Made by a program: the position numbers and the translations under genes | DNA from: a virus | Taxonomy: Duplodnaviria > Caudoviricetes | Strand: one strand, 5' to 3' | IMG/VR virus record: IMGVR_UViG_2882674194_000007 | Location: 86,196-150,195 of that record | Length of the DNA stretch: 64,000 bases | The notes under the pieces: model-generated | Told to the model about the DNA's origin: nothing | The model's input: the letters and a program-made list of their open reading frames with translations, nothing else | Databases searched by the model: none | Part shown: piece after piece, positions 1 through 64,000 of the stretch | How the letters are laid out: each line of letters starts with the position of its first letter | Numbering within the stretch: the stretch's first letter is position 1

Positions 1-210
1 TGTATAGGAAGAAAACATGAGGGTGGAAATGGAAATGCGGCAATGTATTTTTGCAAAATGATAGGCATTGGATAGTGATGAAACTAACATTTTAAGTTGG
101 CGGCTGAAAGTTTGGTGTAAAGAGAAAGTTTTTAATGAAGAAGGTGTGGAATAGCCTAAAGTCATCCAGTTTTGAAAAATTAATTTCAACCGGAGAAAGG
201 GATATATAGG

Positions 211-552
211 ATGAAAAAATCAGAATTGAAATCTGGAATGATTATTCAAACAACGCATAACAGATTTGGTGTAATAGAGTTAGAAAATAATCGTATTGAT
301 ATTTGTTATGACCCAGATTCTATAGATAAAGTTTTAGAAAAGATTTCATTGGATGATATTTTTGAATATGGGGATGGACAATTAGGTATTGGATGTATTT
401 TAGATAAAGAAACAAAAGAGAGTTATCCTAATATGTATCGTAATTATGAAGTTGGCGAAAAGGTTATTTTTTATGAAATTGTAGCAATCTATAATTTGCA
501 ACAAATATATTATAATGGTGAGGGGATATACCCATCAATAAAATTGCAATAA
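211..552 (+). CDS. Hypothetical phage protein
   Basis: 113-aa ORF with RBS, flanked by junction motifs at 173 and 562. Confidence 0.7.
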   Translation: MKKSELKSGMIIQTTHNRFGVIELENNRIDICYDPDSIDKVLEKISLDDIFEYGDGQLGIGCILDKETKESYPNMYRNYEVGEKVIFYEIVAIYNLQQIYYNGEGIYPSIKLQ

Positions 553-594
553 TTATAGGAATGAAAATTTGATTTTGTGGTGTGAGGTGATAAG

Positions 595-951
595 ATGACA
601 GAGAATGAAGCAATCGCAAGAATGAGGTACAGGATAGATACAGCAACAGAAGTAATTGGAAAGGGTTCTGATGGTAAGGCTTATGAGGATATGGAAATGG
701 CAATCAAAGCACTTGAAGAAATTCAACAGTACAGAGTAATTGGGACAGTTGAGGAATGTCGAGAGGCACGGGAAAGGCAGATTGGGAAGAACCCCATAAT
801 TTTAAGTGAGCAATCTGTAGAATCAGAGAGAAAATTATATATAGCAAAGTATTTCAAATGTCCTACTTGTGGAAACACATCTACATATTTCGGAGGACTA
901 CCTAATAATTGTCATAATTGTGGTCAGAGGTTGGAGAGTGATACTACATGA
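595..951 (+). CDS. Phage protein with C-terminal Zn-ribbon
   Basis: CPTCG...CHNCG; GAGGTG RBS. Confidence 0.7.
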   Translation: MTENEAIARMRYRIDTATEVIGKGSDGKAYEDMEMAIKALEEIQQYRVIGTVEECREARERQIGKNPIILSEQSVESERKLYIAKYFKCPTCGNTSTYFGGLPNNCHNCGQRLESDTT

Positions 952-1151
952 TCTACCAAATAGCAGATCAAAAGCATCCATTTATGGGACTATACAACAA
1001 GGTTTGTAAAACCCCTGTTTATTGGTGTCGATTACATCAAGTCTGGTTGTCTGATGATGATGTAAAGAAGAAACAATGTAAATGTAAACAGACTTTTGAC
1101 ATGGTTGGTACATATTGTTGCGGAAATTTAGTCAAGAAATCAATAAAATGA
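948..1151 (+). CDS. Small Cys-rich hypothetical protein
   Basis: ATGA overlap with upstream gene. Confidence 0.6.
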   Translation: MIYQIADQKHPFMGLYNKVCKTPVYWCRLHQVWLSDDDVKKKQCKCKQTFDMVGTYCCGNLVKKSIK

Positions 1152-1214
1152 AACTTTTAAGAGGAGAAAAGAGAAATATTAAATTATAAAACAAAATGAA
1201 AAAGGAGAAAAATT

Positions 1215-1982
1215 ATGTGTAATTTTAAAAGCGGAATTATTTTAAAGAACAAAGTGGTTTTAGCACCAGAAGGAAATGAGAGTCATTCAGATTTATTGGA
1301 GAGTCTTGGTATTGAAGATAATCATATAAATGCAACAAAAACATTTGTAAGAGCAGAATTGATTCCAAAAAACAATGACAAAATGACGGATGTAAAAGAG
1401 TGGAGATATAAAGTTGATCAGGATATTGTACCTGATTGGTATGAGAAAGATCCAGAGAGATATGAAAAGGAATTCAGAGATGCAGTTGAAAAGTATATGG
1501 AAGATTGGAGGAAGAAATTCAAATATATTTGTGGGTATTATTGGACAAGTGTACAGGATGGAGATCGTACATATTATTTTATGAATAGTATCCTTAAAAA
1601 GTCTGAGTTTGGTAAGACAAATAATTACGCAGAATCTTATGTACGCAAGGAGCTTGTTAATAGTGAGTTAGCTGAATCTTTAAAGAAAGAATTTGGAGAC
1701 AAATTACTTCCTATTTCGCTGGATTTGACATCAATGGATGGATTTAAGGATTATGATATGGTAGAAGGCGACATTCTCGCGATTACTAATATTCAGTTGT
1801 TAATGAAATTCGGAGAAAGCATTCCATTGATTGATAATTGGTATTGGCTTGCTACACCTAATCAGACACCCAAAAGAGGAGATGCCCGCTGTGTTCAGTT
1901 TGTTAACTCCTGTGGCTATGTGTGCTACAACGTCTGTGGCTATGACGGGGGCGTGCGTCCGTTTTTTATCCTTAAATCTTAA
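1215..1982 (+). CDS. DGR target protein, C-terminal CLec-type (DUF6273-like) variable domain
   Basis: C-terminus WYWLATP...GVRPFFIL; last ~27 codons match TR. Confidence 0.9.
   Translation: MCNFKSGIILKNKVVLAPEGNESHSDLLESLGIEDNHINATKTFVRAELIPKNNDKMTDVKEWRYKVDQDIVPDWYEKDPERYEKEFRDAVEKYMEDWRKKFKYICGYYWTSVQDGDRTYYFMNSILKKSEFGKTNNYAESYVRKELVNSELAESLKKEFGDKLLPISLDLTSMDGFKDYDMVEGDILAITNIQLLMKFGESIPLIDNWYWLATPNQTPKRGDARCVQFVNSCGYVCYNVCGYDGGVRPFFILKS
1884..1963 (+). repeat. DGR variable repeat (VR)
   Basis: 80-nt ungapped match to 2474-2553; 14 of 16 mismatches are at TR adenines. Confidence 0.95.
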
Positions 1983-2024
1983 ATCTTTGAATCTTGCGAG
2001 AATCTTTCGGATAGCCAGGAATTA

Positions 2025-2043
2025 GGCGCTGCGTAGCAGTGCC
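2025..2043 (+). promoter_or_regulatory. GC-rich hairpin downstream of VR/IMH (DGR target-recognition hairpin)
   Basis: GGCGCTGC-GTA-GCAGTGCC stem-loop ~60 nt after VR. Confidence 0.65.
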
Positions 2044-2083
2044 GTGGCTTGTCGATGAGCGACTGAAAGGAGCGGAGTAGCCA

Positions 2084-2452
2084 GTGAGCGAAGCGAAACT
2101 GGATGTTATTGTAAAATCAATTAATCTTATGGAATATACCATGACAATTACATCAAACCGAAAGAGGTATCCAGTTAAGCATTTGACATTGGTAAAACGC
2201 ATCCAAAATCGCTGTATGGATATATATGAATATTTGCTTGATGCGAATAGGCTGAAATTGGATACTTCAAAATTAGAACGTCAGGAATTACAAACAAAAG
2301 CAATTTCGTGTTGTGATAAATTGTCCTGTTATGTAGAACTTTCTATGAAGTTAAATTTGATTGGAAGTGATACAGTTGAATATTGGCAGAAACAAATAAA
2401 TGATGTGAAATATATGAGCATTGCTTGGCGTTCAAAAGATAAAGAGAGATAA
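2084..2452 (+). CDS. avd: DGR accessory variability determinant (Avd-like four-helix bundle)
   Basis: 122-aa basic helical protein between target and TR; RYP..K..L..RI and W-containing C-terminus typical of Avd. Confidence 0.85.
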   Translation: MSEAKLDVIVKSINLMEYTMTITSNRKRYPVKHLTLVKRIQNRCMDIYEYLLDANRLKLDTSKLERQELQTKAISCCDKLSCYVELSMKLNLIGSDTVEYWQKQINDVKYMSIAWRSKDKER

Positions 2453-2473
2453 TTTTAGGTTGTTTGTTGTATA

Positions 2474-2553
2474 ACCCACTATGTTCAGTACGTTAACTCC
2501 AATGGCAATGTGAACTACAACGACTGTGACTATGACAAAGGTGTGCGTCCGTT
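2474..2553 (+). ncRNA. DGR template repeat (TR)
   Basis: Non-coding, AAY-rich copy of VR; ends GTGCGTCCGTTCTGG (IMH*) vs GTGCGTCCGTTTTTT in VR; flanks 2457-2468 and 2615-2626 are complementary. Confidence 0.95.
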
Positions 2554-2672
2554 CTGGATCGGAAGACGAAAGAAAGTAAGAGAAACACTGAAATTAGAGT
2601 CCCGATATCAAAAGAATAAACAACCTTTCCTAGCTCAAAAATGTCAGGATAAATACAAAGGAACAAAATTTT

Positions 2673-3710
2673 ATGATAGAAGATAAATCAGATTTTGAAA
2701 AAGTAGTAGATTTCGGTAATTTGTATCAAGCATATTTAAAATCTAAATCAGGCAAAGGGTTTTCAAAAAGCAGTCAGAAATTTCAAGTGGCAACTCTTGA
2801 TGGTATCCATCAGATAAAGAGAAGATTAGAAACAAAAACATATCAAGTATCAAAATACAATGAATTTACAATATACGAACCGAAAGAAAGAGTCATTAAA
2901 GCATGTTCGTTTGTAGATAAAATTGTACAACATAGTTTGTGTGATAATGTACTTATTCCCAAATTGAGTAAAGAGTTTATTCAAACAAATTATGCTGGGC
3001 AGATTGATAAAGGTACATTATATGGTTTGGATTGTCTGAAATCACAAATGTATTTAGCATATCAGAAATATGGATATGATTGTTGGATTGTAAAAGCTGA
3101 TATAAGTAAATTCTTTTATAATATTGACCACAATATTTTGAAGGATATTGTTGGTTATTTTATAGAAGATAAGGATGTGTATTGGTTGTGTGAGAAATTC
3201 ATTGATAGTACAGAAGGGTTAGGGCTTCCTCTGGGGAATCAGATTAGCCAAGTGTATGCGCTTTTATATTTATCAGGTTTGGATCATTTTATTACTGGTG
3301 AACTTGGAGTGAAATACTATGGAAGGTACATGGATGATTTTTATTTGATTGTCCAATGTAAAGAATATGCAAAATGGTGTTTATCTGCGATTTATGAATT
3401 TGTATATACATTAGGACTTGAATTAAATGATAAGACACAAATTATTCCGTTTAAGAATGGAATTAAGTTTTGCGGATTTCATACATATGTCACTTTAGAT
3501 GGCAAAGTTATCCGAAAGCTGAAGAACGAAAATAAGCGTGTTGCTAAAAAGAAATTTAAGAAAATGGTTGGATTAGTGAGGTGTGGTAAACTTAGCAAAG
3601 ATAAATTTTATGAGAGTTACAATGCTTGGAAAAATCATATATCACATGGCAATTGTGTGAAATTAGGATATGAGATGGATAGATATGTAGAAGAGTTATT
3701 TGGAAAATAA
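2673..3710 (+). CDS. DGR reverse transcriptase
   Basis: KADISKFF, GLPLGNQISQ and YGRYMDD motifs; 345 aa with no maturase or endonuclease extension. Confidence 0.95.
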   Translation: MIEDKSDFEKVVDFGNLYQAYLKSKSGKGFSKSSQKFQVATLDGIHQIKRRLETKTYQVSKYNEFTIYEPKERVIKACSFVDKIVQHSLCDNVLIPKLSKEFIQTNYAGQIDKGTLYGLDCLKSQMYLAYQKYGYDCWIVKADISKFFYNIDHNILKDIVGYFIEDKDVYWLCEKFIDSTEGLGLPLGNQISQVYALLYLSGLDHFITGELGVKYYGRYMDDFYLIVQCKEYAKWCLSAIYEFVYTLGLELNDKTQIIPFKNGIKFCGFHTYVTLDGKVIRKLKNENKRVAKKKFKKMVGLVRCGKLSKDKFYESYNAWKNHISHGNCVKLGYEMDRYVEELFGK

Positions 3711-3724
3711 AAGAGAGGTTCATT

Positions 3725-4009
3725 ATGAATTACGAGGTAGAAGATCAGTATAACGTTTTTATCAAAGATGTAGAAACAGGTTTACTTTCTCACGAATTAT
3801 ATTTAAGAGAAGACGAGTACGAAGATGAATATTCTCACAGTGTGATTGATAGAGGACATGTATTATTATCTGAAAGAATTAGAAAATATCTACATGATAA
3901 ATTACCCAATCAGTATTGTGTATTTGTAGATTGGTGTGTTCGTGTTATGTCAGTAGAGATGGCAGAAAAGAAAAATATTAGCAATTATAAAAACTATATT
4001 GTTAAGTAG
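3725..4009 (+). CDS. Hypothetical protein
   Basis: 94-aa ORF with GAGG RBS. Confidence 0.65.
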   Translation: MNYEVEDQYNVFIKDVETGLLSHELYLREDEYEDEYSHSVIDRGHVLLSERIRKYLHDKLPNQYCVFVDWCVRVMSVEMAEKKNISNYKNYIVK

Positions 4010-4049
4010 TTGAAACACGAGTTTCATAGATGAGGAGTGAGAAAGATAA

Positions 4050-4541
4050 ATGTTAAAGCCAGCACAATTATATAAAGATGAATTGCAGAAGAGAAACATT
4101 GAAACATGGTATGACCAGAGATATATGTATTATCACAGCGGAACAGGCGCATATGATATTCAGTTTGCGGATAATAATTGCGATAAGCACCAGTTTGTGT
4201 CTGTAGACAAAGATGATAATGTACTTGGTTATATATCTTACAAAATTGATTGGTGCGCTTTAAATGCTGACAACTTTGGAATTATAAGCTATGACATGGG
4301 AAATGTTGAATTTGCAAAAGACTGTTATAAAGTGGTATGTGATTTATTTGAAAAGTATCACATGAATAGAGTTGGATGGTTTGCTTTTGCTGATAATCCT
4401 GCAATTAGAGGGTATAGAAGTTTTATAAAGAAACATGGAGGTAGGGAATGTGCTTATTTGCGGCAGATTTCTAAACTTACAGACGGAAATTTACATGACG
4501 CTGTTGAATTTGAAATATTGGCAGAGGAATTTATTCGATAA
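4050..4541 (+). CDS. GNAT acetyltransferase, RimJ/RimL-like
   Basis: VLGYISY, FEKYHMNRV, ADNPAIRGY, G.LHD...EIL pattern. Confidence 0.6.
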   Translation: MLKPAQLYKDELQKRNIETWYDQRYMYYHSGTGAYDIQFADNNCDKHQFVSVDKDDNVLGYISYKIDWCALNADNFGIISYDMGNVEFAKDCYKVVCDLFEKYHMNRVGWFAFADNPAIRGYRSFIKKHGGRECAYLRQISKLTDGNLHDAVEFEILAEEFIR

Positions 4542-4564
4542 ATCGAAGGTTTCAAGGAAGGAGC

Positions 4565-4801
4565 GTGAGTAATATTAAAGAAAATATGATTAAAACGCAA
4601 ATAGGTAAAAATATATTTCATGAATATGATTCAAATTCACTTTTTGATCGAAATATAGAAGAATTTCATAATATGACAAAAGACCATACTGAAATTTTAG
4701 GTCAATTTCTTGATTTTACAGCAATGAGTATAGAACAACTTAAAGAGTGTTTGTTAAGTGGTTATATACACATGGATAGAGGTAAGTTTATTAGCAGATG
4801 A
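4565..4801 (+). CDS. Hypothetical protein
   Basis: ORF between motifs 4539 and 4799. Confidence 0.6.
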   Translation: MSNIKENMIKTQIGKNIFHEYDSNSLFDRNIEEFHNMTKDHTEILGQFLDFTAMSIEQLKECLLSGYIHMDRGKFISR

Positions 4802-4832
4802 ATGAAACATTTCAACTGAGGAGGTAGATAAA

Positions 4833-5024
4833 GTGAAGCCTTGGGGAGGCAATGAACTTGATTATCGTGGATGTAAAATAAAGAATAATAAAAGAGAAAA
4901 ATGCCTTTATATTTATGATAGTAAAGGAAATTTTCTCTTTAAAGTAGATAATTATAATCATGGAGCCATATCAAGTGCTAAAGAGTCTATTGATATTTTG
5001 ATTAAAAGATATGAACAATTATAG
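4833..5024 (+). CDS. Hypothetical protein
   Basis: GGAGG RBS, GTG start. Confidence 0.6.
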   Translation: MKPWGGNELDYRGCKIKNNKREKCLYIYDSKGNFLFKVDNYNHGAISSAKESIDILIKRYEQL

Positions 5025-5027
5025 AAT

Positions 5028-5138
5028 AGTAAAATAAGCACTCTGATAACTTTGGCGAGCTGCAGAGTGCTTATCCAACACAAAACGGTAATCCGTCTTG
5101 ATGAATCTTATTATAACAATTCTAAAAGACTTATTCAA
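5028..5138 (-). ncRNA. Candidate antisense sRNA with its own promoter and terminator
   Basis: Minus-strand TTGAAT(5138-5133)-17-TATAAT(5115-5110) with extended TG; 12-bp stem ATAAGCACTCTG/CAGAGTGCTTAT followed by a T-tract. Confidence 0.6.
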
Positions 5139-5174
5139 GTCGGTTTTCACTACAAAAATAAAACGGAGGATAAT

Positions 5175-5489
5175 TTGAAATTAGAAAGACGTAAAAGTGT
5201 ATGTGAGGAATACAGATGTGATTTGACTAAAGAATTAGATGATATGTCTGGTATCTCAAAACAACATTATTATGATATGTTCCATCATTATATATTAGCA
5301 GATGAATGGTGTAAAAAAGAAAAATGTCTTGCTATCAGGGTTCCAGGAGGAACAGTTGGTGGTATTCATTTTAATGATAACAATACTATTACCAAAATAG
5401 TAATTGATATAGATTATGTTGTAAAAACATATCCATCTAATGTAAATGATCTAATTCAAAAGTATATTGGAGAAGTAATAGAGTGGTAA
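5175..5489 (+). CDS. Hypothetical protein (start probably TTG after GGAGG)
   Basis: ORF track 5052-5489; RBS GGAGGA at ~5165. Confidence 0.6.
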   Translation: MKLERRKSVCEEYRCDLTKELDDMSGISKQHYYDMFHHYILADEWCKKEKCLAIRVPGGTVGGIHFNDNNTITKIVIDIDYVVKTYPSNVNDLIQKYIGEVIEW

Positions 5490-5596
5490 GCGGTTGAAAT
5501 AAATCTTTCAAAGAAATAGAAATAGTAACTATAAAAACGAAAGGAGTAAGAGGTTTGCTGGCCAGCATGAAAGACTGTCTTTACTCCAAAATGTAA

Positions 5597-7219
5597 TTGA
5601 GAGAAAGAGTAAAATTAACAGCAAATATTTTGTTCTCTGGTATTGGATGCCAGGAACGTGGCTTTAGAGATTCAGGATTATTTGATATAGAAGTGCTAAA
5701 TACATCAGATATAAACAAAGAATCAGTCTTGTCATATGCAGCCATTCATTGTGGAATGACAAATGAAATGGTTGATACATATACAGATTATCCTTCAAGA
5801 GAGGAAATGGCGCAGTATTTAACTGATATCAATTTAGGATATAAACCAGAAAAGGATAAATATTTTGATTGGTTTAAGCTAATAGAGAGAAAGAAAAATG
5901 ATTTAGAGAAGTATTGGTTAGCTTGCAAATTGACACATAATCTTGGAGATATTACTAAAATTGAAGATTTACCATATGCAGATTTTTGTACTGTTAGCTT
6001 TCCTTGCCAGTCGATTTCTGTTGCCGGCAAAATGAAAGGGTTAAAACCAGATAGCGGAACAAGAAGCAGCTTGTTGTGGGATAATATTAGACTTCTAAGC
6101 AAAGCAAAAGAAAATAATAAACTTCCACAATACATAATGTTTGAGAATGTAAAAAATCTTGTAAGCAAGAAATTTATTGCTGATTTTAATGATCTACTGG
6201 ATGTATTAGATGAGTTGGGATTTAATTCTTATTGGTCTGTGATAAACGGAAAAGATTGTGGAATTCCTCAATCAAGAGAAAGAGTATTTGTAATTTCAAT
6301 CAGAAAAGACATTGATAAAGGTAAGTATGAGTTTCCTGTTCCGTTTGATACTGGTATTCGTTTGAAAGATGTTTTAGAGAATCAGGTTGACGAAAAATAT
6401 TATTTACCAGATGAAAAAGTTCAGGAATTTCTTAAAACTATTGATTTATCACAGTTTCGTAAAGAAGATAATAAACTTCATCAACTTGGATATATAAATG
6501 ATTACAATGGAGATGCGAACAGAATATATTCGGATAATGTGGCTAGGACTTTGAAATCTGAAGCTGGTGGAGGGGCAAAAACAGGATGGTATGCAACAAA
6601 AAATGAAATTTTAAAAGTTGGAAAAATTAGTTCGTCTCAGGATGGAATTGTTGCATCGCCAGAGGGAGTATCAAAGACACATACCGCAGGACATAATAAT
6701 ATGCCCAAAATTATTTGTGGAATAGATAAGTCGATTAATGATCCGCAGATACTTGAAAGTGCAAATTGTATAACTTCGAGAGAAGATAGGGGAGTAAGCA
6801 ATAGAAAAGCTGAAGGAACGGCAATACTTGAATATAATACCAATAAAATTCTAGCAATTGGTCAGGTGTCAAATGAAGGATCTCAAGCAGGAAAAGTATA
6901 TAGTATGGAAGGAGTCAGTCAAACTATTTGTGCATGTACACATGGATATGCAATAGGAAATATATTTGATTATACCAGAATTCGTAAATTAACTCCAAGG
7001 GAGTGTTATAGACTTATGGGACTTACATTTGAAGATTGTGACAAAGCTACAGAATTAGGTGTTGTTGATACTCATTTGTATAAGCAAGCTGGCAATGGTA
7101 TAATTACAAATTCCTGCGCATTGTTGGCTGAACATTTATATAAGGCACAATATGATGATACATATATCTGTACAGATGAGAGGTTACAAGGAAATTTTAC
7201 CAAACCACAAGCGGAGTGA
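5597..7219 (+). CDS. dcm: C5 cytosine DNA methyltransferase
   Basis: LFSGIG, FPCQ, ENV, QSRERVF, RKLTPRECYRLMG and YKQAGN motifs; long repetitive variable region. Confidence 0.93.
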   Translation: MRERVKLTANILFSGIGCQERGFRDSGLFDIEVLNTSDINKESVLSYAAIHCGMTNEMVDTYTDYPSREEMAQYLTDINLGYKPEKDKYFDWFKLIERKKNDLEKYWLACKLTHNLGDITKIEDLPYADFCTVSFPCQSISVAGKMKGLKPDSGTRSSLLWDNIRLLSKAKENNKLPQYIMFENVKNLVSKKFIADFNDLLDVLDELGFNSYWSVINGKDCGIPQSRERVFVISIRKDIDKGKYEFPVPFDTGIRLKDVLENQVDEKYYLPDEKVQEFLKTIDLSQFRKEDNKLHQLGYINDYNGDANRIYSDNVARTLKSEAGGGAKTGWYATKNEILKVGKISSSQDGIVASPEGVSKTHTAGHNNMPKIICGIDKSINDPQILESANCITSREDRGVSNRKAEGTAILEYNTNKILAIGQVSNEGSQAGKVYSMEGVSQTICACTHGYAIGNIFDYTRIRKLTPRECYRLMGLTFEDCDKATELGVVDTHLYKQAGNGIITNSCALLAEHLYKAQYDDTYICTDERLQGNFTKPQAE

Positions 7220-7728
7220 ATTCTGCTTGTGGTGAAGAAGATATATTGCTGGCAGCACTTAAATATCAACGCACAGAATACGCAAAGAAAATCAGAAAGG
7301 ACTATGAAGCAGGTAGAATTCAGGAACGTAGATGTAACATGAGAGAATATACTCTTAGGACAGATGGGCTTTGCAATACGATAACTACTGTTACGAAAGA
7401 CAATTATATAGCTGTTGGTGCTGCTATGCGTGGTAGATATAATTCTGATGGAAAAATAGAACAGCAGATAGAAGTAAGAGAAGATGAATTGTCTAATGCT
7501 ATTACAACTGTTCAGAAGGATAGTTTGGTTGTAGAGAAGAAGTCATGACTTGAAAAGAAATATGCAGAATTTTATGAAAAGCATGGTTATATTCCTGAGT
7601 ATTTTGTTCCTTACAATGGAACTGAATGTACAGATTATGCACCAACTTTAACTGCAAATTCTAATACAAGTCCAACACATTCTGGAACAGTTTTGATTAT
7701 GGAGATTGGCAAAGAAAACAAGTCTTAA
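7216..7728 (+). pseudogene. Free-standing MTase variable-region-like ORF interrupted by in-frame TGA at 7546
   Basis: NTITTVTKDN / NAITTVQKDS repeats; frame stays open after the TGA to TAA 7726-7728. Confidence 0.55.
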
Positions 7729-7761
7729 AACCCACGATTCAAGGATGGAGGAGGAAAGAAA

Positions 7762-8085
7762 TTGAAAAAACTTGTTACAACACCGCTCCCTAATACGATT
7801 TGGTGGGCGAATGTAAATGAAGAAAAAGGAATTATAACTGGTGATAAAAAAGATGTTACTGATAATGCTATTGATGCTGTTTTTCAGCACTTAATAGGAC
7901 AAGAAAAATTCAAGGAAACTGGATTTACTGGTTATCAAATACCCAAAAAGAATAGTGAAGAATATATAACTATGGCAGTTTTTAAGAGTAATACTCATGT
8001 GTGTCTCACAAAAGAAGTGTATGAGGAACTGAAGAATTATATGAGAATGTATGATGAATTGGTGACAAAAACAGGAATTACATAA
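7762..8085 (+). CDS. Hypothetical protein
   Basis: Between motifs 7726 and 8093; strong RBS. Confidence 0.7.
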   Translation: MKKLVTTPLPNTIWWANVNEEKGIITGDKKDVTDNAIDAVFQHLIGQEKFKETGFTGYQIPKKNSEEYITMAVFKSNTHVCLTKEVYEELKNYMRMYDELVTKTGIT

Positions 8086-8133
8086 ATAGTCTTGAAATCT
8101 GCGATTTATCGTGTGTGGAGGTGAATTTAGTGG

Positions 8134-8427
8134 ATGGACATTACAGAACATGCAGAACAAAGACTGAAAGAAAGATGTGGATTTGTCAAAAAATCACGAG
8201 ATAGAATGGCAGAGAAAGCGTTTAATGAAGGAATAACTCACAGTCAAACAAAAGGGAGACTAAACAAGTGGATCACAAGTTTATATTTTAAAAACTGTGC
8301 TGCAAACAACATTAGAATTTATGGAGACAATGCGTACATATTTTGTGGAGAAACACTTGTAACGATTATTCCTGTACCTGTCAGTTTGAAAAAAGATATG
8401 AACAAGATGATTAAGGTGAAGGGATAG
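8134..8427 (+). CDS. Hypothetical protein, possible RelE/DUF4258-like RNase fold
   Basis: N-terminal ITEHAEQRLKER and C-terminal LVTII. Confidence 0.4.
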   Translation: MDITEHAEQRLKERCGFVKKSRDRMAEKAFNEGITHSQTKGRLNKWITSLYFKNCAANNIRIYGDNAYIFCGETLVTIIPVPVSLKKDMNKMIKVKG

Positions 8428-8434
8428 ATAAACA

Positions 8435-9076
8435 ATGAAGAAATTAAAAAATAAAACACTACAAGCATTTTTAGATAATCTTGTAGAAGCATTAAAAGAC
8501 GAAAATGAAAATAGGGGATGGGATAATAAAAATGAAGAAAATAAGGAATCAATTTTTGATATTCCATTTTTAGTATCTTCTTTGTGGCAAGCATTTAGAG
8601 AAAAACTAGATACATATACAGATTTTATTAAATGTTTAAATCATACATTCTACCAAATTCATATTGTAAAATCGGATGATAATTATTATGGAATCTGTAA
8701 AGCCATAGTAACTTTTTATGATTCAAAAGAAACTAAAGATTTTCAGTATGAAATAGATTTTTTGTACAATCAGAGAGATTGGGGATATTGTCAATGTACT
8801 CCTGACATGAAAGATTATCGTGAAGACAAGCATTGTTGCGGTCATGGTTGTGACTGGTGGGCACCATCTTTTGAAATTAGGAAAAGCTATCGCATTAACA
8901 TTCAATCATGGGATGGTGATGAACACGATTATTGGGATTTTGAAGATGAATTTTATTTGAGCGATAAGGAACTTGCTGAGAAAAAGGAGAATGAAGATAG
9001 AGAAAGAGAGATTTGGGAATTAAAGAGTAGAATTGAAGCGGATCAGAAACGATTGGCTGAGTTGGAGAATAAATAA
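8435..9076 (+). CDS. Hypothetical protein
   Basis: 213-aa ORF with Cys/His cluster. Confidence 0.7.
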   Translation: MKKLKNKTLQAFLDNLVEALKDENENRGWDNKNEENKESIFDIPFLVSSLWQAFREKLDTYTDFIKCLNHTFYQIHIVKSDDNYYGICKAIVTFYDSKETKDFQYEIDFLYNQRDWGYCQCTPDMKDYREDKHCCGHGCDWWAPSFEIRKSYRINIQSWDGDEHDYWDFEDEFYLSDKELAEKKENEDREREIWELKSRIEADQKRLAELENK

Positions 9077-9504
9077 TGCGCAGAAGAATAACGGGAAATA
9101 TTTGTACTGGTCTTGGTAATCCATCACCAGTAATTTTTGACAACGGATGGACAGGTAATGAAAAGTTCAATGAGACTGCGAAGCTATTTTTTGAAGACGC
9201 TCTAAATTCATTAAAAGACGAAACTGTCAATGATGTTGGCGGTTTCGATTTTAAAATAGAATTAGAAGATAACAGATTTAGAATCTTATTTGGTATTGAA
9301 CCATCATATATGTATGATCCGTATATTTGTTATTACTTCGATAGCCAAAAAGAGAAAAGTTATATACATAAGGGACAGGCACTTGGATATTATGGTGCTG
9401 ACATCAAAATTAAATCGAAGAAAAATTATAAAAAATGTGACAAAGAATTTAAAGAATGTATAGATGAGCATTGGGATAATTTGATGAGGTGTTTAAGTGA
9501 ATAA
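9076..9504 (+). CDS. Hypothetical protein
   Basis: Coupled to upstream stop. Confidence 0.65.
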   Translation: MRRRITGNICTGLGNPSPVIFDNGWTGNEKFNETAKLFFEDALNSLKDETVNDVGGFDFKIELEDNRFRILFGIEPSYMYDPYICYYFDSQKEKSYIHKGQALGYYGADIKIKSKKNYKKCDKEFKECIDEHWDNLMRCLSE

Positions 9505-9730
9505 TGGAATATTTGCAAATTATACAGGGATTCCAATAATAGTTGTTCCTGATAGCAAAAAGCAAAATAGAACGCATAAGAAAAAGAGAATAAATAAGAA
9601 GTGGGCCAAGAGATATGGTTATACAGTATACAATTCAATTGAAGATGAAAAGGTGATTACGATGAATGGAAGCATGTATGTAAATCCGAGAACTTATTAT
9701 AAGCTAAAATCTCTTGAATTATATACTTAG
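9497..9730 (+). CDS. Basic phage protein
   Basis: RTHKKKRINKKWAKRYG motif. Confidence 0.6.
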   Translation: MNNGIFANYTGIPIIVVPDSKKQNRTHKKKRINKKWAKRYGYTVYNSIEDEKVITMNGSMYVNPRTYYKLKSLELYT

Positions 9731-9757
9731 AAATTCATTCTGTGTGGGAGGTGAATA

Positions 9758-10084
9758 ATGAACTCAAAATATGAAAATATGTCTTTAAAAGAAATTATTA
9801 GACAGATAGAAAAGAAGGATAAAAGAATTGCTGAGTTGGAGAAAAAAGTTTCTGATATGAATGACACCATCAGAACAATCGGTAATCAGAATCGTAAACT
9901 GAAAAGAAATAATGAAAGATATCAGGAACGATTAACAGAAGTTTTATATAAAGGTGAGATTAAGAATTGCTCAACATGTAAAAATAATGTTAAATTTCCT
10001 CCTCCTCATACTTGTGATATTTGTACCAGTTTAGACCAGGAAGAAGAATATGAGATGTGGGAGGAAAGGATTGAGATTAATTGA
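9758..10084 (+). CDS. Coiled-coil, Cys-rich hypothetical protein
   Basis: GGAGGTG RBS. Confidence 0.65.
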   Translation: MNSKYENMSLKEIIRQIEKKDKRIAELEKKVSDMNDTIRTIGNQNRKLKRNNERYQERLTEVLYKGEIKNCSTCKNNVKFPPPHTCDICTSLDQEEEYEMWEERIEIN

Positions 10085-10418
10085 TGCAGATAATTTAACA
10101 AAAGAAACAGAAAAATCTATGCATGACAATCCTCATAAAAATAGACAAATTTCTCAAAATCATTTAACAGAACATATTCATTTTTTGTCATTAATTGGAA
10201 GACAATCAACAGTAACAGACGATAGAATTACGAAAGCATTGGAGTTTGTATGGAATTATGGTCAAATTGATGGAGATCATCATAAGACATGGGTTATTGA
10301 TCAAATTGTTAGAATTTTGTGTGGTAGTAATGAGGAATATAAAAAGTGGGTTGATAAATATGAAGAACCTTTAGAAGATGGTGATTATTACAGTTGGAAT
10401 CAAGGTATCAATCCTTAA
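10072..10418 (+). CDS. Hypothetical phage protein (start uncertain)
   Basis: RLIDAD N-terminus; YGQIDGDHHKTWVIDQ. Confidence 0.55.
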
Positions 10419-10451
10419 ATCTTGCATTTTATAGGAGGAGAAAAAGAAGTT

Positions 10452-10811
10452 ATGAGCATGGAAAGTCATTATTACGTTATAGCTGGTTATGATTTGACTG
10501 GAAACGAAACAGATAAATTTAAGGATTGGAAGTGGTCAGATGAAGGAGAAGATTATATTTGCAACCAGTGCAAAGGCGAGATTCAATTTTTCGATGATCC
10601 AATGAGTGGTTCACATTTATATTTTGGATATGTTTTGGCTTCTGGTAATGAGTATAGTTTAGATACAGAAATGTTTGATGTGTCTGATATTGAAAAATGT
10701 TCTGGTAAGGTGAAAGCAGAATTGGTAAATCTTCAAGAACTGGGAGTGATTACAAAAAATCCACATTTTAAACCTGTGTTTAAGATTATTGTATTTGAAG
10801 AATGTAGATAG
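10452..10811 (+). CDS. Hypothetical protein
   Basis: GGAGGAG RBS after motif 10416. Confidence 0.65.
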   Translation: MSMESHYYVIAGYDLTGNETDKFKDWKWSDEGEDYICNQCKGEIQFFDDPMSGSHLYFGYVLASGNEYSLDTEMFDVSDIEKCSGKVKAELVNLQELGVITKNPHFKPVFKIIVFEECR

Positions 10812-11337
10812 AGGGGAGAAGATTCATATAACACATAATTACATAAATCTTACGAATGGTGTTGAAGCCATTCCAATGTTGAAATTTTGGAATGAAGATT
10901 ATAGATTTGTTCGCATTCAGTCAACTATCTGCGAACAAAAGAACTGGGACAGACTTATTCAGGATTTGGATTATGATTTCCTTATGAATTTAGCACTTGG
11001 ACACAAATGCATTGTATATGATTTTGGAGCGAGAAAGCCTGTTCCTAGAGCAGTATATCAGGGTTTAGAGTTTTTGAAATATGTTCTGAGTCGTAGGTGG
11101 TTAGATCAAGAATATATCACGAATGTAAACAGAAGTAAGAATCAAGAGAAAAAGAATAACTGTAATGACTATTTTTATAGGTGTTATCAGAGATTAGAAG
11201 ACAGAACTAAAAAGAAATTGGATTATTTCTTACCATATGTAATCACAAAAGAAATAAATTTGGGATGTGTTACTGATTGTACACAGCATGATAATGATAA
11301 AGAATTTTATAGAGAAATATTGAAACAGGTGAGTTAA
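10789..11337 (+). CDS. Hypothetical protein (start uncertain)
   Basis: 182-aa ORF. Confidence 0.6.
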   Translation: MYLKNVDRGEKIHITHNYINLTNGVEAIPMLKFWNEDYRFVRIQSTICEQKNWDRLIQDLDYDFLMNLALGHKCIVYDFGARKPVPRAVYQGLEFLKYVLSRRWLDQEYITNVNRSKNQEKKNNCNDYFYRCYQRLEDRTKKKLDYFLPYVITKEINLGCVTDCTQHDNDKEFYREILKQVS

Positions 11338-11358
11338 ATTTGGAAGGAGATACTGATT

Positions 11359-12027
11359 ATGAGTAAAGCGAAAAGATATAAAGGTCTGAAATTTAATTAT
11401 AGAGTCAAAGGACAAAACAAAATCTTTATGGATAAATATTTAACCATAGAAGATTTTCTCAAAACTCAATTTCCTAAAAATAATAATCTGGTATCTCCTT
11501 CATATGATACAGAAATATTCAATATAAATTGGAACTCGCATGAAGTTAGTATCAACGAAGATGTAAAAACTCTTTCTGATTTAATAGAAATTTTATCTGG
11601 TGAATGTTTTATCAGTAATACGGATATTAGATTAACTGAATCCGCATTGGAGAGAAAATCTGTTCATTATATTGAAGATGTAAGAGAAACAGTAAAAGAT
11701 GTTTTATTTGAGAAACTTAAAAAAGATGCAAAAGTAAAATTAGATGGCGACATCATAAAGGGTAATAGCCAAAGGTATCAGCTATTTTTTACAAAAGGTA
11801 CAAAATGTGTCTGTTGTGGAATTGAGGGAAAATATTTTGCAAAAGAGAAGAGAATAAAAGATAAATCGTACCATTTGAATTTGTATGGTATTGATAATAG
11901 CGGAAAAGAAGTCTTAATTACAAAAGATCACATAATTCCAAAATCAAAAGGTGGGAAAGATGAATTAGAAAATTATCAAACAATGTGTGTTAGATGTAAT
12001 AAAAGAAAAGGTAATAAAACAGAATAA
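11359..12027 (+). CDS. HNH endonuclease
   Basis: CVCCG...TKDHIIPKSKGG....NYQTMCVRCNKRKG. Confidence 0.85.
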   Translation: MSKAKRYKGLKFNYRVKGQNKIFMDKYLTIEDFLKTQFPKNNNLVSPSYDTEIFNINWNSHEVSINEDVKTLSDLIEILSGECFISNTDIRLTESALERKSVHYIEDVRETVKDVLFEKLKKDAKVKLDGDIIKGNSQRYQLFFTKGTKCVCCGIEGKYFAKEKRIKDKSYHLNLYGIDNSGKEVLITKDHIIPKSKGGKDELENYQTMCVRCNKRKGNKTE

Positions 12028-12100
12028 TTAATAAAGAAAGGATAAAATCAGAAGTTCCTATAGGTGAAAAGTGCGCACAGCTTATGACGGTAAGCGAGGA

Positions 12101-14299
12101 ATGAGAATTTTACTTTTATTAAGAGGATCTGCCGGATGTGGGAAATCTACATGGATTGAGAAAAATGGATTAAAACCATATACATTGTCGGCTGATGATA
12201 TAAGGCTTCTGTGTCAGAGTCCTATTATGCAAGTAGATGGCGCTGAAGGCATCAGCCAGGTAAACGATAATGTCACATGGAAGACTTTATTTAATTTGTT
12301 AGAAGTCAGAATGCAGAAGGGTGAATTTACTGTAATTGACGCTACAAATTCTAAGACTTCTGAAATGAACAGATATAAGGAAATGTGCAATACATATAGA
12401 TACAGGATTTATTGTGTTGATTTTACGGATATTTCTATTGATGAAGTTAAGAGAAGGAATGCAAACAGAGAAGTATTAAAGAGAGTCCCTGAAGAAGTGA
12501 TTGATAAGATGTATTCAAGATTTGCAACTCAGAAAATACCATCAGGTATCAAAGTTATCAAACCTGATGAATTAGATACTATCTGGATGAGAATGATCGA
12601 TATGTCTGAATACAAAAAGATTCATCATATTGGAGATATTCATGGATGTAATACAGTTTTGCAGAAGTACTTATCAGATAATGGTGGTATGAAAGATGAT
12701 GAGTTTTATATTTTTACAGGTGATTATATTGATAGAGGACTTGAAAATGCCGATGTTGTAAAATTTCTCATTTCCATTAAGGATAAGAAAAATGTTCTTA
12801 TGTTGGAGGGGAATCATGAGAGATGGTTGTGGCTATATGCAAATGGATGTACAGGTAAATCAAAAGAATTTGAATTAATTACAAAACCAGCTCTGGAAGA
12901 AGCGAGAATTGATAAGAAGGATATAAGGCAGCTTTATAGAAGATTTGGTCAGTGTGTTTATTATAAATATGGCGATAATGTTTATTTGGTTACTCATGCT
13001 GGACTTAGTACGCTTCCAAAGAATTTGTCATTTGTAGCAACGGATCAGATGATTAGAGGTGTTGGTGGTTACAATGATTTTGAGAAAATCGCAGAAACAT
13101 TTGTCAACACTACACCAGACAATGTTTATCAGATTCATGGACACAGAAATACAAAGAGATTAGATACAAAGGTAAATGACAGGGTATTCAATTTGGAAGG
13201 TCGTGTGGAATTTGGTGGAGAATTAAGATGTGTACAGGTTGATAAAAATGGTATTCACACAATCGAAATTCAAAATGAAGTATTCAAGACACCGGAAATG
13301 CAGAGTGAACAGACTGTTACAAGTAGTTCAGTTACAGACACGATTATCTCTTTAAGGGCTAATAGATATATTCAGGAAAAGAAATTTGGCAATATCTCTT
13401 CCTTTAATTTTACTGAAAAGGCATTTTATGACAAGGTTTGGGATGAACAGACCACAAAATCAAGAGGGTTATATCTTGATACCCTAAAAGGAAAAGTAGT
13501 TGCAAGGGCATATGATAAGTTCTTTAATATCAACGAAAGACCAGAAACGAAGTTTGATATGCTGCAATACAAACTGCAATTTCCTGTAACAGCTTATGTT
13601 AAAGAAAATGGTTTCTTGGGCATTGTAAGTTACAACGAATATGAAGATGATTTGTTGATTGCAAGTAAGTCTACTCTTGATAGCCAGTTTGCACAGTGGT
13701 TTAGAGAAATGTTATATGAAAAGATTTCTGCTGACAATATTCAGGAAATGAAGAAATATATTAAAGAGCATAATGTTTCATTTGTATTTGAGTGTGTTGA
13801 CATGAAGAATGACCCACATATTATCGAATATCCAAACAGTGAATTATTCTTACTTGATATTGTTCAGAATGATATGAACTTTTCTAAATATGAATATGAC
13901 ACAATGGTTGATGTTGCTAATCAGTTTGGAATTACAACGAAAGAAAAGGCATTTGAGATTGCAACATGGCAGGAGTTCTTTGATTGGTACTATGACATTT
14001 TGGAAGAAGATTATGAGTATGATGGACGCAAGATTGAAGGATTTGTCATTGAGGACAGTGTAGGCTACATGACAAAACTGAAACTGACATACTACAATTT
14101 CTGGAAGTTTATGAGAAGTATTTCACATGAAGCGATCAGGAATGGATATATCAGGAAGACATCGGCTTTAACTACTCCAACAGCAAATGAATATTATGCT
14201 TGGGTTAGAAAATTGCACGATGTAGAAGATAAAGATAGTATTCCGAGAGATATTTGTACGCTGAGAAGACTGTTTTATAAGGACAAGGAGAAAAATTGA
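12101..14299 (+). CDS. RNA repair enzyme: polynucleotide kinase + metallophosphoesterase + Rnl1-type RNA ligase
   Basis: GSAGCGKST P-loop and DATN; GDIHG/GDYIDRG/GNHE/HGH; RAYDKFFN, KENG, EGFV, KLK ligase motifs. Confidence 0.85.
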   Translation: MRILLLLRGSAGCGKSTWIEKNGLKPYTLSADDIRLLCQSPIMQVDGAEGISQVNDNVTWKTLFNLLEVRMQKGEFTVIDATNSKTSEMNRYKEMCNTYRYRIYCVDFTDISIDEVKRRNANREVLKRVPEEVIDKMYSRFATQKIPSGIKVIKPDELDTIWMRMIDMSEYKKIHHIGDIHGCNTVLQKYLSDNGGMKDDEFYIFTGDYIDRGLENADVVKFLISIKDKKNVLMLEGNHERWLWLYANGCTGKSKEFELITKPALEEARIDKKDIRQLYRRFGQCVYYKYGDNVYLVTHAGLSTLPKNLSFVATDQMIRGVGGYNDFEKIAETFVNTTPDNVYQIHGHRNTKRLDTKVNDRVFNLEGRVEFGGELRCVQVDKNGIHTIEIQNEVFKTPEMQSEQTVTSSSVTDTIISLRANRYIQEKKFGNISSFNFTEKAFYDKVWDEQTTKSRGLYLDTLKGKVVARAYDKFFNINERPETKFDMLQYKLQFPVTAYVKENGFLGIVSYNEYEDDLLIASKSTLDSQFAQWFREMLYEKISADNIQEMKKYIKEHNVSFVFECVDMKNDPHIIEYPNSELFLLDIVQNDMNFSKYEYDTMVDVANQFGITTKEKAFEIATWQEFFDWYYDILEEDYEYDGRKIEGFVIEDSVGYMTKLKLTYYNFWKFMRSISHEAIRNGYIRKTSALTTPTANEYYAWVRKLHDVEDKDSIPRDICTLRRLFYKDKEKN

Positions 14300-14307
14300 T
14301 AAAAATA

Positions 14308-14353
14308 TACCATATATAGTAGTTTGCTGTATTTGAAATTGCTATATATGGTA
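14308..14353. promoter_or_regulatory. Long inverted repeat with NrdR-box-like arms
   Basis: TACCATATATAGTAGTTT ... AAATTGCTATATATGGTA. Confidence 0.45.
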
Positions 14354-14395
14354 CAGACATGAAATCGAGATTTTAAGGTAGAAAAGAGGTGATAG

Positions 14396-15517
14396 ATAAC
14401 GAGAGTTTACAAGGAAAAACAGTTTCTGATTTTTGATTTCGAAGATGGAAGGACTGTCAAATATGATTTTGCCACAAAAACTTGTATAGGGATCAAAGGT
14501 AAACCAGTAAAAGGATTGCAGAGCCAATTATCAGGCATAACAATGAATCAGATAATTGAGTATTGTGCTGATGAAAAATATGCTAAATTTCTCAAATTTG
14601 TACAGAATAGATACCCAAATTACATATCAAATATAGGTACAATTCTTTCAAAAGTTCCACAGTATTCAAAATTTGAACAGATATTTTCAGCAGGATTCGA
14701 TAGTATTGTAGATAGAAATTTTACAAAAACAATCAATGATATTCCAAAATCTTTAATCAAAATAGCGAGAGATAGACAAATAAAAATATCAGATAGATTT
14801 TGTGATTATTGGAAAAGAAATCCTAATGCTCATTTTCTGGCGTATCAGCTTGATTATATATCTTTAACAGATGAAGACATCAATAAAATTTTAATGAGAG
14901 AAAGTTATGATTATGTTGATGGGATTAGTAATTACTATTCCTATTTTAATAAGTTGATTGAAGAATACGGATATAATCCGAAAGCATTGTTGCTGTATCT
15001 TGACACTCTAAAAACTTTTGAAGCAATAGAAGATATGTGTCATTTACTTGGTGAATTGGTAGATTATGCAAGAATGATGAATACAATCAGTCCAAAATTT
15101 GATAAATATCCACAGAATTTTCTTACTACACATAAGATTGCATGTAGAAATTACAACAGATTAAAGAAAGAGTTTTCAGAGGAAACATTTAGGACAAGAA
15201 TAAATAAAAAGTTAGAATATTCATTTGGGGAGTATCAGTTTATTTATCCTGATAGTACCCAAGACATTAAGGACGAGGCAGTATCACAAAATAATTGTGT
15301 GGCTTCTTACATAGATAAAGTTATTGATGGAGAATGTCATATTATGTTCTTGCGTAAGAAATCTAATCCTAAAGAGAGCCTTGTCACTATTGAGATACGA
15401 AACAATCATATTGTACAAGCCAGAAGAAGGTTTAATGATCCTGTTACTCCAGAGGATCAGGAAGCAATTGATAAATGGAATAAGAAATTTGCAGATAAAG
15501 AAAGGAAAGCAGCATGA
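14396..15517 (+). CDS. PcfJ-like domain protein (probable ATA start)
   Basis: EAVSQNNCVASY..V...C.I.FLR....LVTIEIR; frame open from ATA 14396 behind GAGGTGA. Confidence 0.75.
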   Translation: MTRVYKEKQFLIFDFEDGRTVKYDFATKTCIGIKGKPVKGLQSQLSGITMNQIIEYCADEKYAKFLKFVQNRYPNYISNIGTILSKVPQYSKFEQIFSAGFDSIVDRNFTKTINDIPKSLIKIARDRQIKISDRFCDYWKRNPNAHFLAYQLDYISLTDEDINKILMRESYDYVDGISNYYSYFNKLIEEYGYNPKALLLYLDTLKTFEAIEDMCHLLGELVDYARMMNTISPKFDKYPQNFLTTHKIACRNYNRLKKEFSEETFRTRINKKLEYSFGEYQFIYPDSTQDIKDEAVSQNNCVASYIDKVIDGECHIMFLRKKSNPKESLVTIEIRNNHIVQARRRFNDPVTPEDQEAIDKWNKKFADKERKAA

Positions 15518-15948
15518 TTACAAAAGGAAATGAGATTAGGCTGATTAAGCCGATGGGAGTATTTGATAATATCGGAGAAGTTTGCGAAGTAACAGATGTA
15601 TCAGAAGATGGTGTTATAAGTTTTAAATTTGGTGGCTGTCATCTTGGGTGTATGTCTTATAACGAATTTGAAAAGTATTTTGAATTAGTAAAGAAGGAAG
15701 TACCAGAAGAAAAAAGTGATGAAGATGCTGATTCTATGACAGAAAATAAAGAAGTGTATGAATTAATTGAGTGGTGTAAAGAGAATGATAAACCATTTTA
15801 TCCAAAGTTGTATTTGAATGTACTGGAAAAGAGAAATAGTATTACACAGTCGATTCTTGGAATGTATAAAAATAGATTGTGTTTGGTGCAATTTAAGAAT
15901 AAAACTTTTAAGGATTCAGATTTTAGCGGATTAAAGATTTTGATTTAA
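15514..15948 (+). CDS. Hypothetical protein
   Basis: ATGA overlap. Confidence 0.65.
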   Translation: MITKGNEIRLIKPMGVFDNIGEVCEVTDVSEDGVISFKFGGCHLGCMSYNEFEKYFELVKKEVPEEKSDEDADSMTENKEVYELIEWCKENDKPFYPKLYLNVLEKRNSITQSILGMYKNRLCLVQFKNKTFKDSDFSGLKILI

Positions 15949-15960
15949 TTAGAAAAACAT

Positions 15961-16084
15961 ACACTTGACTATCTACCAGAGTGTTCAATCACTCAATCAG
16001 ATAAATTTCGTTGTTTTCATTTTAACCTCTTTTTTGGGAATGTTCAAGTTTGTGGCTTGAGCATTCTGATAGATGGTCAAGTGT
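15961..16084 (+). ncRNA. Candidate structured RNA: 28-bp stem with an alternative hairpin
   Basis: 15961-15988 pairs with 16057-16084 (3 G-U pairs, 1 mismatch on + strand). Confidence 0.55.
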
Positions 16085-16104
16085 GGAAGATGAAGGTGAA
16101 AAAT

Positions 16105-16398
16105 ATGAACAAAGCTAAGAAATATTATGTAGATGAAAGAAAAAATATGATTGGTTATATAAGAAATTATGGGTTTGAAAAAGTAGAAAAGCCAGCAAAA
16201 ATGTTTCATGCTAAATTAAAAATTAGCAAAGTTGGATGGTTGAATGAAGGTTTCTATTTTATATTAGAAGATGAAAATGGCAAAACGTATTCTATGAATG
16301 ATGTTTTATTTAGAGAGTACATTGAAGTAAACGATGTTTTTATTGAAGGAGATTGGAACTTTTATCAGCAAGGAACGGCATTTAGTATTGGGTTATGA
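16105..16398 (+). CDS. Hypothetical protein
   Basis: AAGGTG RBS then ATG. Confidence 0.6.
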   Translation: MNKAKKYYVDERKNMIGYIRNYGFEKVEKPAKMFHAKLKISKVGWLNEGFYFILEDENGKTYSMNDVLFREYIEVNDVFIEGDWNFYQQGTAFSIGL

Positions 16399-16529
16399 CA
16401 CGTTGAAAAATCTGTTTCAAAGGGAGTTATCAACTCATAACTGGTGATCTCCATTCGTGAGATAGTTGCCTTACCAATTCTAACGACTCACTTCAAACGG
16501 TAGAAAATCAGCGTTTACGACAGGCGGTA

Positions 16530-17348
16530 GTGAAGATCTTTCCTTGTACGAGAACAAGGGCAAACTACACTGAAAGGTTGGTGATAGATATCCGAAAAGG
16601 GTTTGAAAAGCGTTTTAATCATGGAGATATTGTTTATTGGTGTAATAGAAACGGAAATGAATATAGTGTGAAATATGGACGAGTAGATGAGCAGTTTTCG
16701 GATGCTGTATGTATAGATTTATTGGAGTCGAAAGAAACAAGATATATAGATGGAGTTCCAATTGATGAATTTAAGGATAATCAAAAATATAGAAAGCTTC
16801 CTAAAGGCTGGACATATAATACAAAACTATTTGATTTGGAATGGAGAACTGATCCTGAAGATGAAAAATTATTTAAAGAATTATGTGTGCGAATAGATGA
16901 TCCAGAGTCAATTAAGAAAGCATATGAATCAGGATTGCTTGTTAAATCAGATAAGATTTTTCATGGACATATTGAAACAGATATTATTAAAGAAGGGTTT
17001 CGTATTATCAAGAAATATCCTATGTGGCAACATCATATAACTCATGTGAGCATCAGACCAGATAAAGTTTATTTTACATATCAAGAGGCAAAGGCTGAAG
17101 TAGAAGAGTATCTTGAAGAATTTAGGAGACAAGCTGCATTATCTGATTATGAATGGGCAGTAGAGGAGATTGACAAAACTCTTAATCATTGGAAAGTATT
17201 TCAGGATGCTACAGACGAGGAAGTGAATGCGTATCGTGAGTGGTTGCTTTCTATGAAAAATGTAGAAGAAATTGAAACGAGAATCAGTCTTGGAAACATT
17301 CAGTGGAAATATGAAAAGAACAAGAAATGGAATAATATTGTTTTGTGA
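16530..17348 (+). CDS. Hypothetical phage protein (true start probably ~16590)
   Basis: Long ORF. Confidence 0.7.
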   Translation: MKIFPCTRTRANYTERLVIDIRKGFEKRFNHGDIVYWCNRNGNEYSVKYGRVDEQFSDAVCIDLLESKETRYIDGVPIDEFKDNQKYRKLPKGWTYNTKLFDLEWRTDPEDEKLFKELCVRIDDPESIKKAYESGLLVKSDKIFHGHIETDIIKEGFRIIKKYPMWQHHITHVSIRPDKVYFTYQEAKAEVEEYLEEFRRQAALSDYEWAVEEIDKTLNHWKVFQDATDEEVNAYREWLLSMKNVEEIETRISLGNIQWKYEKNKKWNNIVL

Positions 17349-17358
17349 GGAGAAATAG

Positions 17359-17683
17359 AATGAGTAGTATTATTAACGGTGTCGCATCTGAGTATGATAT
17401 GCAGAAAGTATCAAGAACTTATGAAAGTAATAGTAAACTACCACAAACAAGCTGTAGAGTACCAATGCCGAAAACAAAAGAATTTGGAGAAAAAATTTGT
17501 GAGAACTGTGATAAAGAAGACGTGTGTATGTACAAAGAAGAGTGTATGAAAGCAGTAAAAGATATTTTAGATATTGAAAGTAGGGCTGACGTATTTATCA
17601 GGACTCATATTGATTGTAAAAAGTGGAGTAAAAAATCTGTTGGAATTAATATGAATGATATTTTATACAGACAAAAAGGTTAG
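17359..17683 (+). CDS. Cys-rich protein, paralog of 29027-29287
   Basis: KICENCDKEDVCMYKEEC identical in both copies. Confidence 0.7.
17434..17671 (+). repeat. 238-bp diverged duplication, copy 1
   Basis: Ungapped similarity to 29047-29284. Confidence 0.9.
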
Positions 17684-17690
17684 CATTGTA

Positions 17691-18095
17691 ATGAAAAAAT
17701 ACAAAGAGAAATATAAAACAGGAATGATCTTCAGAAGTAAGAAATACCCCTGGGCAGACATTATAATTGATTATGTTAGTTATAATCGTATGGCTGAAAA
17801 TTCTTATGAGTTCAATACATATTCGATTATTGACTGGCATAGAGCGAATGGTATTGAGTTTGACAAATTCGTATGTAGAAGAAAAGGTTATGATTATAAT
17901 CCAGAAGAAGATGGACGAATGGACTTTAGAGATAAAACAACATTCCCATATCCTTCTTGGGGAGAGATGAAACCTAAGTCAATGGATGCTTATATCAAAA
18001 AGTATGAACTTGAATATGTAGGAATGAGTGATAGAGAAATAACAATATATCAAGATGACGAAGTTGAGTATTCATCTGGATTTAAGAATAAATAA
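17691..18095 (+). CDS. Hypothetical protein
   Basis: ORF track. Confidence 0.6.
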   Translation: MKKYKEKYKTGMIFRSKKYPWADIIIDYVSYNRMAENSYEFNTYSIIDWHRANGIEFDKFVCRRKGYDYNPEEDGRMDFRDKTTFPYPSWGEMKPKSMDAYIKKYELEYVGMSDREITIYQDDEVEYSSGFKNK

Positions 18096-18137
18096 GCAAG
18101 AAAATTTTCATTTTATTAGTTTAGGAGAAGAAAAAAG

Positions 18138-18731
18138 ATGAATATAGATAGGGATGATCCGAATAGAAATTATTTTCTAAATTTGTTTAGAAATATTGTT
18201 AAAAAGGATGATGGTTATTGTCTACAAAAGGTTTACGAAGAAGATGAAAACGGAAATATTAGGCAAACAGATGTGAGTAAATCTAATAGATATGAAAACC
18301 AATATTCCAAGAATTGCTATCGTTGTACATACAGTAATAATAAAAGTTGTTTACTTAGAACAAAGTTAGAAGGTTGCTCTGAAAATAATTTTATTCCTTT
18401 TGATTGGGTAGGAAACTGTGATGCTTATTCTCCTATATATCCCTTAAGAATAATTAAATCAGAAAAAGAGATGATTGACTTTATTGAAATAGTGAAAACC
18501 TTCTTTGAATGTCCAGAAGAATATGAATCTTATTTTGGTTTTAAAAGAAAATGGGATGAAGAAACTGGTGAGATTTTAGAAACAACAAAAGAATATTACG
18601 ATAGAGGCGGTAGGTTTAATAATATTCCTGATAAGTTTCCTTGTGTAATTTATTTTGGTATTGTAGATTTTAATGGAGAAAGAATGAGTAATAAGAAATT
18701 GAATTGGATTTATGTGGGAGAAGAGAGTTAA
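18138..18731 (+). CDS. Hypothetical protein
   Basis: 197-aa ORF with RBS. Confidence 0.65.
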   Translation: MNIDRDDPNRNYFLNLFRNIVKKDDGYCLQKVYEEDENGNIRQTDVSKSNRYENQYSKNCYRCTYSNNKSCLLRTKLEGCSENNFIPFDWVGNCDAYSPIYPLRIIKSEKEMIDFIEIVKTFFECPEEYESYFGFKRKWDEETGEILETTKEYYDRGGRFNNIPDKFPCVIYFGIVDFNGERMSNKKLNWIYVGEES

Positions 18732-19126
18732 TGATATATACAAGTTATTTTGCAAAATTAAAAGAATTAGAAAAACACAATATCATACCAATATCAATCT
18801 GTGGCAAAGCACCTGATTGGTATAAGGGGATACAGTATAAGAAACTGGCTCCGAAGTATGGATTCTTTATGGAGTGGAAGAAAAATCATGATAATGACTA
18901 TTATATAGAACATTTTAAAGCTGAGGTTCTGGATGGATTGGATGCTACTAATGTAATTAAGGAATTAAATTATTTAGTTCCGAATGTAAATGGCAAAGAT
19001 ATTGCGCTGATCTGTTATGAGAAACCGTCAGATTTTTGTCATAGACATTTGGTGGCTGAGTGGTTAAATCAGAATGGATTTAAGTGTGAGGAATGGAGGA
19101 AACAACAATTAGAGAAGAAGAATTAG
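18731..19126 (+). CDS. DUF488-like protein
   Basis: MIYTSYF...LAP...LICYEKPSDFCHRHLVAEWL. Confidence 0.75.
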   Translation: MIYTSYFAKLKELEKHNIIPISICGKAPDWYKGIQYKKLAPKYGFFMEWKKNHDNDYYIEHFKAEVLDGLDATNVIKELNYLVPNVNGKDIALICYEKPSDFCHRHLVAEWLNQNGFKCEEWRKQQLEKKN

Positions 19127-19344
19127 TAAAAAATTTGAAACGATTAGGTAAAGAAGCTACATGGTGTAGAACTTGCCTCAGAAGGAATAAATGCGACATT
19201 AAAGAAACCGTTGCTATGGAGCAGAAATTAGTAGCTCCCTATCCAGTGAAATATGTAGATGTGAAAATAAAATGTAGAAAATATATAAAAGATAGCAAAT
19301 TACCAAACACACCAGATGTTTTTGCATCAATATTTTCTGTATAG
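19093..19344 (+). CDS. Hypothetical protein
   Basis: ORF track. Confidence 0.55.
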   Translation: MEETTIREEELVKNLKRLGKEATWCRTCLRRNKCDIKETVAMEQKLVAPYPVKYVDVKIKCRKYIKDSKLPNTPDVFASIFSV

Positions 19345-19361
19345 GATAGGAGAAACAAATA

Positions 19362-19601
19362 ATGCAAAACAAATATTCAAAGAAACAGTTAGAAGAGTTA
19401 TATAATTGCGAGATTTTTAAAGACTCAGGGTTTGATAATAGTCACTTGTTTTGGACAGCCCATGGTCTACCGTTGACACAAGATGGAGAAGATATTTTGT
19501 TTGCATATGCAGATGGATGGGATTTGAATGAGCTGCATGAAAATATTAGAGAAGCTATTCGAGAACATTGTATTGTGTTTGATGGGGAATCGGAGGTGTA
19601 A
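19362..19601 (+). CDS. Hypothetical protein
   Basis: AGGAG RBS. Confidence 0.6.
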   Translation: MQNKYSKKQLEELYNCEIFKDSGFDNSHLFWTAHGLPLTQDGEDILFAYADGWDLNELHENIREAIREHCIVFDGESEV

Positions 19602-19602
19602 A

Positions 19603-20346
19603 ATAGATAGATTAGGAGAAGTTAATAAGAATTCACATGGCACATTAATGAAGATAATTCGTTATGATGGTTGGGAAGATATTGATGTGCAATTCCAAGA
19701 TGAGTTTTATTATATAAAAGAACGTCAGACATATAGTAATTTCAAAAAGGGAGAAATTAAAAATCCATATGACAGAACCGTATTTGGAGTAGGGTATGTT
19801 GGAGTGGGAGAATATAAAACTAAAGAAAATGGTCGTTTCACAATATATTATCAGCAGTGGAAAAATATGCTTCTAAGATGTTATGTAAAAGCAGAACGCC
19901 ATCATGCATATGAAAACGCGAAAGTTTGTAAAGAGTGGTTAAATTTTCAAGTATTTGCAAAGTGGTATGATGAACATTATTACAAAATAAAAGAAAGTTT
20001 GCAGATTGATAAGGATATTAAATATTCATGTAATACAATATATAGCCCTCAAACTTGTATACTAATTCCGCAAAGAATAAATTTAATGTTTACAAATAAA
20101 CCAAATAATTGTGGATTGCCGAATGGGATAGTTAGACAAGGAAATGGTTATCTTGCAAAATATAATCATGAATGTTTAGGTAAATTTGATACAGTTGAGG
20201 AAGCATACCATTATCAGACTAAAAAGAAAAAGGAAGTAATTGTAGAATTAGCAAATGAGTATAAAAATATCATGCCTGAATATGTTTACGATATTGTTGT
20301 AAAATATGAATTTGATATTAGGAACGATAAAAATTATGTGGCATAA
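19603..20346 (+). CDS. HNH-type homing endonuclease-like protein
   Basis: W.NML.RCY, VCKEWLNFQ.F..W, QIDKDI, YSPQTC...P..IN; probable ATA start behind GGAGGTG. Confidence 0.7.
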   Translation: MDRLGEVNKNSHGTLMKIIRYDGWEDIDVQFQDEFYYIKERQTYSNFKKGEIKNPYDRTVFGVGYVGVGEYKTKENGRFTIYYQQWKNMLLRCYVKAERHHAYENAKVCKEWLNFQVFAKWYDEHYYKIKESLQIDKDIKYSCNTIYSPQTCILIPQRINLMFTNKPNNCGLPNGIVRQGNGYLAKYNHECLGKFDTVEEAYHYQTKKKKEVIVELANEYKNIMPEYVYDIVVKYEFDIRNDKNYVA

Positions 20347-20517
20347 TTTCCCTTGGAAACAACTCTTTTATTGCCAAAATGGGAGGTAATATGTGTAAAT
20401 TATCTGATGATGAATTGTGGGAGAAATGTAAAGAAGGTGGCAGTATTACACCAGAAGATTTAGGGTTAAAAAATCTTAATTCTAACGATTCATTTTACTG
20501 GACGGAGGGTATAAGGT

Positions 20518-21042
20518 ATGAAGACAAGTGAACAGATTTTAAATGAAATACAATCAGCAATACAATTAAATAAAAATGCAAAAGCAAAATGTAATACAGC
20601 TTTAACAGATGCAATTAGTTTGATTTTACATAATGAAAAAGAATTGCAAAATCGTTTAGATGAAGAATATAAACGTGGTTTGAATGATGCATGGGAGATT
20701 GCTAAAGAAGTATTTGACGATCGTAACTATTGTGCAATTTTAAATGTTTTTGAGTATGATTCGACTCTTGCTGAAGTGATTAGAAATCATAATCCTATAG
20801 AAGTTAAAAAGAAAATTTTAGCATATAAGGAAGAGCAAGAAAAGATTCGTGCTGGCGATGTGGTACAGGATAATAATGATGGTACAAAAGCAACCATACT
20901 TGATTATGATGCAGAGACTTCCTTAGAAGATGAGCGATATTGGATGGTGTACACAGAAAATAGATGTGTTGAAAGTTGGTGTGAGAATACTTTTACTAAA
21001 ACTGGTGAATCGGTAGATGTATGTAATGCTTTAATTAAATAA
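20518..21042 (+). CDS. Hypothetical protein
   Basis: ORF with RBS. Confidence 0.65.
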   Translation: MKTSEQILNEIQSAIQLNKNAKAKCNTALTDAISLILHNEKELQNRLDEEYKRGLNDAWEIAKEVFDDRNYCAILNVFEYDSTLAEVIRNHNPIEVKKKILAYKEEQEKIRAGDVVQDNNDGTKATILDYDAETSLEDERYWMVYTENRCVESWCENTFTKTGESVDVCNALIK

Positions 21043-21062
21043 TATAAAATTGAGGTGGTTAA

Positions 21063-21392
21063 ATGAAACAGACAAGAACAAGAGTAAAGAAATTGATTAG
21101 CCCAAGTGATTTTAGATATGCAGCAAGGCAATATAGGGATTATGCAATAGCCAAAGAAATGCAAGATGATTTAAAAATAATGGCATATACAGCACTTGGA
21201 AATCTTGAATTTGATATTCAAGAATCTAAAGAAAAAACAAATTTTGGAGTTGTAGGAAAAGAGAAAAAATATAATTGGTTTTGTTATGTAAAAGAAAGAG
21301 GATATATGTTCTTTTCTGAATCAGAAATAGGATTGTATTGCCAAATTATTGAACATATTGTAGGTAATCAGTTATATATACCATTTAACTAA
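21063..21392 (+). CDS. Hypothetical protein
   Basis: GAGGTG RBS. Confidence 0.65.
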   Translation: MKQTRTRVKKLISPSDFRYAARQYRDYAIAKEMQDDLKIMAYTALGNLEFDIQESKEKTNFGVVGKEKKYNWFCYVKERGYMFFSESEIGLYCQIIEHIVGNQLYIPFN

Positions 21393-21464
21393 TAGTCTTG
21401 AAATTTTGCTTTTATCGGTTGAGCAAGAAATATAAAAAATAAATCAAAAAGGAGAAAGAAATTT

Positions 21465-22016
21465 ATGAACAAGAAAACAAATTGGAAGTTACCGTTAATC
21501 ATTGTGGCAGGTGTTATTGCTATTATCCTACTTTGTGTATTTGGTGTACAGAGTTCCCAGAACAGGGCGTTTGCTTTGGAGGAACAGGTAAACACAGCAC
21601 AGTCGGATATCAAAGTTCAGGAGAAACGAAGAGTAGATTTGGTGTACAACCTTGCAGATTGTGTAAAGCAGTATGACAAACATGAGTCTGAAACTCTTAC
21701 AGCCATTGCAGAGGGGCGTGGATCAGCAGGCGATATTGAAAATGTTACTACAGCAATTACAGCCGTTTCAGAGGCGTATCCTGAGTTGAAGTCAAATGAA
21801 AATTATAAGCAGCTTATGAATGAACTGGCGATGACTGAAAATCTGATTGCTGAATATAGAAGCAATTATAATAAACAGGTTAAAGAATATAACAGATATG
21901 TTCGCAAGTTTCCAACCAGAATGTTTCTGAATATGCTTGGATATGAAACACAAGATTATACATACCTGGATTATGATGCGCCTGTCGATGCACCACAGAA
22001 TTTATTTGGAGAATAA
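21465..22016 (+). CDS. lemA: LemA family protein
   Basis: N-terminal TM; RRVDLVYNL, EAYPELKSNENY, YN..V..YN...RKFP. Confidence 0.9.
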   Translation: MNKKTNWKLPLIIVAGVIAIILLCVFGVQSSQNRAFALEEQVNTAQSDIKVQEKRRVDLVYNLADCVKQYDKHESETLTAIAEGRGSAGDIENVTTAITAVSEAYPELKSNENYKQLMNELAMTENLIAEYRSNYNKQVKEYNRYVRKFPTRMFLNMLGYETQDYTYLDYDAPVDAPQNLFGE

Positions 22017-22018
22017 GT

Positions 22019-22789
22019 ATGAGTAGATACAGTTATAGAAAACATGGATTTGATTTTGGAGATTTTGAAATCACCAAGAGAGAAATTTTAGCAAGTATTT
22101 CTATTATAGCTGTAATGTTATTAATCGGTGTTCTGATTTCTAGTAAGATTTCAGAACACCAGCTAGACGCAAATGAAATCTATAACAAGGCAGTGAAAAT
22201 AGATAATATGGATCTGTTTCAATATGGTATGGACACAAATGTAGGATATGCTTTTGTATATGGTGATTTAATTGCAGTTGATACAGTTACTTATCCTGAA
22301 ATTGGTGGAGAATATATGTCTGTTAGAAAAGGAACAGAAGAATATACAAGGCATACTAAAACAGTATATGAATATGATAAAGACGGTAATGTAACTGGTT
22401 CACACGAAGAAGTGTATTGGACATGGGATGAGATTAGAAGAGATTCTATTGATTGTGAAAAGGTTACATTTTTAGGAATAGAATTTAATTATGGACAGAT
22501 TTATAAACCAAGTAAAAGTTATATAAAAACAATCTATGATAATTTTAATAGTGATATCCGTTACGTTTATTATGGAGCAGAAACAAATTATAAAGGTACA
22601 ATATTTACAAATTTGAGAGATCATACTATTTCTGACAACACGAAATTTTATAATAATAAAAATATAGAGGAAACAGTTGAAACTTTGCAATCTAGTGGTG
22701 GAGTAATTATATTTTGGATATTTTGGATTGTATTGATTTGTGGTTGTGTATTTGGATTTTATTACGCAGAGAATAAGTGGTTAGAGTAG
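22019..22789 (+). CDS. Two-TM membrane protein, LemA partner
   Basis: N- and C-terminal hydrophobic helices. Confidence 0.7.
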   Translation: MSRYSYRKHGFDFGDFEITKREILASISIIAVMLLIGVLISSKISEHQLDANEIYNKAVKIDNMDLFQYGMDTNVGYAFVYGDLIAVDTVTYPEIGGEYMSVRKGTEEYTRHTKTVYEYDKDGNVTGSHEEVYWTWDEIRRDSIDCEKVTFLGIEFNYGQIYKPSKSYIKTIYDNFNSDIRYVYYGAETNYKGTIFTNLRDHTISDNTKFYNNKNIEETVETLQSSGGVIIFWIFWIVLICGCVFGFYYAENKWLE

Positions 22790-22837
22790 GTCTTAAAACC
22801 AGAGTTTCATTGGCAAAAATTTGATAGAAAGGACAAT

Positions 22838-23569
22838 ATGTACACAGAAAATAATAAAGGATTTACGATTATAACTAATTTTGGATGCGACAATCATTGT
22901 AAATATTGTATAACAAGAAGCCATCCAATTTTGCAAAATGCAGTTACGGATAAATCAAAGATAGATTGGGAGTATTTAGAGAAATGTATTTCTGAGTCAG
23001 AAGCACCAACTATCAATTTATCAGGAGGTGGTGATCCATTTTATGATTGGAGAAATAACATAGATTTTTATAATCGAGTTTATGATTTGGCAGTTAAATA
23101 TCATAAAAAGATGGATATACATACAAGAGTTCTTCCAGATGATATAGAACTAATTGCAAAATTCAGAAAAATTGCATTAAGTATAGAGAATAATGATATT
23201 GAAGCAGTTAAAAAGTTGAAATACATGCTGCCGATTATAGAGAAAACAACAATGATAAGAATCATCAATGTCCTTGATGAACGAATGACAAGAGAAAGTT
23301 GTATTCAGTACATAAATCAAATGCACGATATTGGTGTAAAACAAATCACTTTTAGGCAGATGTTTGGTAACAGGAAAGCATATCAGAATTTCTTGAAAAT
23401 TAAAGATACTATCAATATGCCTGGTGTTCTATTTCTTCCTGATGGAGAATATCACAATTACTATTTTACAACTAATAATAAACTTTATCCATATTTCTTT
23501 GGTTACACAGAAGAAGATAGAAAGGTATGGATGAAAAAATATGAAGACATTGAACAGTATTGTGGTTGA
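22838..23569 (+). CDS. Radical SAM protein
   Basis: CDNHCKYC and SGGGDP. Confidence 0.85.
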   Translation: MYTENNKGFTIITNFGCDNHCKYCITRSHPILQNAVTDKSKIDWEYLEKCISESEAPTINLSGGGDPFYDWRNNIDFYNRVYDLAVKYHKKMDIHTRVLPDDIELIAKFRKIALSIENNDIEAVKKLKYMLPIIEKTTMIRIINVLDERMTRESCIQYINQMHDIGVKQITFRQMFGNRKAYQNFLKIKDTINMPGVLFLPDGEYHNYYFTTNNKLYPYFFGYTEEDRKVWMKKYEDIEQYCG

Positions 23570-23969
23570 TCCGTATTTAGACAATCAAAGATGTATTGAT
23601 AGGCTTGTTGAAAATTGGAAGTTACATGATGGAATCATTATTGCTTTTGATTTTGATAATACTGTATTTGATTATTATGGCATGGGTTATCAGTATGATA
23701 AGGTTATCGAATTATTGAAAGAATGTAAGAGTATGGGTTGTACATTGATACTTAGTACCTGCTGTGATGAGACAAAATTTGCATTTATGAAAAGTAAATG
23801 TGAAGAAAAAGGTATTGAAATTGATTATATCAATGAGTCACCGCCATATATTCCATTCACAGGAAATAAGCTATATTACAATATTTTACTTGATGACAGG
23901 GCGGGTTTGAGTGCTGCATATGAGATTTTATATAAAACGAAAGAGAGGATAAAATTTGAAACATTTTGA
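23553..23969 (+). CDS. HAD-superfamily hydrolase (start uncertain)
   Basis: AFDFDNT and LLDDRAG. Confidence 0.75.
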   Translation, partial: NSIVVDPYLDNQRCIDRLVENWKLHDGIIIAFDFDNTVFDYYGMGYQYDKVIELLKECKSMGCTLILSTCCDETKFAFMKSKCEEKGIEIDYINESPPYIPFTGNKLYYNILLDDRAGLSAAYEILYKTKERIKFETF

Positions 23970-24936
23970 GCTGGTGAAAGAATATACATATCCAAGTGGA
24001 AGTGTGTATGTGTTATATAACAAAGAAAAGAATTTCTACATAGAGACAACATCTATGCAGGATGTAAATACTAAAGGTAAGTCACAAGAAATTATTATGA
24101 CTGATGATGTAGATTTAATAAAGAAAAATCTGGTTCTGTTTGAAGAAAAATGGCTTACAGCAATTAGTACGCAATATGGATGTCCACAACATTGTCAGTT
24201 CTGCTTGGTTCCAGAATTAGGTTTTCATGGGAATCTTACAACAGAAGAAATGTGGGAACAGCTTGAATTCGTATTCAATCAACATAAGGAAGTAACAAAA
24301 AGCGATAAAATTAAAGTCGGTTTTGCTCGTATGGGAGAACCACAATATAATTGGAAGAATATTTTGCAAGTTATGAGAGATATGAAAACATATAGAGATG
24401 GTTTTACATTTCTACCATGTTACAATACCATTCTTCCAAAAGTAAAAGTATTTGGTAAGAATCCGGTAGATGTTATAAAAGAAGAAGTAATGTCTGTAAA
24501 AGAATATCTTGATGGATTTATGCACATTCAGATTTCTACTAACAGTACAAATGAAGACGAAAGAAAATATCTTTTTGGTGGAGCAGATGTAGTAACCATA
24601 GAAGAGATGAAGCGAGAATTTAATAATATGCCAAATAACAACAGGCTTATTACATTGAATTTCATTTGTGGAGCCGGATGGGAACTTGATCCTGATAAAT
24701 TATATGGCTTAGATCCCAATGTGTTCTGCGTAAAAATTACACCTCTAAACACTACAAACGCTACTAAGGAACATGGTCTTGAAGATGCTATCCAGTGGAA
24801 TTGGAACAATATGAATAAAATCAAAGAGAAAGTTGAAAGTTGTGGTCTGAAGGTGATTGTAGATGTTGCAGCAAAAGCAGAATTGCCGTTATGTTGTGGT
24901 AATTTGGTACAAGACTATAAGAAAAATAGGCAATAA
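23956..24936 (+). CDS. RlmN/Cfr-like radical SAM methyltransferase
   Basis: ISTQYGCPQHCQFC, GNLTTEE, MGEP, C-terminal CCGNL. Confidence 0.75.
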   Translation: MKHFELVKEYTYPSGSVYVLYNKEKNFYIETTSMQDVNTKGKSQEIIMTDDVDLIKKNLVLFEEKWLTAISTQYGCPQHCQFCLVPELGFHGNLTTEEMWEQLEFVFNQHKEVTKSDKIKVGFARMGEPQYNWKNILQVMRDMKTYRDGFTFLPCYNTILPKVKVFGKNPVDVIKEEVMSVKEYLDGFMHIQISTNSTNEDERKYLFGGADVVTIEEMKREFNNMPNNNRLITLNFICGAGWELDPDKLYGLDPNVFCVKITPLNTTNATKEHGLEDAIQWNWNNMNKIKEKVESCGLKVIVDVAAKAELPLCCGNLVQDYKKNRQ

Positions 24937-24977
24937 AAGGTTAATTTTATGGTTTTGTAAGAAAGAGAGGAATTAAG

Positions 24978-25538
24978 TTGTCAATTAGAGAAGATATTTT
25001 ACTAAATACAGATAAGAGATTATTTTATATATCTAATGATATTGATAATGAAACAATGGGAAAGATGTGTTTTAATTTGCTTTATTTATTACAGGAAGAT
25101 GATAATAAGGAAGCAAAAGAAAAAGATTTTAAAAGAGAACCAATAAAAATTTATATTAATTCTTATGGTGGAAGCGTTTATGATATGTGGTCGTTAATTG
25201 ATATAATTCTGAATGCAAAATCTCCAATTTATACATATTGCACTGGATACGCTATGAGTGCTGCTTTTCAGATATTTTTAGCTGGTAGTAAGAGATTTGC
25301 TACAAAACATTCCACTTTTATGTATCATCAAATGTCTTGCTGGAGACAGGGAAAATATCAAGATTTAGTAGAGGATAGAGAACAAATGGACTCCTTGCAA
25401 AAGACTATTGAAGAATATGTTATTGATAGAACAGAGCTAACAAAAGCCGATTTAGATGATATCAGAGAAAGAAAAAAAGATTTCTTCATTAATCCACAAA
25501 ATGCTTTAAAGTGGGGAATTATTAATGAGATTTTGTAG
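24978..25538 (+). CDS. clpP: ClpP-like serine protease
   Basis: IYINSYGGSV, GYAMSAA, FMYHQ. Confidence 0.85.
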   Translation: MSIREDILLNTDKRLFYISNDIDNETMGKMCFNLLYLLQEDDNKEAKEKDFKREPIKIYINSYGGSVYDMWSLIDIILNAKSPIYTYCTGYAMSAAFQIFLAGSKRFATKHSTFMYHQMSCWRQGKYQDLVEDREQMDSLQKTIEEYVIDRTELTKADLDDIRERKKDFFINPQNALKWGIINEIL

Positions 25539-25566
25539 TTAAAATCTTGGTTTCATTTGATGGGAG

Positions 25567-25749
25567 ATGATAAGTATTAAAATAATATTTTTCTCAATTT
25601 TACATATTGCTTGTGTTGTAATTTATAGTCTTAATGCAAAATTAAGTAATAAAAAATCAGGAAAAATTTTATGGACAATTGGTGCATTGTGTTGGGGTGT
25701 AAATATAATTTGGGATATTGTAAAAATTTATTTAATGATTAATGGATAA
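25567..25749 (+). CDS. Small membrane protein
   Basis: Two hydrophobic segments. Confidence 0.5.
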   Translation: MISIKIIFFSILHIACVVIYSLNAKLSNKKSGKILWTIGALCWGVNIIWDIVKIYLMING

Positions 25750-25764
25750 GGAGAACTGATATAT

Positions 25765-25980
25765 ATGGCATTAACAAAGAAGCAAGAGAAACAAATTAAA
25801 AAATCAATTCAAAAGATATTAGAAGAAGTTAAATTTCAAGGATTGAAGTCTGGTGCTGCTGGTATACTTGGAGCGGTTTTAGAAATGTGCAATAGTGGCA
25901 AGTCGGACGAGGATATTGTTAAGGAAATTAAGGGATTCTGTGAGAAATCGTTGAATATGGATGGGATGAAAACTAATTGA
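25765..25980 (+). CDS. Hypothetical protein
   Basis: AAGGAG RBS. Confidence 0.6.
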   Translation: MALTKKQEKQIKKSIQKILEEVKFQGLKSGAAGILGAVLEMCNSGKSDEDIVKEIKGFCEKSLNMDGMKTN

Positions 25981-26180
25981 AAAGGAGAACAATATATTGA
26001 AAGTAAAATTTATAGATAATGTAGATATCAGTGGCAAGATCAATATTAATAAAGGTGAAACTTTTGAAGCAAGAGAAGATGGTGATTTCATCATGATTCG
26101 CATGAAAGATGATAGCACAGTTAAAGCACCGAAATCTGAAATCGAAGGAATTTTGGAAATTGTGGAAGGAGAATAAATAA

Positions 26181-26399
26181 TTGGAGTGGATCAAATGTAT
26201 TTCTGGTCAAATGCCAGAAGATGATGAAAGATATAAAGGTAAAAAAGTTATTAATGTTATTGCCACCACTAATAAAGGGGTTGTTACGAAGGTACAAAGG
26301 ATTTTTAATGATTATGCTAACATTTGGTATTGGGGAAGGATATGTGGAGGTATGAGGGCATGGATGCCGTTGCCTGAGCCATACAAAGAGAAGCATTGA
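26181..26399 (+). CDS. DUF551-like phage protein
   Basis: MEWI....MP...AWMPLPEPY. Confidence 0.75.
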   Translation: MEWIKCISGQMPEDDERYKGKKVINVIATTNKGVVTKVQRIFNDYANIWYWGRICGGMRAWMPLPEPYKEKH

Positions 26400-26909
26400 A
26401 TGCACGATTTCAAGGTTAAAAAAGAGGTGAAAAATATAAATTTATTCAAATTAATTAAAGAATACATAAGTAAAGAAATTAAAGTTTTGGATAAACAACT
26501 TGATTATTATAATAGACTATCAGAAGAAGAAAAGTATCACATTGAAACAGGTAAAGAATTCAATAAACTAGTTGCAGAATATCCGATTTCACAAGAAGAA
26601 TTATTTGATATGAATAAAGTGTTATGTGAATATGTTTTGAGAACACGAAATACTGACATAAAAAAATATTTTTTCATTAATGATGATATGGTAAGACTTC
26701 CATTCATGCTCAATGGTTTATGTTATGACCAAATCAATATGATTATTTCTGATTTGCTTAGAGAAATGAATATTGATGAAAAAGGTAATAATGTTTTGAT
26801 TGGTGGTACTGAGGAATATGAAAATAACTGGAAATATGAAATCGGAGAAAATTATGGTCTTCAAAAGGCAATTAGAATAATTAAAAAGTATTGGAAGGAG
26901 AATATATAA
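26400..26909 (+). CDS. Hypothetical protein (start probably ~26436)
   Basis: ORF track; GAGGTGA RBS downstream of motif 26397. Confidence 0.6.
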   Translation: MHDFKVKKEVKNINLFKLIKEYISKEIKVLDKQLDYYNRLSEEEKYHIETGKEFNKLVAEYPISQEELFDMNKVLCEYVLRTRNTDIKKYFFINDDMVRLPFMLNGLCYDQINMIISDLLREMNIDEKGNNVLIGGTEEYENNWKYEIGENYGLQKAIRIIKKYWKENI

Positions 26910-27257
26910 ATGGATTGTAAATATCCGGTTAAAAGTAGAAGTTATAAAGCGTGTGTATTGTGTTCTGATAAAAATATATGTGAAAATTCAACTATCGTAA
27001 ATAATGCAACAACACTACTGTCTGCAAGTGAAGCGCATAAAAAGACAACAGATAATATTAGAGATTGTTTAACAAAAGAATTATCAGAAATCAGTAAAAG
27101 AATCAGTGATGCTATCGCAAATGGTAAGTTCTATATTAATGGTGATGGCTGCTTACAATATGAAACAACTCAAAGATTAGAAGAACTTGGCTATAAAGTC
27201 AAAACTGGAAATCAATATAACGAAGATCATTGGAATATTAGTTGGAATAACGGTTGA
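26910..27257 (+). CDS. Hypothetical protein
   Basis: AAGGAG RBS. Confidence 0.65.
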   Translation: MDCKYPVKSRSYKACVLCSDKNICENSTIVNNATTLLSASEAHKKTTDNIRDCLTKELSEISKRISDAIANGKFYINGDGCLQYETTQRLEELGYKVKTGNQYNEDHWNISWNNG

Positions 27258-27362
27258 AACCGAAATTTTATGGAAGAAAATGTTTGCAAAACAGAAAAAT
27301 AAGTAATGAAAGGTAAAGATAATCCTAGGTAAAAAGTAATGTACATTACACTCAGGTAAAGA

Positions 27363-28685
27363 GTGAATCCAATTTTTAATGAATATCTCACATTTTTGCG
27401 AGATACAAGTGGTAAACAATTATTTGAACTAAAAGAAGGCTACTTTTGGTTAGATAATCAGATTATAAAAGGGTTTGATAAGCAAGGGAATATACATAAG
27501 TTCTATCGTATTAAAATTTCGGATTTGTTAGTGGTGACAATTGATAAACCCCAAAATGGATACGAAAACATTAAAGATATAGACTTGGCGAGTTGGAATG
27601 ATTTGATTGAGATGAATAAATCTCATTTGGAGAATATAGAAAACGAAGCAAAGCAACTCATCATAGATAAGATGAATAAATTTGATGAATATACACCATT
27701 GGTTCCTGTGAGCATGGGTAAAGATTCGCAAGTTACTTGTCATTTAGTGAGAGAATGTTGTCCAGATACAAAAGCCATTTTCAATAATACAACCCTTGAC
27801 TGCGCTGATACATATTCTATGGCTAAGAAATTTCCAAACTGTGAAATGATGACTCCAAAGCAAGGATTTTATCAATATATAAAAGAAGCTCAGATGATAC
27901 CTACAAGGTTTTCAAGATTCTGTTGCCGAATTTTTAAGGTTGGAGAAATGGTAAATCAGTTGGATCACAATGCTCTATATTTGATGTTTATGGGTATGAG
28001 AAATGAAGAAAGTAATACCAGAAGTGGATATGGTGATGAATGGGTGAATGAAGCCGAATGGGGAGATACAAAATGGCAAGGAATTTTACCTATTAGAACA
28101 TGGTCAGAATTAGATGTGTGGTTATATACATTATGGCGTGGTATTGAGATAAATCCAAAATATAAGAAGGGATATGCGAGAGTTGGTTGCCATATAGCCT
28201 GTCCATACTACACGAAATCTACATGGGTTCTTGATAAATATTGGTATCCTACCATGAGGACAAGGTGGGAAGACATTTTGAGAGACGATTTTATTAAGAA
28301 TAAGAAGTGGATCGTAATAAATTGTACTCTTGAAGAATATCTAAATGTGGCTTGGAATGGTGGTGCTTACAGAGAAGAACCTACTAAGGAAGTTATAGAG
28401 GAATTCGCAAGATATAACGGATTAGATGTAGGAGATACGAAGGTAGCAGCACAGTATTTTAATAAATATTGTTCTAATGGATGTAAATCTAGGTCTGGGA
28501 AACTAAAGAAAATTAAAGACAGAGATACCATTTCTATGAATATGAAATTCCACGGAAGAGAAATTGATAAGTTTTTGTGTAAGAAGTGTTTTATGGAACT
28601 TTATAAGATGGATGAGAATAAGTGGAACTGGTGGATAGAAAGATTTAAGCAAGACAGATGTGCTTTGTTTACAGATATAGAATAG
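27363..28685 (+). CDS. PAPS-reductase-family (PP-loop) protein
   Basis: SMGKDS, RFCC..FK, GMRNEES..R, RVGCHIACP. Confidence 0.85.
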   Translation: MNPIFNEYLTFLRDTSGKQLFELKEGYFWLDNQIIKGFDKQGNIHKFYRIKISDLLVVTIDKPQNGYENIKDIDLASWNDLIEMNKSHLENIENEAKQLIIDKMNKFDEYTPLVPVSMGKDSQVTCHLVRECCPDTKAIFNNTTLDCADTYSMAKKFPNCEMMTPKQGFYQYIKEAQMIPTRFSRFCCRIFKVGEMVNQLDHNALYLMFMGMRNEESNTRSGYGDEWVNEAEWGDTKWQGILPIRTWSELDVWLYTLWRGIEINPKYKKGYARVGCHIACPYYTKSTWVLDKYWYPTMRTRWEDILRDDFIKNKKWIVINCTLEEYLNVAWNGGAYREEPTKEVIEEFARYNGLDVGDTKVAAQYFNKYCSNGCKSRSGKLKKIKDRDTISMNMKFHGREIDKFLCKKCFMELYKMDENKWNWWIERFKQDRCALFTDIE

Positions 28686-28737
28686 TAAAAATATCAATGA
28701 AAGCGTTCTTTCATTGGGATAAGTTGGAGGTAAATTA

Positions 28738-29007
28738 GTGTTCAGAAATAAATATATAAAACCATTAACAAAGGGTCAGCTTAGTAAATTACATGGACAA
28801 GACATAAGAGTACATTTTTTGAGTAATGAGTATACAAGCGATAGAATTTGGAAAGTTAGGTTGGATAAAAACACTGTTGTGATTACAGATAATAAAGGTG
28901 ATTACAGAGCATTTGATAATTATAAAAAACATTATAATGAATCTACAGTAGGATCAGGCGTGTTAGTTTATAGGTTGCCACAAATTCCACATGATATTGA
29001 ATGGTAG
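28738..29007 (+). CDS. Hypothetical protein
   Basis: GGAGGT RBS. Confidence 0.6.
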   Translation: MFRNKYIKPLTKGQLSKLHGQDIRVHFLSNEYTSDRIWKVRLDKNTVVITDNKGDYRAFDNYKKHYNESTVGSGVLVYRLPQIPHDIEW

Positions 29008-29026
29008 GAGGTAAAAATAAATTAAA

Positions 29027-29287
29027 ATGAATAGAGATATAGGTGCTAAATTACCACAAACAAATTGTAGAACACCAATGCCACCTGTAAAGGAATTTGG
29101 TGAAAAAATTTGTGAGAATTGTGATAAAGAAGATGTGTGTATGTATAAAGAAGAGTGCATGAAAGCTATAAAGGATATTTTGGATATTGAGAGTAGAACT
29201 AATGTGTTTATTAAAACACATATTGATTGTAAGAAGTGGAGCAAGAAATCATCTGCGGTTAATATGAATGATATTTTATACAGATGA
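29027..29287 (+). CDS. Cys-rich protein, paralog of 17359-17683
   Basis: Shared 238-bp segment. Confidence 0.7.
   Translation: MNRDIGAKLPQTNCRTPMPPVKEFGEKICENCDKEDVCMYKEECMKAIKDILDIESRTNVFIKTHIDCKKWSKKSSAVNMNDILYR
29047..29284 (+). repeat. 238-bp diverged duplication, copy 2
   Basis: Ends immediately before motif at 29285. Confidence 0.9.
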
Positions 29288-29324
29288 ATTGTCACTTTCG
29301 TTGAAAAATTTGAGGTATAAAACA

Positions 29325-29579
29325 ATGAGTAAACTATCAAAAAAGGATATAGAAGAATTAAGAGATATTCTTTCTCTTGTATGTGATTACGCAGATACAA
29401 AAACAGTTGTTTATGAGACTGTTGATAAAACACTCCAAGAGTTAGGTTCTGATTTAGGCATAGAATGTATGTTGATAACTGATGGAGAATACGAAGGAAG
29501 TATTGGCTTGGAAGAGTTTGTTGATAAATTTTATTCAAATATAATTGAAAATGTTTTAAATGTTGTTGCTACACAGTGA
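29325..29579 (+). CDS. Hypothetical protein
   Basis: GAGGT RBS. Confidence 0.6.
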   Translation: MSKLSKKDIEELRDILSLVCDYADTKTVVYETVDKTLQELGSDLGIECMLITDGEYEGSIGLEEFVDKFYSNIIENVLNVVATQ

Positions 29580-29608
29580 AATCAAAACAAAAAAGGAGAA
29601 AAGATATA

Positions 29609-29977
29609 ATGAGAAAATTAAACACAATTCAGAAGGTAGAGAACTTAAACATCGTAAAGGCAATTGATGAAAGAGGAAGTGGTAATGCAAATCATCTTTA
29701 TAAAATTGAAGCAATTGTTCCTGATGATGAAGATATTCCATTTACACTTATCCAGTTTCAGAATGGAGCTAGAAAAGATCCAGAAGCAATTACAGGAATT
29801 ATTGATACAGATTTGTTAGAGATTGTTCGTGATCGTTTAAAAGGATTCCAGAGTGGTAATTTTGCAACTGAAGATAATGCAGAGGCTTTAAAACATATCG
29901 AAATTGCTCTTATGTATATGAATAAGAGAGTTATGGATCGGTATGAGAGAAATGTTTTAGGAACATATGAGAAGTAA
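29609..29977 (+). CDS. tad1: Tad1-family anti-Thoeris/anti-CBASS signal sponge
   Basis: L.TIQK.E.LN, G.G.A.H.Y, IQFQNGARK, DLLEIVRDRLK.FQ.G.F, ERNVLGT closely match clostridial prophage Tad1 as recalled. Confidence 0.85.
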   Translation: MRKLNTIQKVENLNIVKAIDERGSGNANHLYKIEAIVPDDEDIPFTLIQFQNGARKDPEAITGIIDTDLLEIVRDRLKGFQSGNFATEDNAEALKHIEIALMYMNKRVMDRYERNVLGTYEK

Positions 29978-30197
29978 AAAAGAGATAGATGATAAAATAA
30001 TGAAATATACAAAATCTAATGTAGAAATTACTTGTAGTAATGTTGGTGTAAAAGCTGGTTCGTGGCAATGTGATTTGTGTATATTAAAAAATAATTGTGG
30101 TGCTTTAAAGGAAGTGAAGCGTAAAAATATGTCTTGAAATTCTTATTTTATTGGGTGAGTTTGGAGGTGATATAAAATAGTTTGGAAAGCATTATAT

Positions 30198-30503
30198 ATG
30201 GCTATGCAATATGTTCCTGATGATAAAAAGGAAGAAATAAGAAGAAAAATCTGTGAAAATTGCAAATATAACAATGGAGAAGAACAGTTAGCTTGTTGTT
30301 ATTGTCAGGAAGGTAGTTTGTTTGAAGAAAGAGAGAAAAAGAAAATACCTCGTGGTAATAGAAGGAAAGCGCCGATCATTGAGCAGAATGAATCAGATTG
30401 TAGTCCAGAACTTAAATGGGATTGTAAATCTTGTATTTGTAGAGATTGCGAAGATAGATTTGAATGTGATGGAGGCAATACAGTAATGGGATGTGGAATG
30501 TGA
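30198..30503 (+). CDS. Cys-rich hypothetical protein
   Basis: Multiple CxxC. Confidence 0.55.
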   Translation: MAMQYVPDDKKEEIRRKICENCKYNNGEEQLACCYCQEGSLFEEREKKKIPRGNRRKAPIIEQNESDCSPELKWDCKSCICRDCEDRFECDGGNTVMGCGM

Positions 30504-30851
30504 TGTGATACATAATAGAATTTAAAACAAGCAAAAGAATAGATAAATGGGTAGAAAAACATATAAAACAAAGTTGTGTATCTCGTGCAACAGCAGGTGA
30601 ACAGTTTGTATATGAATTTTTACCAAGTGGCATTGTAGAGTGTCAAACAGTCAAATGTATGTGTTGTAATGAAGAATTTACTGATTATGTAGATTGAAAA
30701 GAGAAAAGGAGAAATATACATATGGGATTAACATGTAAACCAGTAGGCAAAATGAGAAGTATCACAAGAAAGTTAGAGAATCAGTTGGCAGAGGAAGCAA
30801 AGTTACAGAAAGAGAAAAAAGGAAAAGAAAGCAGATAAGAGGTAGGTAGTT

Positions 30852-31622
30852 ATGGCGGTTTGGATCACAGGTGATATACACGGAAATCCACAAAGTTTTT
30901 CAACAGATATTTTTCCAGAGCAGAAAGCAATGACAAAAGATGATGTAGTTATTATTCTTGGTGATTTCGGACTCGTGTGGGATTACAAGGGAGAAAATAG
31001 AACTGAGAAGTATTGGCTAGACTGGCTTGAAAATAAACCGTTCACAACACTGTTTGTTGATGGCAACCATGATAATTTTGATAGACTTGATAATTACCCA
31101 ATAGAACAGTGGCACGGAGGAAATGTGCATTTCATTCGTCCATCAGTCATTCATCTTATGAGAGGTCAGATTTTCAGTATTGAAGATAAGTCATTCTTTG
31201 CTTTTGGTGGTGCAAGCAGCCATGATATATCTGCTGGAATATTGGAACCTGATGATCCAGGACTCAAAGAAAAGAAGAAAAAGTTAGACAAAAATCCATA
31301 CGCTTTATACAGAATCAATCATGTAAGCTGGTGGGAAAGAGAACTTCCAAATGAAGAAGAAATGAATGAGGGATTGGTGAATCTCAAAAAATATAATAAT
31401 AAGGTAGATTATATCATTACTCATAGTCCATATACTTCATTGCTTAGGCAGATGGACGGTGGCTCAGAATTATATCAGAGAGATAGATTGACTGATTATT
31501 TGCAAAGTATTAAACAGAGTGTCGATTATAAGGCATGGATTTTCGGACATATGCACCAGAACAAAACTTTTCACTGGGAAAGAAGTAGTTGCTTATATGA
31601 GCAGATTATAAGGATTCTGTAG
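30852..31622 (+). CDS. Calcineurin-like metallophosphoesterase
   Basis: GDIHG, GDFG, DGNHD, THS, FGHMH. Confidence 0.9.
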   Translation: MAVWITGDIHGNPQSFSTDIFPEQKAMTKDDVVIILGDFGLVWDYKGENRTEKYWLDWLENKPFTTLFVDGNHDNFDRLDNYPIEQWHGGNVHFIRPSVIHLMRGQIFSIEDKSFFAFGGASSHDISAGILEPDDPGLKEKKKKLDKNPYALYRINHVSWWERELPNEEEMNEGLVNLKKYNNKVDYIITHSPYTSLLRQMDGGSELYQRDRLTDYLQSIKQSVDYKAWIFGHMHQNKTFHWERSSCLYEQIIRIL

Positions 31623-31631
31623 AAAGGAATA

Positions 31632-31979
31632 GTGATTAAAATGAATCAATATCCAAAAGTCAAGTGCCTAAATTGCAGAAAAGAAATTGGGGAGTGTAAT
31701 TTTAAAACCTTTACAGTCAATTTGAAAGGTTATGATAAGAATGGTAAAAGAAAATTATTTTGCAGTCAAGAGTGTTATGAACAATATAAAAAGCAGTTTG
31801 AAGTAGAAGTATATAATGGGTGTTCAATTTACGCAGTTGAGCATTTGGGAGAAATAAGGTATATGCCTTGGTGGTTCTCAAGTTACTATTTTACAAATAT
31901 CGAAGACTGTAGAAAGAGAATAGATAGAAAAGAAGTAGGTATTTATCCTTCATATTTGTTTGGATTATTAGTTAGATAG
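31632..31979 (+). CDS. Hypothetical Zn-finger protein
   Basis: CLNC...FCSQEC. Confidence 0.6.
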   Translation: MIKMNQYPKVKCLNCRKEIGECNFKTFTVNLKGYDKNGKRKLFCSQECYEQYKKQFEVEVYNGCSIYAVEHLGEIRYMPWWFSSYYFTNIEDCRKRIDRKEVGIYPSYLFGLLVR

Positions 31980-32256
31980 AGAATAATCAATCAGGTACAC
32001 AGTAACAAGTAAACATTTCGCACGGTTATCCGTAGACAAATCCAATAATTACAACTGAACAGTTATGTCCGTTTTGGGTGGTGAACAGCATACCCTTGGC
32101 TTAAATTACGCAAAATTTAGCCATAAACCACTGATGACATAGATTTTATTATAGATTTGTTCTGATCTAATTTCTATGTTCCAGTCTGAGAAGGCTGTTG
32201 ATGTTATATATGATGTGAAAATATTTTTAATGAATTTATTTACAGGAGGAACAAAT

Positions 32257-33201
32257 TTGGGATTTCAGGTAAAGAAAGCAGTAAGAGAAAAGATTTATGT
32301 AAAGGTAGCATTGATGAGTCCTAGTGGTGGCGGTAAGACGTATTCGGCATTGAAACTGGCTACTGGCATGGCAAATAAGATTGAGCAGCAGACAGGTAAT
32401 AGACCGAAGATCCTGCTTGGCAACACAGAGGCAAAGCGTGGATATTACTACGCTAATGAGTTTGATTATGACATTGTTGATATTGACGCTCCGCATAATC
32501 CAGAGAAGTATGTAGAATTCATTGAGTTTGCGGTCAAGGAAGGATATGGAATTCTTATTATTGACAGTTCTTCTCACGAATGGGAAGGCAAAGGCGGATG
32601 TCTTGAACTTCAGCAGCAAGCAGGTGGTACATATCAGGCATGGGGTAAGGTAACTCCTAGACATAATAAGTTTATTGAAGCTATCGCAGACAGTCCTATT
32701 CATCTGATTGCTACTATGAGGGGCAAGGATCAGTATGAACTTGAAAAGGATGAAAAGGGTAAGACAAGCGTTAAGAAACTTGGTGTTGGCGCAAAGCAGA
32801 GAGATGGTTTTGAGTATGAGTTTACTTGTACGTTCTTGATTGACCAGAAGACACATATGGCAGAGGTTCAGAAAGATAATACCCATATCTTTGAAAATGA
32901 GACAGCTACATTGTTGAATGAGTCTTATGGCGAAAAGATTATGGAATGGGCAGATTCAGGAGAGGGTTATACACCCGTTGTAAGGAACAAAGATACTGGT
33001 TCCGATGTTGCAAGTGATGATATTTCTGCTGTTAAGAAAGAAATTATTGCAATGTGTACCAAACTTGGTGGCACAAAGAATGAAGAACTGATGACTACAT
33101 TAAAAGAGTTCGTGCCTAGCGGGAACCCAAATGCACTGAAAGATATCGAGAAAGCTAATAATTGTTTAGAAAAGATTAAGGCTATCAAGCCTATTGCATA
33201 A
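32257..33201 (+). CDS. AAA-family ATPase (Sak4-like recombination protein)
   Basis: SPSGGGKT Walker A, IIDSSSHEW; immediately upstream of ssb. Confidence 0.8.
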   Translation: MGFQVKKAVREKIYVKVALMSPSGGGKTYSALKLATGMANKIEQQTGNRPKILLGNTEAKRGYYYANEFDYDIVDIDAPHNPEKYVEFIEFAVKEGYGILIIDSSSHEWEGKGGCLELQQQAGGTYQAWGKVTPRHNKFIEAIADSPIHLIATMRGKDQYELEKDEKGKTSVKKLGVGAKQRDGFEYEFTCTFLIDQKTHMAEVQKDNTHIFENETATLLNESYGEKIMEWADSGEGYTPVVRNKDTGSDVASDDISAVKKEIIAMCTKLGGTKNEELMTTLKEFVPSGNPNALKDIEKANNCLEKIKAIKPIA

Positions 33202-33221
33202 TCAGAGGAGGATAAGAAAGA

Positions 33222-33656
33222 ATGAATAAAGTAGAACTTGTAGGAAGATTAACTCGTGATCCAGAGGTTAGATACACACAGGGAGAAAACGCAAGTGCGA
33301 TTGCACGTTTCTCCGTTGCTGTAAACAGACGTTTTAAGAACAATGAAGGTAATTATGATGCAGATTTTATCAACTGTGTTGCATTTAGTAAATCTGCTGA
33401 GTTTATTGAGAAGTATTTTAAGAAGGGTATGGCTATCGGTATTTCGGGTCGTATTCAGACAGGTAACTATACAAACAAGGACGGTGTAAAGGTTTATACG
33501 ACAGATGTTGTTGTAGAAGAAGCGGAGTTTGTTGAGAGTAAAAATAGCGGTGGGGCATCTGCACCTTCAAATACGTCAGCAAGCAACAATGCACCTTCTG
33601 CTGATGGTTTTATGAATATTCCTGATGGCATAGATGAAGAACTTCCATTTTCATAA
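33222..33656 (+). CDS. ssb: Single-stranded DNA-binding protein
   Basis: MNKV.LVGRLTRDPEVRY...DEELPF. Confidence 0.97.
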   Translation: MNKVELVGRLTRDPEVRYTQGENASAIARFSVAVNRRFKNNEGNYDADFINCVAFSKSAEFIEKYFKKGMAIGISGRIQTGNYTNKDGVKVYTTDVVVEEAEFVESKNSGGASAPSNTSASNNAPSADGFMNIPDGIDEELPFS

Positions 33657-33659
33657 GAG

Positions 33660-34289
33660 GTGATAAAAATAGGACATTCACATGGTACATGTTGGACTAA
33701 TGAAATGGTAGTGTCTGAAATTGATAGGGTTGTTCAATCGCTTGAGTTGGATAGATTTCCAACTCATAGCGAGATTGAACAGTTTTATGGAAACAAATCA
33801 TTGACAAATAAGATATCAAAAAGTGGTGGTACAAAATATTGGGCTTCCAGATTAGGATATGGAGTTAAAGATTGTGAAAGTGAGTTTGGTGATTATTTTG
33901 AAAGATATGCGATAGATGATATTTATCAACACACTGGACTTAGTAGTTACAAAAATAAAGTTGGATATCCATATGACATTACTACAAATAGGCACATTAA
34001 AGTTGATATAAAGAGTTCAACAATTATAGAAAATAATTATGGCTACAAGTTTCATTCATTTAATTTAGAGAAGAAAGAACCAACATGTGATATTTATATT
34101 TTGTATTGTCTAAATGATAATGACGAAATTCATAAGACAATGATTATTCCATCTTGTCATGTATATGGACAGACTCAGATAGGTATATCAGCATATGGAA
34201 ATAGTAAATGGGATAAATATAGAGATCAATGGAAGTGGTTTGAAAAATATAATGATTTTTACATAAAATTGGAGAAAAATTCAATATGA
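33660..34289 (+). CDS. Putative PD-(D/E)XK homing endonuclease
   Basis: YD.......VDIKSS motif; inserted in replication operon. Confidence 0.5.
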   Translation: MIKIGHSHGTCWTNEMVVSEIDRVVQSLELDRFPTHSEIEQFYGNKSLTNKISKSGGTKYWASRLGYGVKDCESEFGDYFERYAIDDIYQHTGLSSYKNKVGYPYDITTNRHIKVDIKSSTIIENNYGYKFHSFNLEKKEPTCDIYILYCLNDNDEIHKTMIIPSCHVYGQTQIGISAYGNSKWDKYRDQWKWFEKYNDFYIKLEKNSI

Positions 34290-34747
34290 GAAATCAATCA
34301 ATAGTTACTTGTAAATATTCTGGGTGTTTGCATCCAGACAAAACATTGGATAAGGAACAGGCGGTTAAATCGGGTAATTCATATTATCATCCAGACTGTT
34401 TTCAAACAAAGGAAGATATCAAAAAGATTATTGATCTGTTCAAGAATCATATAAATCCTAATCCCGTATATTCAACCTTGCAAAGTGTAATCAAGAATAT
34501 CGTTTTTACAAAAGGACTTGGTAGCGATTTTCTATTGTTTGGATTGCAGTATTATATTGACCACAAAATACCATTGAATTATCCGCAAGGACTTTACTAT
34601 GTAATACAAAATAAACAAGTGTTGGATGCTTATAATAAATCAAAAGTGAAGAACATGAAAAGCAACATTGAAATTAAAGAAGATTCTGGCTCGGAATTTA
34701 CTCATGTTCCGATTCAAAATAAAAGTTTTGCAGATATTATAAAGTGA
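34286..34747 (+). CDS. Zn-binding replication-associated protein
   Basis: CKYSGC...HPDC; directly upstream of helicase. Confidence 0.55.
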   Translation: MRNQSIVTCKYSGCLHPDKTLDKEQAVKSGNSYYHPDCFQTKEDIKKIIDLFKNHINPNPVYSTLQSVIKNIVFTKGLGSDFLLFGLQYYIDHKIPLNYPQGLYYVIQNKQVLDAYNKSKVKNMKSNIEIKEDSGSEFTHVPIQNKSFADIIK

Positions 34748-34761
34748 GGGGTGATAGCTAT

Positions 34762-36111
34762 TTGGCATTAGACATTTCATTAATCTCAGACAATCAGGCT
34801 GAAGCAGGAGTAATTGCCACTTTGGTATATCATCCTGAATTTATATTGCATACAGACTATTTAAGACCTTCATATTTTTATAATGTAGAAAATGGCTGTA
34901 TTTATTGGGCGATACAGGAATTATACAAAAACGGTGTTGAGACAATAGACGCTATCAACATTACTAATATGCTCAACTCCAATAAGGCTGTAAAGAAAAA
35001 GATAGAAGAATATAATTTGACGGATATGCAAGAGTTCATTTCGATGAGCCAGTTCGCTTGCAGACATACATTGGAAGAATACAAATTGCTTGTGAATAAT
35101 GTAGTTACAATGTCATTTAAGAGAGACTTAAACAAGGTTGTTTTGGAAGTACAGTCTGCTTGCTTCAATAGCGATTCTGACTTGAATAAACTCAATTCTC
35201 TGGTGAATACGAAAATCAACAAATTGACGGAGCAGTATATTACATCAAATGAAATAGAATTATTTGGCAGTCGTGTGGATGACTTGTGGAAAGAAATTTG
35301 CAGTCGTAGGACAGAAGATGGAGTTTATGGAATCCCTTCAAAATATGAAAGGCTAAATGAGTATTTTACATATGAGCCTGGGGAACTTGTATTGCTGAAA
35401 GCAAGAATGAAAAAGGGTAAATCTGCATTTTTTATGAATGAAGCAATTCATAAGATTAAAAATGGTGTTCCAACACTCTTTTTTGACACAGAAATGCAGG
35501 ACAGATTATTTTATGAGAGGATGCTTGCGAACTTAACAGGAATTGAAGTAAAGAGAATTAAAAACGGTAGATATTCTCATGAAGAAGGTCAGAAATTAGA
35601 GAAAACAAATGAGTGGATCAAGAAGCAGCCATTCGTTCATATCTACACTCCACAAACAACAGATGAAGAAATATATGCTATACATAAAATTTTGAAATAT
35701 AAAATGGGATTGGAGTTTAGTATTTTCGATTACATCAAAAGCAACATTCTGTCTTCTTCTGAAAATTATAATGCTCTTGGTGCAAGATGCGATTTCCTAA
35801 AAAACAATATAGCTGGCGAATTGAACATTGCAATGTTGGCTGGCGCACAGCTTAACAGGGCAAACCAAGTTGCAGATTCAGATAAGCTAGAGCGTTATGT
35901 AAGTGCAAGTATGCTATGGAGAGATAAAACAACAGAGGAACTTGCAAAAGATACATTGGATTGTGGTAATTTTGCTTTGACTGTAGATCTCAACCGCATG
36001 GGCGAACAGATGGGAGAAGATGAGTATATAGATTTTAAATTTGATGGTAACAGGATGAGGATTGAACAGGCAAAACAACATGATTCATCGTCTAATCCGT
36101 TTGAAAAGTGA
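34762..36111 (+). CDS. dnaB: DnaB-like replicative helicase
   Basis: ARMKKGKS Walker A variant, DTEM, FDYI, AQLNR. Confidence 0.9.
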   Translation: MALDISLISDNQAEAGVIATLVYHPEFILHTDYLRPSYFYNVENGCIYWAIQELYKNGVETIDAINITNMLNSNKAVKKKIEEYNLTDMQEFISMSQFACRHTLEEYKLLVNNVVTMSFKRDLNKVVLEVQSACFNSDSDLNKLNSLVNTKINKLTEQYITSNEIELFGSRVDDLWKEICSRRTEDGVYGIPSKYERLNEYFTYEPGELVLLKARMKKGKSAFFMNEAIHKIKNGVPTLFFDTEMQDRLFYERMLANLTGIEVKRIKNGRYSHEEGQKLEKTNEWIKKQPFVHIYTPQTTDEEIYAIHKILKYKMGLEFSIFDYIKSNILSSSENYNALGARCDFLKNNIAGELNIAMLAGAQLNRANQVADSDKLERYVSASMLWRDKTTEELAKDTLDCGNFALTVDLNRMGEQMGEDEYIDFKFDGNRMRIEQAKQHDSSSNPFEK

Positions 36112-36122
36112 GGTGATAAAGG

Positions 36123-37142
36123 GTGGCTAACGACTACGATAATGAAGCTCTTATAGAGTTATGTTCAAAAGTAGATTTGTTTGAATATGCAAGTAAGGAT
36201 ATAGACTTTGAAGGTCGCGGAGATAGTTATGCTGCCCATTGCCCAAAACATATTGACAAGACACCTTCTCTTGTAATTACTCCAAGCAAAAATTTGTTCC
36301 ATTGCTTTTCCTGCGGTGTTGGTGGAAATATTATCAACTGGCTAATGACATTTGAGAATATGTTATTTAATGATGCAGTTAAAAAAGTTGGTGTATTAGC
36401 AGGAGTAGATGTAAAGAACCTGAAGCAATGCAGCGCATTAAAGGTGTATAAAAATCTTGCACAAATTACAGAAGCTAAAAAGAAAAATGTGGTTGATAGA
36501 GTTATACTGAATGATTCTGAAATAGATAAATATGAAGATAAAGTTCCTGAAGAGTGGATAGATGAGGGGATTAATCCAGATATTATGAAAAAATATAATG
36601 TTAGGATTGACAACATGGCAAATAGAATAGTCTACCCTGTATATGATAGCGAATTACGATTGATCGGATTTAAGGGGCGCACAAGATATAAGAACTATAA
36701 GGAAATGAAAATCAAGAAGTACCAAAATTATCAGAAGATTGGTACAACAGATTTCTTTGTAGGGATGAAAGAAAACTACGAAAATATTATAAATCACGAT
36801 GAAGTTATCATCTTTGAAGGTATCAAGTCTGGCATGAAAGTAGGGGGGTGGGGGTATAATTATTGGCTTTCAAGTGAGACGGGGTGGTTAAATGATGATC
36901 AAGTGTTATTGCTCATTAAATTAGGAGTAAAAAACATAGTTATTGCTTATGACAATGATGTTGATATTAAAAAGATACAAGAATGTACAAAAAAACTTAG
37001 GAAGTTTACAAATGTATATGTTGTGACTGACAGGAAGTTTGTAAAAGAAAGATTATTAGGAAAAATAGAAGATAAAATGTCTCCCTGTGATAAAGGCAAG
37101 GAAGTATGGGAGATTTTATATAGAGAGAAAAGGAGGTTATAA
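36123..37142 (+). CDS. dnaG: DNA primase
   Basis: CPKH.DKTPS...FHCFSC zinc finger; FEG and AYDND TOPRIM motifs. Confidence 0.9.
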   Translation: MANDYDNEALIELCSKVDLFEYASKDIDFEGRGDSYAAHCPKHIDKTPSLVITPSKNLFHCFSCGVGGNIINWLMTFENMLFNDAVKKVGVLAGVDVKNLKQCSALKVYKNLAQITEAKKKNVVDRVILNDSEIDKYEDKVPEEWIDEGINPDIMKKYNVRIDNMANRIVYPVYDSELRLIGFKGRTRYKNYKEMKIKKYQNYQKIGTTDFFVGMKENYENIINHDEVIIFEGIKSGMKVGGWGYNYWLSSETGWLNDDQVLLLIKLGVKNIVIAYDNDVDIKKIQECTKKLRKFTNVYVVTDRKFVKERLLGKIEDKMSPCDKGKEVWEILYREKRRL

Positions 37143-37148
37143 TAATAT

Positions 37149-37988
37149 TTGACTGAAGAAGAATTATTTGTAATGGATACTATGACATGGAGTTTTTCAC
37201 GATTAAATTCATATTATAATTGTGCTTATGAATGGTATTTACATTACTTGGAATGTAATAAATCAGAAAATGGATTTTTTGGAGAGTACGGATCTTTTAT
37301 ACATAAAATACTTGAAAAATATATAAGTGGTGAATTGTCGTTGTTTGACTTAAATCAATACTATGAGGAAAACTTCAATGAATCAGTTCCACACGATGCG
37401 CCGCCAAATAAATACGTTGATATTAGACAGTCATATTATGACAAAGGGATCGAGTATTTGAATAATATAGATTTGGATTTAGACAGATATGAAATCCTTG
37501 GAGTAGAAAAAGAAATACACTTTACAATAGAAGATAAAGACTTTGTAGGATATATAGACTTGTTGGTTAAGGATAGAGAAACAGATGAAATAATTATTAT
37601 TGACCACAAATCGGCAAGTATTAAGATTTTGAAAAATGGGAGTATCAGTAAAACGGATCAGAAACATTTCTTAGAGTTTAAAAGGCAGCTTTATCTATAT
37701 TCAATCCCCATTGTAAAAGAATATGGTAGTGTTTCCAAATTAAAGTGGAATATGTTTAAAGATCAGAAATGGATTGAAATACCTTGGAAACAAGAAGAAT
37801 ATGATGAGGCTATCCAGTGGGCGAAAGATACTTTGAAACTTATTGAGAATGAATCTTTGTGGCTACCAAATCAGGATTACTATTATTGCAATTATTTATG
37901 TGGACAGAGAAATAATGCTTGTGAATTTAAGCCACAGCCAATTAGTAAGAAAAGCAATGATGATGAATATTACAATCCAAACGAATAG
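37149..37988 (+). CDS. PD-(D/E)XK (RecB/Cas4-like) exonuclease
   Basis: SFSRL, GYIDLL, IIDHKS, QLYLY, C-terminal Cys cluster. Confidence 0.85.
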   Translation: MTEEELFVMDTMTWSFSRLNSYYNCAYEWYLHYLECNKSENGFFGEYGSFIHKILEKYISGELSLFDLNQYYEENFNESVPHDAPPNKYVDIRQSYYDKGIEYLNNIDLDLDRYEILGVEKEIHFTIEDKDFVGYIDLLVKDRETDEIIIIDHKSASIKILKNGSISKTDQKHFLEFKRQLYLYSIPIVKEYGSVSKLKWNMFKDQKWIEIPWKQEEYDEAIQWAKDTLKLIENESLWLPNQDYYYCNYLCGQRNNACEFKPQPISKKSNDDEYYNPNE

Positions 37989-38003
37989 ACCAATGTAAGC
38001 GAG

Positions 38004-41000
38004 GTGATAAATATTAATGATAATTTGATTACATATGCGCAGCAAGCATCAGAAAGGCTCAAATTTGATTTTCCATATGATATACCAACATGGATAAATA
38101 ATATGAACATGATGATGGAAAACTACCACAAACATACTACATGGTCAGATTTAGTTCAAATTGACTCTCCGACAAGTGTAGATGATTTTATCAAACTTTC
38201 AGATAATTATGGGTGTAAGTGTTATTTTTCTGGTGAGCATGGATTCCCTGGCGAATGGCTATATTGTTACGATGTATGTAAAAATACTTTTGATAAGGAT
38301 GTTAGGGAAAAGAAAGGTCTTAATAATCCTATTAAGTTCAGATATTCCGTAGAAGCATATTGGGTGAAAGATGCAAACGAAATTTTATATGAACAATATG
38401 AAGATAAAAAGACTGGTGAAATAAAAACAAGAGAAAAAAAAGATAATACGAATTGTCATATGGTAATTGTCGCTAGGAATTACAATGCGATGCGAAAGTT
38501 GAATTATATATTATCATGTGCACACGATGAAGGATTTTATTATAAGCCAAGAATTGATTTGAAGTCATTATTTACTTTGGATAAAGATGATGTATATATT
38601 ACTTCTGCGTGTATTGCAGGATGGAAATATGAAGATGCGACAGAAATTTGGCTAAATATATGGAAACATTTTGGAGATAGTTTTTTCCTTGAATATCAGG
38701 CTAATAATACGGAACCACAAAAGGAACTGAATAAAAGAATATACGAAATATCTAAAACATTTGGTATACAAACTATTATTGGACTTGATACTCATTACAT
38801 AAATGATGAAGACTGCGCAAAAAGAAATAATCTTTTATTAAGAAAAAAACTCATTTATGAGGGTGAAGACGGATGGTATATGGACTTTCCAACAGGAAAT
38901 ATCGTATATCAAAGAATGGTTGAACAGGATTGTTTGCCAAAAGAAGAAATTATTTATGCAATGATGAACACCCATGTTTTTGTGAATGGTTGTGAGGAAC
39001 TTTCATATAATACAGACTTTAAGATTCCGATACTTGACGAATACAAACAAGAAAGTTATGAAACACGATCCCAAATTTTGAAACAGATATTAAATGAAAA
39101 ATACAATAATGAAGATGAAGAACATCACACACCAGATAGGTTTGAAGGAATGGAATACGAGTATGGTGAGATAGATGGAAGTCATACGGCAGATTATTTC
39201 CTCAGTAACCATGCGTTAGTTGACTTGGCAGTAACAAAATATAATGGACAATTAACTACCACATCAAGAGGAAGTGCGAGTTCTTATTATACAAGTAAAC
39301 TACTTGGTTTCACAACGATGGATAGGTTTGAAGCAGAAGTTCCAATTTATCCTGAACGATTTGTTACAAAAGAACGTATCCTTGCTTCTCATCAGATGCC
39401 AGATATTGACTTTAATGTTGCTGATCAAAAACCATTTGTAGATGCGGCAAAAGAATTATTTGGTGAACATGGTTGTTATCCACTTCTCTCAGTGGGTAAA
39501 TTAGGTGAAAAGTCTGGTTTTAAACTTTATGCAGATATAAGAGGACTTGAGCCGAGTGTTGCAAATGATATTTCAAAATGTATTGACCAATATAATGAAG
39601 CACTAAAACAGGTTGATGACGAAGAAGATAAAAAGGATATTCATATCGAAGATTACATCACTGATCCAAAATATCTTGAAATATTCAATGATAGTAAACC
39701 ATATCAGGGGATTATTGAACAAGCGAAATGTCATGCCTGTGGATTTTTATTATTTAATGGAAATCCAAACCAGAAAGATGTAATAGGATATGGAGATATT
39801 AGATATGAAATCGGTTTGATTCGATGCCAGTCCGAAAGTACAGGGAAATCAACGATTGTAGCAAACATAGAAGGCGGCTTGCTTGATTCATATGGTTATG
39901 TAAAAGATGACTTTCTAATTGTAGATGTGGTGGGTATCATTTATAAATTGTATCAAAACATTGGTATGAAGGTTCCTACGGTGTCACAGCTTAGAAAGAT
40001 GGTACAGGAAGATGAATTGACGTGGAGAATGTATGAAATCGGAGCTACATGTTGTTTAAATCAGTGTGAAAAACCAACAACAACCAAAAGGGTTATGAAA
40101 TACAAACCAACAGAAATAAAGGAATTGGCAGCTTTTATTGCCGCAATTCGTCCTGGCTTTAAATCACTGATTGATGGATTTTTGAACCGTGTTGAATATA
40201 CAAACGGAGAAAAGGCAATAGATGATCTTCTTCAAGATTGTTTTCACTATATGCTGTATCAGGAAGCGGTTATGAAGATTTTTTCGTGGCTTGGTATAAA
40301 AATGAAAGACAGCTACGACACAATCAAAAAAATCAGCAAGAAAAAACTTAAAGGTGAAGCATTAAAGCATGTAGAAGATACTTTGGCATATCACTGGTCA
40401 AGCAATATTGGAAACTTAGATAATTTTAAACCGGTATATAAAGTTATAAAAGATAGTTCTCGTTACTCATTCAATGCTCCCCATGCGTTAGCTATGGCGA
40501 ATGATTCATTATATGAGGCATGGGCTAAAGCACATCATCCTTCAATATTTTATGAGACAACCCTTAACCATTATCAGGAGAAAGGGAATAAAAATAAAGT
40601 TGCAGACTTAGAAAAAGAAGCAATGACAATCTTTGGTTATTCTATTGGTTCTTACGAATATGGAAAAGATAACACAAAGTTTACTGTTGATGATGATACA
40701 AAAACGATTTATCCCAATCTTGCCAGTGTAAAAGATATAGGTGAAAAAGCAGTAGAAGATATGGTGAATATCTACAAGGCTGGAAATGATAATATTATAG
40801 ATACTTATTTGGCTATTAAAGGTACAAAGATAAACGCTTCTGTATTTAGGAAGATGGTTAAGATTGAATATTTTAAGAAATTTGGAACTGTGAAAAAGTT
40901 GCTTCAGTGTGTGGATATTGTTGAATATTGGAGAGGAAAAAGTAAAGATGTAAGAAAAACTATATCTAAAGAAGGTGTGGCAAAACTTGGATTGGATAAA

Positions 41001-41510
41001 ATTGATTATCTAAAATATGTGACAGATAAAACAAAGTCTGGAAACGAAAGTAAGCAGTATAGAATTACTGATTGGAGGGGATTAGTAACTGCATTATGTA
41101 ATAGCATTCCAAATGAAGAATTTGAATCTACTCAGTTAGCAAATTATCAATATGAAGTTTTAGGATATGTTGATCGCATAGATCCGAAACTGGAATGGAG
41201 ATATGTTTGCATAACAAATTTAAATAAAACATATTCACCAAAATTCAGCGCATATTGTATTCAAAATGGGAAAATTACCGAGATGAAAGTTCATAAGACT
41301 ATACCACGTAATGATAAGAGATGTAAGGTTAGTTTCAAACAAGTTCCATTTGAAGAAGGAGAAATTATCTACATAAAAGATTGTAAAAAAGAACCTAAGA
41401 AAATAAAGGTAGATGATGAATGGCAGATTGTCCCAGACACTTATGAGTGGTGGATTAAAGACTATTATAAGGTCGTAGCGAATGAGAAGAAAGAGGTGAG
41501 CGATTCATAA
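38004..41510 (+). CDS. dnaE: DNA polymerase III alpha subunit
   Basis: PHP domain (YHKHT, YYKPRID), RGSASS, PDIDF, KDDFL, YSFNAPHA. Confidence 0.93.
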   Translation: MININDNLITYAQQASERLKFDFPYDIPTWINNMNMMMENYHKHTTWSDLVQIDSPTSVDDFIKLSDNYGCKCYFSGEHGFPGEWLYCYDVCKNTFDKDVREKKGLNNPIKFRYSVEAYWVKDANEILYEQYEDKKTGEIKTREKKDNTNCHMVIVARNYNAMRKLNYILSCAHDEGFYYKPRIDLKSLFTLDKDDVYITSACIAGWKYEDATEIWLNIWKHFGDSFFLEYQANNTEPQKELNKRIYEISKTFGIQTIIGLDTHYINDEDCAKRNNLLLRKKLIYEGEDGWYMDFPTGNIVYQRMVEQDCLPKEEIIYAMMNTHVFVNGCEELSYNTDFKIPILDEYKQESYETRSQILKQILNEKYNNEDEEHHTPDRFEGMEYEYGEIDGSHTADYFLSNHALVDLAVTKYNGQLTTTSRGSASSYYTSKLLGFTTMDRFEAEVPIYPERFVTKERILASHQMPDIDFNVADQKPFVDAAKELFGEHGCYPLLSVGKLGEKSGFKLYADIRGLEPSVANDISKCIDQYNEALKQVDDEEDKKDIHIEDYITDPKYLEIFNDSKPYQGIIEQAKCHACGFLLFNGNPNQKDVIGYGDIRYEIGLIRCQSESTGKSTIVANIEGGLLDSYGYVKDDFLIVDVVGIIYKLYQNIGMKVPTVSQLRKMVQEDELTWRMYEIGATCCLNQCEKPTTTKRVMKYKPTEIKELAAFIAAIRPGFKSLIDGFLNRVEYTNGEKAIDDLLQDCFHYMLYQEAVMKIFSWLGIKMKDSYDTIKKISKKKLKGEALKHVEDTLAYHWSSNIGNLDNFKPVYKVIKDSSRYSFNAPHALAMANDSLYEAWAKAHHPSIFYETTLNHYQEKGNKNKVADLEKEAMTIFGYSIGSYEYGKDNTKFTVDDDTKTIYPNLASVKDIGEKAVEDMVNIYKAGNDNIIDTYLAIKGTKINASVFRKMVKIEYFKKFGTVKKLLQCVDIVEYWRGKSKDVRKTISKEGVAKLGLDKIDYLKYVTDKTKSGNESKQYRITDWRGLVTALCNSIPNEEFESTQLANYQYEVLGYVDRIDPKLEWRYVCITNLNKTYSPKFSAYCIQNGKITEMKVHKTIPRNDKRCKVSFKQVPFEEGEIIYIKDCKKEPKKIKVDDEWQIVPDTYEWWIKDYYKVVANEKKEVSDS

Positions 41511-42037
41511 TTAGTTGTTACAAATATACAGACAAAGAAATTGACGAACTGGTGTCTTCCATGATTATTTTGGTTGACACCAGAGAGAAGGTCAACGATC
41601 ACATCATTTCCAGTTTTGATAAAAATGGAATTTGCTATAAGAAGAAAGCACTGGAATACGGAGATTACAGTTTTGCATTACCAAGGAACGAAGAATTATC
41701 CATACCAAGGGATATGTATTTCAATAAAAAGGTTTGCATTGAGAGGAAAGCAAGTCTTGAAGAAATCAGTGGTAATTTAACAAAAGAGCGAGATAGATTT
41801 GAAAAGGAACTGAGTCTTGCTCCAAAAGAGAAAGTATTGTTGATAGAGAATGCAAATTATTCTGATGTTGCGAATGGTAATTACAACACAAAGTATAATA
41901 AGAAGTCATTTTTAGCATCGTTACATGGTTTTTGGTTTAAGTACAATATTCCCGTGTTTTTTATGCCAGATAATAAGTATTCAGCGTTGTTTGTAAAGAA
42001 GTATTTTGAGTATTATTTGAAGAATTATTTGAGATAA
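41507..42037 (+). CDS. ERCC4-domain nuclease
   Basis: LVDTRE, GDY, IERK; probable ATA/ATT start behind GAGGTGA. Confidence 0.85.
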   Translation: MISCYKYTDKEIDELVSSMIILVDTREKVNDHIISSFDKNGICYKKKALEYGDYSFALPRNEELSIPRDMYFNKKVCIERKASLEEISGNLTKERDRFEKELSLAPKEKVLLIENANYSDVANGNYNTKYNKKSFLASLHGFWFKYNIPVFFMPDNKYSALFVKKYFEYYLKNYLR

Positions 42038-42047
42038 GGAGAAGTAA

Positions 42048-42809
42048 ATGACAAGAGAGAATAAACAGAAAATTTTTGAACCATTAGCAAAGAATTTTGA
42101 AACAGAATCAATTAAGTCATACTACATGGACATGGTAGCAGAAATTCCGGATTACATATTTACAATGCCAAGTAGCACATCTGGGAAATTCCATAATGCT
42201 ACACAGTGTCAGACATATGGACAGATTTATCATGTATATATGTTCGATTCAGTCTTAAATCATCGACTAAGACTGAAGTTGAACAAAGAATTATATCCAA
42301 CGCCAGAAGAAAGAGATTGCATGAGATGTGTTCCTGCTCTACATGATGCAATTAAGTGTGGCTGGAATGGTTCAAGATATACTGTTACAGATCATCCGTT
42401 ACTTGCTGCTAAGTGGGTTCTTGAAACAAAAGTAGAACATGACATTTCTATGGAATACAAACAGATGATTGCCGATATGTGTGAAGCTCATTCAGGCGAA
42501 TGGAATAAAAGTCGTTCAGGACAGGTCATTATGGCAGAGCCTAGAAATCCAAGAGAATTCTTTATTCATGAGTGTGATATTTTAGCTTCAAGAGCAGATT
42601 TAGATTATATTATTCCAGACGAATTAAAAGTGTTGCTTGGTGAGAATGTAAAAGTAGAATTACCAGATATTAATACATATGTAATTACATTTGGGAAACA
42701 TAGTGGAAAAACACTTCCTCAGATTGCAGAAGTTGACCCAGGATATATCTCATGGGCAAAAGAAAATATGACAAGAGAGCCAGTGAAGACATTATTGTGC
42801 CAGCTATAA
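42048..42809 (+). CDS. HD-domain protein with C-terminal DUF3820-like domain
   Basis: SSTSGKFH, LHD, H.G.W, HECD; FGKHSGK. Confidence 0.75.
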   Translation: MTRENKQKIFEPLAKNFETESIKSYYMDMVAEIPDYIFTMPSSTSGKFHNATQCQTYGQIYHVYMFDSVLNHRLRLKLNKELYPTPEERDCMRCVPALHDAIKCGWNGSRYTVTDHPLLAAKWVLETKVEHDISMEYKQMIADMCEAHSGEWNKSRSGQVIMAEPRNPREFFIHECDILASRADLDYIIPDELKVLLGENVKVELPDINTYVITFGKHSGKTLPQIAEVDPGYISWAKENMTREPVKTLLCQL

Positions 42810-42819
42810 GGTGGTTGCT

Positions 42820-43035
42820 ATGAAATTGATAACAAGATTATTGACTAAAAATCTGCAAAGAGTGCCATTGCTACGAATTGATTTTAACATGAAGAAATTC
42901 ATAGAAAATGGTACTAAAGGTTCATGTATGTGCGTTATTCATCCAGTTTTAAAGGATGATGACCACATTATTGAAACTATGAATGGTTTATGTGATTACA
43001 TAAGAGAGAAGTATAATATGGAGGATGTGATTTGA
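42820..43035 (+). CDS. Hypothetical protein
   Basis: ORF track. Confidence 0.55.
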   Translation: MKLITRLLTKNLQRVPLLRIDFNMKKFIENGTKGSCMCVIHPVLKDDDHIIETMNGLCDYIREKYNMEDVI

Positions 43036-43036
43036 T

Positions 43037-43351
43037 ATGAACAGTATTATAGATACATGGACTGAGGAGATAAAGGAGCGATGTAAAAATCAAAATATAA
43101 ATACAGAAGATTGTCTAATTATGTTTCAGAGAAACCAGACATATTTTAATGGCGAAGAAATATCTGGATTCTCTGAATCAAAAGACGGTAGATGGATGTG
43201 CATTCCTGTATATAACGAAGAAATATCTGCTATGAGTGATGAATATGTGTATACTCCACAGTGTTTTGAAGTCAAAGATAAGATGACAACATATTTATCT
43301 AATGGTTTCATGTCAACATTAACGACTATTTGGTTGTTAATGAATCCATAA
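43037..43351 (+). CDS. Hypothetical protein
   Basis: Stop codon overlaps motif 43349. Confidence 0.6.
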   Translation: MNSIIDTWTEEIKERCKNQNINTEDCLIMFQRNQTYFNGEEISGFSESKDGRWMCIPVYNEEISAMSDEYVYTPQCFEVKDKMTTYLSNGFMSTLTTIWLLMNP

Positions 43352-43379
43352 AATAGGACTTTTAACGCCTGAGAAAGAG

Positions 43380-43808
43380 GTGATAAAAATAATTTACTAT
43401 TTGGAACATAATGACAACTATTACATATACACGGAAAATGATTTTTATTCATGTAGAATTATAAAATGGTTTATACCAAAGAAAATACATAATAATGAAA
43501 TAGTCAAATCTCAAATGAGCATGAAATTATTTGATGATTTATTTATGCATATTAATTCAATAAAATCCTATAACGTTCAACTTGCTAACCTGTATCTTGA
43601 TATCGAAAAACAATCCATTGAAAAGAGAAAACAAGTATATAAAGAAAAGTGCTATAAGATTATAGATTCTATCAACAGAGGATTATCGCCGTATCATTGG
43701 GAAGTGGAAGAAACCTATGAAGACATAAATGGTAGAAAGACTCCTTGTTATTTAATTGGATTATTCACAGGTGAAAATAAGATGATTGATAAGATTGAAA
43801 AAATGTGA
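43380..43808 (+). CDS. Hypothetical protein
   Basis: ORF track. Confidence 0.6.
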   Translation: MIKIIYYLEHNDNYYIYTENDFYSCRIIKWFIPKKIHNNEIVKSQMSMKLFDDLFMHINSIKSYNVQLANLYLDIEKQSIEKRKQVYKEKCYKIIDSINRGLSPYHWEVEETYEDINGRKTPCYLIGLFTGENKMIDKIEKM

Positions 43809-44188
43809 GGTGATAATCATAAGAGAAGTAGAACAAATAGTGCCACTAAAAATAGGATTTATCGGATATAACTCACGGCTTACACAAGATGGACTGATGT
43901 AATTTGCAGAAAATAATAAAGAGGATGTAGAAATATGTAATTATAGACAAAGTTACATATGTTTAAAAGATGGAACTGAAATATTTGGCTTATATGAAAA
44001 TAGTATAGGCGATTTGAGAAGTCGAAGATTAGATCAACTTATTCTATTTGACGATAACAGATGGGAAATTAAATGGAAAAGATATGATTTTATTCAAAGA
44101 ACAATCAAAAGATGCATAAGCTAATATAGTTGTGTTTCTAAAGAGTTTCAAATTTTAGAATATGAGGATATAGGTTAGGAGAACAAAA

Positions 44189-44593
44189 ATGTATTCATGG
44201 GATAATATTGTTGAAATTTTAGATTTTAGAAATCTATCTACTGGTTGGAATGATAATGGTGCTGATAGACCAAGCGATGAACTTATTATTGAAGCATTAG
44301 ATCTTGTGAGAAAATTTAGAAAAGTTCCCACGCCTAAAGTATATGCGAATGTAGTTGGTATAGATACTGTTATCAAATTCCATTGGGATGTAAAAGAATT
44401 TGGATTTATTGAATGTACATTATCAGAGGACTATTTGAAACTATTTGTTATGGATGATAATTCAAATATTTTAGTGAATGATGTAGAAATTGATAATGTA
44501 GAATACAATTCAATTGATTTTATCATTGAATATTTTTGGCGAGTTGTAAGTGGTGAAATTAAAAATATTTGGAAAGAAAGAATAGAGGACTAA
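44189..44593 (+). CDS. Hypothetical protein
   Basis: AGGAG RBS. Confidence 0.6.
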   Translation: MYSWDNIVEILDFRNLSTGWNDNGADRPSDELIIEALDLVRKFRKVPTPKVYANVVGIDTVIKFHWDVKEFGFIECTLSEDYLKLFVMDDNSNILVNDVEIDNVEYNSIDFIIEYFWRVVSGEIKNIWKERIED

Positions 44594-44802
44594 TGACAGA
44601 TCAAAAATTAAAGGTATTTGTAGTAACAAGAAAAGCGGACTGGTGTGAAGATGATGCTATTGCAGTTTTAGCAATAGATAAGTTACATGCTGAACGATGT
44701 GCTAGATGTAATTCTTCATACTTTGCAAAAGGAGAAGTAATAGTTACAGAGATTAAACCAGGCAAAGAAAAAGTTATTTTGATTTCAAATGTAGGAGCGT
44801 GA
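44593..44802 (+). CDS. Hypothetical protein
   Basis: GAGG RBS, ATG coupled to upstream stop. Confidence 0.55.
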   Translation: MTDQKLKVFVVTRKADWCEDDAIAVLAIDKLHAERCARCNSSYFAKGEVIVTEIKPGKEKVILISNVGA

Positions 44803-44816
44803 AGGAGAATAAAAAT

Positions 44817-45251
44817 ATGTTGATTTTATTAACTATTGTATTTTTGGTTTTATTAATTGTTGCTGCAAATAAAGATTGGGATAGCGCAGGAAGTTTTTAT
44901 ACAATTGGATTTGGAGTATGTTTAGTAGTTATTGTTGTATTAAGCTGGAATATTATCAGTAGCCGTACTTTGGAATCTAAAATAGATATGTATACAGAAG
45001 AAAATAAAAATATTGAAGAAGATATGAATATTCTTGTAGAACAATATATGAATTATGAATCTAATACATATGGAAATTTGAAAAATGAAAGTAGTATTGC
45101 ACTCGTAGCATTATATCCAGAATTAAAAGCTGATACTTTAGTAGAAAAACAAATTGAAGTATACACAGAAAACAATAAAAAGATCAGAGAACTTAAAGAG
45201 AAAATGATTAATATAAGGAACTACAAATGGCTTTTATATTTTGGTGGATAA
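44817..45251 (+). CDS. Membrane protein with coiled coil
   Basis: Two TM helices; LYPELKAD. Confidence 0.65.
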   Translation: MLILLTIVFLVLLIVAANKDWDSAGSFYTIGFGVCLVVIVVLSWNIISSRTLESKIDMYTEENKNIEEDMNILVEQYMNYESNTYGNLKNESSIALVALYPELKADTLVEKQIEVYTENNKKIRELKEKMINIRNYKWLLYFGG

Positions 45252-45308
45252 GAAACAATGAAAGATAGGTTTCATTTGTTGTATTATACATAAAATTGGA
45301 GGTTCCGA

Positions 45309-45683
45309 ATGAAGTTAGCAAGAAAAATTATGATGTATACATTATTAATATGTATTGCTTTTATCGTGATTTATTCTGTTGTTGATTATCTTGGAAAACA
45401 ATCAGAATATCATGAAAGCAGATATGAATTAGAAGAAATAGAAAGTGGTATATATGCTAGAACTTATCATACAGTATCAACGATTCCAGCGCATAACTAC
45501 GATATAATTGAAATTTGTATAAATGGAAAAGTTCGTACTTATAAAGGAAGTGTAGATATAACTTATACAAATGAAAATCCATATGCTGTAATCATGCAAA
45601 ATAATCTTGTTAATGATGAAAAAGTTTTTGTATATGTTCCAAAAGACACTGTTGATTACAGAGAAAGTGTTGGTGTGAAATGA
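45309..45683 (+). CDS. Membrane-anchored hypothetical protein
   Basis: N-terminal TM. Confidence 0.6.
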   Translation: MKLARKIMMYTLLICIAFIVIYSVVDYLGKQSEYHESRYELEEIESGIYARTYHTVSTIPAHNYDIIEICINGKVRTYKGSVDITYTNENPYAVIMQNNLVNDEKVFVYVPKDTVDYRESVGVK

Positions 45684-46101
45684 TTAAATTTAGAGCGTGG
45701 GATAAAGAAGCAAAAGAAATGATTTATGATGTATAAAACACATATGATTTTACTTGTAGCGGATCTGGTGCTATGGAACCTTCGTTTAAAGATGTGCTAG
45801 AGGACAATGACAGATATGAAGTTATGCAATTTGTGAATCTGTGTGATTTTGATGATAAGGAATTATATACTGGTGATATTTCTCAGAATCAAAAAGGAGA
45901 AGTATTTGTTGTTTACTATGGGAAGGTGGATTTTGTATGTGCTTGGTAAAGGAATGGAATTGGGCAACTTCCAATGGTGTTTCTCCAACACAATTTAGAG
46001 GGTTAAGTGATATGAATTGCGGAGGGTGGTTCTTAGAACAACATAGAATTATTGGTAATATCTATGAAAATACAGAATTGATTGCTGAGGAGAGGTATTA
46101 A
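45680..46101 (+). pseudogene. YopX-family pseudogene
   Basis: MIKFRAWDK...YTGDI...IIGNIYEN with in-frame TAA at 45734 and further stops/frameshift. Confidence 0.75.
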
Positions 46102-46454
46102 TGAAACTTTTAGAGATATGGAAAAGAATAGGTAAGCAGCCATTACGAATTACACGTAGAAAAGATGCGATTGTATTTATTGGTGATTCTGAATACAGAA
46201 TTAAAAATATCAGATATGATCGTGGACAATTTATCGGTTTTGAAGCAAAACCAAAAGAAAAAGTGGAATGGATAAGTAAAGAAGTTAAGCCCAAAGAAGA
46301 TACATGGATAATTGTTAAAGACAAAGACGGTCAAGAATATAGAGATCATCAGTGGACAGGTCATGCATGGTATCATTTTTCAATAGGGAAAGATAGTTGC
46401 GATGGTTGGAGAAGTGATGTAGATATAGTTAGTTGGAGATATCAGGAGGATTAA
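46101..46454 (+). CDS. Hypothetical protein
   Basis: ORF track. Confidence 0.6.
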   Translation: MKLLEIWKRIGKQPLRITRRKDAIVFIGDSEYRIKNIRYDRGQFIGFEAKPKEKVEWISKEVKPKEDTWIIVKDKDGQEYRDHQWTGHAWYHFSIGKDSCDGWRSDVDIVSWRYQED

Positions 46455-46458
46455 TCGA

Positions 46459-46725
46459 ATGGCAGGAACATTAAAAGAGATTACAGAAAATTATGAGAAA
46501 TTACATAGATTACAGATGATAGAAACGATTTTAGATAAAACGCATAGTTATGTTCATGATGTAGTTAGCAGAGTGGAAGACGAGTTCGATGATTGTGTAG
46601 ATTTTGAGGATTATATTACAGAGAGCGTGATAAAGAGCACTAAAGAAAATCTTGCTACGTTAGGAAAATATTTAGGTTGTAAATCGTATGCTGATTTAAT
46701 AAGTGATGTAATGCATAAACAGTAA
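46459..46725 (+). CDS. Hypothetical protein
   Basis: GGAGG RBS. Confidence 0.6.
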   Translation: MAGTLKEITENYEKLHRLQMIETILDKTHSYVHDVVSRVEDEFDDCVDFEDYITESVIKSTKENLATLGKYLGCKSYADLISDVMHKQ

Positions 46726-46935
46726 GGCTTTGAAACGCTCGTTTCAAGACAAAAATGGAGGGTATTTATGAAAGCAAATATAGAGATTAGCGAAGGAACA
46801 ATGGATAGATTGGCTGGCGCATTAGATTTGTCACCATTATATGATGAGGATTATGGAGTTGATGAAGAAAATTTAAGTTATGCAATAAGATTAATGGTTG
46901 ACCTCTGTGCTGATTAGAAGGAGAAGATAATATCT

Positions 46936-47262
46936 ATGATAATGATAAACGGAAACTGGGAGCAAGTCAAAAATTTATCAGATGTTCTCAGAATTGTATC
47001 TGAAAATATTGGTAATGAATTTGCTCAGAAAGTAGAAGAGATATGTGGATAGCCAAGCGAAGAATTATTGGTAGCTTATTATAAGTTAGAAAGAGAGAAA
47101 GATGAATTAGAACAAAGATGTAATGATTATGATGATATATCAGAAAGTTTAGATTATTTAAATGAACAGATAGATAAATTGGAGAAGTATATAGATGATA
47201 ATGCGGATGGGACTGACTTCATGGAAGGCATGATAAAAGCATTTGAAATGATTGAGAGGTGA
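46936..47262 (+). pseudogene. Hypothetical gene with in-frame TAG at 47050
   Basis: Single frame from ATG 46936 to 47262 apart from one stop. Confidence 0.6.
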
Positions 47263-47447
47263 TTTTTTTTGAACAAGAATATAGATAAATATGATAATTC
47301 AATTAGTAAAGAATTTTATATAGAATTGGCAAATATGTTAGAAGAGATGTATAACAAATCAAAAACTTTTGGAGAGATAACATTAGTAGGAGATTTGATG
47401 CAAGTATTAAATAATAAAATAAAGATGGACGAGTAAGGTGGTTAAAT

Positions 47448-47669
47448 TTGTGTATGTGGTCATGGAACGAAACAAATGATGAAAATTGGACACATGGTAC
47501 ATTCAATACAAAAGAAGAAGCAATACAGGATGTTTTGGGTTGTAAAGAATGGATTGAAAAAAGTTTGTCTACAGACAATCCAACAATTTATGTCGGTGAA
47601 TGTGAACTTGTTCCGTTAAGAACTGATCCTGATCCAGATAGGATTATGAATGATTATGAGAGAAGGTGA
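47448..47669 (+). CDS. Hypothetical protein
   Basis: ORF track. Confidence 0.5.
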   Translation: MCMWSWNETNDENWTHGTFNTKEEAIQDVLGCKEWIEKSLSTDNPTIYVGECELVPLRTDPDPDRIMNDYERR

Positions 47670-47675
47670 ATACCG

Positions 47676-47957
47676 ATGTGGAAATGTGATATGGGATATC
47701 CAGTTGGAGATGATAATATACCCCCTGATAGATGTCATTGGGAAGGAAAATTTTACATTAAATCATGCAAAAAGTGTTCATCATATAATCATGAATATGA
47801 TTTGATAGAACAAGCTATTGAATCGGCAAGATGTAGAATATATAGATTAAAACAGAATAAAGGAAATACATTAGCTCATCAAAAGAAGGCAAAGCATCAA
47901 CATGATTTAATGAAAATTACTATTAAAGCGTTGGAATATTATAGAGATGAATTATAA
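47676..47957 (+). CDS. Hypothetical protein
   Basis: AAGGTG RBS. Confidence 0.6.
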   Translation: MWKCDMGYPVGDDNIPPDRCHWEGKFYIKSCKKCSSYNHEYDLIEQAIESARCRIYRLKQNKGNTLAHQKKAKHQHDLMKITIKALEYYRDEL

Positions 47958-48017
47958 CCAGTCTTAAAACCACGCTTTCATTGGTATAAAAAACAAATAA
48001 AATAGGAGAGAATACAT

Positions 48018-48569
48018 ATGTTTGGAAATAAAAACGAAGAAAATAGGAAAAGTAATTATGAATTACAACTTGAAAATGAAAAATTAAGAATCCAAGCGGA
48101 AACTTTACAATTCAAGTTGGAACAAATGAATGAGAAATATTCAGTATTAGAGCAACAATTAAGAGATACAAAAGATATAAGTATTGAGAAAATCAAGAAA
48201 GAAAATGATGATTTAAGAAATGAACTTTCAGGTTTGAAATTCAAAGTATCTAATGACACAACGAATATTGAATTAGAAACAGAGAATAGAAAATTAAAAG
48301 CAGAAGTTGATATTCAGAAATCAGAAAATAAACACTTAAAAGATTTGCTTGATGCTTATAGATCAATGCCAGATGTGAAGAATATGGTGGATAGTTTATC
48401 TAGTTTAGCTGTTCCCCATATAGACGAATTAAAAGAGTTTTCTAAAATTCTTTCAGATTCCAAAGTTGCTCAATTGTGCGATGAATTATCAAAGACGAAT
48501 GCGAATATGTACAAGGCATTTGATGAGATGGGATATTTATATGATAGACTGCGTAGTGGTAGATATTAA
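48018..48569 (+). CDS. Coiled-coil protein
   Basis: Heptad-rich; between motifs 47965 and 48579. Confidence 0.7.
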   Translation: MFGNKNEENRKSNYELQLENEKLRIQAETLQFKLEQMNEKYSVLEQQLRDTKDISIEKIKKENDDLRNELSGLKFKVSNDTTNIELETENRKLKAEVDIQKSENKHLKDLLDAYRSMPDVKNMVDSLSSLAVPHIDELKEFSKILSDSKVAQLCDELSKTNANMYKAFDEMGYLYDRLRSGRY

Positions 48570-48614
48570 TTATGGCAATAAATCAAGTCTTTCAAAGAAA
48601 AAATAAAGGAGAAT

Positions 48615-49067
48615 GTGATTATGGATATTGTAAAATTAAATGTTTATGCTGAGGCATATTATAGCGGAGCTACCTATGAAGAGGATATAGTTATTTCAAA
48701 AAGTCTATATGAAAAAATCAAGACGAATTTAGATGAATATGATTCAGAGAATAATGAAAACGCAAGAGGTATTTATGTTGGTGAGTTGGATGGTAAACAT
48801 AGCGAAGTAGAAGGAGAGCTTTCTGTAGAAATATATTCTGAAGATGAGGTTGCAGATTGTAGTTGGGATTTAAACGAAGACGGAGATATGCTTTATTACA
48901 AGATAAAGGATATTTGTGACGAGAAGGATTTGGATTTAGATAAAGACATTGAAAATGTAAAAGAATATTTAAAAAATGTTGACTCATATGTAGAAATTTG
49001 TATTAGAACAAAGAAAAGTAATGTAGATAAAATCAAGGAATATGCAGAAAGTTTAGAACAGAAATAG
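48615..49067 (+). CDS. Acidic hypothetical protein
   Basis: Between motifs 48579 and 49071. Confidence 0.7.
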   Translation: MIMDIVKLNVYAEAYYSGATYEEDIVISKSLYEKIKTNLDEYDSENNENARGIYVGELDGKHSEVEGELSVEIYSEDEVADCSWDLNEDGDMLYYKIKDICDEKDLDLDKDIENVKEYLKNVDSYVEICIRTKKSNVDKIKEYAESLEQK

Positions 49068-49102
49068 TCTTGAAATCGCAATTTCAAAGGAGGATTTAAT
49101 GG

Positions 49103-49291
49103 ATGTGTAGTACATGTAATTATAAAACATTTGATAAAGTAAATGTAAAATTACAACAGAGTTTGGGAATGGGAAGTTTATTAATCTGCTGTGATAATAA
49201 TGGGAGAAATTATAAATTAGCTGTAAAGGGCGAAGAAAAAAGCGAGTTTTGTTTGTATAACTGCCCCACATGTGGTAAAAAGTTGTACTAA
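49103..49291 (+). CDS. Small Zn-ribbon protein
   Basis: CSTC...CPTCGKKL. Confidence 0.6.
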   Translation: MCSTCNYKTFDKVNVKLQQSLGMGSLLICCDNNGRNYKLAVKGEEKSEFCLYNCPTCGKKLY

Positions 49292-49315
49292 ATTTCAACG
49301 GAGGTAAAAAGAGAA

Positions 49316-49690
49316 ATGAATGGTAAAGAATATCAGGAATTAGCAATGAGAACGTATGATGGCTATGCAATGAATCGCTTATCTTCAAATGTTATGAGTG
49401 CTACTTTTTATGAAACAGCAGCACTTTTAAATGGTGTCTTAGGACTTACAGGAGAAGCTGGAGAAGTTTCTGATTTAGTAAAGAAAGGAATTTTTCATGA
49501 AAAAGGAATTGACAGAGAGCATTTAGAAAAAGAACTGGGTGATGTAATGTGGTATATAGCTCTTATATGTCATACATGTGGATTTAATTTGGATGAAATT
49601 ATGCAAATTAATATTGATAAGTTGAAAGCAAGATATCCAGAAGGTTTTAATGTTGTTAAAGCCAATAACAGAGAAAATGGAGATGTGTAA
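49316..49690 (+). CDS. MazG-like nucleotide pyrophosphohydrolase
   Basis: GLTGEAGEV.D.VKK, ELGDVMWY, NIDKL..RYP. Confidence 0.9.
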   Translation: MNGKEYQELAMRTYDGYAMNRLSSNVMSATFYETAALLNGVLGLTGEAGEVSDLVKKGIFHEKGIDREHLEKELGDVMWYIALICHTCGFNLDEIMQINIDKLKARYPEGFNVVKANNRENGDV

Positions 49691-50118
49691 TGTATAAGCA
49701 AATAATTATTGCTCGTAAAGATTTAAATATGAGTCCTGGAAAGTTAGCAGCACAAGTATCTCATGGGAGCATGGCATTTTTAATATGGATGATTAGAAAT
49801 AATAGTCATCCGCTCGCATGTCAAGGTGAATACGAATCTAAATTTAGGATTGAAAATGATTTATATGAACAATGGCTCAATGGAGAATTTACAAAGTGTA
49901 TTCTTCAAGCAAAAAACAAGAATCAACTTTTAAAAGCTAAAACTATGGCAGAAGAATTAGATATGAAGGAAGGAAAAGACTTCTGGCTAATTTGTGACAA
50001 TTGCCATACAGAGTTAGAACCCGAAGAAAATGGTAGAACATTAACAGTGATAGGATTCAAACCAATGGATTCAGAAATAATTGATCAGATAGGTAGAAAA
50101 TATCATTTATATGTGTAG
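49690..50118 (+). CDS. Peptidyl-tRNA hydrolase, Pth2 type
   Basis: KQIIIARKDLNMSPGKLAAQVSH...I.D...TE...T..G. Confidence 0.88.
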   Translation: MYKQIIIARKDLNMSPGKLAAQVSHGSMAFLIWMIRNNSHPLACQGEYESKFRIENDLYEQWLNGEFTKCILQAKNKNQLLKAKTMAEELDMKEGKDFWLICDNCHTELEPEENGRTLTVIGFKPMDSEIIDQIGRKYHLYV

Positions 50119-50155
50119 ATGAATTGTGTGTTTTAATGGAAGGAGAATATGAAAA

Positions 50156-50419
50156 TTGAAACAAAATGAGTTCATAACATTTTGTACTTGTGGTTGTGGT
50201 AATGGGATTGTTTTAAAAGCAGAAAGAGTAGATAATGATATGTCATTACAACTTGTGAGCGACAATTTCTATATTGCACAGAATAAGGGGAAAATGTCTT
50301 TATCAGAAAAAATAAAAAGAATTTGGTGCATTATCAAAGGTAAAGAATACTGTTATTTTGATATTCTAATTGGAGAAGATAAGTTACAGGAATTCAAAGA
50401 ATTTGTTACTAAATTATAG
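50156..50419 (+). CDS. Hypothetical protein
   Basis: ORF with RBS. Confidence 0.6.
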   Translation: MKQNEFITFCTCGCGNGIVLKAERVDNDMSLQLVSDNFYIAQNKGKMSLSEKIKRIWCIIKGKEYCYFDILIGEDKLQEFKEFVTKL

Positions 50420-50430
50420 GAGGAATGTGA

Positions 50431-52404
50431 TTGGATAAATTAAAAAGAATAAAGAAATTAACTCATCAGCTTAATCACTACAGAGATTCATATTATAACA
50501 ATTCTGTATCAGAAATTTCAGATCATGAATATGATGATTTATTTGATGAATTAAAAAGACTGGAAGAAGAAACAAATATTGTAATGGCTAATTCACCAAC
50601 ACATACAGTTGGATATGAAGCCAAGTCAAAACTTGAAAAGGTGAAACACTCGCATCCTATGCTTTCACTTGATAAAACAAAGTCAGTAGATGATTTAAAG
50701 AAATTTGCTAGTGATAAAGATTGCTTACTTATGTGTAAAATGGACGGATTAACTGTACTGCTTACTTATGAGAATGGTGAGTTGATTCAGGCGGAGACTC
50801 GTGGAAATGGTGAAGAGGGAGAAATTATTACCCATAATGCAAGGGTGTTTGAAAACATTCCAATACATATAGATTATACAGGACATTTGGAAGTTGAAGG
50901 TGAAGCTATTATTACATATGGTGACTTTGAGAGGATTAACAGTAAACTTCCTGAGAATGAAAAATATAAGAATCCACGAAATCTTGTAAGTGGTTCAGTT
51001 AGGCAGTTGGATAGTAATATTGCGGCACAGAGACATATTAAATTTATAGCATGGAAAGTTCCGAAAATTGAAGATTCAAAGTATGATAAATATTTTGCTA
51101 AGAAGTTAGAGCAAGTAAAAGAATTAGGTTTCGATATTGTACCATACATTATTTATTTTGAAGATACTGTTGAAAACAGAGTAGCACTTTTGAAAAATAC
51201 TGCAAAAGAATTAGGATGTCCCATAGATGGATTGGTTATGACTTACAATGATATTTCTTATGGAGAATCATTAGGAACGACAGGACACCACCCAAAACAT
51301 TCGTTAGCATATAAATTCTATGATGACATTTATCCTACAAGATTGTTAGATGTAGAATTTACGATGGGCAAGACGGGTGTTTTAACTCCAACAGCAGTAT
51401 TTGAACCAGTAGAGATTGATGGCACAATGGTTGAAAGAGCTTCACTTCATAATATTTCAATTATGAAAAGTTTGGGAATTGTATCAAAGTATCAGGAAAT
51501 TGGTGTTTATAAGGCTAATATGATTATTCCTCAGATAAAATATGCAGAAAAAATGAATTGTGTATCAGTAAAAGAATCTATTTGCATTCCAGGTGTTTGT
51601 CCTGTTTGTGGGTGGAATACAGAAAGACTTAAAGATAATGACACAGAGATTCTCGTATGTACTAATCCAAACTGTAAAGGAAAGTTACTTGGTAAACTAT
51701 CACATTTTGTAAGCAAGAACGCAATCAATATTGATGGATTATCTGAGCAGACATTACAGAAATTTATTGATTTAGGGTGGTTAAATTCATTTAAAGATAT
51801 TTATTATTTATCAGACTATAAAGAAGAGATGTACAAACTTGATGGTTTTGGAAAGAAATCAGTAGATAAACTCTTAGAAAGCATTGAGAAAAGTAGAAAT
51901 ACTACATTGGATAGATTTATTTATGGACTGTGTATTCCTCTGATTGGTAGAACAGCAAGTAAAGTTATTGCAAAAGAATTTAATAATCAAGCAGAAGAAT
52001 TTTATGATATTTGGTGCCATAGTTATGACTTTACTAAATTAGATGATTTTGGAGATGCAATGAATAACTCAATGAAGGTTTTCATCAGAGATAATTATGG
52101 ATGGATTGCTGAGTTAATTGGGGAATTTGACTTTAGAGAGTCAGATAATAATGGTAATGTAAAGCAAGTGCTTGAAGGTGAAACTTTTGTAATCACTGGT
52201 AGTTTAAAAGCATATAAGAATCGTGAAGAATTGGTTTCAGTTATTGAAAGAAACGGAGGAAAAGTATCTGGTTCTGTGTCTGCTAAAACATCATATTTAA
52301 TCAATAACGATGTTGCAAGTACATCAGGCAAAAATAAGAAAGCTCATGATTTAGGAATACCAATTATCAGCGAAGGTGAATTTGTTCAGATGATCACATC
52401 TTAA
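50431..52404 (+). CDS. ligA: NAD-dependent DNA ligase
   Basis: HPMLSL, KMDG, TRGNG, RASLHN, Zn finger, BRCT. Confidence 0.97.
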   Translation: MDKLKRIKKLTHQLNHYRDSYYNNSVSEISDHEYDDLFDELKRLEEETNIVMANSPTHTVGYEAKSKLEKVKHSHPMLSLDKTKSVDDLKKFASDKDCLLMCKMDGLTVLLTYENGELIQAETRGNGEEGEIITHNARVFENIPIHIDYTGHLEVEGEAIITYGDFERINSKLPENEKYKNPRNLVSGSVRQLDSNIAAQRHIKFIAWKVPKIEDSKYDKYFAKKLEQVKELGFDIVPYIIYFEDTVENRVALLKNTAKELGCPIDGLVMTYNDISYGESLGTTGHHPKHSLAYKFYDDIYPTRLLDVEFTMGKTGVLTPTAVFEPVEIDGTMVERASLHNISIMKSLGIVSKYQEIGVYKANMIIPQIKYAEKMNCVSVKESICIPGVCPVCGWNTERLKDNDTEILVCTNPNCKGKLLGKLSHFVSKNAINIDGLSEQTLQKFIDLGWLNSFKDIYYLSDYKEEMYKLDGFGKKSVDKLLESIEKSRNTTLDRFIYGLCIPLIGRTASKVIAKEFNNQAEEFYDIWCHSYDFTKLDDFGDAMNNSMKVFIRDNYGWIAELIGEFDFRESDNNGNVKQVLEGETFVITGSLKAYKNREELVSVIERNGGKVSGSVSAKTSYLINNDVASTSGKNKKAHDLGIPIISEGEFVQMITS

Positions 52405-52467
52405 ATGTAGAAATAGTATATGTAACTCGTAAACACATCAACGAAAAATCCAAATTAGAGGAGACTT

Positions 52468-53133
52468 ATGAAAAAGAGAATAACGGCTATTATTTTACTG
52501 ACATTTATGTTGGCTTCTTTAGTTTCACCATTTTTAGTAAAAGCAAGTGAAAATAATGAGTCAGAAATAAAAGAAGTTCAACTTGTTTTTGTAACAGAAA
52601 AACCAGTAACTACTGAAACAAAAGAAATTATTGATACAAAAAGTTTAGAACAGATAATGATGGATGGTTTTTATGATGAAATGGAATCATTATCAAATAT
52701 TGAAGATAAGCGTGAATGGTTTATTTGATATAAATGCATAATTGAAAAATATGCAGAAATAGTAGATCCACCAGAAACTATTTATGACTATTTTGATGAA
52801 GAAGAATTAGATTTACTATTCAAAGTAGTGCAAGCAGAGATTGGAGACTCTGATGATTTTATACAGAAAGTTAATGTAGTAAATGTTATTTATAATCGTT
52901 TAGAACATGAAAGATTTCCTGATTTATTATCAGAAGTTTTGGTAGAAGACCAGTTTTCAATCAAAGATATAAAAGCAACAGAAGATACAATTCTTGCATG
53001 TGAATATGCTTTTATGATTGGTGATACTACTGATGAATGCTTATTTTTTGATAGCAATGAAACTTTGAATTATAAAAAAATATTTGAAGATGGTGCACAC
53101 AATTTTTATAAATATTGGAAGGAGGATCAATAA
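52468..53133 (+). pseudogene. Secreted SleB/Hydrolase_2-like cell wall hydrolase split by in-frame TGA at 52726
   Basis: Signal peptide; VQAE...V.NVIYNR...FP...QFS...H.FY; both ORFs in the same frame. Confidence 0.7.
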
Positions 53134-53134
53134 T

Positions 53135-53371
53135 ATGAATACAAGATTAACAGTAAATTTAAATGATTTTGCAAAGGCAAGAAAGTTTTCAAATGAAACT
53201 TCAAAATTTCTGAGCGAAATTGATGTGATTCGAGGGAGATACGTGGTTGACGGCAAGTCTGCCTTGGGAATTCTGACCATCGACTTATCTAAACCAGTAG
53301 ATGTAGAAATACATAGTAGCGATCCATATGAGATTAAAAGATTTAATGATATTATGGGCGAGTTTGTATAA
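53135..53371 (+). CDS. HPr-like protein lacking His15
   Basis: VDGKSALGI (Ser46 motif); no GLHARP. Confidence 0.75.
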   Translation: MNTRLTVNLNDFAKARKFSNETSKFLSEIDVIRGRYVVDGKSALGILTIDLSKPVDVEIHSSDPYEIKRFNDIMGEFV

Positions 53372-53428
53372 GAATAGAAGTGTTATTTCATCGTTTATCG
53401 AAGATATGAGAAAGTTTGAGGTATAGAT

Positions 53429-54106
53429 ATGGGAAATGTAATTATTTTAGAGGAAACAACTAAAAAGCCAATCACTTTGATTGGTAAAAGAGCAGGTATT
53501 TGCTGGGGAGCTGATATTTTTGATGATATAAAGAATTATAAACGTGGAATGGATTGTATTATGTCTAATCACGGAAGAACTCTTGAATACGTAAATGTAG
53601 AAATGATACTTGATGGATACTCAGCAAGAGTTATTCGTGAATGGTATACACATCTTGGCGGATCTCCAACACGCCTACAAGCAAGTACAAGATACATAGA
53701 TTATGAGCATGGTTTCAATTATGTTGTCCCCGAAAGTGTTAGAAACGATGAAAAGAGATATGAAATTTATACAGAAGCAATTCATCAAATTAATAAAGCA
53801 CTTGTGGAGTTAGAAGATATAGGAACACCAAGAGAGGATTCAGCATTATTACTTCCATTAGGAATGACTACGAAAATTGTAGATAAACGTAATTTGCGTA
53901 ATCTTGTTGATATGTCACATCAACGCATGTGTAGTAGAGCATATCACGAATACAGAAAGTTATTTGGAGATATTCGTACTGCATTATATAAAGTATCTGA
54001 TGAATGGGCATGGATTGTAGATAACTTGTTTGTTCCCAAATGTGATTATATTGGCTATTGTCCAGAGAAAAAATCTTGTGGAAGAGTACAGAAAAAGGAG
54101 AATTAA
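53429..54106 (+). CDS. thyX: FAD-dependent thymidylate synthase
   Basis: HGRTLE, QASTRY, REDSALLLP, NLRNL. Confidence 0.9.
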   Translation: MGNVIILEETTKKPITLIGKRAGICWGADIFDDIKNYKRGMDCIMSNHGRTLEYVNVEMILDGYSARVIREWYTHLGGSPTRLQASTRYIDYEHGFNYVVPESVRNDEKRYEIYTEAIHQINKALVELEDIGTPREDSALLLPLGMTTKIVDKRNLRNLVDMSHQRMCSRAYHEYRKLFGDIRTALYKVSDEWAWIVDNLFVPKCDYIGYCPEKKSCGRVQKKEN

Positions 54107-54114
54107 ATACATAT

Positions 54115-54681
54115 ATGATCATTGTTTTACTAGGTGCTTCTGGATCAGGGAAGTCCACAATTGAAAATGAATTAGCAACACATCATGGCTTTGAAAAGAT
54201 TATTTCATACACTACGAGACAGCCTAGAACTGGCGAAGAAAATGGAAAAGACTATTATTTTACAGAGAATAATACTTTTACCGCAATGATAAATACAGGT
54301 GTATTAGCAGAATATGATGAATATTCGCAAGGCAGATTATATGGAACTTTGAAATCTGATTATGCAGATGGCAATAAAGTAGTTGTACTTACACCAAACG
54401 GATTAAGACAACTTAAACAGAGTTGCCCCAATGATAATATTTTCACTGTGCTTGTAAATGCAAGTCTTGGCACAAGAGTAAAAAGATACATAGACAGATG
54501 TGGTGTCAATGAATTTACTTTTGATGATAAGAATGAAATTGCTGCAAGAGTTGAGAGGGATTCCGCAATGTTTTTAGGATTAGAGAGAGAAGTAAATCTT
54601 GTAGTTGATAATAATGAAGGAACTAATATTAATGATGTTGTAAAAGAAATCTTAGAGACAGAAAGGATGTATGAGAATTGA
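54115..54681 (+). CDS. gmk: Guanylate kinase-like protein
   Basis: GASGSGKS, SYTTRQPRTGE.NGKDYYF, YGT. Confidence 0.9.
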   Translation: MIIVLLGASGSGKSTIENELATHHGFEKIISYTTRQPRTGEENGKDYYFTENNTFTAMINTGVLAEYDEYSQGRLYGTLKSDYADGNKVVVLTPNGLRQLKQSCPNDNIFTVLVNASLGTRVKRYIDRCGVNEFTFDDKNEIAARVERDSAMFLGLEREVNLVVDNNEGTNINDVVKEILETERMYEN

Positions 54682-55133
54682 ATAAAACAATTTACCTTGC
54701 AGGTGCAATGTCTTGCTATTTCAATACGGATCAGAATGATTATCCTAAGAAATGGAGAGATGATGCAAAGAAATATGTTAGGAAACTATATGACAACATT
54801 ACTGTTGTGTCTCCAACTGACTTTTATGAAATTGGCAAGAACTATCACAAATCTGAGTCTGAAGTTATGCGATTTGATCTCAGAATGGTTAGAGAAACAG
54901 ATATAGTATTATGTAACCTTCGAGATTTACATAGCTCATTAGGAACAAGCGATGAAATTTTATATGCATTCATAAGTGGTAAACCCGTTATTGGATTTAT
55001 AGATGATAATTCAGAAGTAAAAAATATTCATCCTTGGAAGATTGAGCAGATTGATAGATTCGAGATTGGCAAAGATGCTATGAAACGTGCAATAGATTAC
55101 ATCTACAGATATTATGTGGATCGATATAATTAA
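54678..55133 (+). CDS. Nucleoside 2-deoxyribosyltransferase-like protein
   Basis: IYLAG, D....D.V, S.GT..E..YA...GKPV. Confidence 0.8.
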   Translation: MNKTIYLAGAMSCYFNTDQNDYPKKWRDDAKKYVRKLYDNITVVSPTDFYEIGKNYHKSESEVMRFDLRMVRETDIVLCNLRDLHSSLGTSDEILYAFISGKPVIGFIDDNSEVKNIHPWKIEQIDRFEIGKDAMKRAIDYIYRYYVDRYN

Positions 55134-55138
55134 AACGA

Positions 55139-55357
55139 ATGGAGATAACGAAAATTTCAGAAATAATTAATACAAGCCATGCGTTAGCCAAAGAACTGTT
55201 AAGTAAGTCAGATGGTTTTATAACGGCTACGCTTGGCGATGAAGAATATGTAATTAGCAACACACAAAGAGTAACCACACACGCAAACATTGATGATTCT
55301 GTAGTATATTGGATATTAAATTTACGTGATGGTGGAAAAGGTAATTTGAAGAGGTGA
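55139..55357 (+). CDS. Hypothetical protein
   Basis: ORF track. Confidence 0.5.
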   Translation: MEITKISEIINTSHALAKELLSKSDGFITATLGDEEYVISNTQRVTTHANIDDSVVYWILNLRDGGKGNLKR

Positions 55358-55516
55358 GTAGCATGAAAAATTTGATAAAAAATGAGTATCAGCATAATTC
55401 AAATTTTAGAAAATATGTTGATGAATATTGTAACAGGAACAGATGCACAGTTGATGACGCGTTTTGTAACGAAGATGTAAAGAGAATGTTTTGGAGGTAC
55501 ACAGAAGTATAGTTGA

Positions 55517-55765
55517 TCATGTAATATAATCTTTTACTAACGACCATATATTATCTGATTGTCTATATATGATATTTACATCTTTTAAGCAATCATTATC
55601 AATTACTTTACATTGAAATTCGATTGTTCCACGGAAGGATGGCTTTAACCAGCAAGAATGAACCTTGAGTGATTCTGAATTAACTCTAATATATAGTGGA
55701 CGAATATGTCCTTCTGTATCAAATGATGCAATGATAGAAACAGGTTCATAATTTGTAGATGACAT
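55517..55765 (-). CDS. Small putative SOS-regulated protein
   Basis: Only well-supported minus-strand phage gene: AAGGAG RBS, own promoter with LexA box. Confidence 0.75.
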   Translation of the reverse strand: MSSTNYEPVSIIASFDTEGHIRPLYIRVNSESLKVHSCWLKPSFRGTIEFQCKVIDNDCLKDVNIIYRQSDNIWSLVKDYIT

Positions 55766-55798
55766 AATGGTTACTCCTTACTTGTGTGGTATGAAAAT

Positions 55799-55827
55799 AT
55801 TATACAAACAAATGTTCGAAAAGTAAA
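55799..55827 (-). promoter_or_regulatory. Sigma-A promoter with Gram-positive LexA (Cheo) box
   Basis: TTTACT-17-TATAAT; CGAACATTTGTTTG at 55818-55805 in the spacer. Confidence 0.75.
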
Positions 55828-56146
55828 GCATGTATTTTGATAAAAGGAAGGTACTGCGAATTAGTATACGGTTATTATGGCTTCATAGTAAGGTGATATA
55901 CATAATTTTCGGAGGGATTTTGGTTGGAAATAAATTGCCTGTTTCATTGGGTGAGGAAGTATGTGATAGAAATACAGTTTTTAATCAATGTAATTGGAAT
56001 GGCGATTATTGATATTGGAGCATTTGCATATATGTCTATTTATGATGAGAGTCAAATTATTGCACTTATTATGTTGATGCTTGGGAATGGTGTTGGTGGA
56101 GTTTTATATAAATATAGTAAAAAAAATAAGCGGAGGAATACACTAA

Positions 56147-56686
56147 TTGAACACAATAGTCATAAATTTATTCGGTGAGCCAGGGGCAGGTAAAAGTACG
56201 GCTGCTATGGATATTACAGCAAGGTTGAAAAGAAAAGGCATAAATGCAGAGTATGTTTCTGAGTTTGCAAAAGATAAGGTGTATGAAAATAATGGAGAAG
56301 TATTCAAACATCAGGAATATCTATTTGGTAAGCAATCTTTCAAGATGGGAAGAGTAAGAGATAAAGTTCAGGTCATGGTGGTAGATTCACCGTTGATTCT
56401 TTGTATTGTATATAACAATGACGAAACACTAGGAGAAGATTTTAATAGCACTGTTCTAAATGTATTTAATTCATATGCGAATAGAAACTATCTTCTTACA
56501 AGAAAACATACATACGAGGACGAAGGAAGATTCCAGAACGAAGAAGAAGCATTAGAAGTTAGAAAACAGATTATTAATGCGTTAGGCACAATGCATATTA
56601 CTTATAATTTTGCTACATCCAGTGAGATTGATTGTGAAATTATAGCGAATAAAATTGCAGAGGAGATTAAAGAAAATGAACAGTAA
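56147..56686 (+). CDS. NadR/AAA_28-like P-loop kinase
   Basis: NLFGEPGAGKST, EFAKD, DSP, R.Q..EE. Confidence 0.75.
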   Translation: MNTIVINLFGEPGAGKSTAAMDITARLKRKGINAEYVSEFAKDKVYENNGEVFKHQEYLFGKQSFKMGRVRDKVQVMVVDSPLILCIVYNNDETLGEDFNSTVLNVFNSYANRNYLLTRKHTYEDEGRFQNEEEALEVRKQIINALGTMHITYNFATSSEIDCEIIANKIAEEIKENEQ

Positions 56687-56837
56687 AGGACATTTATTTA
56701 TTAGTCTTGGTAAATCAGCGATTAGGGTTATCGGTGGTATTGTTGCCCTTTTAAATAAATCGGTTGTTCCGCTTGCAATAGGAATTATTGTAGCTGAAGT
56801 TGGTGGAGTTTTGGAAGAATTAGTTGATGAAAGATAA
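56676..56837 (+). CDS. Small membrane protein
   Basis: H..ISLGKS.IR...AE..G..EELVD. Confidence 0.6.
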   Translation: MNSKGHLFISLGKSAIRVIGGIVALLNKSVVPLAIGIIVAEVGGVLEELVDER

Positions 56838-56840
56838 TGG

Positions 56841-59015
56841 ATGACGGAGGAATGGTTATTGACAGTACAAAAACGAGACGGACGCAAGGTTAAATTTGAT
56901 AAAGAAAAAATCAAGATAGCTGTGTTAAAAGCATTTATTGATGTTGATGGTGAAGAAACTACTTATGCAAAAGAAAAAGCCAGAGACATTGCTAATCACA
57001 TAGAATCTTTGAATAAGAATATGAGTGTGGAAGAGGTTCAGGATGAAGTTGTTAATAAACTCATGGCAAGCACAAGAAAAGATGTTGCTACAAAGTATAT
57101 AGAATATAGATATAAAAGAAAGCTGGTCAGAGAAAGCAATACAACTGATAGAAGTATTCTTGAATTGATTGATGGTGTAAATGATTATTGGAACTCAGAA
57201 AATTCTAATAAAAGTGCATCAGTAGTAACGACTCAGAGGGATTATTTGGCAGGTATTACAAGTACAGATATTACAAGAAGATTTTTACTTCCAGAAGATG
57301 TAGTACAAGCACATGACGAGGGAATTATTCACTTTCACGATGCAGATTATTTTGCTCAACATATGCATAATTGTTGTTTAATAAACCTTGAGGATATGCT
57401 ACAGAACGGAACAGTTATTAACGGAACACTAATTGAAAAACCTCATAGATTTTTAACAGCTATGACAATAGCAACGCAGATTATTACAGCAGTTACTTCT
57501 TCTCAGTATGGTGGTGCAACAATTACACTGACACATTTAGCTCCATTTGTTAGAGATAGCTACAACAGATATCTAAAAAAATATTTATCATGGGGATTTG
57601 CTGGTAAAGAATCTATTGAATGGGCAAAAAAAGATTTGCAGAAAGAAATTCAGGATGGTGTACAAACATTTCAATATCAGTTAAATTCTATGACAAATAC
57701 AAACGGGCAGTCTCCATTTTTGTCGGTATTCATGTATATTGGAGAGACAAAAGAGTATAAAGAAGAGCTGGCAATGATTATACATGAAATGTTAGTACAA
57801 AGAATTGAAGGATTAAAAAATGAAGTAGGTGTTTATATTACACCTGCATTTCCTAAGTTGTTATATGTATTGGAAGAAGATAATATCCATGAGGACAGTA
57901 AATATTGGTATCTTACAGAACTTGCATCAATGTGTACAGCAAAAAGGTTAGTTCCTGATTTTATGTCAGAGAAGGTAATGAAGAGATTGAAAAATGGGAA
58001 TATGTATCCTGTAATGGGCTGCAGATCCGCTTTGACAGTATGGCATGATAAGAATGGTCAGCCTAAGTTTTATGGAAGATTCAATCAGGGTGTCGTTACA
58101 ATCAATTTGGTAGACTTAGCACTTTCATCTGAAGGAGATTTTGATAGATTCTGGGAACTGTTTGAAGAGCGTACAGAATTATGTCATAAAGCTCTCAAGT
58201 GCCGTCATGAACGATTGGAAGGAACTTTATCTGACGCAGCCCCTATTATGTGGCAATATGGAGCATTAGCAAGGTTAAATAAACATCAGCCAATAGATGA
58301 GTTATTACATAATGGATATTCCACAATATCTCTTGGATATGCAGGTTTATATGAATGTGTAAAATATATGACTGGTAAATCACATACTGATAATGCTGAA
58401 GGTACTGAATTTGGATTGAAGATTATGAGAGCATTAAATGATAAGTGCAATCAGTGGAAGAAAGAAGAATGTATTGATTATAGTTTATATGGAACACCAA
58501 TTGAATCAACTACATATAAATTTGCGAAATGCTTACAGAAAAGATTTGGTGTGGTTGAAGGTATAACTGATAAAAATTACATTACAAATTCTTATCATGT
58601 AAATGTCAGAGAAGAAATTGATCCATTTGCAAAACTTGAAATAGAAAGTAAGTTCCAAGAGTTGAGTCCTGGAGGAGCCATCTCTTATATTGAAAGTAGC
58701 AATATGAATGATAACATTCCAGCTTTATTAGAAGTGATGAAGTTTATATATGAAAATATCATGTACGCAGAAATAAACACAAAATCAGATTATTGTCAAA
58801 TATGCGGATATGATGGAGAAATTCAGATTGTAAAAGATAATGATGAACTCATATGGGAATGTCCAAATTGTAAGAATCGTGATCAAGATAAAATGAATAT
58901 AGCAAGGCGTACCTGTGGTTACATTGGTAGTCATTACTGGAATCAGGGCAGAACACAGGAAATTATGGATCGGTGGGTGCATTTAGACGATCATAAATAC
59001 AAGGAAGGTGATTAA
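56841..59015 (+). CDS. nrdD: Anaerobic ribonucleoside-triphosphate reductase
   Basis: ATP cone, HNCCL, GRFNQG, RRTCGY glycyl radical motif. Confidence 0.97.
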   Translation: MTEEWLLTVQKRDGRKVKFDKEKIKIAVLKAFIDVDGEETTYAKEKARDIANHIESLNKNMSVEEVQDEVVNKLMASTRKDVATKYIEYRYKRKLVRESNTTDRSILELIDGVNDYWNSENSNKSASVVTTQRDYLAGITSTDITRRFLLPEDVVQAHDEGIIHFHDADYFAQHMHNCCLINLEDMLQNGTVINGTLIEKPHRFLTAMTIATQIITAVTSSQYGGATITLTHLAPFVRDSYNRYLKKYLSWGFAGKESIEWAKKDLQKEIQDGVQTFQYQLNSMTNTNGQSPFLSVFMYIGETKEYKEELAMIIHEMLVQRIEGLKNEVGVYITPAFPKLLYVLEEDNIHEDSKYWYLTELASMCTAKRLVPDFMSEKVMKRLKNGNMYPVMGCRSALTVWHDKNGQPKFYGRFNQGVVTINLVDLALSSEGDFDRFWELFEERTELCHKALKCRHERLEGTLSDAAPIMWQYGALARLNKHQPIDELLHNGYSTISLGYAGLYECVKYMTGKSHTDNAEGTEFGLKIMRALNDKCNQWKKEECIDYSLYGTPIESTTYKFAKCLQKRFGVVEGITDKNYITNSYHVNVREEIDPFAKLEIESKFQELSPGGAISYIESSNMNDNIPALLEVMKFIYENIMYAEINTKSDYCQICGYDGEIQIVKDNDELIWECPNCKNRDQDKMNIARRTCGYIGSHYWNQGRTQEIMDRWVHLDDHKYKEGD

Positions 59016-59017
59016 TA

Positions 59018-60055
59018 ATAAGAAATTTTGTTTATGTTGGTGAAAATCACGATGATTATACTGTCATTGAGATTGGCGATGGATATTGCGTTGTAGAATG
59101 TAATATTTGCAAGCATAAAAGAAAAATTAAAACAGGAGATTTTAGAAGATGTAGAAATTTTCATTCAGTTAAAACTTGTAAAGAAGATTATTTTAAAACA
59201 AATCAACTAGAAGGAGATTATGAATTTTTATGTAGTTCAGATAATATTTCTTTAAGTAACAAAAAGCTTTACAAAATACGTTGTAAAACATGTGGAAATA
59301 TAAAGTATCTTCCAATTGATAATATTCAACGATGTATATATTTTCATAATGCTAAGAATTGTGGTGAAAAAGTATACAATGAAAAAATCGGTCTAACAAT
59401 AGATGACATTCAAATTATTTCATATATTGGGAAATCAAATTCAAAAAATAAATCACCATTATTTCTATGTAAGTGTAATAAATGCGGACGTATAAAACAA
59501 ATGGCGTATTCAAATATTTACAATCATAAAGGAACAAATCATAAGTATTGCTCGCTTAATATAGATAACAAAGAATATATTGATGAATTTAGAAGTAGAT
59601 GGGCAAATATGAGAGACAGAACTACTAATCCTAATAATGAAAAATATCCTATATATGGTGGAAGAGGAATCAAGTCAGACGAATTTATTTTATTCGTTGA
59701 TTTTTATGACTGTATGTATCAATCATTTATAGAACATGTAGAACGATATGGAATACATAACACAACATTAGAAAGAATTGATGTTAATCTGGATTACACG
59801 AAGGATAATATAACATGGGCAACATGGGAGGAACAGGCAAATAATAAACAAGATACTGTTTATTTTAAAGTCATTTCACAAGATGGGAGCGAAAAAATTG
59901 AATATGGCATTGGAAAATATGAAAAAGAACATAATTTAACACACAATTTTATTTATAACAGAGTCTATGGAATTGTTGAATCAGATTACGAAGGAGTGCG
60001 ATATGAGTTGATTGGAAGTAATAGGATTCAAAATGAGGAGGCTATAGAGAAATGA
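59018..60055 (+). CDS. HNH-type homing endonuclease between nrdD and nrdG (probable ATA start)
   Basis: W.NM..R......YP.YGGRGI, TLERID....Y...N..WAT..EQANN; frame open 161 codons upstream of first ATG. Confidence 0.8.
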   Translation: MRNFVYVGENHDDYTVIEIGDGYCVVECNICKHKRKIKTGDFRRCRNFHSVKTCKEDYFKTNQLEGDYEFLCSSDNISLSNKKLYKIRCKTCGNIKYLPIDNIQRCIYFHNAKNCGEKVYNEKIGLTIDDIQIISYIGKSNSKNKSPLFLCKCNKCGRIKQMAYSNIYNHKGTNHKYCSLNIDNKEYIDEFRSRWANMRDRTTNPNNEKYPIYGGRGIKSDEFILFVDFYDCMYQSFIEHVERYGIHNTTLERIDVNLDYTKDNITWATWEEQANNKQDTVYFKVISQDGSEKIEYGIGKYEKEHNLTHNFIYNRVYGIVESDYEGVRYELIGSNRIQNEEAIEK

Positions 60056-60594
60056 ATTATGCACAAATTCGTAGTTTAGATTTGTCAAATGGAGAGGGCA
60101 TAGGAGTCGCCCTTTTCGTACAAGGCTGTCACTTTCATTGTCCTAACTGTTTCAACCCTGAGACATGGGATTTTAATGGTGGTAAAGAATGGACAGAAGA
60201 AGTAAAAAATAAATTCTTGGAACTAGCAAACCGACCATATATTAAACGGATCAGTATCCTCGGCGGTGAGCCTCTGGCAGAAGAAAACCTTGACGATGTA
60301 TTAGATCTAGTCAATAGAATCCGTCTTTCAAGTCCGAAAAAATCTGTTTGGTTATATACAGGATTTACGTATGAAGAAATAATGAAATATGAATATGGTA
60401 CAAGTTACATAAATAATGTGAATTGTGAGGCATTACGTCAGGCAATATTTTGTCAATGTGATGTACTAGTAGATGGTAAATACATAGATTCCAAACGTGA
60501 CCTGACTCTCCAATACAGAGGTAGCGATAATCAAAGACTTATCGACATTCAACGATCATTACAAAAGGGTGAAATAGTATTATGGCAAGTATGA
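60052..60594 (+). CDS. nrdG: Anaerobic RNR activating enzyme
   Basis: NGEG....LFVQGCHFHCPNCFN, GGEP, RGS.NQR. Confidence 0.95.
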   Translation: MNYAQIRSLDLSNGEGIGVALFVQGCHFHCPNCFNPETWDFNGGKEWTEEVKNKFLELANRPYIKRISILGGEPLAEENLDDVLDLVNRIRLSSPKKSVWLYTGFTYEEIMKYEYGTSYINNVNCEALRQAIFCQCDVLVDGKYIDSKRDLTLQYRGSDNQRLIDIQRSLQKGEIVLWQV

Positions 60595-60742
60595 TAATTA
60601 CGAGTGAATGTGAACAATGTCCTCAATCAATAATTGACGATGAAGATAAGGCGAGAGTGACTGTATATTGCAAAGTAAAAGATAAAATGTATTTTTGGGG
60701 ACAATATATTCCATGTGATTATAAAGGAAAGAGGAAAAAAGA

Positions 60743-61180
60743 ATGAACGAGATAATCAAAATTAAATATTTTACGGATAAAATTGAAAAACTGGCTTACA
60801 TAGACGGAAAGTCGGACTGGATTGATCTGCGGGCGGCGGAGGACGTTGATCTCAGGAAGGGTGAATTTAAGCTGATCCCTCTGGGGGTTGCCATGGAGCT
60901 GCCGGAAGGCTATGAAGCCCATGTGGTGCCGAGAAGCTCCACTTTCAAAAATTTCGGCATTATACAGACAAATCACCAGGGTGTGATTGACTGCTCGTAC
61001 AATGGAGACAACGACCAGTGGTTTATGCCGGTCTATGCAGTGCGTGACACGCAGATCCATGTAAACGACCGCATATGCCAGTTCCGCATTATGGAGAACC
61101 AGCCGAAGATTGTCTTTGATGAAGTAAAAAGTTTTAATAATAAAGATAGAGGTGGACATGGAAGTACAGGAAAACAATAA
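60743..61180 (+). CDS. dut: dUTPase
   Basis: [25 protein letters not shown]. Confidence 0.95.
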
Positions 61181-61382
61181 AAAGTCAAAATTGTATATTC
61201 CTATCAGCGAAAAATTCAATCTTACAGTAGAAGAAGCTAGCCAATATTTTAATATAGGAAGAGACAAATTATATCAATTGGTAAATGAAGAGGGATGTAA
61301 ATTTGTTTTATTTAATGGTAGAAATATACTAATTAAAAGAATAATATTTGAAAAGTACTTAGAACAAAACACTTATATATAA
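61158..61382 (+). CDS. xis: Tn916-type excisionase
   Basis: IPI.E...LT.EEAS.YF.IG..KL...NG....IKR..FEK resembles Tn916 Xis. Confidence 0.88.
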
Positions 61383-61387
61383 TAAAT

Positions 61388-61434
61388 TTTACATAGACCA
61401 AGCACTGTGATATAATAAATAGGGCTTGGTCTTT
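61388..61434 (+). promoter_or_regulatory. int promoter overlapping a terminator-like hairpin
   Basis: TTTACA-17-TATAAT (61388-61416); AGACCAAGC/GCTTGGTCT arms followed by T-run. Confidence 0.65.
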
Positions 61435-61453
61435 TGCTAGAAAGGATATTTTT

Positions 61454-62626
61454 ATGGGAAAAGACCTTAAAGGAAAGGAACTTGGTGTTGGATTAAATCA
61501 AAGAAAGGATGGTAGATATCAAGCTAGGTTTACAAGATTTAATGGACAAAGAAGTGAAAAAAATTTTGTGAAAGTGACAGAAGCACGATCATGGCTTAAT
61601 GAACAAAGATATTTAGACTCCATTACTGCGACAGGAGATATGACAGTTGATGAATGGTATAACTACTGGATTGAAAATTTTAAAAATGGTATTGTAAAAG
61701 ATAATACAACAAAAAATTATAAACAAAGATATGAATATAATATCAAAAATGAAATTGGTCTTATAAAATTACAAGACATAAGGCAACTTCATTGTCAAAA
61801 AATACTAAATAATATGTTTGATAGTGGAAGATATTCTAATGGAACTATGGAGTTGACACAAATAACATTACATGCATTATTTAAGGGTGCTGTTGAAAAT
61901 GATTATTTGCAGAAAAATCCAGCAGAAAATTTGAAATTAAAGCGTAGAGACAATGATAATGAAGAGCGAAGAGTATTAACTCGACAGGAACAAAAAATTT
62001 TTAAAGAGTATGCGAAAAACACACTATATAATAATGCATATTGTTTGGTATTAGAAACTGGATTAAGAGCTGGAGAAGTTGGTGGATTGAAATGGAGCGA
62101 TGTGGACTTTGAAAATGGAGTTATAAATGTGCAACGCACTATTTTACAGGATGCACAAAAAGGTGGGTTTTATTTTGGGACACCTAAAACAAAAAAGAGT
62201 AAAAGAAAAATTCCATTAACTAATGAAGCTGTATCAATTCTAAATAATCAAAAAATGTTACAATGTAAATTGAGAATGAAGAGTAAGAATTGGAATAGTT
62301 ATTGGGATGGTTTGGTGTTTACAACAGTCAATGGCAATCCAGTAGGTGCGTCAACATTCAGATCAATGATGATTAGGATAGTAAAAAATATTAATTTTGA
62401 TCGACAGTATAATGCACAAAATGGCTTATACGAAGAATTTCAACACTGCTATATGCATTCGTTGCGGCACACATTTGCAACCAGATGCATTGAAAACGGA
62501 GTCCAGCCAAAAACTTTACAAAAAATATTAGGACATTCGACTCTCAGTACTACGATGGACTTGTATGTGCATGTCACTGATGAGCAAATATTTTCGGAAA
62601 TGAATAAAATGAATTGCGATATTTAG
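61454..62626 (+). CDS. int: Tyrosine integrase with Tn916-like arm-binding domain
   Basis: QRKDGRY N-terminus; TGLRAGE, HSLRHTFAT, LGHS....T...Y. Confidence 0.95.
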   Translation: MGKDLKGKELGVGLNQRKDGRYQARFTRFNGQRSEKNFVKVTEARSWLNEQRYLDSITATGDMTVDEWYNYWIENFKNGIVKDNTTKNYKQRYEYNIKNEIGLIKLQDIRQLHCQKILNNMFDSGRYSNGTMELTQITLHALFKGAVENDYLQKNPAENLKLKRRDNDNEERRVLTRQEQKIFKEYAKNTLYNNAYCLVLETGLRAGEVGGLKWSDVDFENGVINVQRTILQDAQKGGFYFGTPKTKKSKRKIPLTNEAVSILNNQKMLQCKLRMKSKNWNSYWDGLVFTTVNGNPVGASTFRSMMIRIVKNINFDRQYNAQNGLYEEFQHCYMHSLRHTFATRCIENGVQPKTLQKILGHSTLSTTMDLYVHVTDEQIFSEMNKMNCDI

Positions 62627-62645
62627 TGGTGCAACATTGGTGCAA
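62627..62645 (+). repeat. Tandem TGGTGCAA, probable integrase arm-type sites of attR
   Basis: 62627-62634 and 62638-62645 immediately after int stop. Confidence 0.6.
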
Positions 62646-62748
62646 ATATATAGAAAATAGAAAATGTAGTCTCTATAAGCGTTTAAAATCAATGCTTTCA
62701 AGAAAAGAGTTACACATTATGCCAAATAAGGATAGTAAATAACGAAAA

Positions 62749-62789
62749 AAGGAAAGTATTGGGAATGTAACGTTCTCAATACTTTCCTT
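62749..62789. terminator. Bidirectional intrinsic terminator
   Basis: AAGGAAAGTATTG...CAATACTTTCCTT flanked by A- and T-runs. Confidence 0.8.
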
Positions 62790-62802
62790 ATTTTCCTTAG
62801 AT

Positions 62803-62946
62803 TTATTCTGTCTTCCCACATTTAGCGGTAGGCTTATATTGTTCTTCGCCTGATTCAATGTATAGGACAAAATCGTTGATTTCCTTTTCAGTCCATCCGG
62901 CGGCACGTAACCCCAAAAGCAGTCTTGCGACCTCTGTCATATTCAT
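62803..62946 (-). CDS. Small host protein (47 aa)
   Basis: MNMTEVARLLLGLRAAGWTEKEINDFVLYIESGEEQYKP...; AAAGG RBS. Confidence 0.65.
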   Translation of the reverse strand: MNMTEVARLLLGLRAAGWTEKEINDFVLYIESGEEQYKPTAKCGKTE

Positions 62947-63046
62947 ATTATCACAACCTTTCTGTTAATAAATGATAATCAATATTTCCTATATATTATT
63001 GTAGCCTGTATTGAACAGTGAGTCAATATCATCAAGGAGGTCTATC

Positions 63047-64000
63047 ATGGAGCAGCAGCCCATTGTTTTAAAAGAAATCTGTTCGCATGGCACAAAGTCG
63101 CTGCCCTGTGCGGTTTATCGCACGCATTCTGTGGGAAAGGGCGTTTTAGTGAAACATCACTGGCATGATGAAATCGAAATCCTCTATTTTTCAGAAGGTG
63201 GATTCCGGCTTGAAATCAATATGGAGTCTTTTGAAATCCAATCTGAATGTTTTTATTTTATCAATCCCGGAGAACTGCACGGCATTATCTCCGAGACGGT
63301 GGAAAGGCACTGGGAGGACGCCGTTGTTTTCTCGCCCGGTATTCTCGGTTTTGATTCCCGCGACGAGGCGCAGATTTCCCTGATGAAGCCGATTCAGAAC
63401 GGGAAACTGCTCTTTCCGCGCCGTATCACGCCGCATCATCCTGCATTTTTATCATTGCGCCAGTCTTTTTTACATATCATGCATGTGTTTGGAAAGATTG
63501 CAGAAGCAGTCCCGGAGGAAGGGAACGATGGGAAATCGCGTTCTTCGGGAGACTGTGGGTCGACGATAAGTGACTTAACTAGTCAATTGTATGTCAAGTC
63601 GTCTCTGCTCCATATTTTTGCGACACTGTCCGAGCACAGACTTTTTATGACCGTAGAAAGAAATTTCGACAAGCGTGTGGAGAGTATTAAGACCGCGCTC
63701 CTGTTTATCGAGGAGAATTATCACAGTAAAATCTATATTTCGGACCTTGCCGGACAGGTAAACCTGAACGAGCAGTATTTTTGCAGGCTTTTTAGAAAGG
63801 CGATCGGGCATTCGCCGATAGAGTACATCAACTCATACCGCATCAGGCAGGCGAAGCGCCTTCTGGAGGAGACGGATCTGCAGGTGACGGAAGTCTGTCT
63901 GGAATGCGGCTTCAACAATTTGGGAAACTTTATACAGGAGTTCCGAAAGCGCACAGGTGTGACACCGTTGCAGTATAGGAAACATGTAGAAATGTTTTAA
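63047..64000 (+). CDS. AraC-family transcriptional regulator (host)
   Basis: Cupin HWHDEIE; C-terminal double HTH; GC-richer; AGGAGG RBS before ATG 63047. Confidence 0.95.
   Translation: MEQQPIVLKEICSHGTKSLPCAVYRTHSVGKGVLVKHHWHDEIEILYFSEGGFRLEINMESFEIQSECFYFINPGELHGIISETVERHWEDAVVFSPGILGFDSRDEAQISLMKPIQNGKLLFPRRITPHHPAFLSLRQSFLHIMHVFGKIAEAVPEEGNDGKSRSSGDCGSTISDLTSQLYVKSSLLHIFATLSEHRLFMTVERNFDKRVESIKTALLFIEENYHSKIYISDLAGQVNLNEQYFCRLFRKAIGHSPIEYINSYRIRQAKRLLEETDLQVTEVCLECGFNNLGNFIQEFRKRTGVTPLQYRKHVEMF

Follow-up and report, generated by a model that had tools for sequence, protein, structure and literature searches.

Xer/dif systems, with one dif site per replicon serving dimer resolution, use two inverted arms around a 6-bp centre; in the single-recombinase XerH-difH system, base-specific recognition is confined to the inner 5 bp of either arm, and the protein makes few contacts with the 6 bp between them (PMC5241119). 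On Acinetobacter plasmids, many Xer-type pdif/dif sites in accessory regions flank discrete modules in varied contexts, are served by host XerC/XerD, have two unlike arms, and move between plasmids along with the modules (PMC6449649). PeSLs of T4-type phages are short conserved intergenic exchange points in hyperplastic early regions, composed of a sigma-70 promoter and a terminator hairpin, with copies that are alike and recombine by homology, also intragenomically to give mini-circles (PMC2839356, PMC4122927). SPBRE operators of SPbeta are a repeated short intergenic element of 15 bp at ~10 promoters, bound by MrpR/YopR, a protein with a tyrosine-recombinase fold (PMC10516654). Integron attC sites, which are acted on by a tyrosine recombinase, lie at the 3' end of promoter-less genes, commonly overlapping the stop codon, fold as single strands, span 57-141 bp and move with the cassette. 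In heterospecific lox/FRT cassette exchange, a man-made arrangement of two to few sites with 13-bp arms, identical arms enclose different spacers, only equal spacers recombine, and the segment between two unlike sites is swapped in register.

The window analysed here is a stretch of 64,000 nt (G000:C133:86348-150347) enclosed in a prophage of at least 149 kb with 32% GC, in a host of 47.6% GC. The phage is a large SPbeta-like prophage. Its plus-strand early region carries 29 gene-junction copies of W-TRAAA-N6-TTTYA-W (Table 1), and these palindromes are proposed, with about even confidence, to be fixed, individually addressed crossover joints for gene exchange between related phages. TRAAA-Nk-TTTYA was scanned over the plus-strand region of the prophage (C133 47.8-149 kb, k = 0-14), giving 29 junction matches at k = 6 and 0-3 at each other k, 3 matches at k = 6 in coding DNA (0-7 at other k), and 1-5 matches for everted and direct arm arrangements. 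The looser TRAA-N8-TTYA was found 48 times in the window versus 23.9 ± 4.8 in shuffled sequence (0 of 100 shuffles reaching 48), and the 4.65-Mb host genome contained just 61 strict matches, scattered and at background level; the motif is phage-specific. The observation in the earlier note of a TRAAW-N6-WTTYA site at about 30 gene junctions is thus real by both spacer and shuffle controls, and each site it quoted (4011, 5495, 22794, 28698, 46731, 49071), as well as each GTCT-extended one (7726, 8093, 21399, 22794, 30135, 47965, 49071), was found at its coordinate. No published description of such junction joints was found in the literature.

Table 1. Junction palindromes and related sites of the window, written as arm-centre-arm (window coordinates; G192 and G411 are relatives of the phage).
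Site	Position	Strand	Remarks
joint TGAAA-CTAACA-TTTTA	79..94	.	strict, at junction; centre also in G192
joint TGAAA-AATTAA-TTTCA	173..188	.	strict; 22 nt upstream of gene 211-552 start
joint TAAAA-TGAAAC-TTTTA	1144..1159	.	strict; left edge of DGR block
joint TGAAA-CACGAG-TTTCA	4011..4026	.	strict; DGR block right edge; 1 nt past stop
near-match joint TAAAT-CGAAGG-TTTCA	4539..4554	.	overlaps stop of 4050-4541; RBS immediately after
near-match joint TGAAT-GAAACA-TTTCA	4799..4814	.	overlaps stop of 4565-4801; centre also in G192
joint TGAAA-TAAATC-TTTCA	5495..5510	.	strict; 5 nt past stop; centre also in G192
near-match joint TAAAA-CCCACG-ATTCA	7726..7741	.	GTCT ahead; RBS immediately after
near-match joint TGAAA-TCTGCG-ATTTA	8093..8108	.	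centre also in G411 and G192; both flanks unrelated
near-match joint TAAAT-CTTGCA-TTTTA	10416..10431	.	centre also in G411 and G192
joint TGAAA-TCGAGA-TTTTA	14360..14375	.	strict; centre also in G411 and G192
joint TGAAA-AATCTG-TTTCA	16404..16419	.	strict; centre also in G411 and G192; both flanks unrelated
joint TGAAA-TTTTGC-TTTTA	21399..21414	.	strict; left of LemA pair; centre also in G192
joint TAAAA-CCAGAG-TTTCA	22794..22809	.	strict; between LemA pair and radical-SAM block
joint TAAAA-GGTTAA-TTTTA	24934..24949	.	strict; overlaps stop; centre also in G192
joint TAAAA-TCTTGG-TTTCA	25540..25555	.	strict; centre also in G411 and G192; both flanks unrelated
near-match joint TGAAT-GCACGA-TTTCA	26397..26412	.	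overlaps stop; centre also in G411; both flanks unrelated
joint TGAAA-CCGAAA-TTTTA	27255..27270	.	strict; overlaps stop; centre in G411 and G192; flanks unrelated
joint TGAAA-GCGTTC-TTTCA	28698..28713	.	left end of two-gene block shared with G192
degenerate joint TGAAT-TGTCAC-TTTCG	29285..29300	.	right end of two-gene block; G192: TGAAT-TATCAC-TTTTA
joint TGAAA-TTCTTA-TTTTA	30135..30150	.	strict; last before replication module; centre in G411 and G192
joint TAAAA-TAGGAC-TTTTA	43349..43364	.	strict; first after replication module; centre in G411 and G192
joint TGAAA-GATAGG-TTTCA	45259..45274	.	left end of 1490-bp block shared with G411
joint TGAAA-CGCTCG-TTTCA	46731..46746	.	right end of 1490-bp block shared with G411
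joint TAAAA-CCACGC-TTTCA	47965..47980	.	strict; GTCT ahead
near-match joint TAAAT-CAAGTC-TTTCA	48579..48594	.	9 nt past stop; RBS downstream
joint TGAAA-TCGCAA-TTTCA	49071..49086	.	strict; centre also in G411; both flanks unrelated
near-match joint TGAAT-TGTGTG-TTTTA	50120..50135	.	1 nt past stop; centre also in G192
site TGAAA-AGATTA-TTTCA	54192..54207	.	within coding region
near-match site TAAAT-TGCCTG-TTTCA	55931..55946	.	centre also in G192; surrounding gene calls uncertain

Position -1 is A or T in all 29 sites and position +17 in 28 of 29, with G at +19 in 18 of 29, fitting the 'WNG' noted earlier after the right arm. Site starts range from -8 nt to +12 nt around the stop codon of the preceding gene, also at junctions with a long intergenic gap, and many sites abut an RBS. 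As had been claimed, the replication module is free of sites (none between 30150 and 43349); the stretch from thyX to int, also described as empty, is nearly so, apart from two odd sites, 54192 (in a gene) and 55931. Over the whole prophage, arm positions 2 and 15 occur as G..C (14), G..T (12), A..C (7) and A..T (5) (Fisher p = 1.0), independence also holding in G003 and G411, and the flanking W positions are unpaired. Since the arms vary independently, the pattern points to recognition of duplex DNA by a symmetric dimer, and neither to an RNA hairpin nor to a folded attC. The same data weigh against an improbable reading of the sites as small hairpins or cleavage sites in the polycistronic early mRNA (for RNase III or a phage MazF-like endoribonuclease), separating or stabilising cistrons. 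That role would suit the location between stop codon and RBS, and a MazF/PemK-like gene is kept in every lineage, first behind a strong early promoter; however, A..C occurs as often as expected for independent arms, giving no sign of a pairing constraint, the stem would comprise five A-U-rich pairs, MazF enzymes read one single-stranded word whereas the arms differ from each other as RNA, and conserved centres and block boundaries would be left unexplained.

The middle four centre positions are 46% G+C (53/116) versus a 32% background, with z ~3 (hand arithmetic on the site base table). Because pairs of joints were picked by identical centres, any measure of centre conservation is biased; among nine joints orthologous via a homologous flank, 2 of 54 centre bases differ versus ~12% flank divergence. 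The centres are not filler. The arms, at ~6 informative bp each, are short for a simple recombinase site.

For G411, 13 window joints recur with an identical 6-bp centre and in the same order, and for G192, 20 do so, with orientation consistent per contig, the chance expectation for shared centres being ~1 per 30 window sites. In flank-comparison tallies, which include about 5-7 chance pairs, most shared-centre pairs have unrelated DNA on both sides, and in 7 of the 12 intervals that shared joints enclose, the cargo shows no protein similarity. The replication module itself differs, PolIII alpha between joints 30135 and 43349 being just 23% identical in G411. The same pattern was seen for G003/G005, with three collinear joints, and the 16-mer with the CGCTCG centre (46731) recurs between stop codon and RBS on at least 8 IMG/VR contigs, with varying neighbours. 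The centre of joint 22794 is likewise present in G411 and in an IMG/VR locus (L202) whose downstream neighbour is different, and the G411 counterpart of joint 21399 has the centre TTTTTC and an identical downstream 9 nt. Joint 10416 follows the ortholog of gene 9497-9730 in G192, so that on its upstream side the window has two additional genes (9758-10418). Alignment with G192 and G411 bears out that relatives retain the sites and replace the DNA between them; that some cargo is located elsewhere in relatives counts against the joint reading.

These comparisons leave the integron-like reading of the earlier note, in which an integrase cuts out promoter-less cassettes as circles and inserts them at travelling attC-like sites, highly improbable. 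Its appeal lies in sites at 3' gene ends that often overlap the stop, in small, diverse accessory genes mostly without promoters of their own, and in the presence of tyrosine recombinases. Against it, arms without covariation offer no folded single-strand substrate, the site measures only 16 bp, and whole modules including replication genes are exchanged between joints; the sites remain in position with their centres as cargo is replaced and so do not travel with cassettes, the opposite of attC. No attI/Pc platform was found, nor, outside the IntI-specific extra domain, any IntI-like mark on either recombinase.

Recent exchange is recorded in two near-identical blocks. A 601-bp two-gene block (28698-29298), 99.5% identical to G192, starts at the first base of joint 28698 and ends within the right arm of joint 29285, and a 1490-bp block (45256-46744), 99.3% identical to G411, starts 3 nt ahead of joint 45259 and ends within the right arm of joint 46731, with unrelated DNA beyond the flanking joints in both cases. 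Among other homologies with G192, a 75% block begins 2 nt ahead of joint 1144, whose centre is identical, an 86% block stops within the right arm of joint 22794, and at joint 50120 only the upstream flank is homologous. At site 54192, a 90.6% block with G192 ends 2 nt downstream; the G192 frame stops there and is followed by an RBS and an unrelated gene, and in G411 both flanks are homologous. That an in-gene site is a breakpoint indicates that crossover is marked by the sequence itself and not just by a location between genes. Shared joints, swapped cargo and block ends together support the earlier proposal of recombination joints bounding exchangeable gene blocks. Many mosaic boundaries were also found at motif-less junctions (45683, 46101, 47436, 9074, 18731, 53134), and in the G004 group just 17 of 348 HSP ends lie ≤6 nt from a core, so other exchange routes exist.

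The main rival, possible but rather doubtful, is that the sites bind a dimeric regulator or architectural protein (a repressor roadblock or an insulator between early gene blocks) and that exchange is a by-product, the sites being the sole short sequences common to unrelated junctions, where general or phage homologous recombination would occasionally act as at PeSL-like linkers. A 5-N6-5 layout suits HTH dimers (CRP and 434 repressor, for example), the phage encodes Cro/CI-type HTH proteins as well as a recombination set (exonuclease, SSB, ERCC4 nuclease), and many boundaries lie at motif-less junctions or RBSs. PeSLs provide a precedent of regulatory cassettes as exchange points (PMC2839356, PMC4122927), and SPbeta x phi3Ts laboratory hybrids were joined in ordinary-homology regions, with no motif reported (bioRxiv 10.1101/2020.05.06.055103). 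On the other side, sigma-70-like promoters are not associated with the sites (78 found versus 105 expected), sites abutting an RBS leave a promoter no room, and the control region of the HTH gene beside the main early promoter contains repeats of another kind. A centre-blind regulator would leave the G+C-rich, well-kept centres unexplained, hundreds of 14-19-mers are common to the window and G411 by chance, so homology of 14-19 bp cannot single out the joints, and the breakpoint inside a coding region also speaks against this explanation.

Each palindrome consists of two inverted 5-6-bp arms (W-TRAAA / TTTYA-W) around a junction-unique 6-bp centre. If the palindromes are crossover joints, a symmetric protein dimer would recognise the arms in duplex DNA. 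When related phages meet in one cell, by co-infection or by infection of a lysogen, strand exchange would take place within cognate joints, those with equal centres, swapping the DNA to one side of the joint in register, and two crossover events would exchange one gene block. Joints would persist in order with their centres, and cargo would be drawn from a large pool, because crossover falls within sequence common to both parents. We infer that a recombinase acts at these sites and that the exchange is not general recombination across 14-19 identical bp, and the most likely catalyst would be a phage tyrosine recombinase of Xer type, making the joints act like heterospecific lox/FRT sites of which only equal overlaps recombine. 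Identical centres would then probably be required, and the Tn916-type tolerance of unequal overlaps invoked earlier is not needed, exchange apparently occurring between cognate sites.

A second tyrosine recombinase, raised as a possibility in the earlier note, does exist: an Xer-like protein of 317 aa (C133:30835-31788, minus strand; 72 bits on Pfam Phage_integrase), found in all lineages of the clade. Its residues R168, H264, R267, H/W290 and Y300 are retained although identity is as low as 19-26%, and the enzyme is apparently catalytically intact. This candidate may be the protein tied to the sites; a search for an extended cognate site adjoining its gene found none, and G412 and G414 have a homolog, yet show no enrichment in the loose motif count, so the phyletic pattern of recombinase and sites is not clean. 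The window phage's Xer-like protein showed no similarity to YopR. The sites themselves number 45 in G001 (nearly all TAAAA-N6-TTTTA), 26 in G003 and 36 in SPbeta (versus 3 in the control), and GAAA-N6-TTTC occurs at 19 junctions in G004 versus 0-4 at other spacings; the motif is clade-wide, with lineage-specific arms (TAAAA and WGAAA variants).

Compared with the described systems, the joints resemble Xer/dif, above all XerH/difH, in architecture and in the Xer-like recombinase encoded by the same phage, but number ~30 per genome with centres of their own, lack conserved outer arm positions, and are linked to an enzyme here by inference only. The likeness to heterospecific lox/FRT exchange is one of logic, the equal-centre rule being drawn here from comparative data. 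Like integron attC, they lie at 3' gene ends, but neither single-strand folding, nor the attC length, nor movement with the cassette is true of them. They share with SPBRE a repeated short intergenic element in an SPbeta-type phage, and in SPbeta the junction palindromes are distinct from the word (AAAAAATATGTATA) that aimR, yopM and yorE have in common upstream. From PeSLs, the other exchange points of phage early regions, the joints differ in having no promoter, no hairpin and a centre unique to each copy. Relative to pdif modules, they have symmetric arms, fixed and ordered positions, and centres that serve as labels.

The 16-bp palindrome that the earlier note described at gene junctions of the window, as about 30 copies of TRAAW-N6-WTTYA, was found at every position it had quoted, and the observation is confirmed. 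The loose pattern occurs 48 times versus 23.9 in shuffles, and none of the 100 shuffles attained the observed count. For the spacer control, TRAAA-Nk-TTTYA was counted at junctions of the plus-strand region, giving 29 matches at k = 6 and 0–3 at each other k (0–14); direct and everted arm arrangements gave 1–5 matches, coding DNA gave 3 at k = 6, within background, and the host (4.65 Mb) gave 61, scattered. Chance or base composition as the origin of the sites is ruled out by the spacer control and the host background. The aligned sites have the consensus W-T-R-A-A-A-(t)-N4-(a)-T-T-T-Y-A-W, in which each of positions 1–5 and 12–16 is fixed or takes one of two bases, with just W at the flanks; past position -1/+17 the sites carry little information, and what remains lacks two-fold symmetry. 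Sites start between 8 nt before and 12 nt after the upstream stop codon, long gaps included, and none was found in the replication module, as had been stated from the sequence.

The window corresponds to G000:C133:86348-150347. Its contig, C133, has a low-G+C stretch (30–33% versus 47.6% for the genome) from position 1 to ~149,300; this is a prophage measuring 149 kb or more, with its left end beyond the contig edge. Genes in its first 47 kb lie mostly on the minus strand, and from 47.8 to 149 kb the early, accessory and replication genes make up one long array on the plus strand, ending in dUTPase, excisionase and a tyrosine integrase (Int). PolIII alpha, DnaB, primase, SSB, NAD ligase, NrdD/NrdG and a multi-domain MTase identify an SPbeta-like large temperate phage. 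IMG/VR holds many relatives of 110–160 kb (PolIII alpha identity 69–78%); a DNA search of the "phages" collection gave no close relative of the window phage, and a search of IMG/VR with an 89-aa cassette protein gave no relative. Coordinates of the features discussed are collected in the table.

Several other features of the prophage were recorded. Divergent genes for a Cro/CI-type HTH protein and a PemK/MazF-like endoribonuclease are separated by a consensus promoter (TTGACA-N17-TATAAT) with two ATAATTAGTG repeats, probably the main early control region; the MazF-like gene is kept in all lineages, and its divergent HTH neighbour was seen in G003 and G407. A 211-aa protein, weakly matched in PHROG to RNA polymerase sigma factors (E=9e-6) and with homologs in 3 of 4 lineages, may be a phage sigma factor for middle/late genes. 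An RNA-repair-type protein (kinase, phosphoesterase and T4 RNA ligase 1 domains), together with a Thg1-like tRNA-His guanylyltransferase and a GmrSD-N-domain protein, suggests a toolkit against tRNA/RNA damage. An 82-aa ORF with a good RBS lies in a 317-nt gap between genes of the plus-strand array; no Pfam or PHROG family matched it, and it had no relatives among the phages compared.

Coordinates of sites, exchanged blocks and other features (window positions unless a contig, locus or accession is given)
Feature	Coordinates	Details
Joints common to window and G411	8093, 10416, 14360, 16404, 22794, 25540, 26397, 27255, 30135, 43349, 45259, 46731, 49071	
Block shared with G192	28698-29298	starts at first base of joint 28698; ends in right arm of degenerate joint 29285; DNA outside unrelated
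Block shared with G411	45256-46744	starts 3 nt before joint 45259; ends in right arm of joint 46731
Older blocks of like behaviour	1144, 22794, 46731	
Coding-region joint	54192-54207	strict site
Replication module	30150-43349	13 kb, joints 30135 to 43349; L096-L098 in G411
Extra segment	9758-10418	two genes lacking in G192
Int	61454-62626	tyrosine integrase
Xer-like protein	C133:30835-31788	317 aa, minus strand
HTH and MazF-like genes	C133:79904-80727 (L093:3905-4728)	80 aa (HTH, minus strand) and 142 aa
Sigma-like protein	C133:82332-82967 (L093:6333-6968)	
RNA-repair-type protein	12071-14299	
Thg1-like protein	L074:4943-5821	upstream of window
GmrSD-N-domain protein	L074:3002-4375	upstream of window
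82-aa ORF	55517-55765	minus strand
AAAAAATATGTATA word, SPbeta	NC_001884 76190-76215, 77885-77905, 99570-99595 (L385)	upstream of aimR, yopM, yorE
SPbeta junction palindromes	NC_001884 76171, 99498	separate from the AAAAAATATGTATA word

Pairing of the arms, in RNA or in single-stranded DNA, predicts covariation between positions 2 and 15, and none was observed: the combinations were G..C 14, G..T 12, A..C 7 and A..T 5 (Fisher p=1.0), the same independence was repeated in two relatives, and the flanking W positions were likewise unpaired. An RNA or single-strand DNA hairpin is therefore ruled out, and the site is a double-stranded protein site with two-fold symmetry. Neither a sigma-70 promoter nor an intrinsic terminator accounts for it, as a scan gave 78 sigma-70-like promoters versus 105 expected, none tied to the motif, and terminator-like hairpins at chance level; many sites touch the RBS, leaving no space for a downstream promoter. 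An operator of the Cro/CI-type HTH protein was also rejected, since the repeats beside its early promoter are not the motif.

Descriptively, gene blocks are exchanged at the sites, which form an ordered series of joints identified individually by their 6-bp centres. Two close relatives were compared with the window, G192 (a genome of another genus in the same family, its phage spread over eight contigs) and G411 (a 53-kb IMG/VR provirus fragment), both sharing only scattered blocks with it at the nucleotide level. Of the junction sites in the window, 13 are present in G411 with identical centres and in the same order, and 20 recur in G192 with uniform orientation within each contig, where about one match is expected by chance from 30 window sites and 80 loose sites. 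At most shared joints neither 60-nt flank is related; under the loose pattern, unrelated flanks were counted in 23 of 28 pairs with G411 and in 27 of 34 with G192, totals that include about 5–7 chance pairs. Cargo without detectable protein similarity, and differing in length, fills 7 of the 12 intervals between consecutive shared joints. The replication module itself differs in G411, with PolIII alpha 23% identical, so that essential modules are exchanged as well as accessory genes.

Two further genomes, G003 and G005, share three collinear joints with unrelated flanks, and the 16-mer with centre CGCTCG occurs between stop codon and RBS in at least eight IMG/VR contigs, with differing neighbours; at one such locus (L146) the upstream gene is that of the window and the downstream gene is not. 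Equal-centre joints are collinear between genomes, with block boundaries on them, in pairs that were found via their equal centres; this would be consistent with a rule, as in heterospecific-site cassette exchange, that recombination needs the same spacer in both sites. In an unbiased search for isolated shared 14-mers the joints were lost among AT-rich chance matches. As a separate observation, G192 has its CTTGCA joint directly after the ortholog of the gene at 9497-9730, at the place of the extra window segment, whose left edge shows decayed motif-like sequence only.

Two blocks, one 99.5% identical to G192 and one 99.3% identical to G411, are recent exchanges ending at joints. Since both parents carry the same joint, a crossover anywhere within it leaves no scar, which explains why homology always spans the whole joint. 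For the strict site inside a coding region, homology to G192 ends 2 nt past the site, where the G192 reading frame stops, to be followed by an unrelated gene that has an RBS of its own; since this site is also a breakpoint, the sequence, beyond intergenic position, marks the breakpoint. A nucleotide-level comparison within a further group (G004, G406 and G407) placed 17 of 348 HSP ends, which are noisy there, within 6 nt of a core.

All 29 centres of the prophage are mutually different, and their four middle positions have 46% G+C versus 32% in the background. At nine joints orthologous by homologous flank, 2 of 54 centre bases differ, with flanks differing by ~12% and degenerate arm positions flipping often between relatives; the larger set of joint pairs was selected by equal centres and is biased with respect to centre conservation. 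The centres look functional, and the data point, with little statistical weight, away from a mere distance-setting spacer.

The main alternative, which we consider less likely, is that the sites are bound by a regulator or an architectural protein and serve as linkers for short-homology recombination, in the way of PeSLs in T4-type phages (PMC2839356, PMC4122927). It is favoured by the many true boundaries that fall at junctions without the motif, as in the G004/G406/G407 comparison, and by laboratory SPbeta x phi3Ts hybrids, which joined in ordinary homology (bioRxiv 10.1101/2020.05.06.055103), whereas the identity available at a joint is just 14–19 bp, among hundreds of chance matches of equal size, the centres are G+C-rich and well kept, and the coding-region site is a breakpoint too.

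Joints of the same geometry are found across the lineages with differing arms. In G001 nearly all of the 45 sites are TAAAA-N6-TTTTA, the 26 of G003 are of mixed type and G005 has 15; G004, where the motif had first seemed missing, bears WGAAA-N6-TTTCW (GAAA-N6-TTTC at 19 junctions versus 0–4 at other spacings), an arm variant shared by G406 and G407. SPbeta (NC_001884) has 36 matches, of which 34 are TAAAA-N6-TTTTA, versus 3 for the reversed control, and many of its sites come directly after stop codons (e.g. yoqC, yoqD, yoqG, yoqS, yoqX, yoqY). Among the accessible SPbeta papers, neither palindromes nor any junction motif is mentioned, and in the 34 kb of the SPbeta record examined, the annotated stem-loops and two "palindrome" features do not coincide with junction sites. 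The two arms vary jointly between lineages and independently within a genome, as would be expected from a co-evolving dimeric reader.

The second tyrosine recombinase considered in the earlier note was found besides Int, as a Xer-like protein (72 bits on Pfam Phage_integrase; PDB relatives XerC-like, XerD and XerA) with homologs in every lineage examined. Six orthologs, 19–26% identical, keep R168, H264, R267, H/W290 and Y300, and conservation of this R..HxxR..H/W..Y set at such identity indicates that the protein is probably active. It shares 23% identity with SPbeta YopP and, in a comparison limited to this protein, showed no similarity to YopR/MrpR, to which it is unrelated. Both it and Int have only generic Phage_integrase matches, the AT-rich spacer beside the Xer-like gene shows no convincing extended cognate site, and in a phyletic profile of recombinase against motif the loose pattern was not enriched even in the motif-bearing G004. 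The Xer-like protein is a candidate for the recombinase acting on the joints.

In the reading that we favour, a tyrosine recombinase would perform site-specific exchange at the joints, needing equal centres, and we put this at nearly an even chance. Slightly less probable is the wider proposal that SPbeta-like phages, from Bacillus to gut Clostridia, have a dedicated system of site-specific recombination with ~30 heterospecific core sites per genome, every one having an overlap sequence of its own, letting co-resident relatives reassort blocks in register. If true, this would be a natural recombinase-mediated cassette exchange, and would provide a single DNA genome with an analogue of the reassortment seen in segmented viruses.

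Phage genomes are mosaics, and the clean joining of unrelated modules in them has been a matter of debate ever since the modular theory of phage evolution. In this prophage the joints can be seen in the sequence itself: they are short, protein-readable and individually labelled, and are common to phages with almost completely different cargo. Should a recombinase read them, they would amount to a novel role for tyrosine recombination and a direct route to modular exchange, and would explain the fast turnover of anti-defence and accessory genes in large temperate Firmicutes phages. Because SPbeta carries 36 sites, the idea is testable in a standard laboratory system, and the joints could be natural landing pads for engineering SPbeta-like phages.

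Among known systems, integrons were the model of the earlier note, which had read the sites as integron-like cassette sites; this reading is partly supported, in that conserved joints with blocks ending there are recombination joints, and the integron part fails on its defining features, as there is no single-strand folding and the sites do not move with cassettes. An attC site folds as a single strand with R''/L'' paired with L'/R', so that its arms must stay complementary, and it travels with its cassette, which inserts at attI beside intI and Pc; the IntI integrase bears an additional domain that binds extrahelical bases. In contrast, the 16-bp joints combine R/Y in their arms independently, A..C included, and keep place, order and centre as the cargo to either side of them changes; nothing resembling an attI platform was seen. 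PeSLs differ in consisting of a strong sigma-70 promoter and a terminator stem-loop, the joints having neither and no pairing constraint. SPBRE, the 15-bp word that the YopR-type repressor MrpR binds at early promoters, is likewise ruled out, since this shared SPbeta promoter word differs from the palindrome. The AAAAAATATGTATA word of SPbeta is probably SPBRE, and the three genes downstream of it are among the reported MrpR targets. Equal-overlap specificity is established for Cre, Flp, lambda Int and Xer. XerH on difH reads the inner 5 bp of each arm and hardly contacts the 6-bp centre (PMC5241119), and the anatomy of the joints matches this. The joints differ from Xer/dif sites in having no ~11-bp arms with conserved outer positions, and resemble them in their two inverted arms with a sequence-specific inner ~5 bp and in a centre that, like the 6–8 bp of Xer/dif sites, is fixed in length (N6 alone being enriched) and free in sequence.
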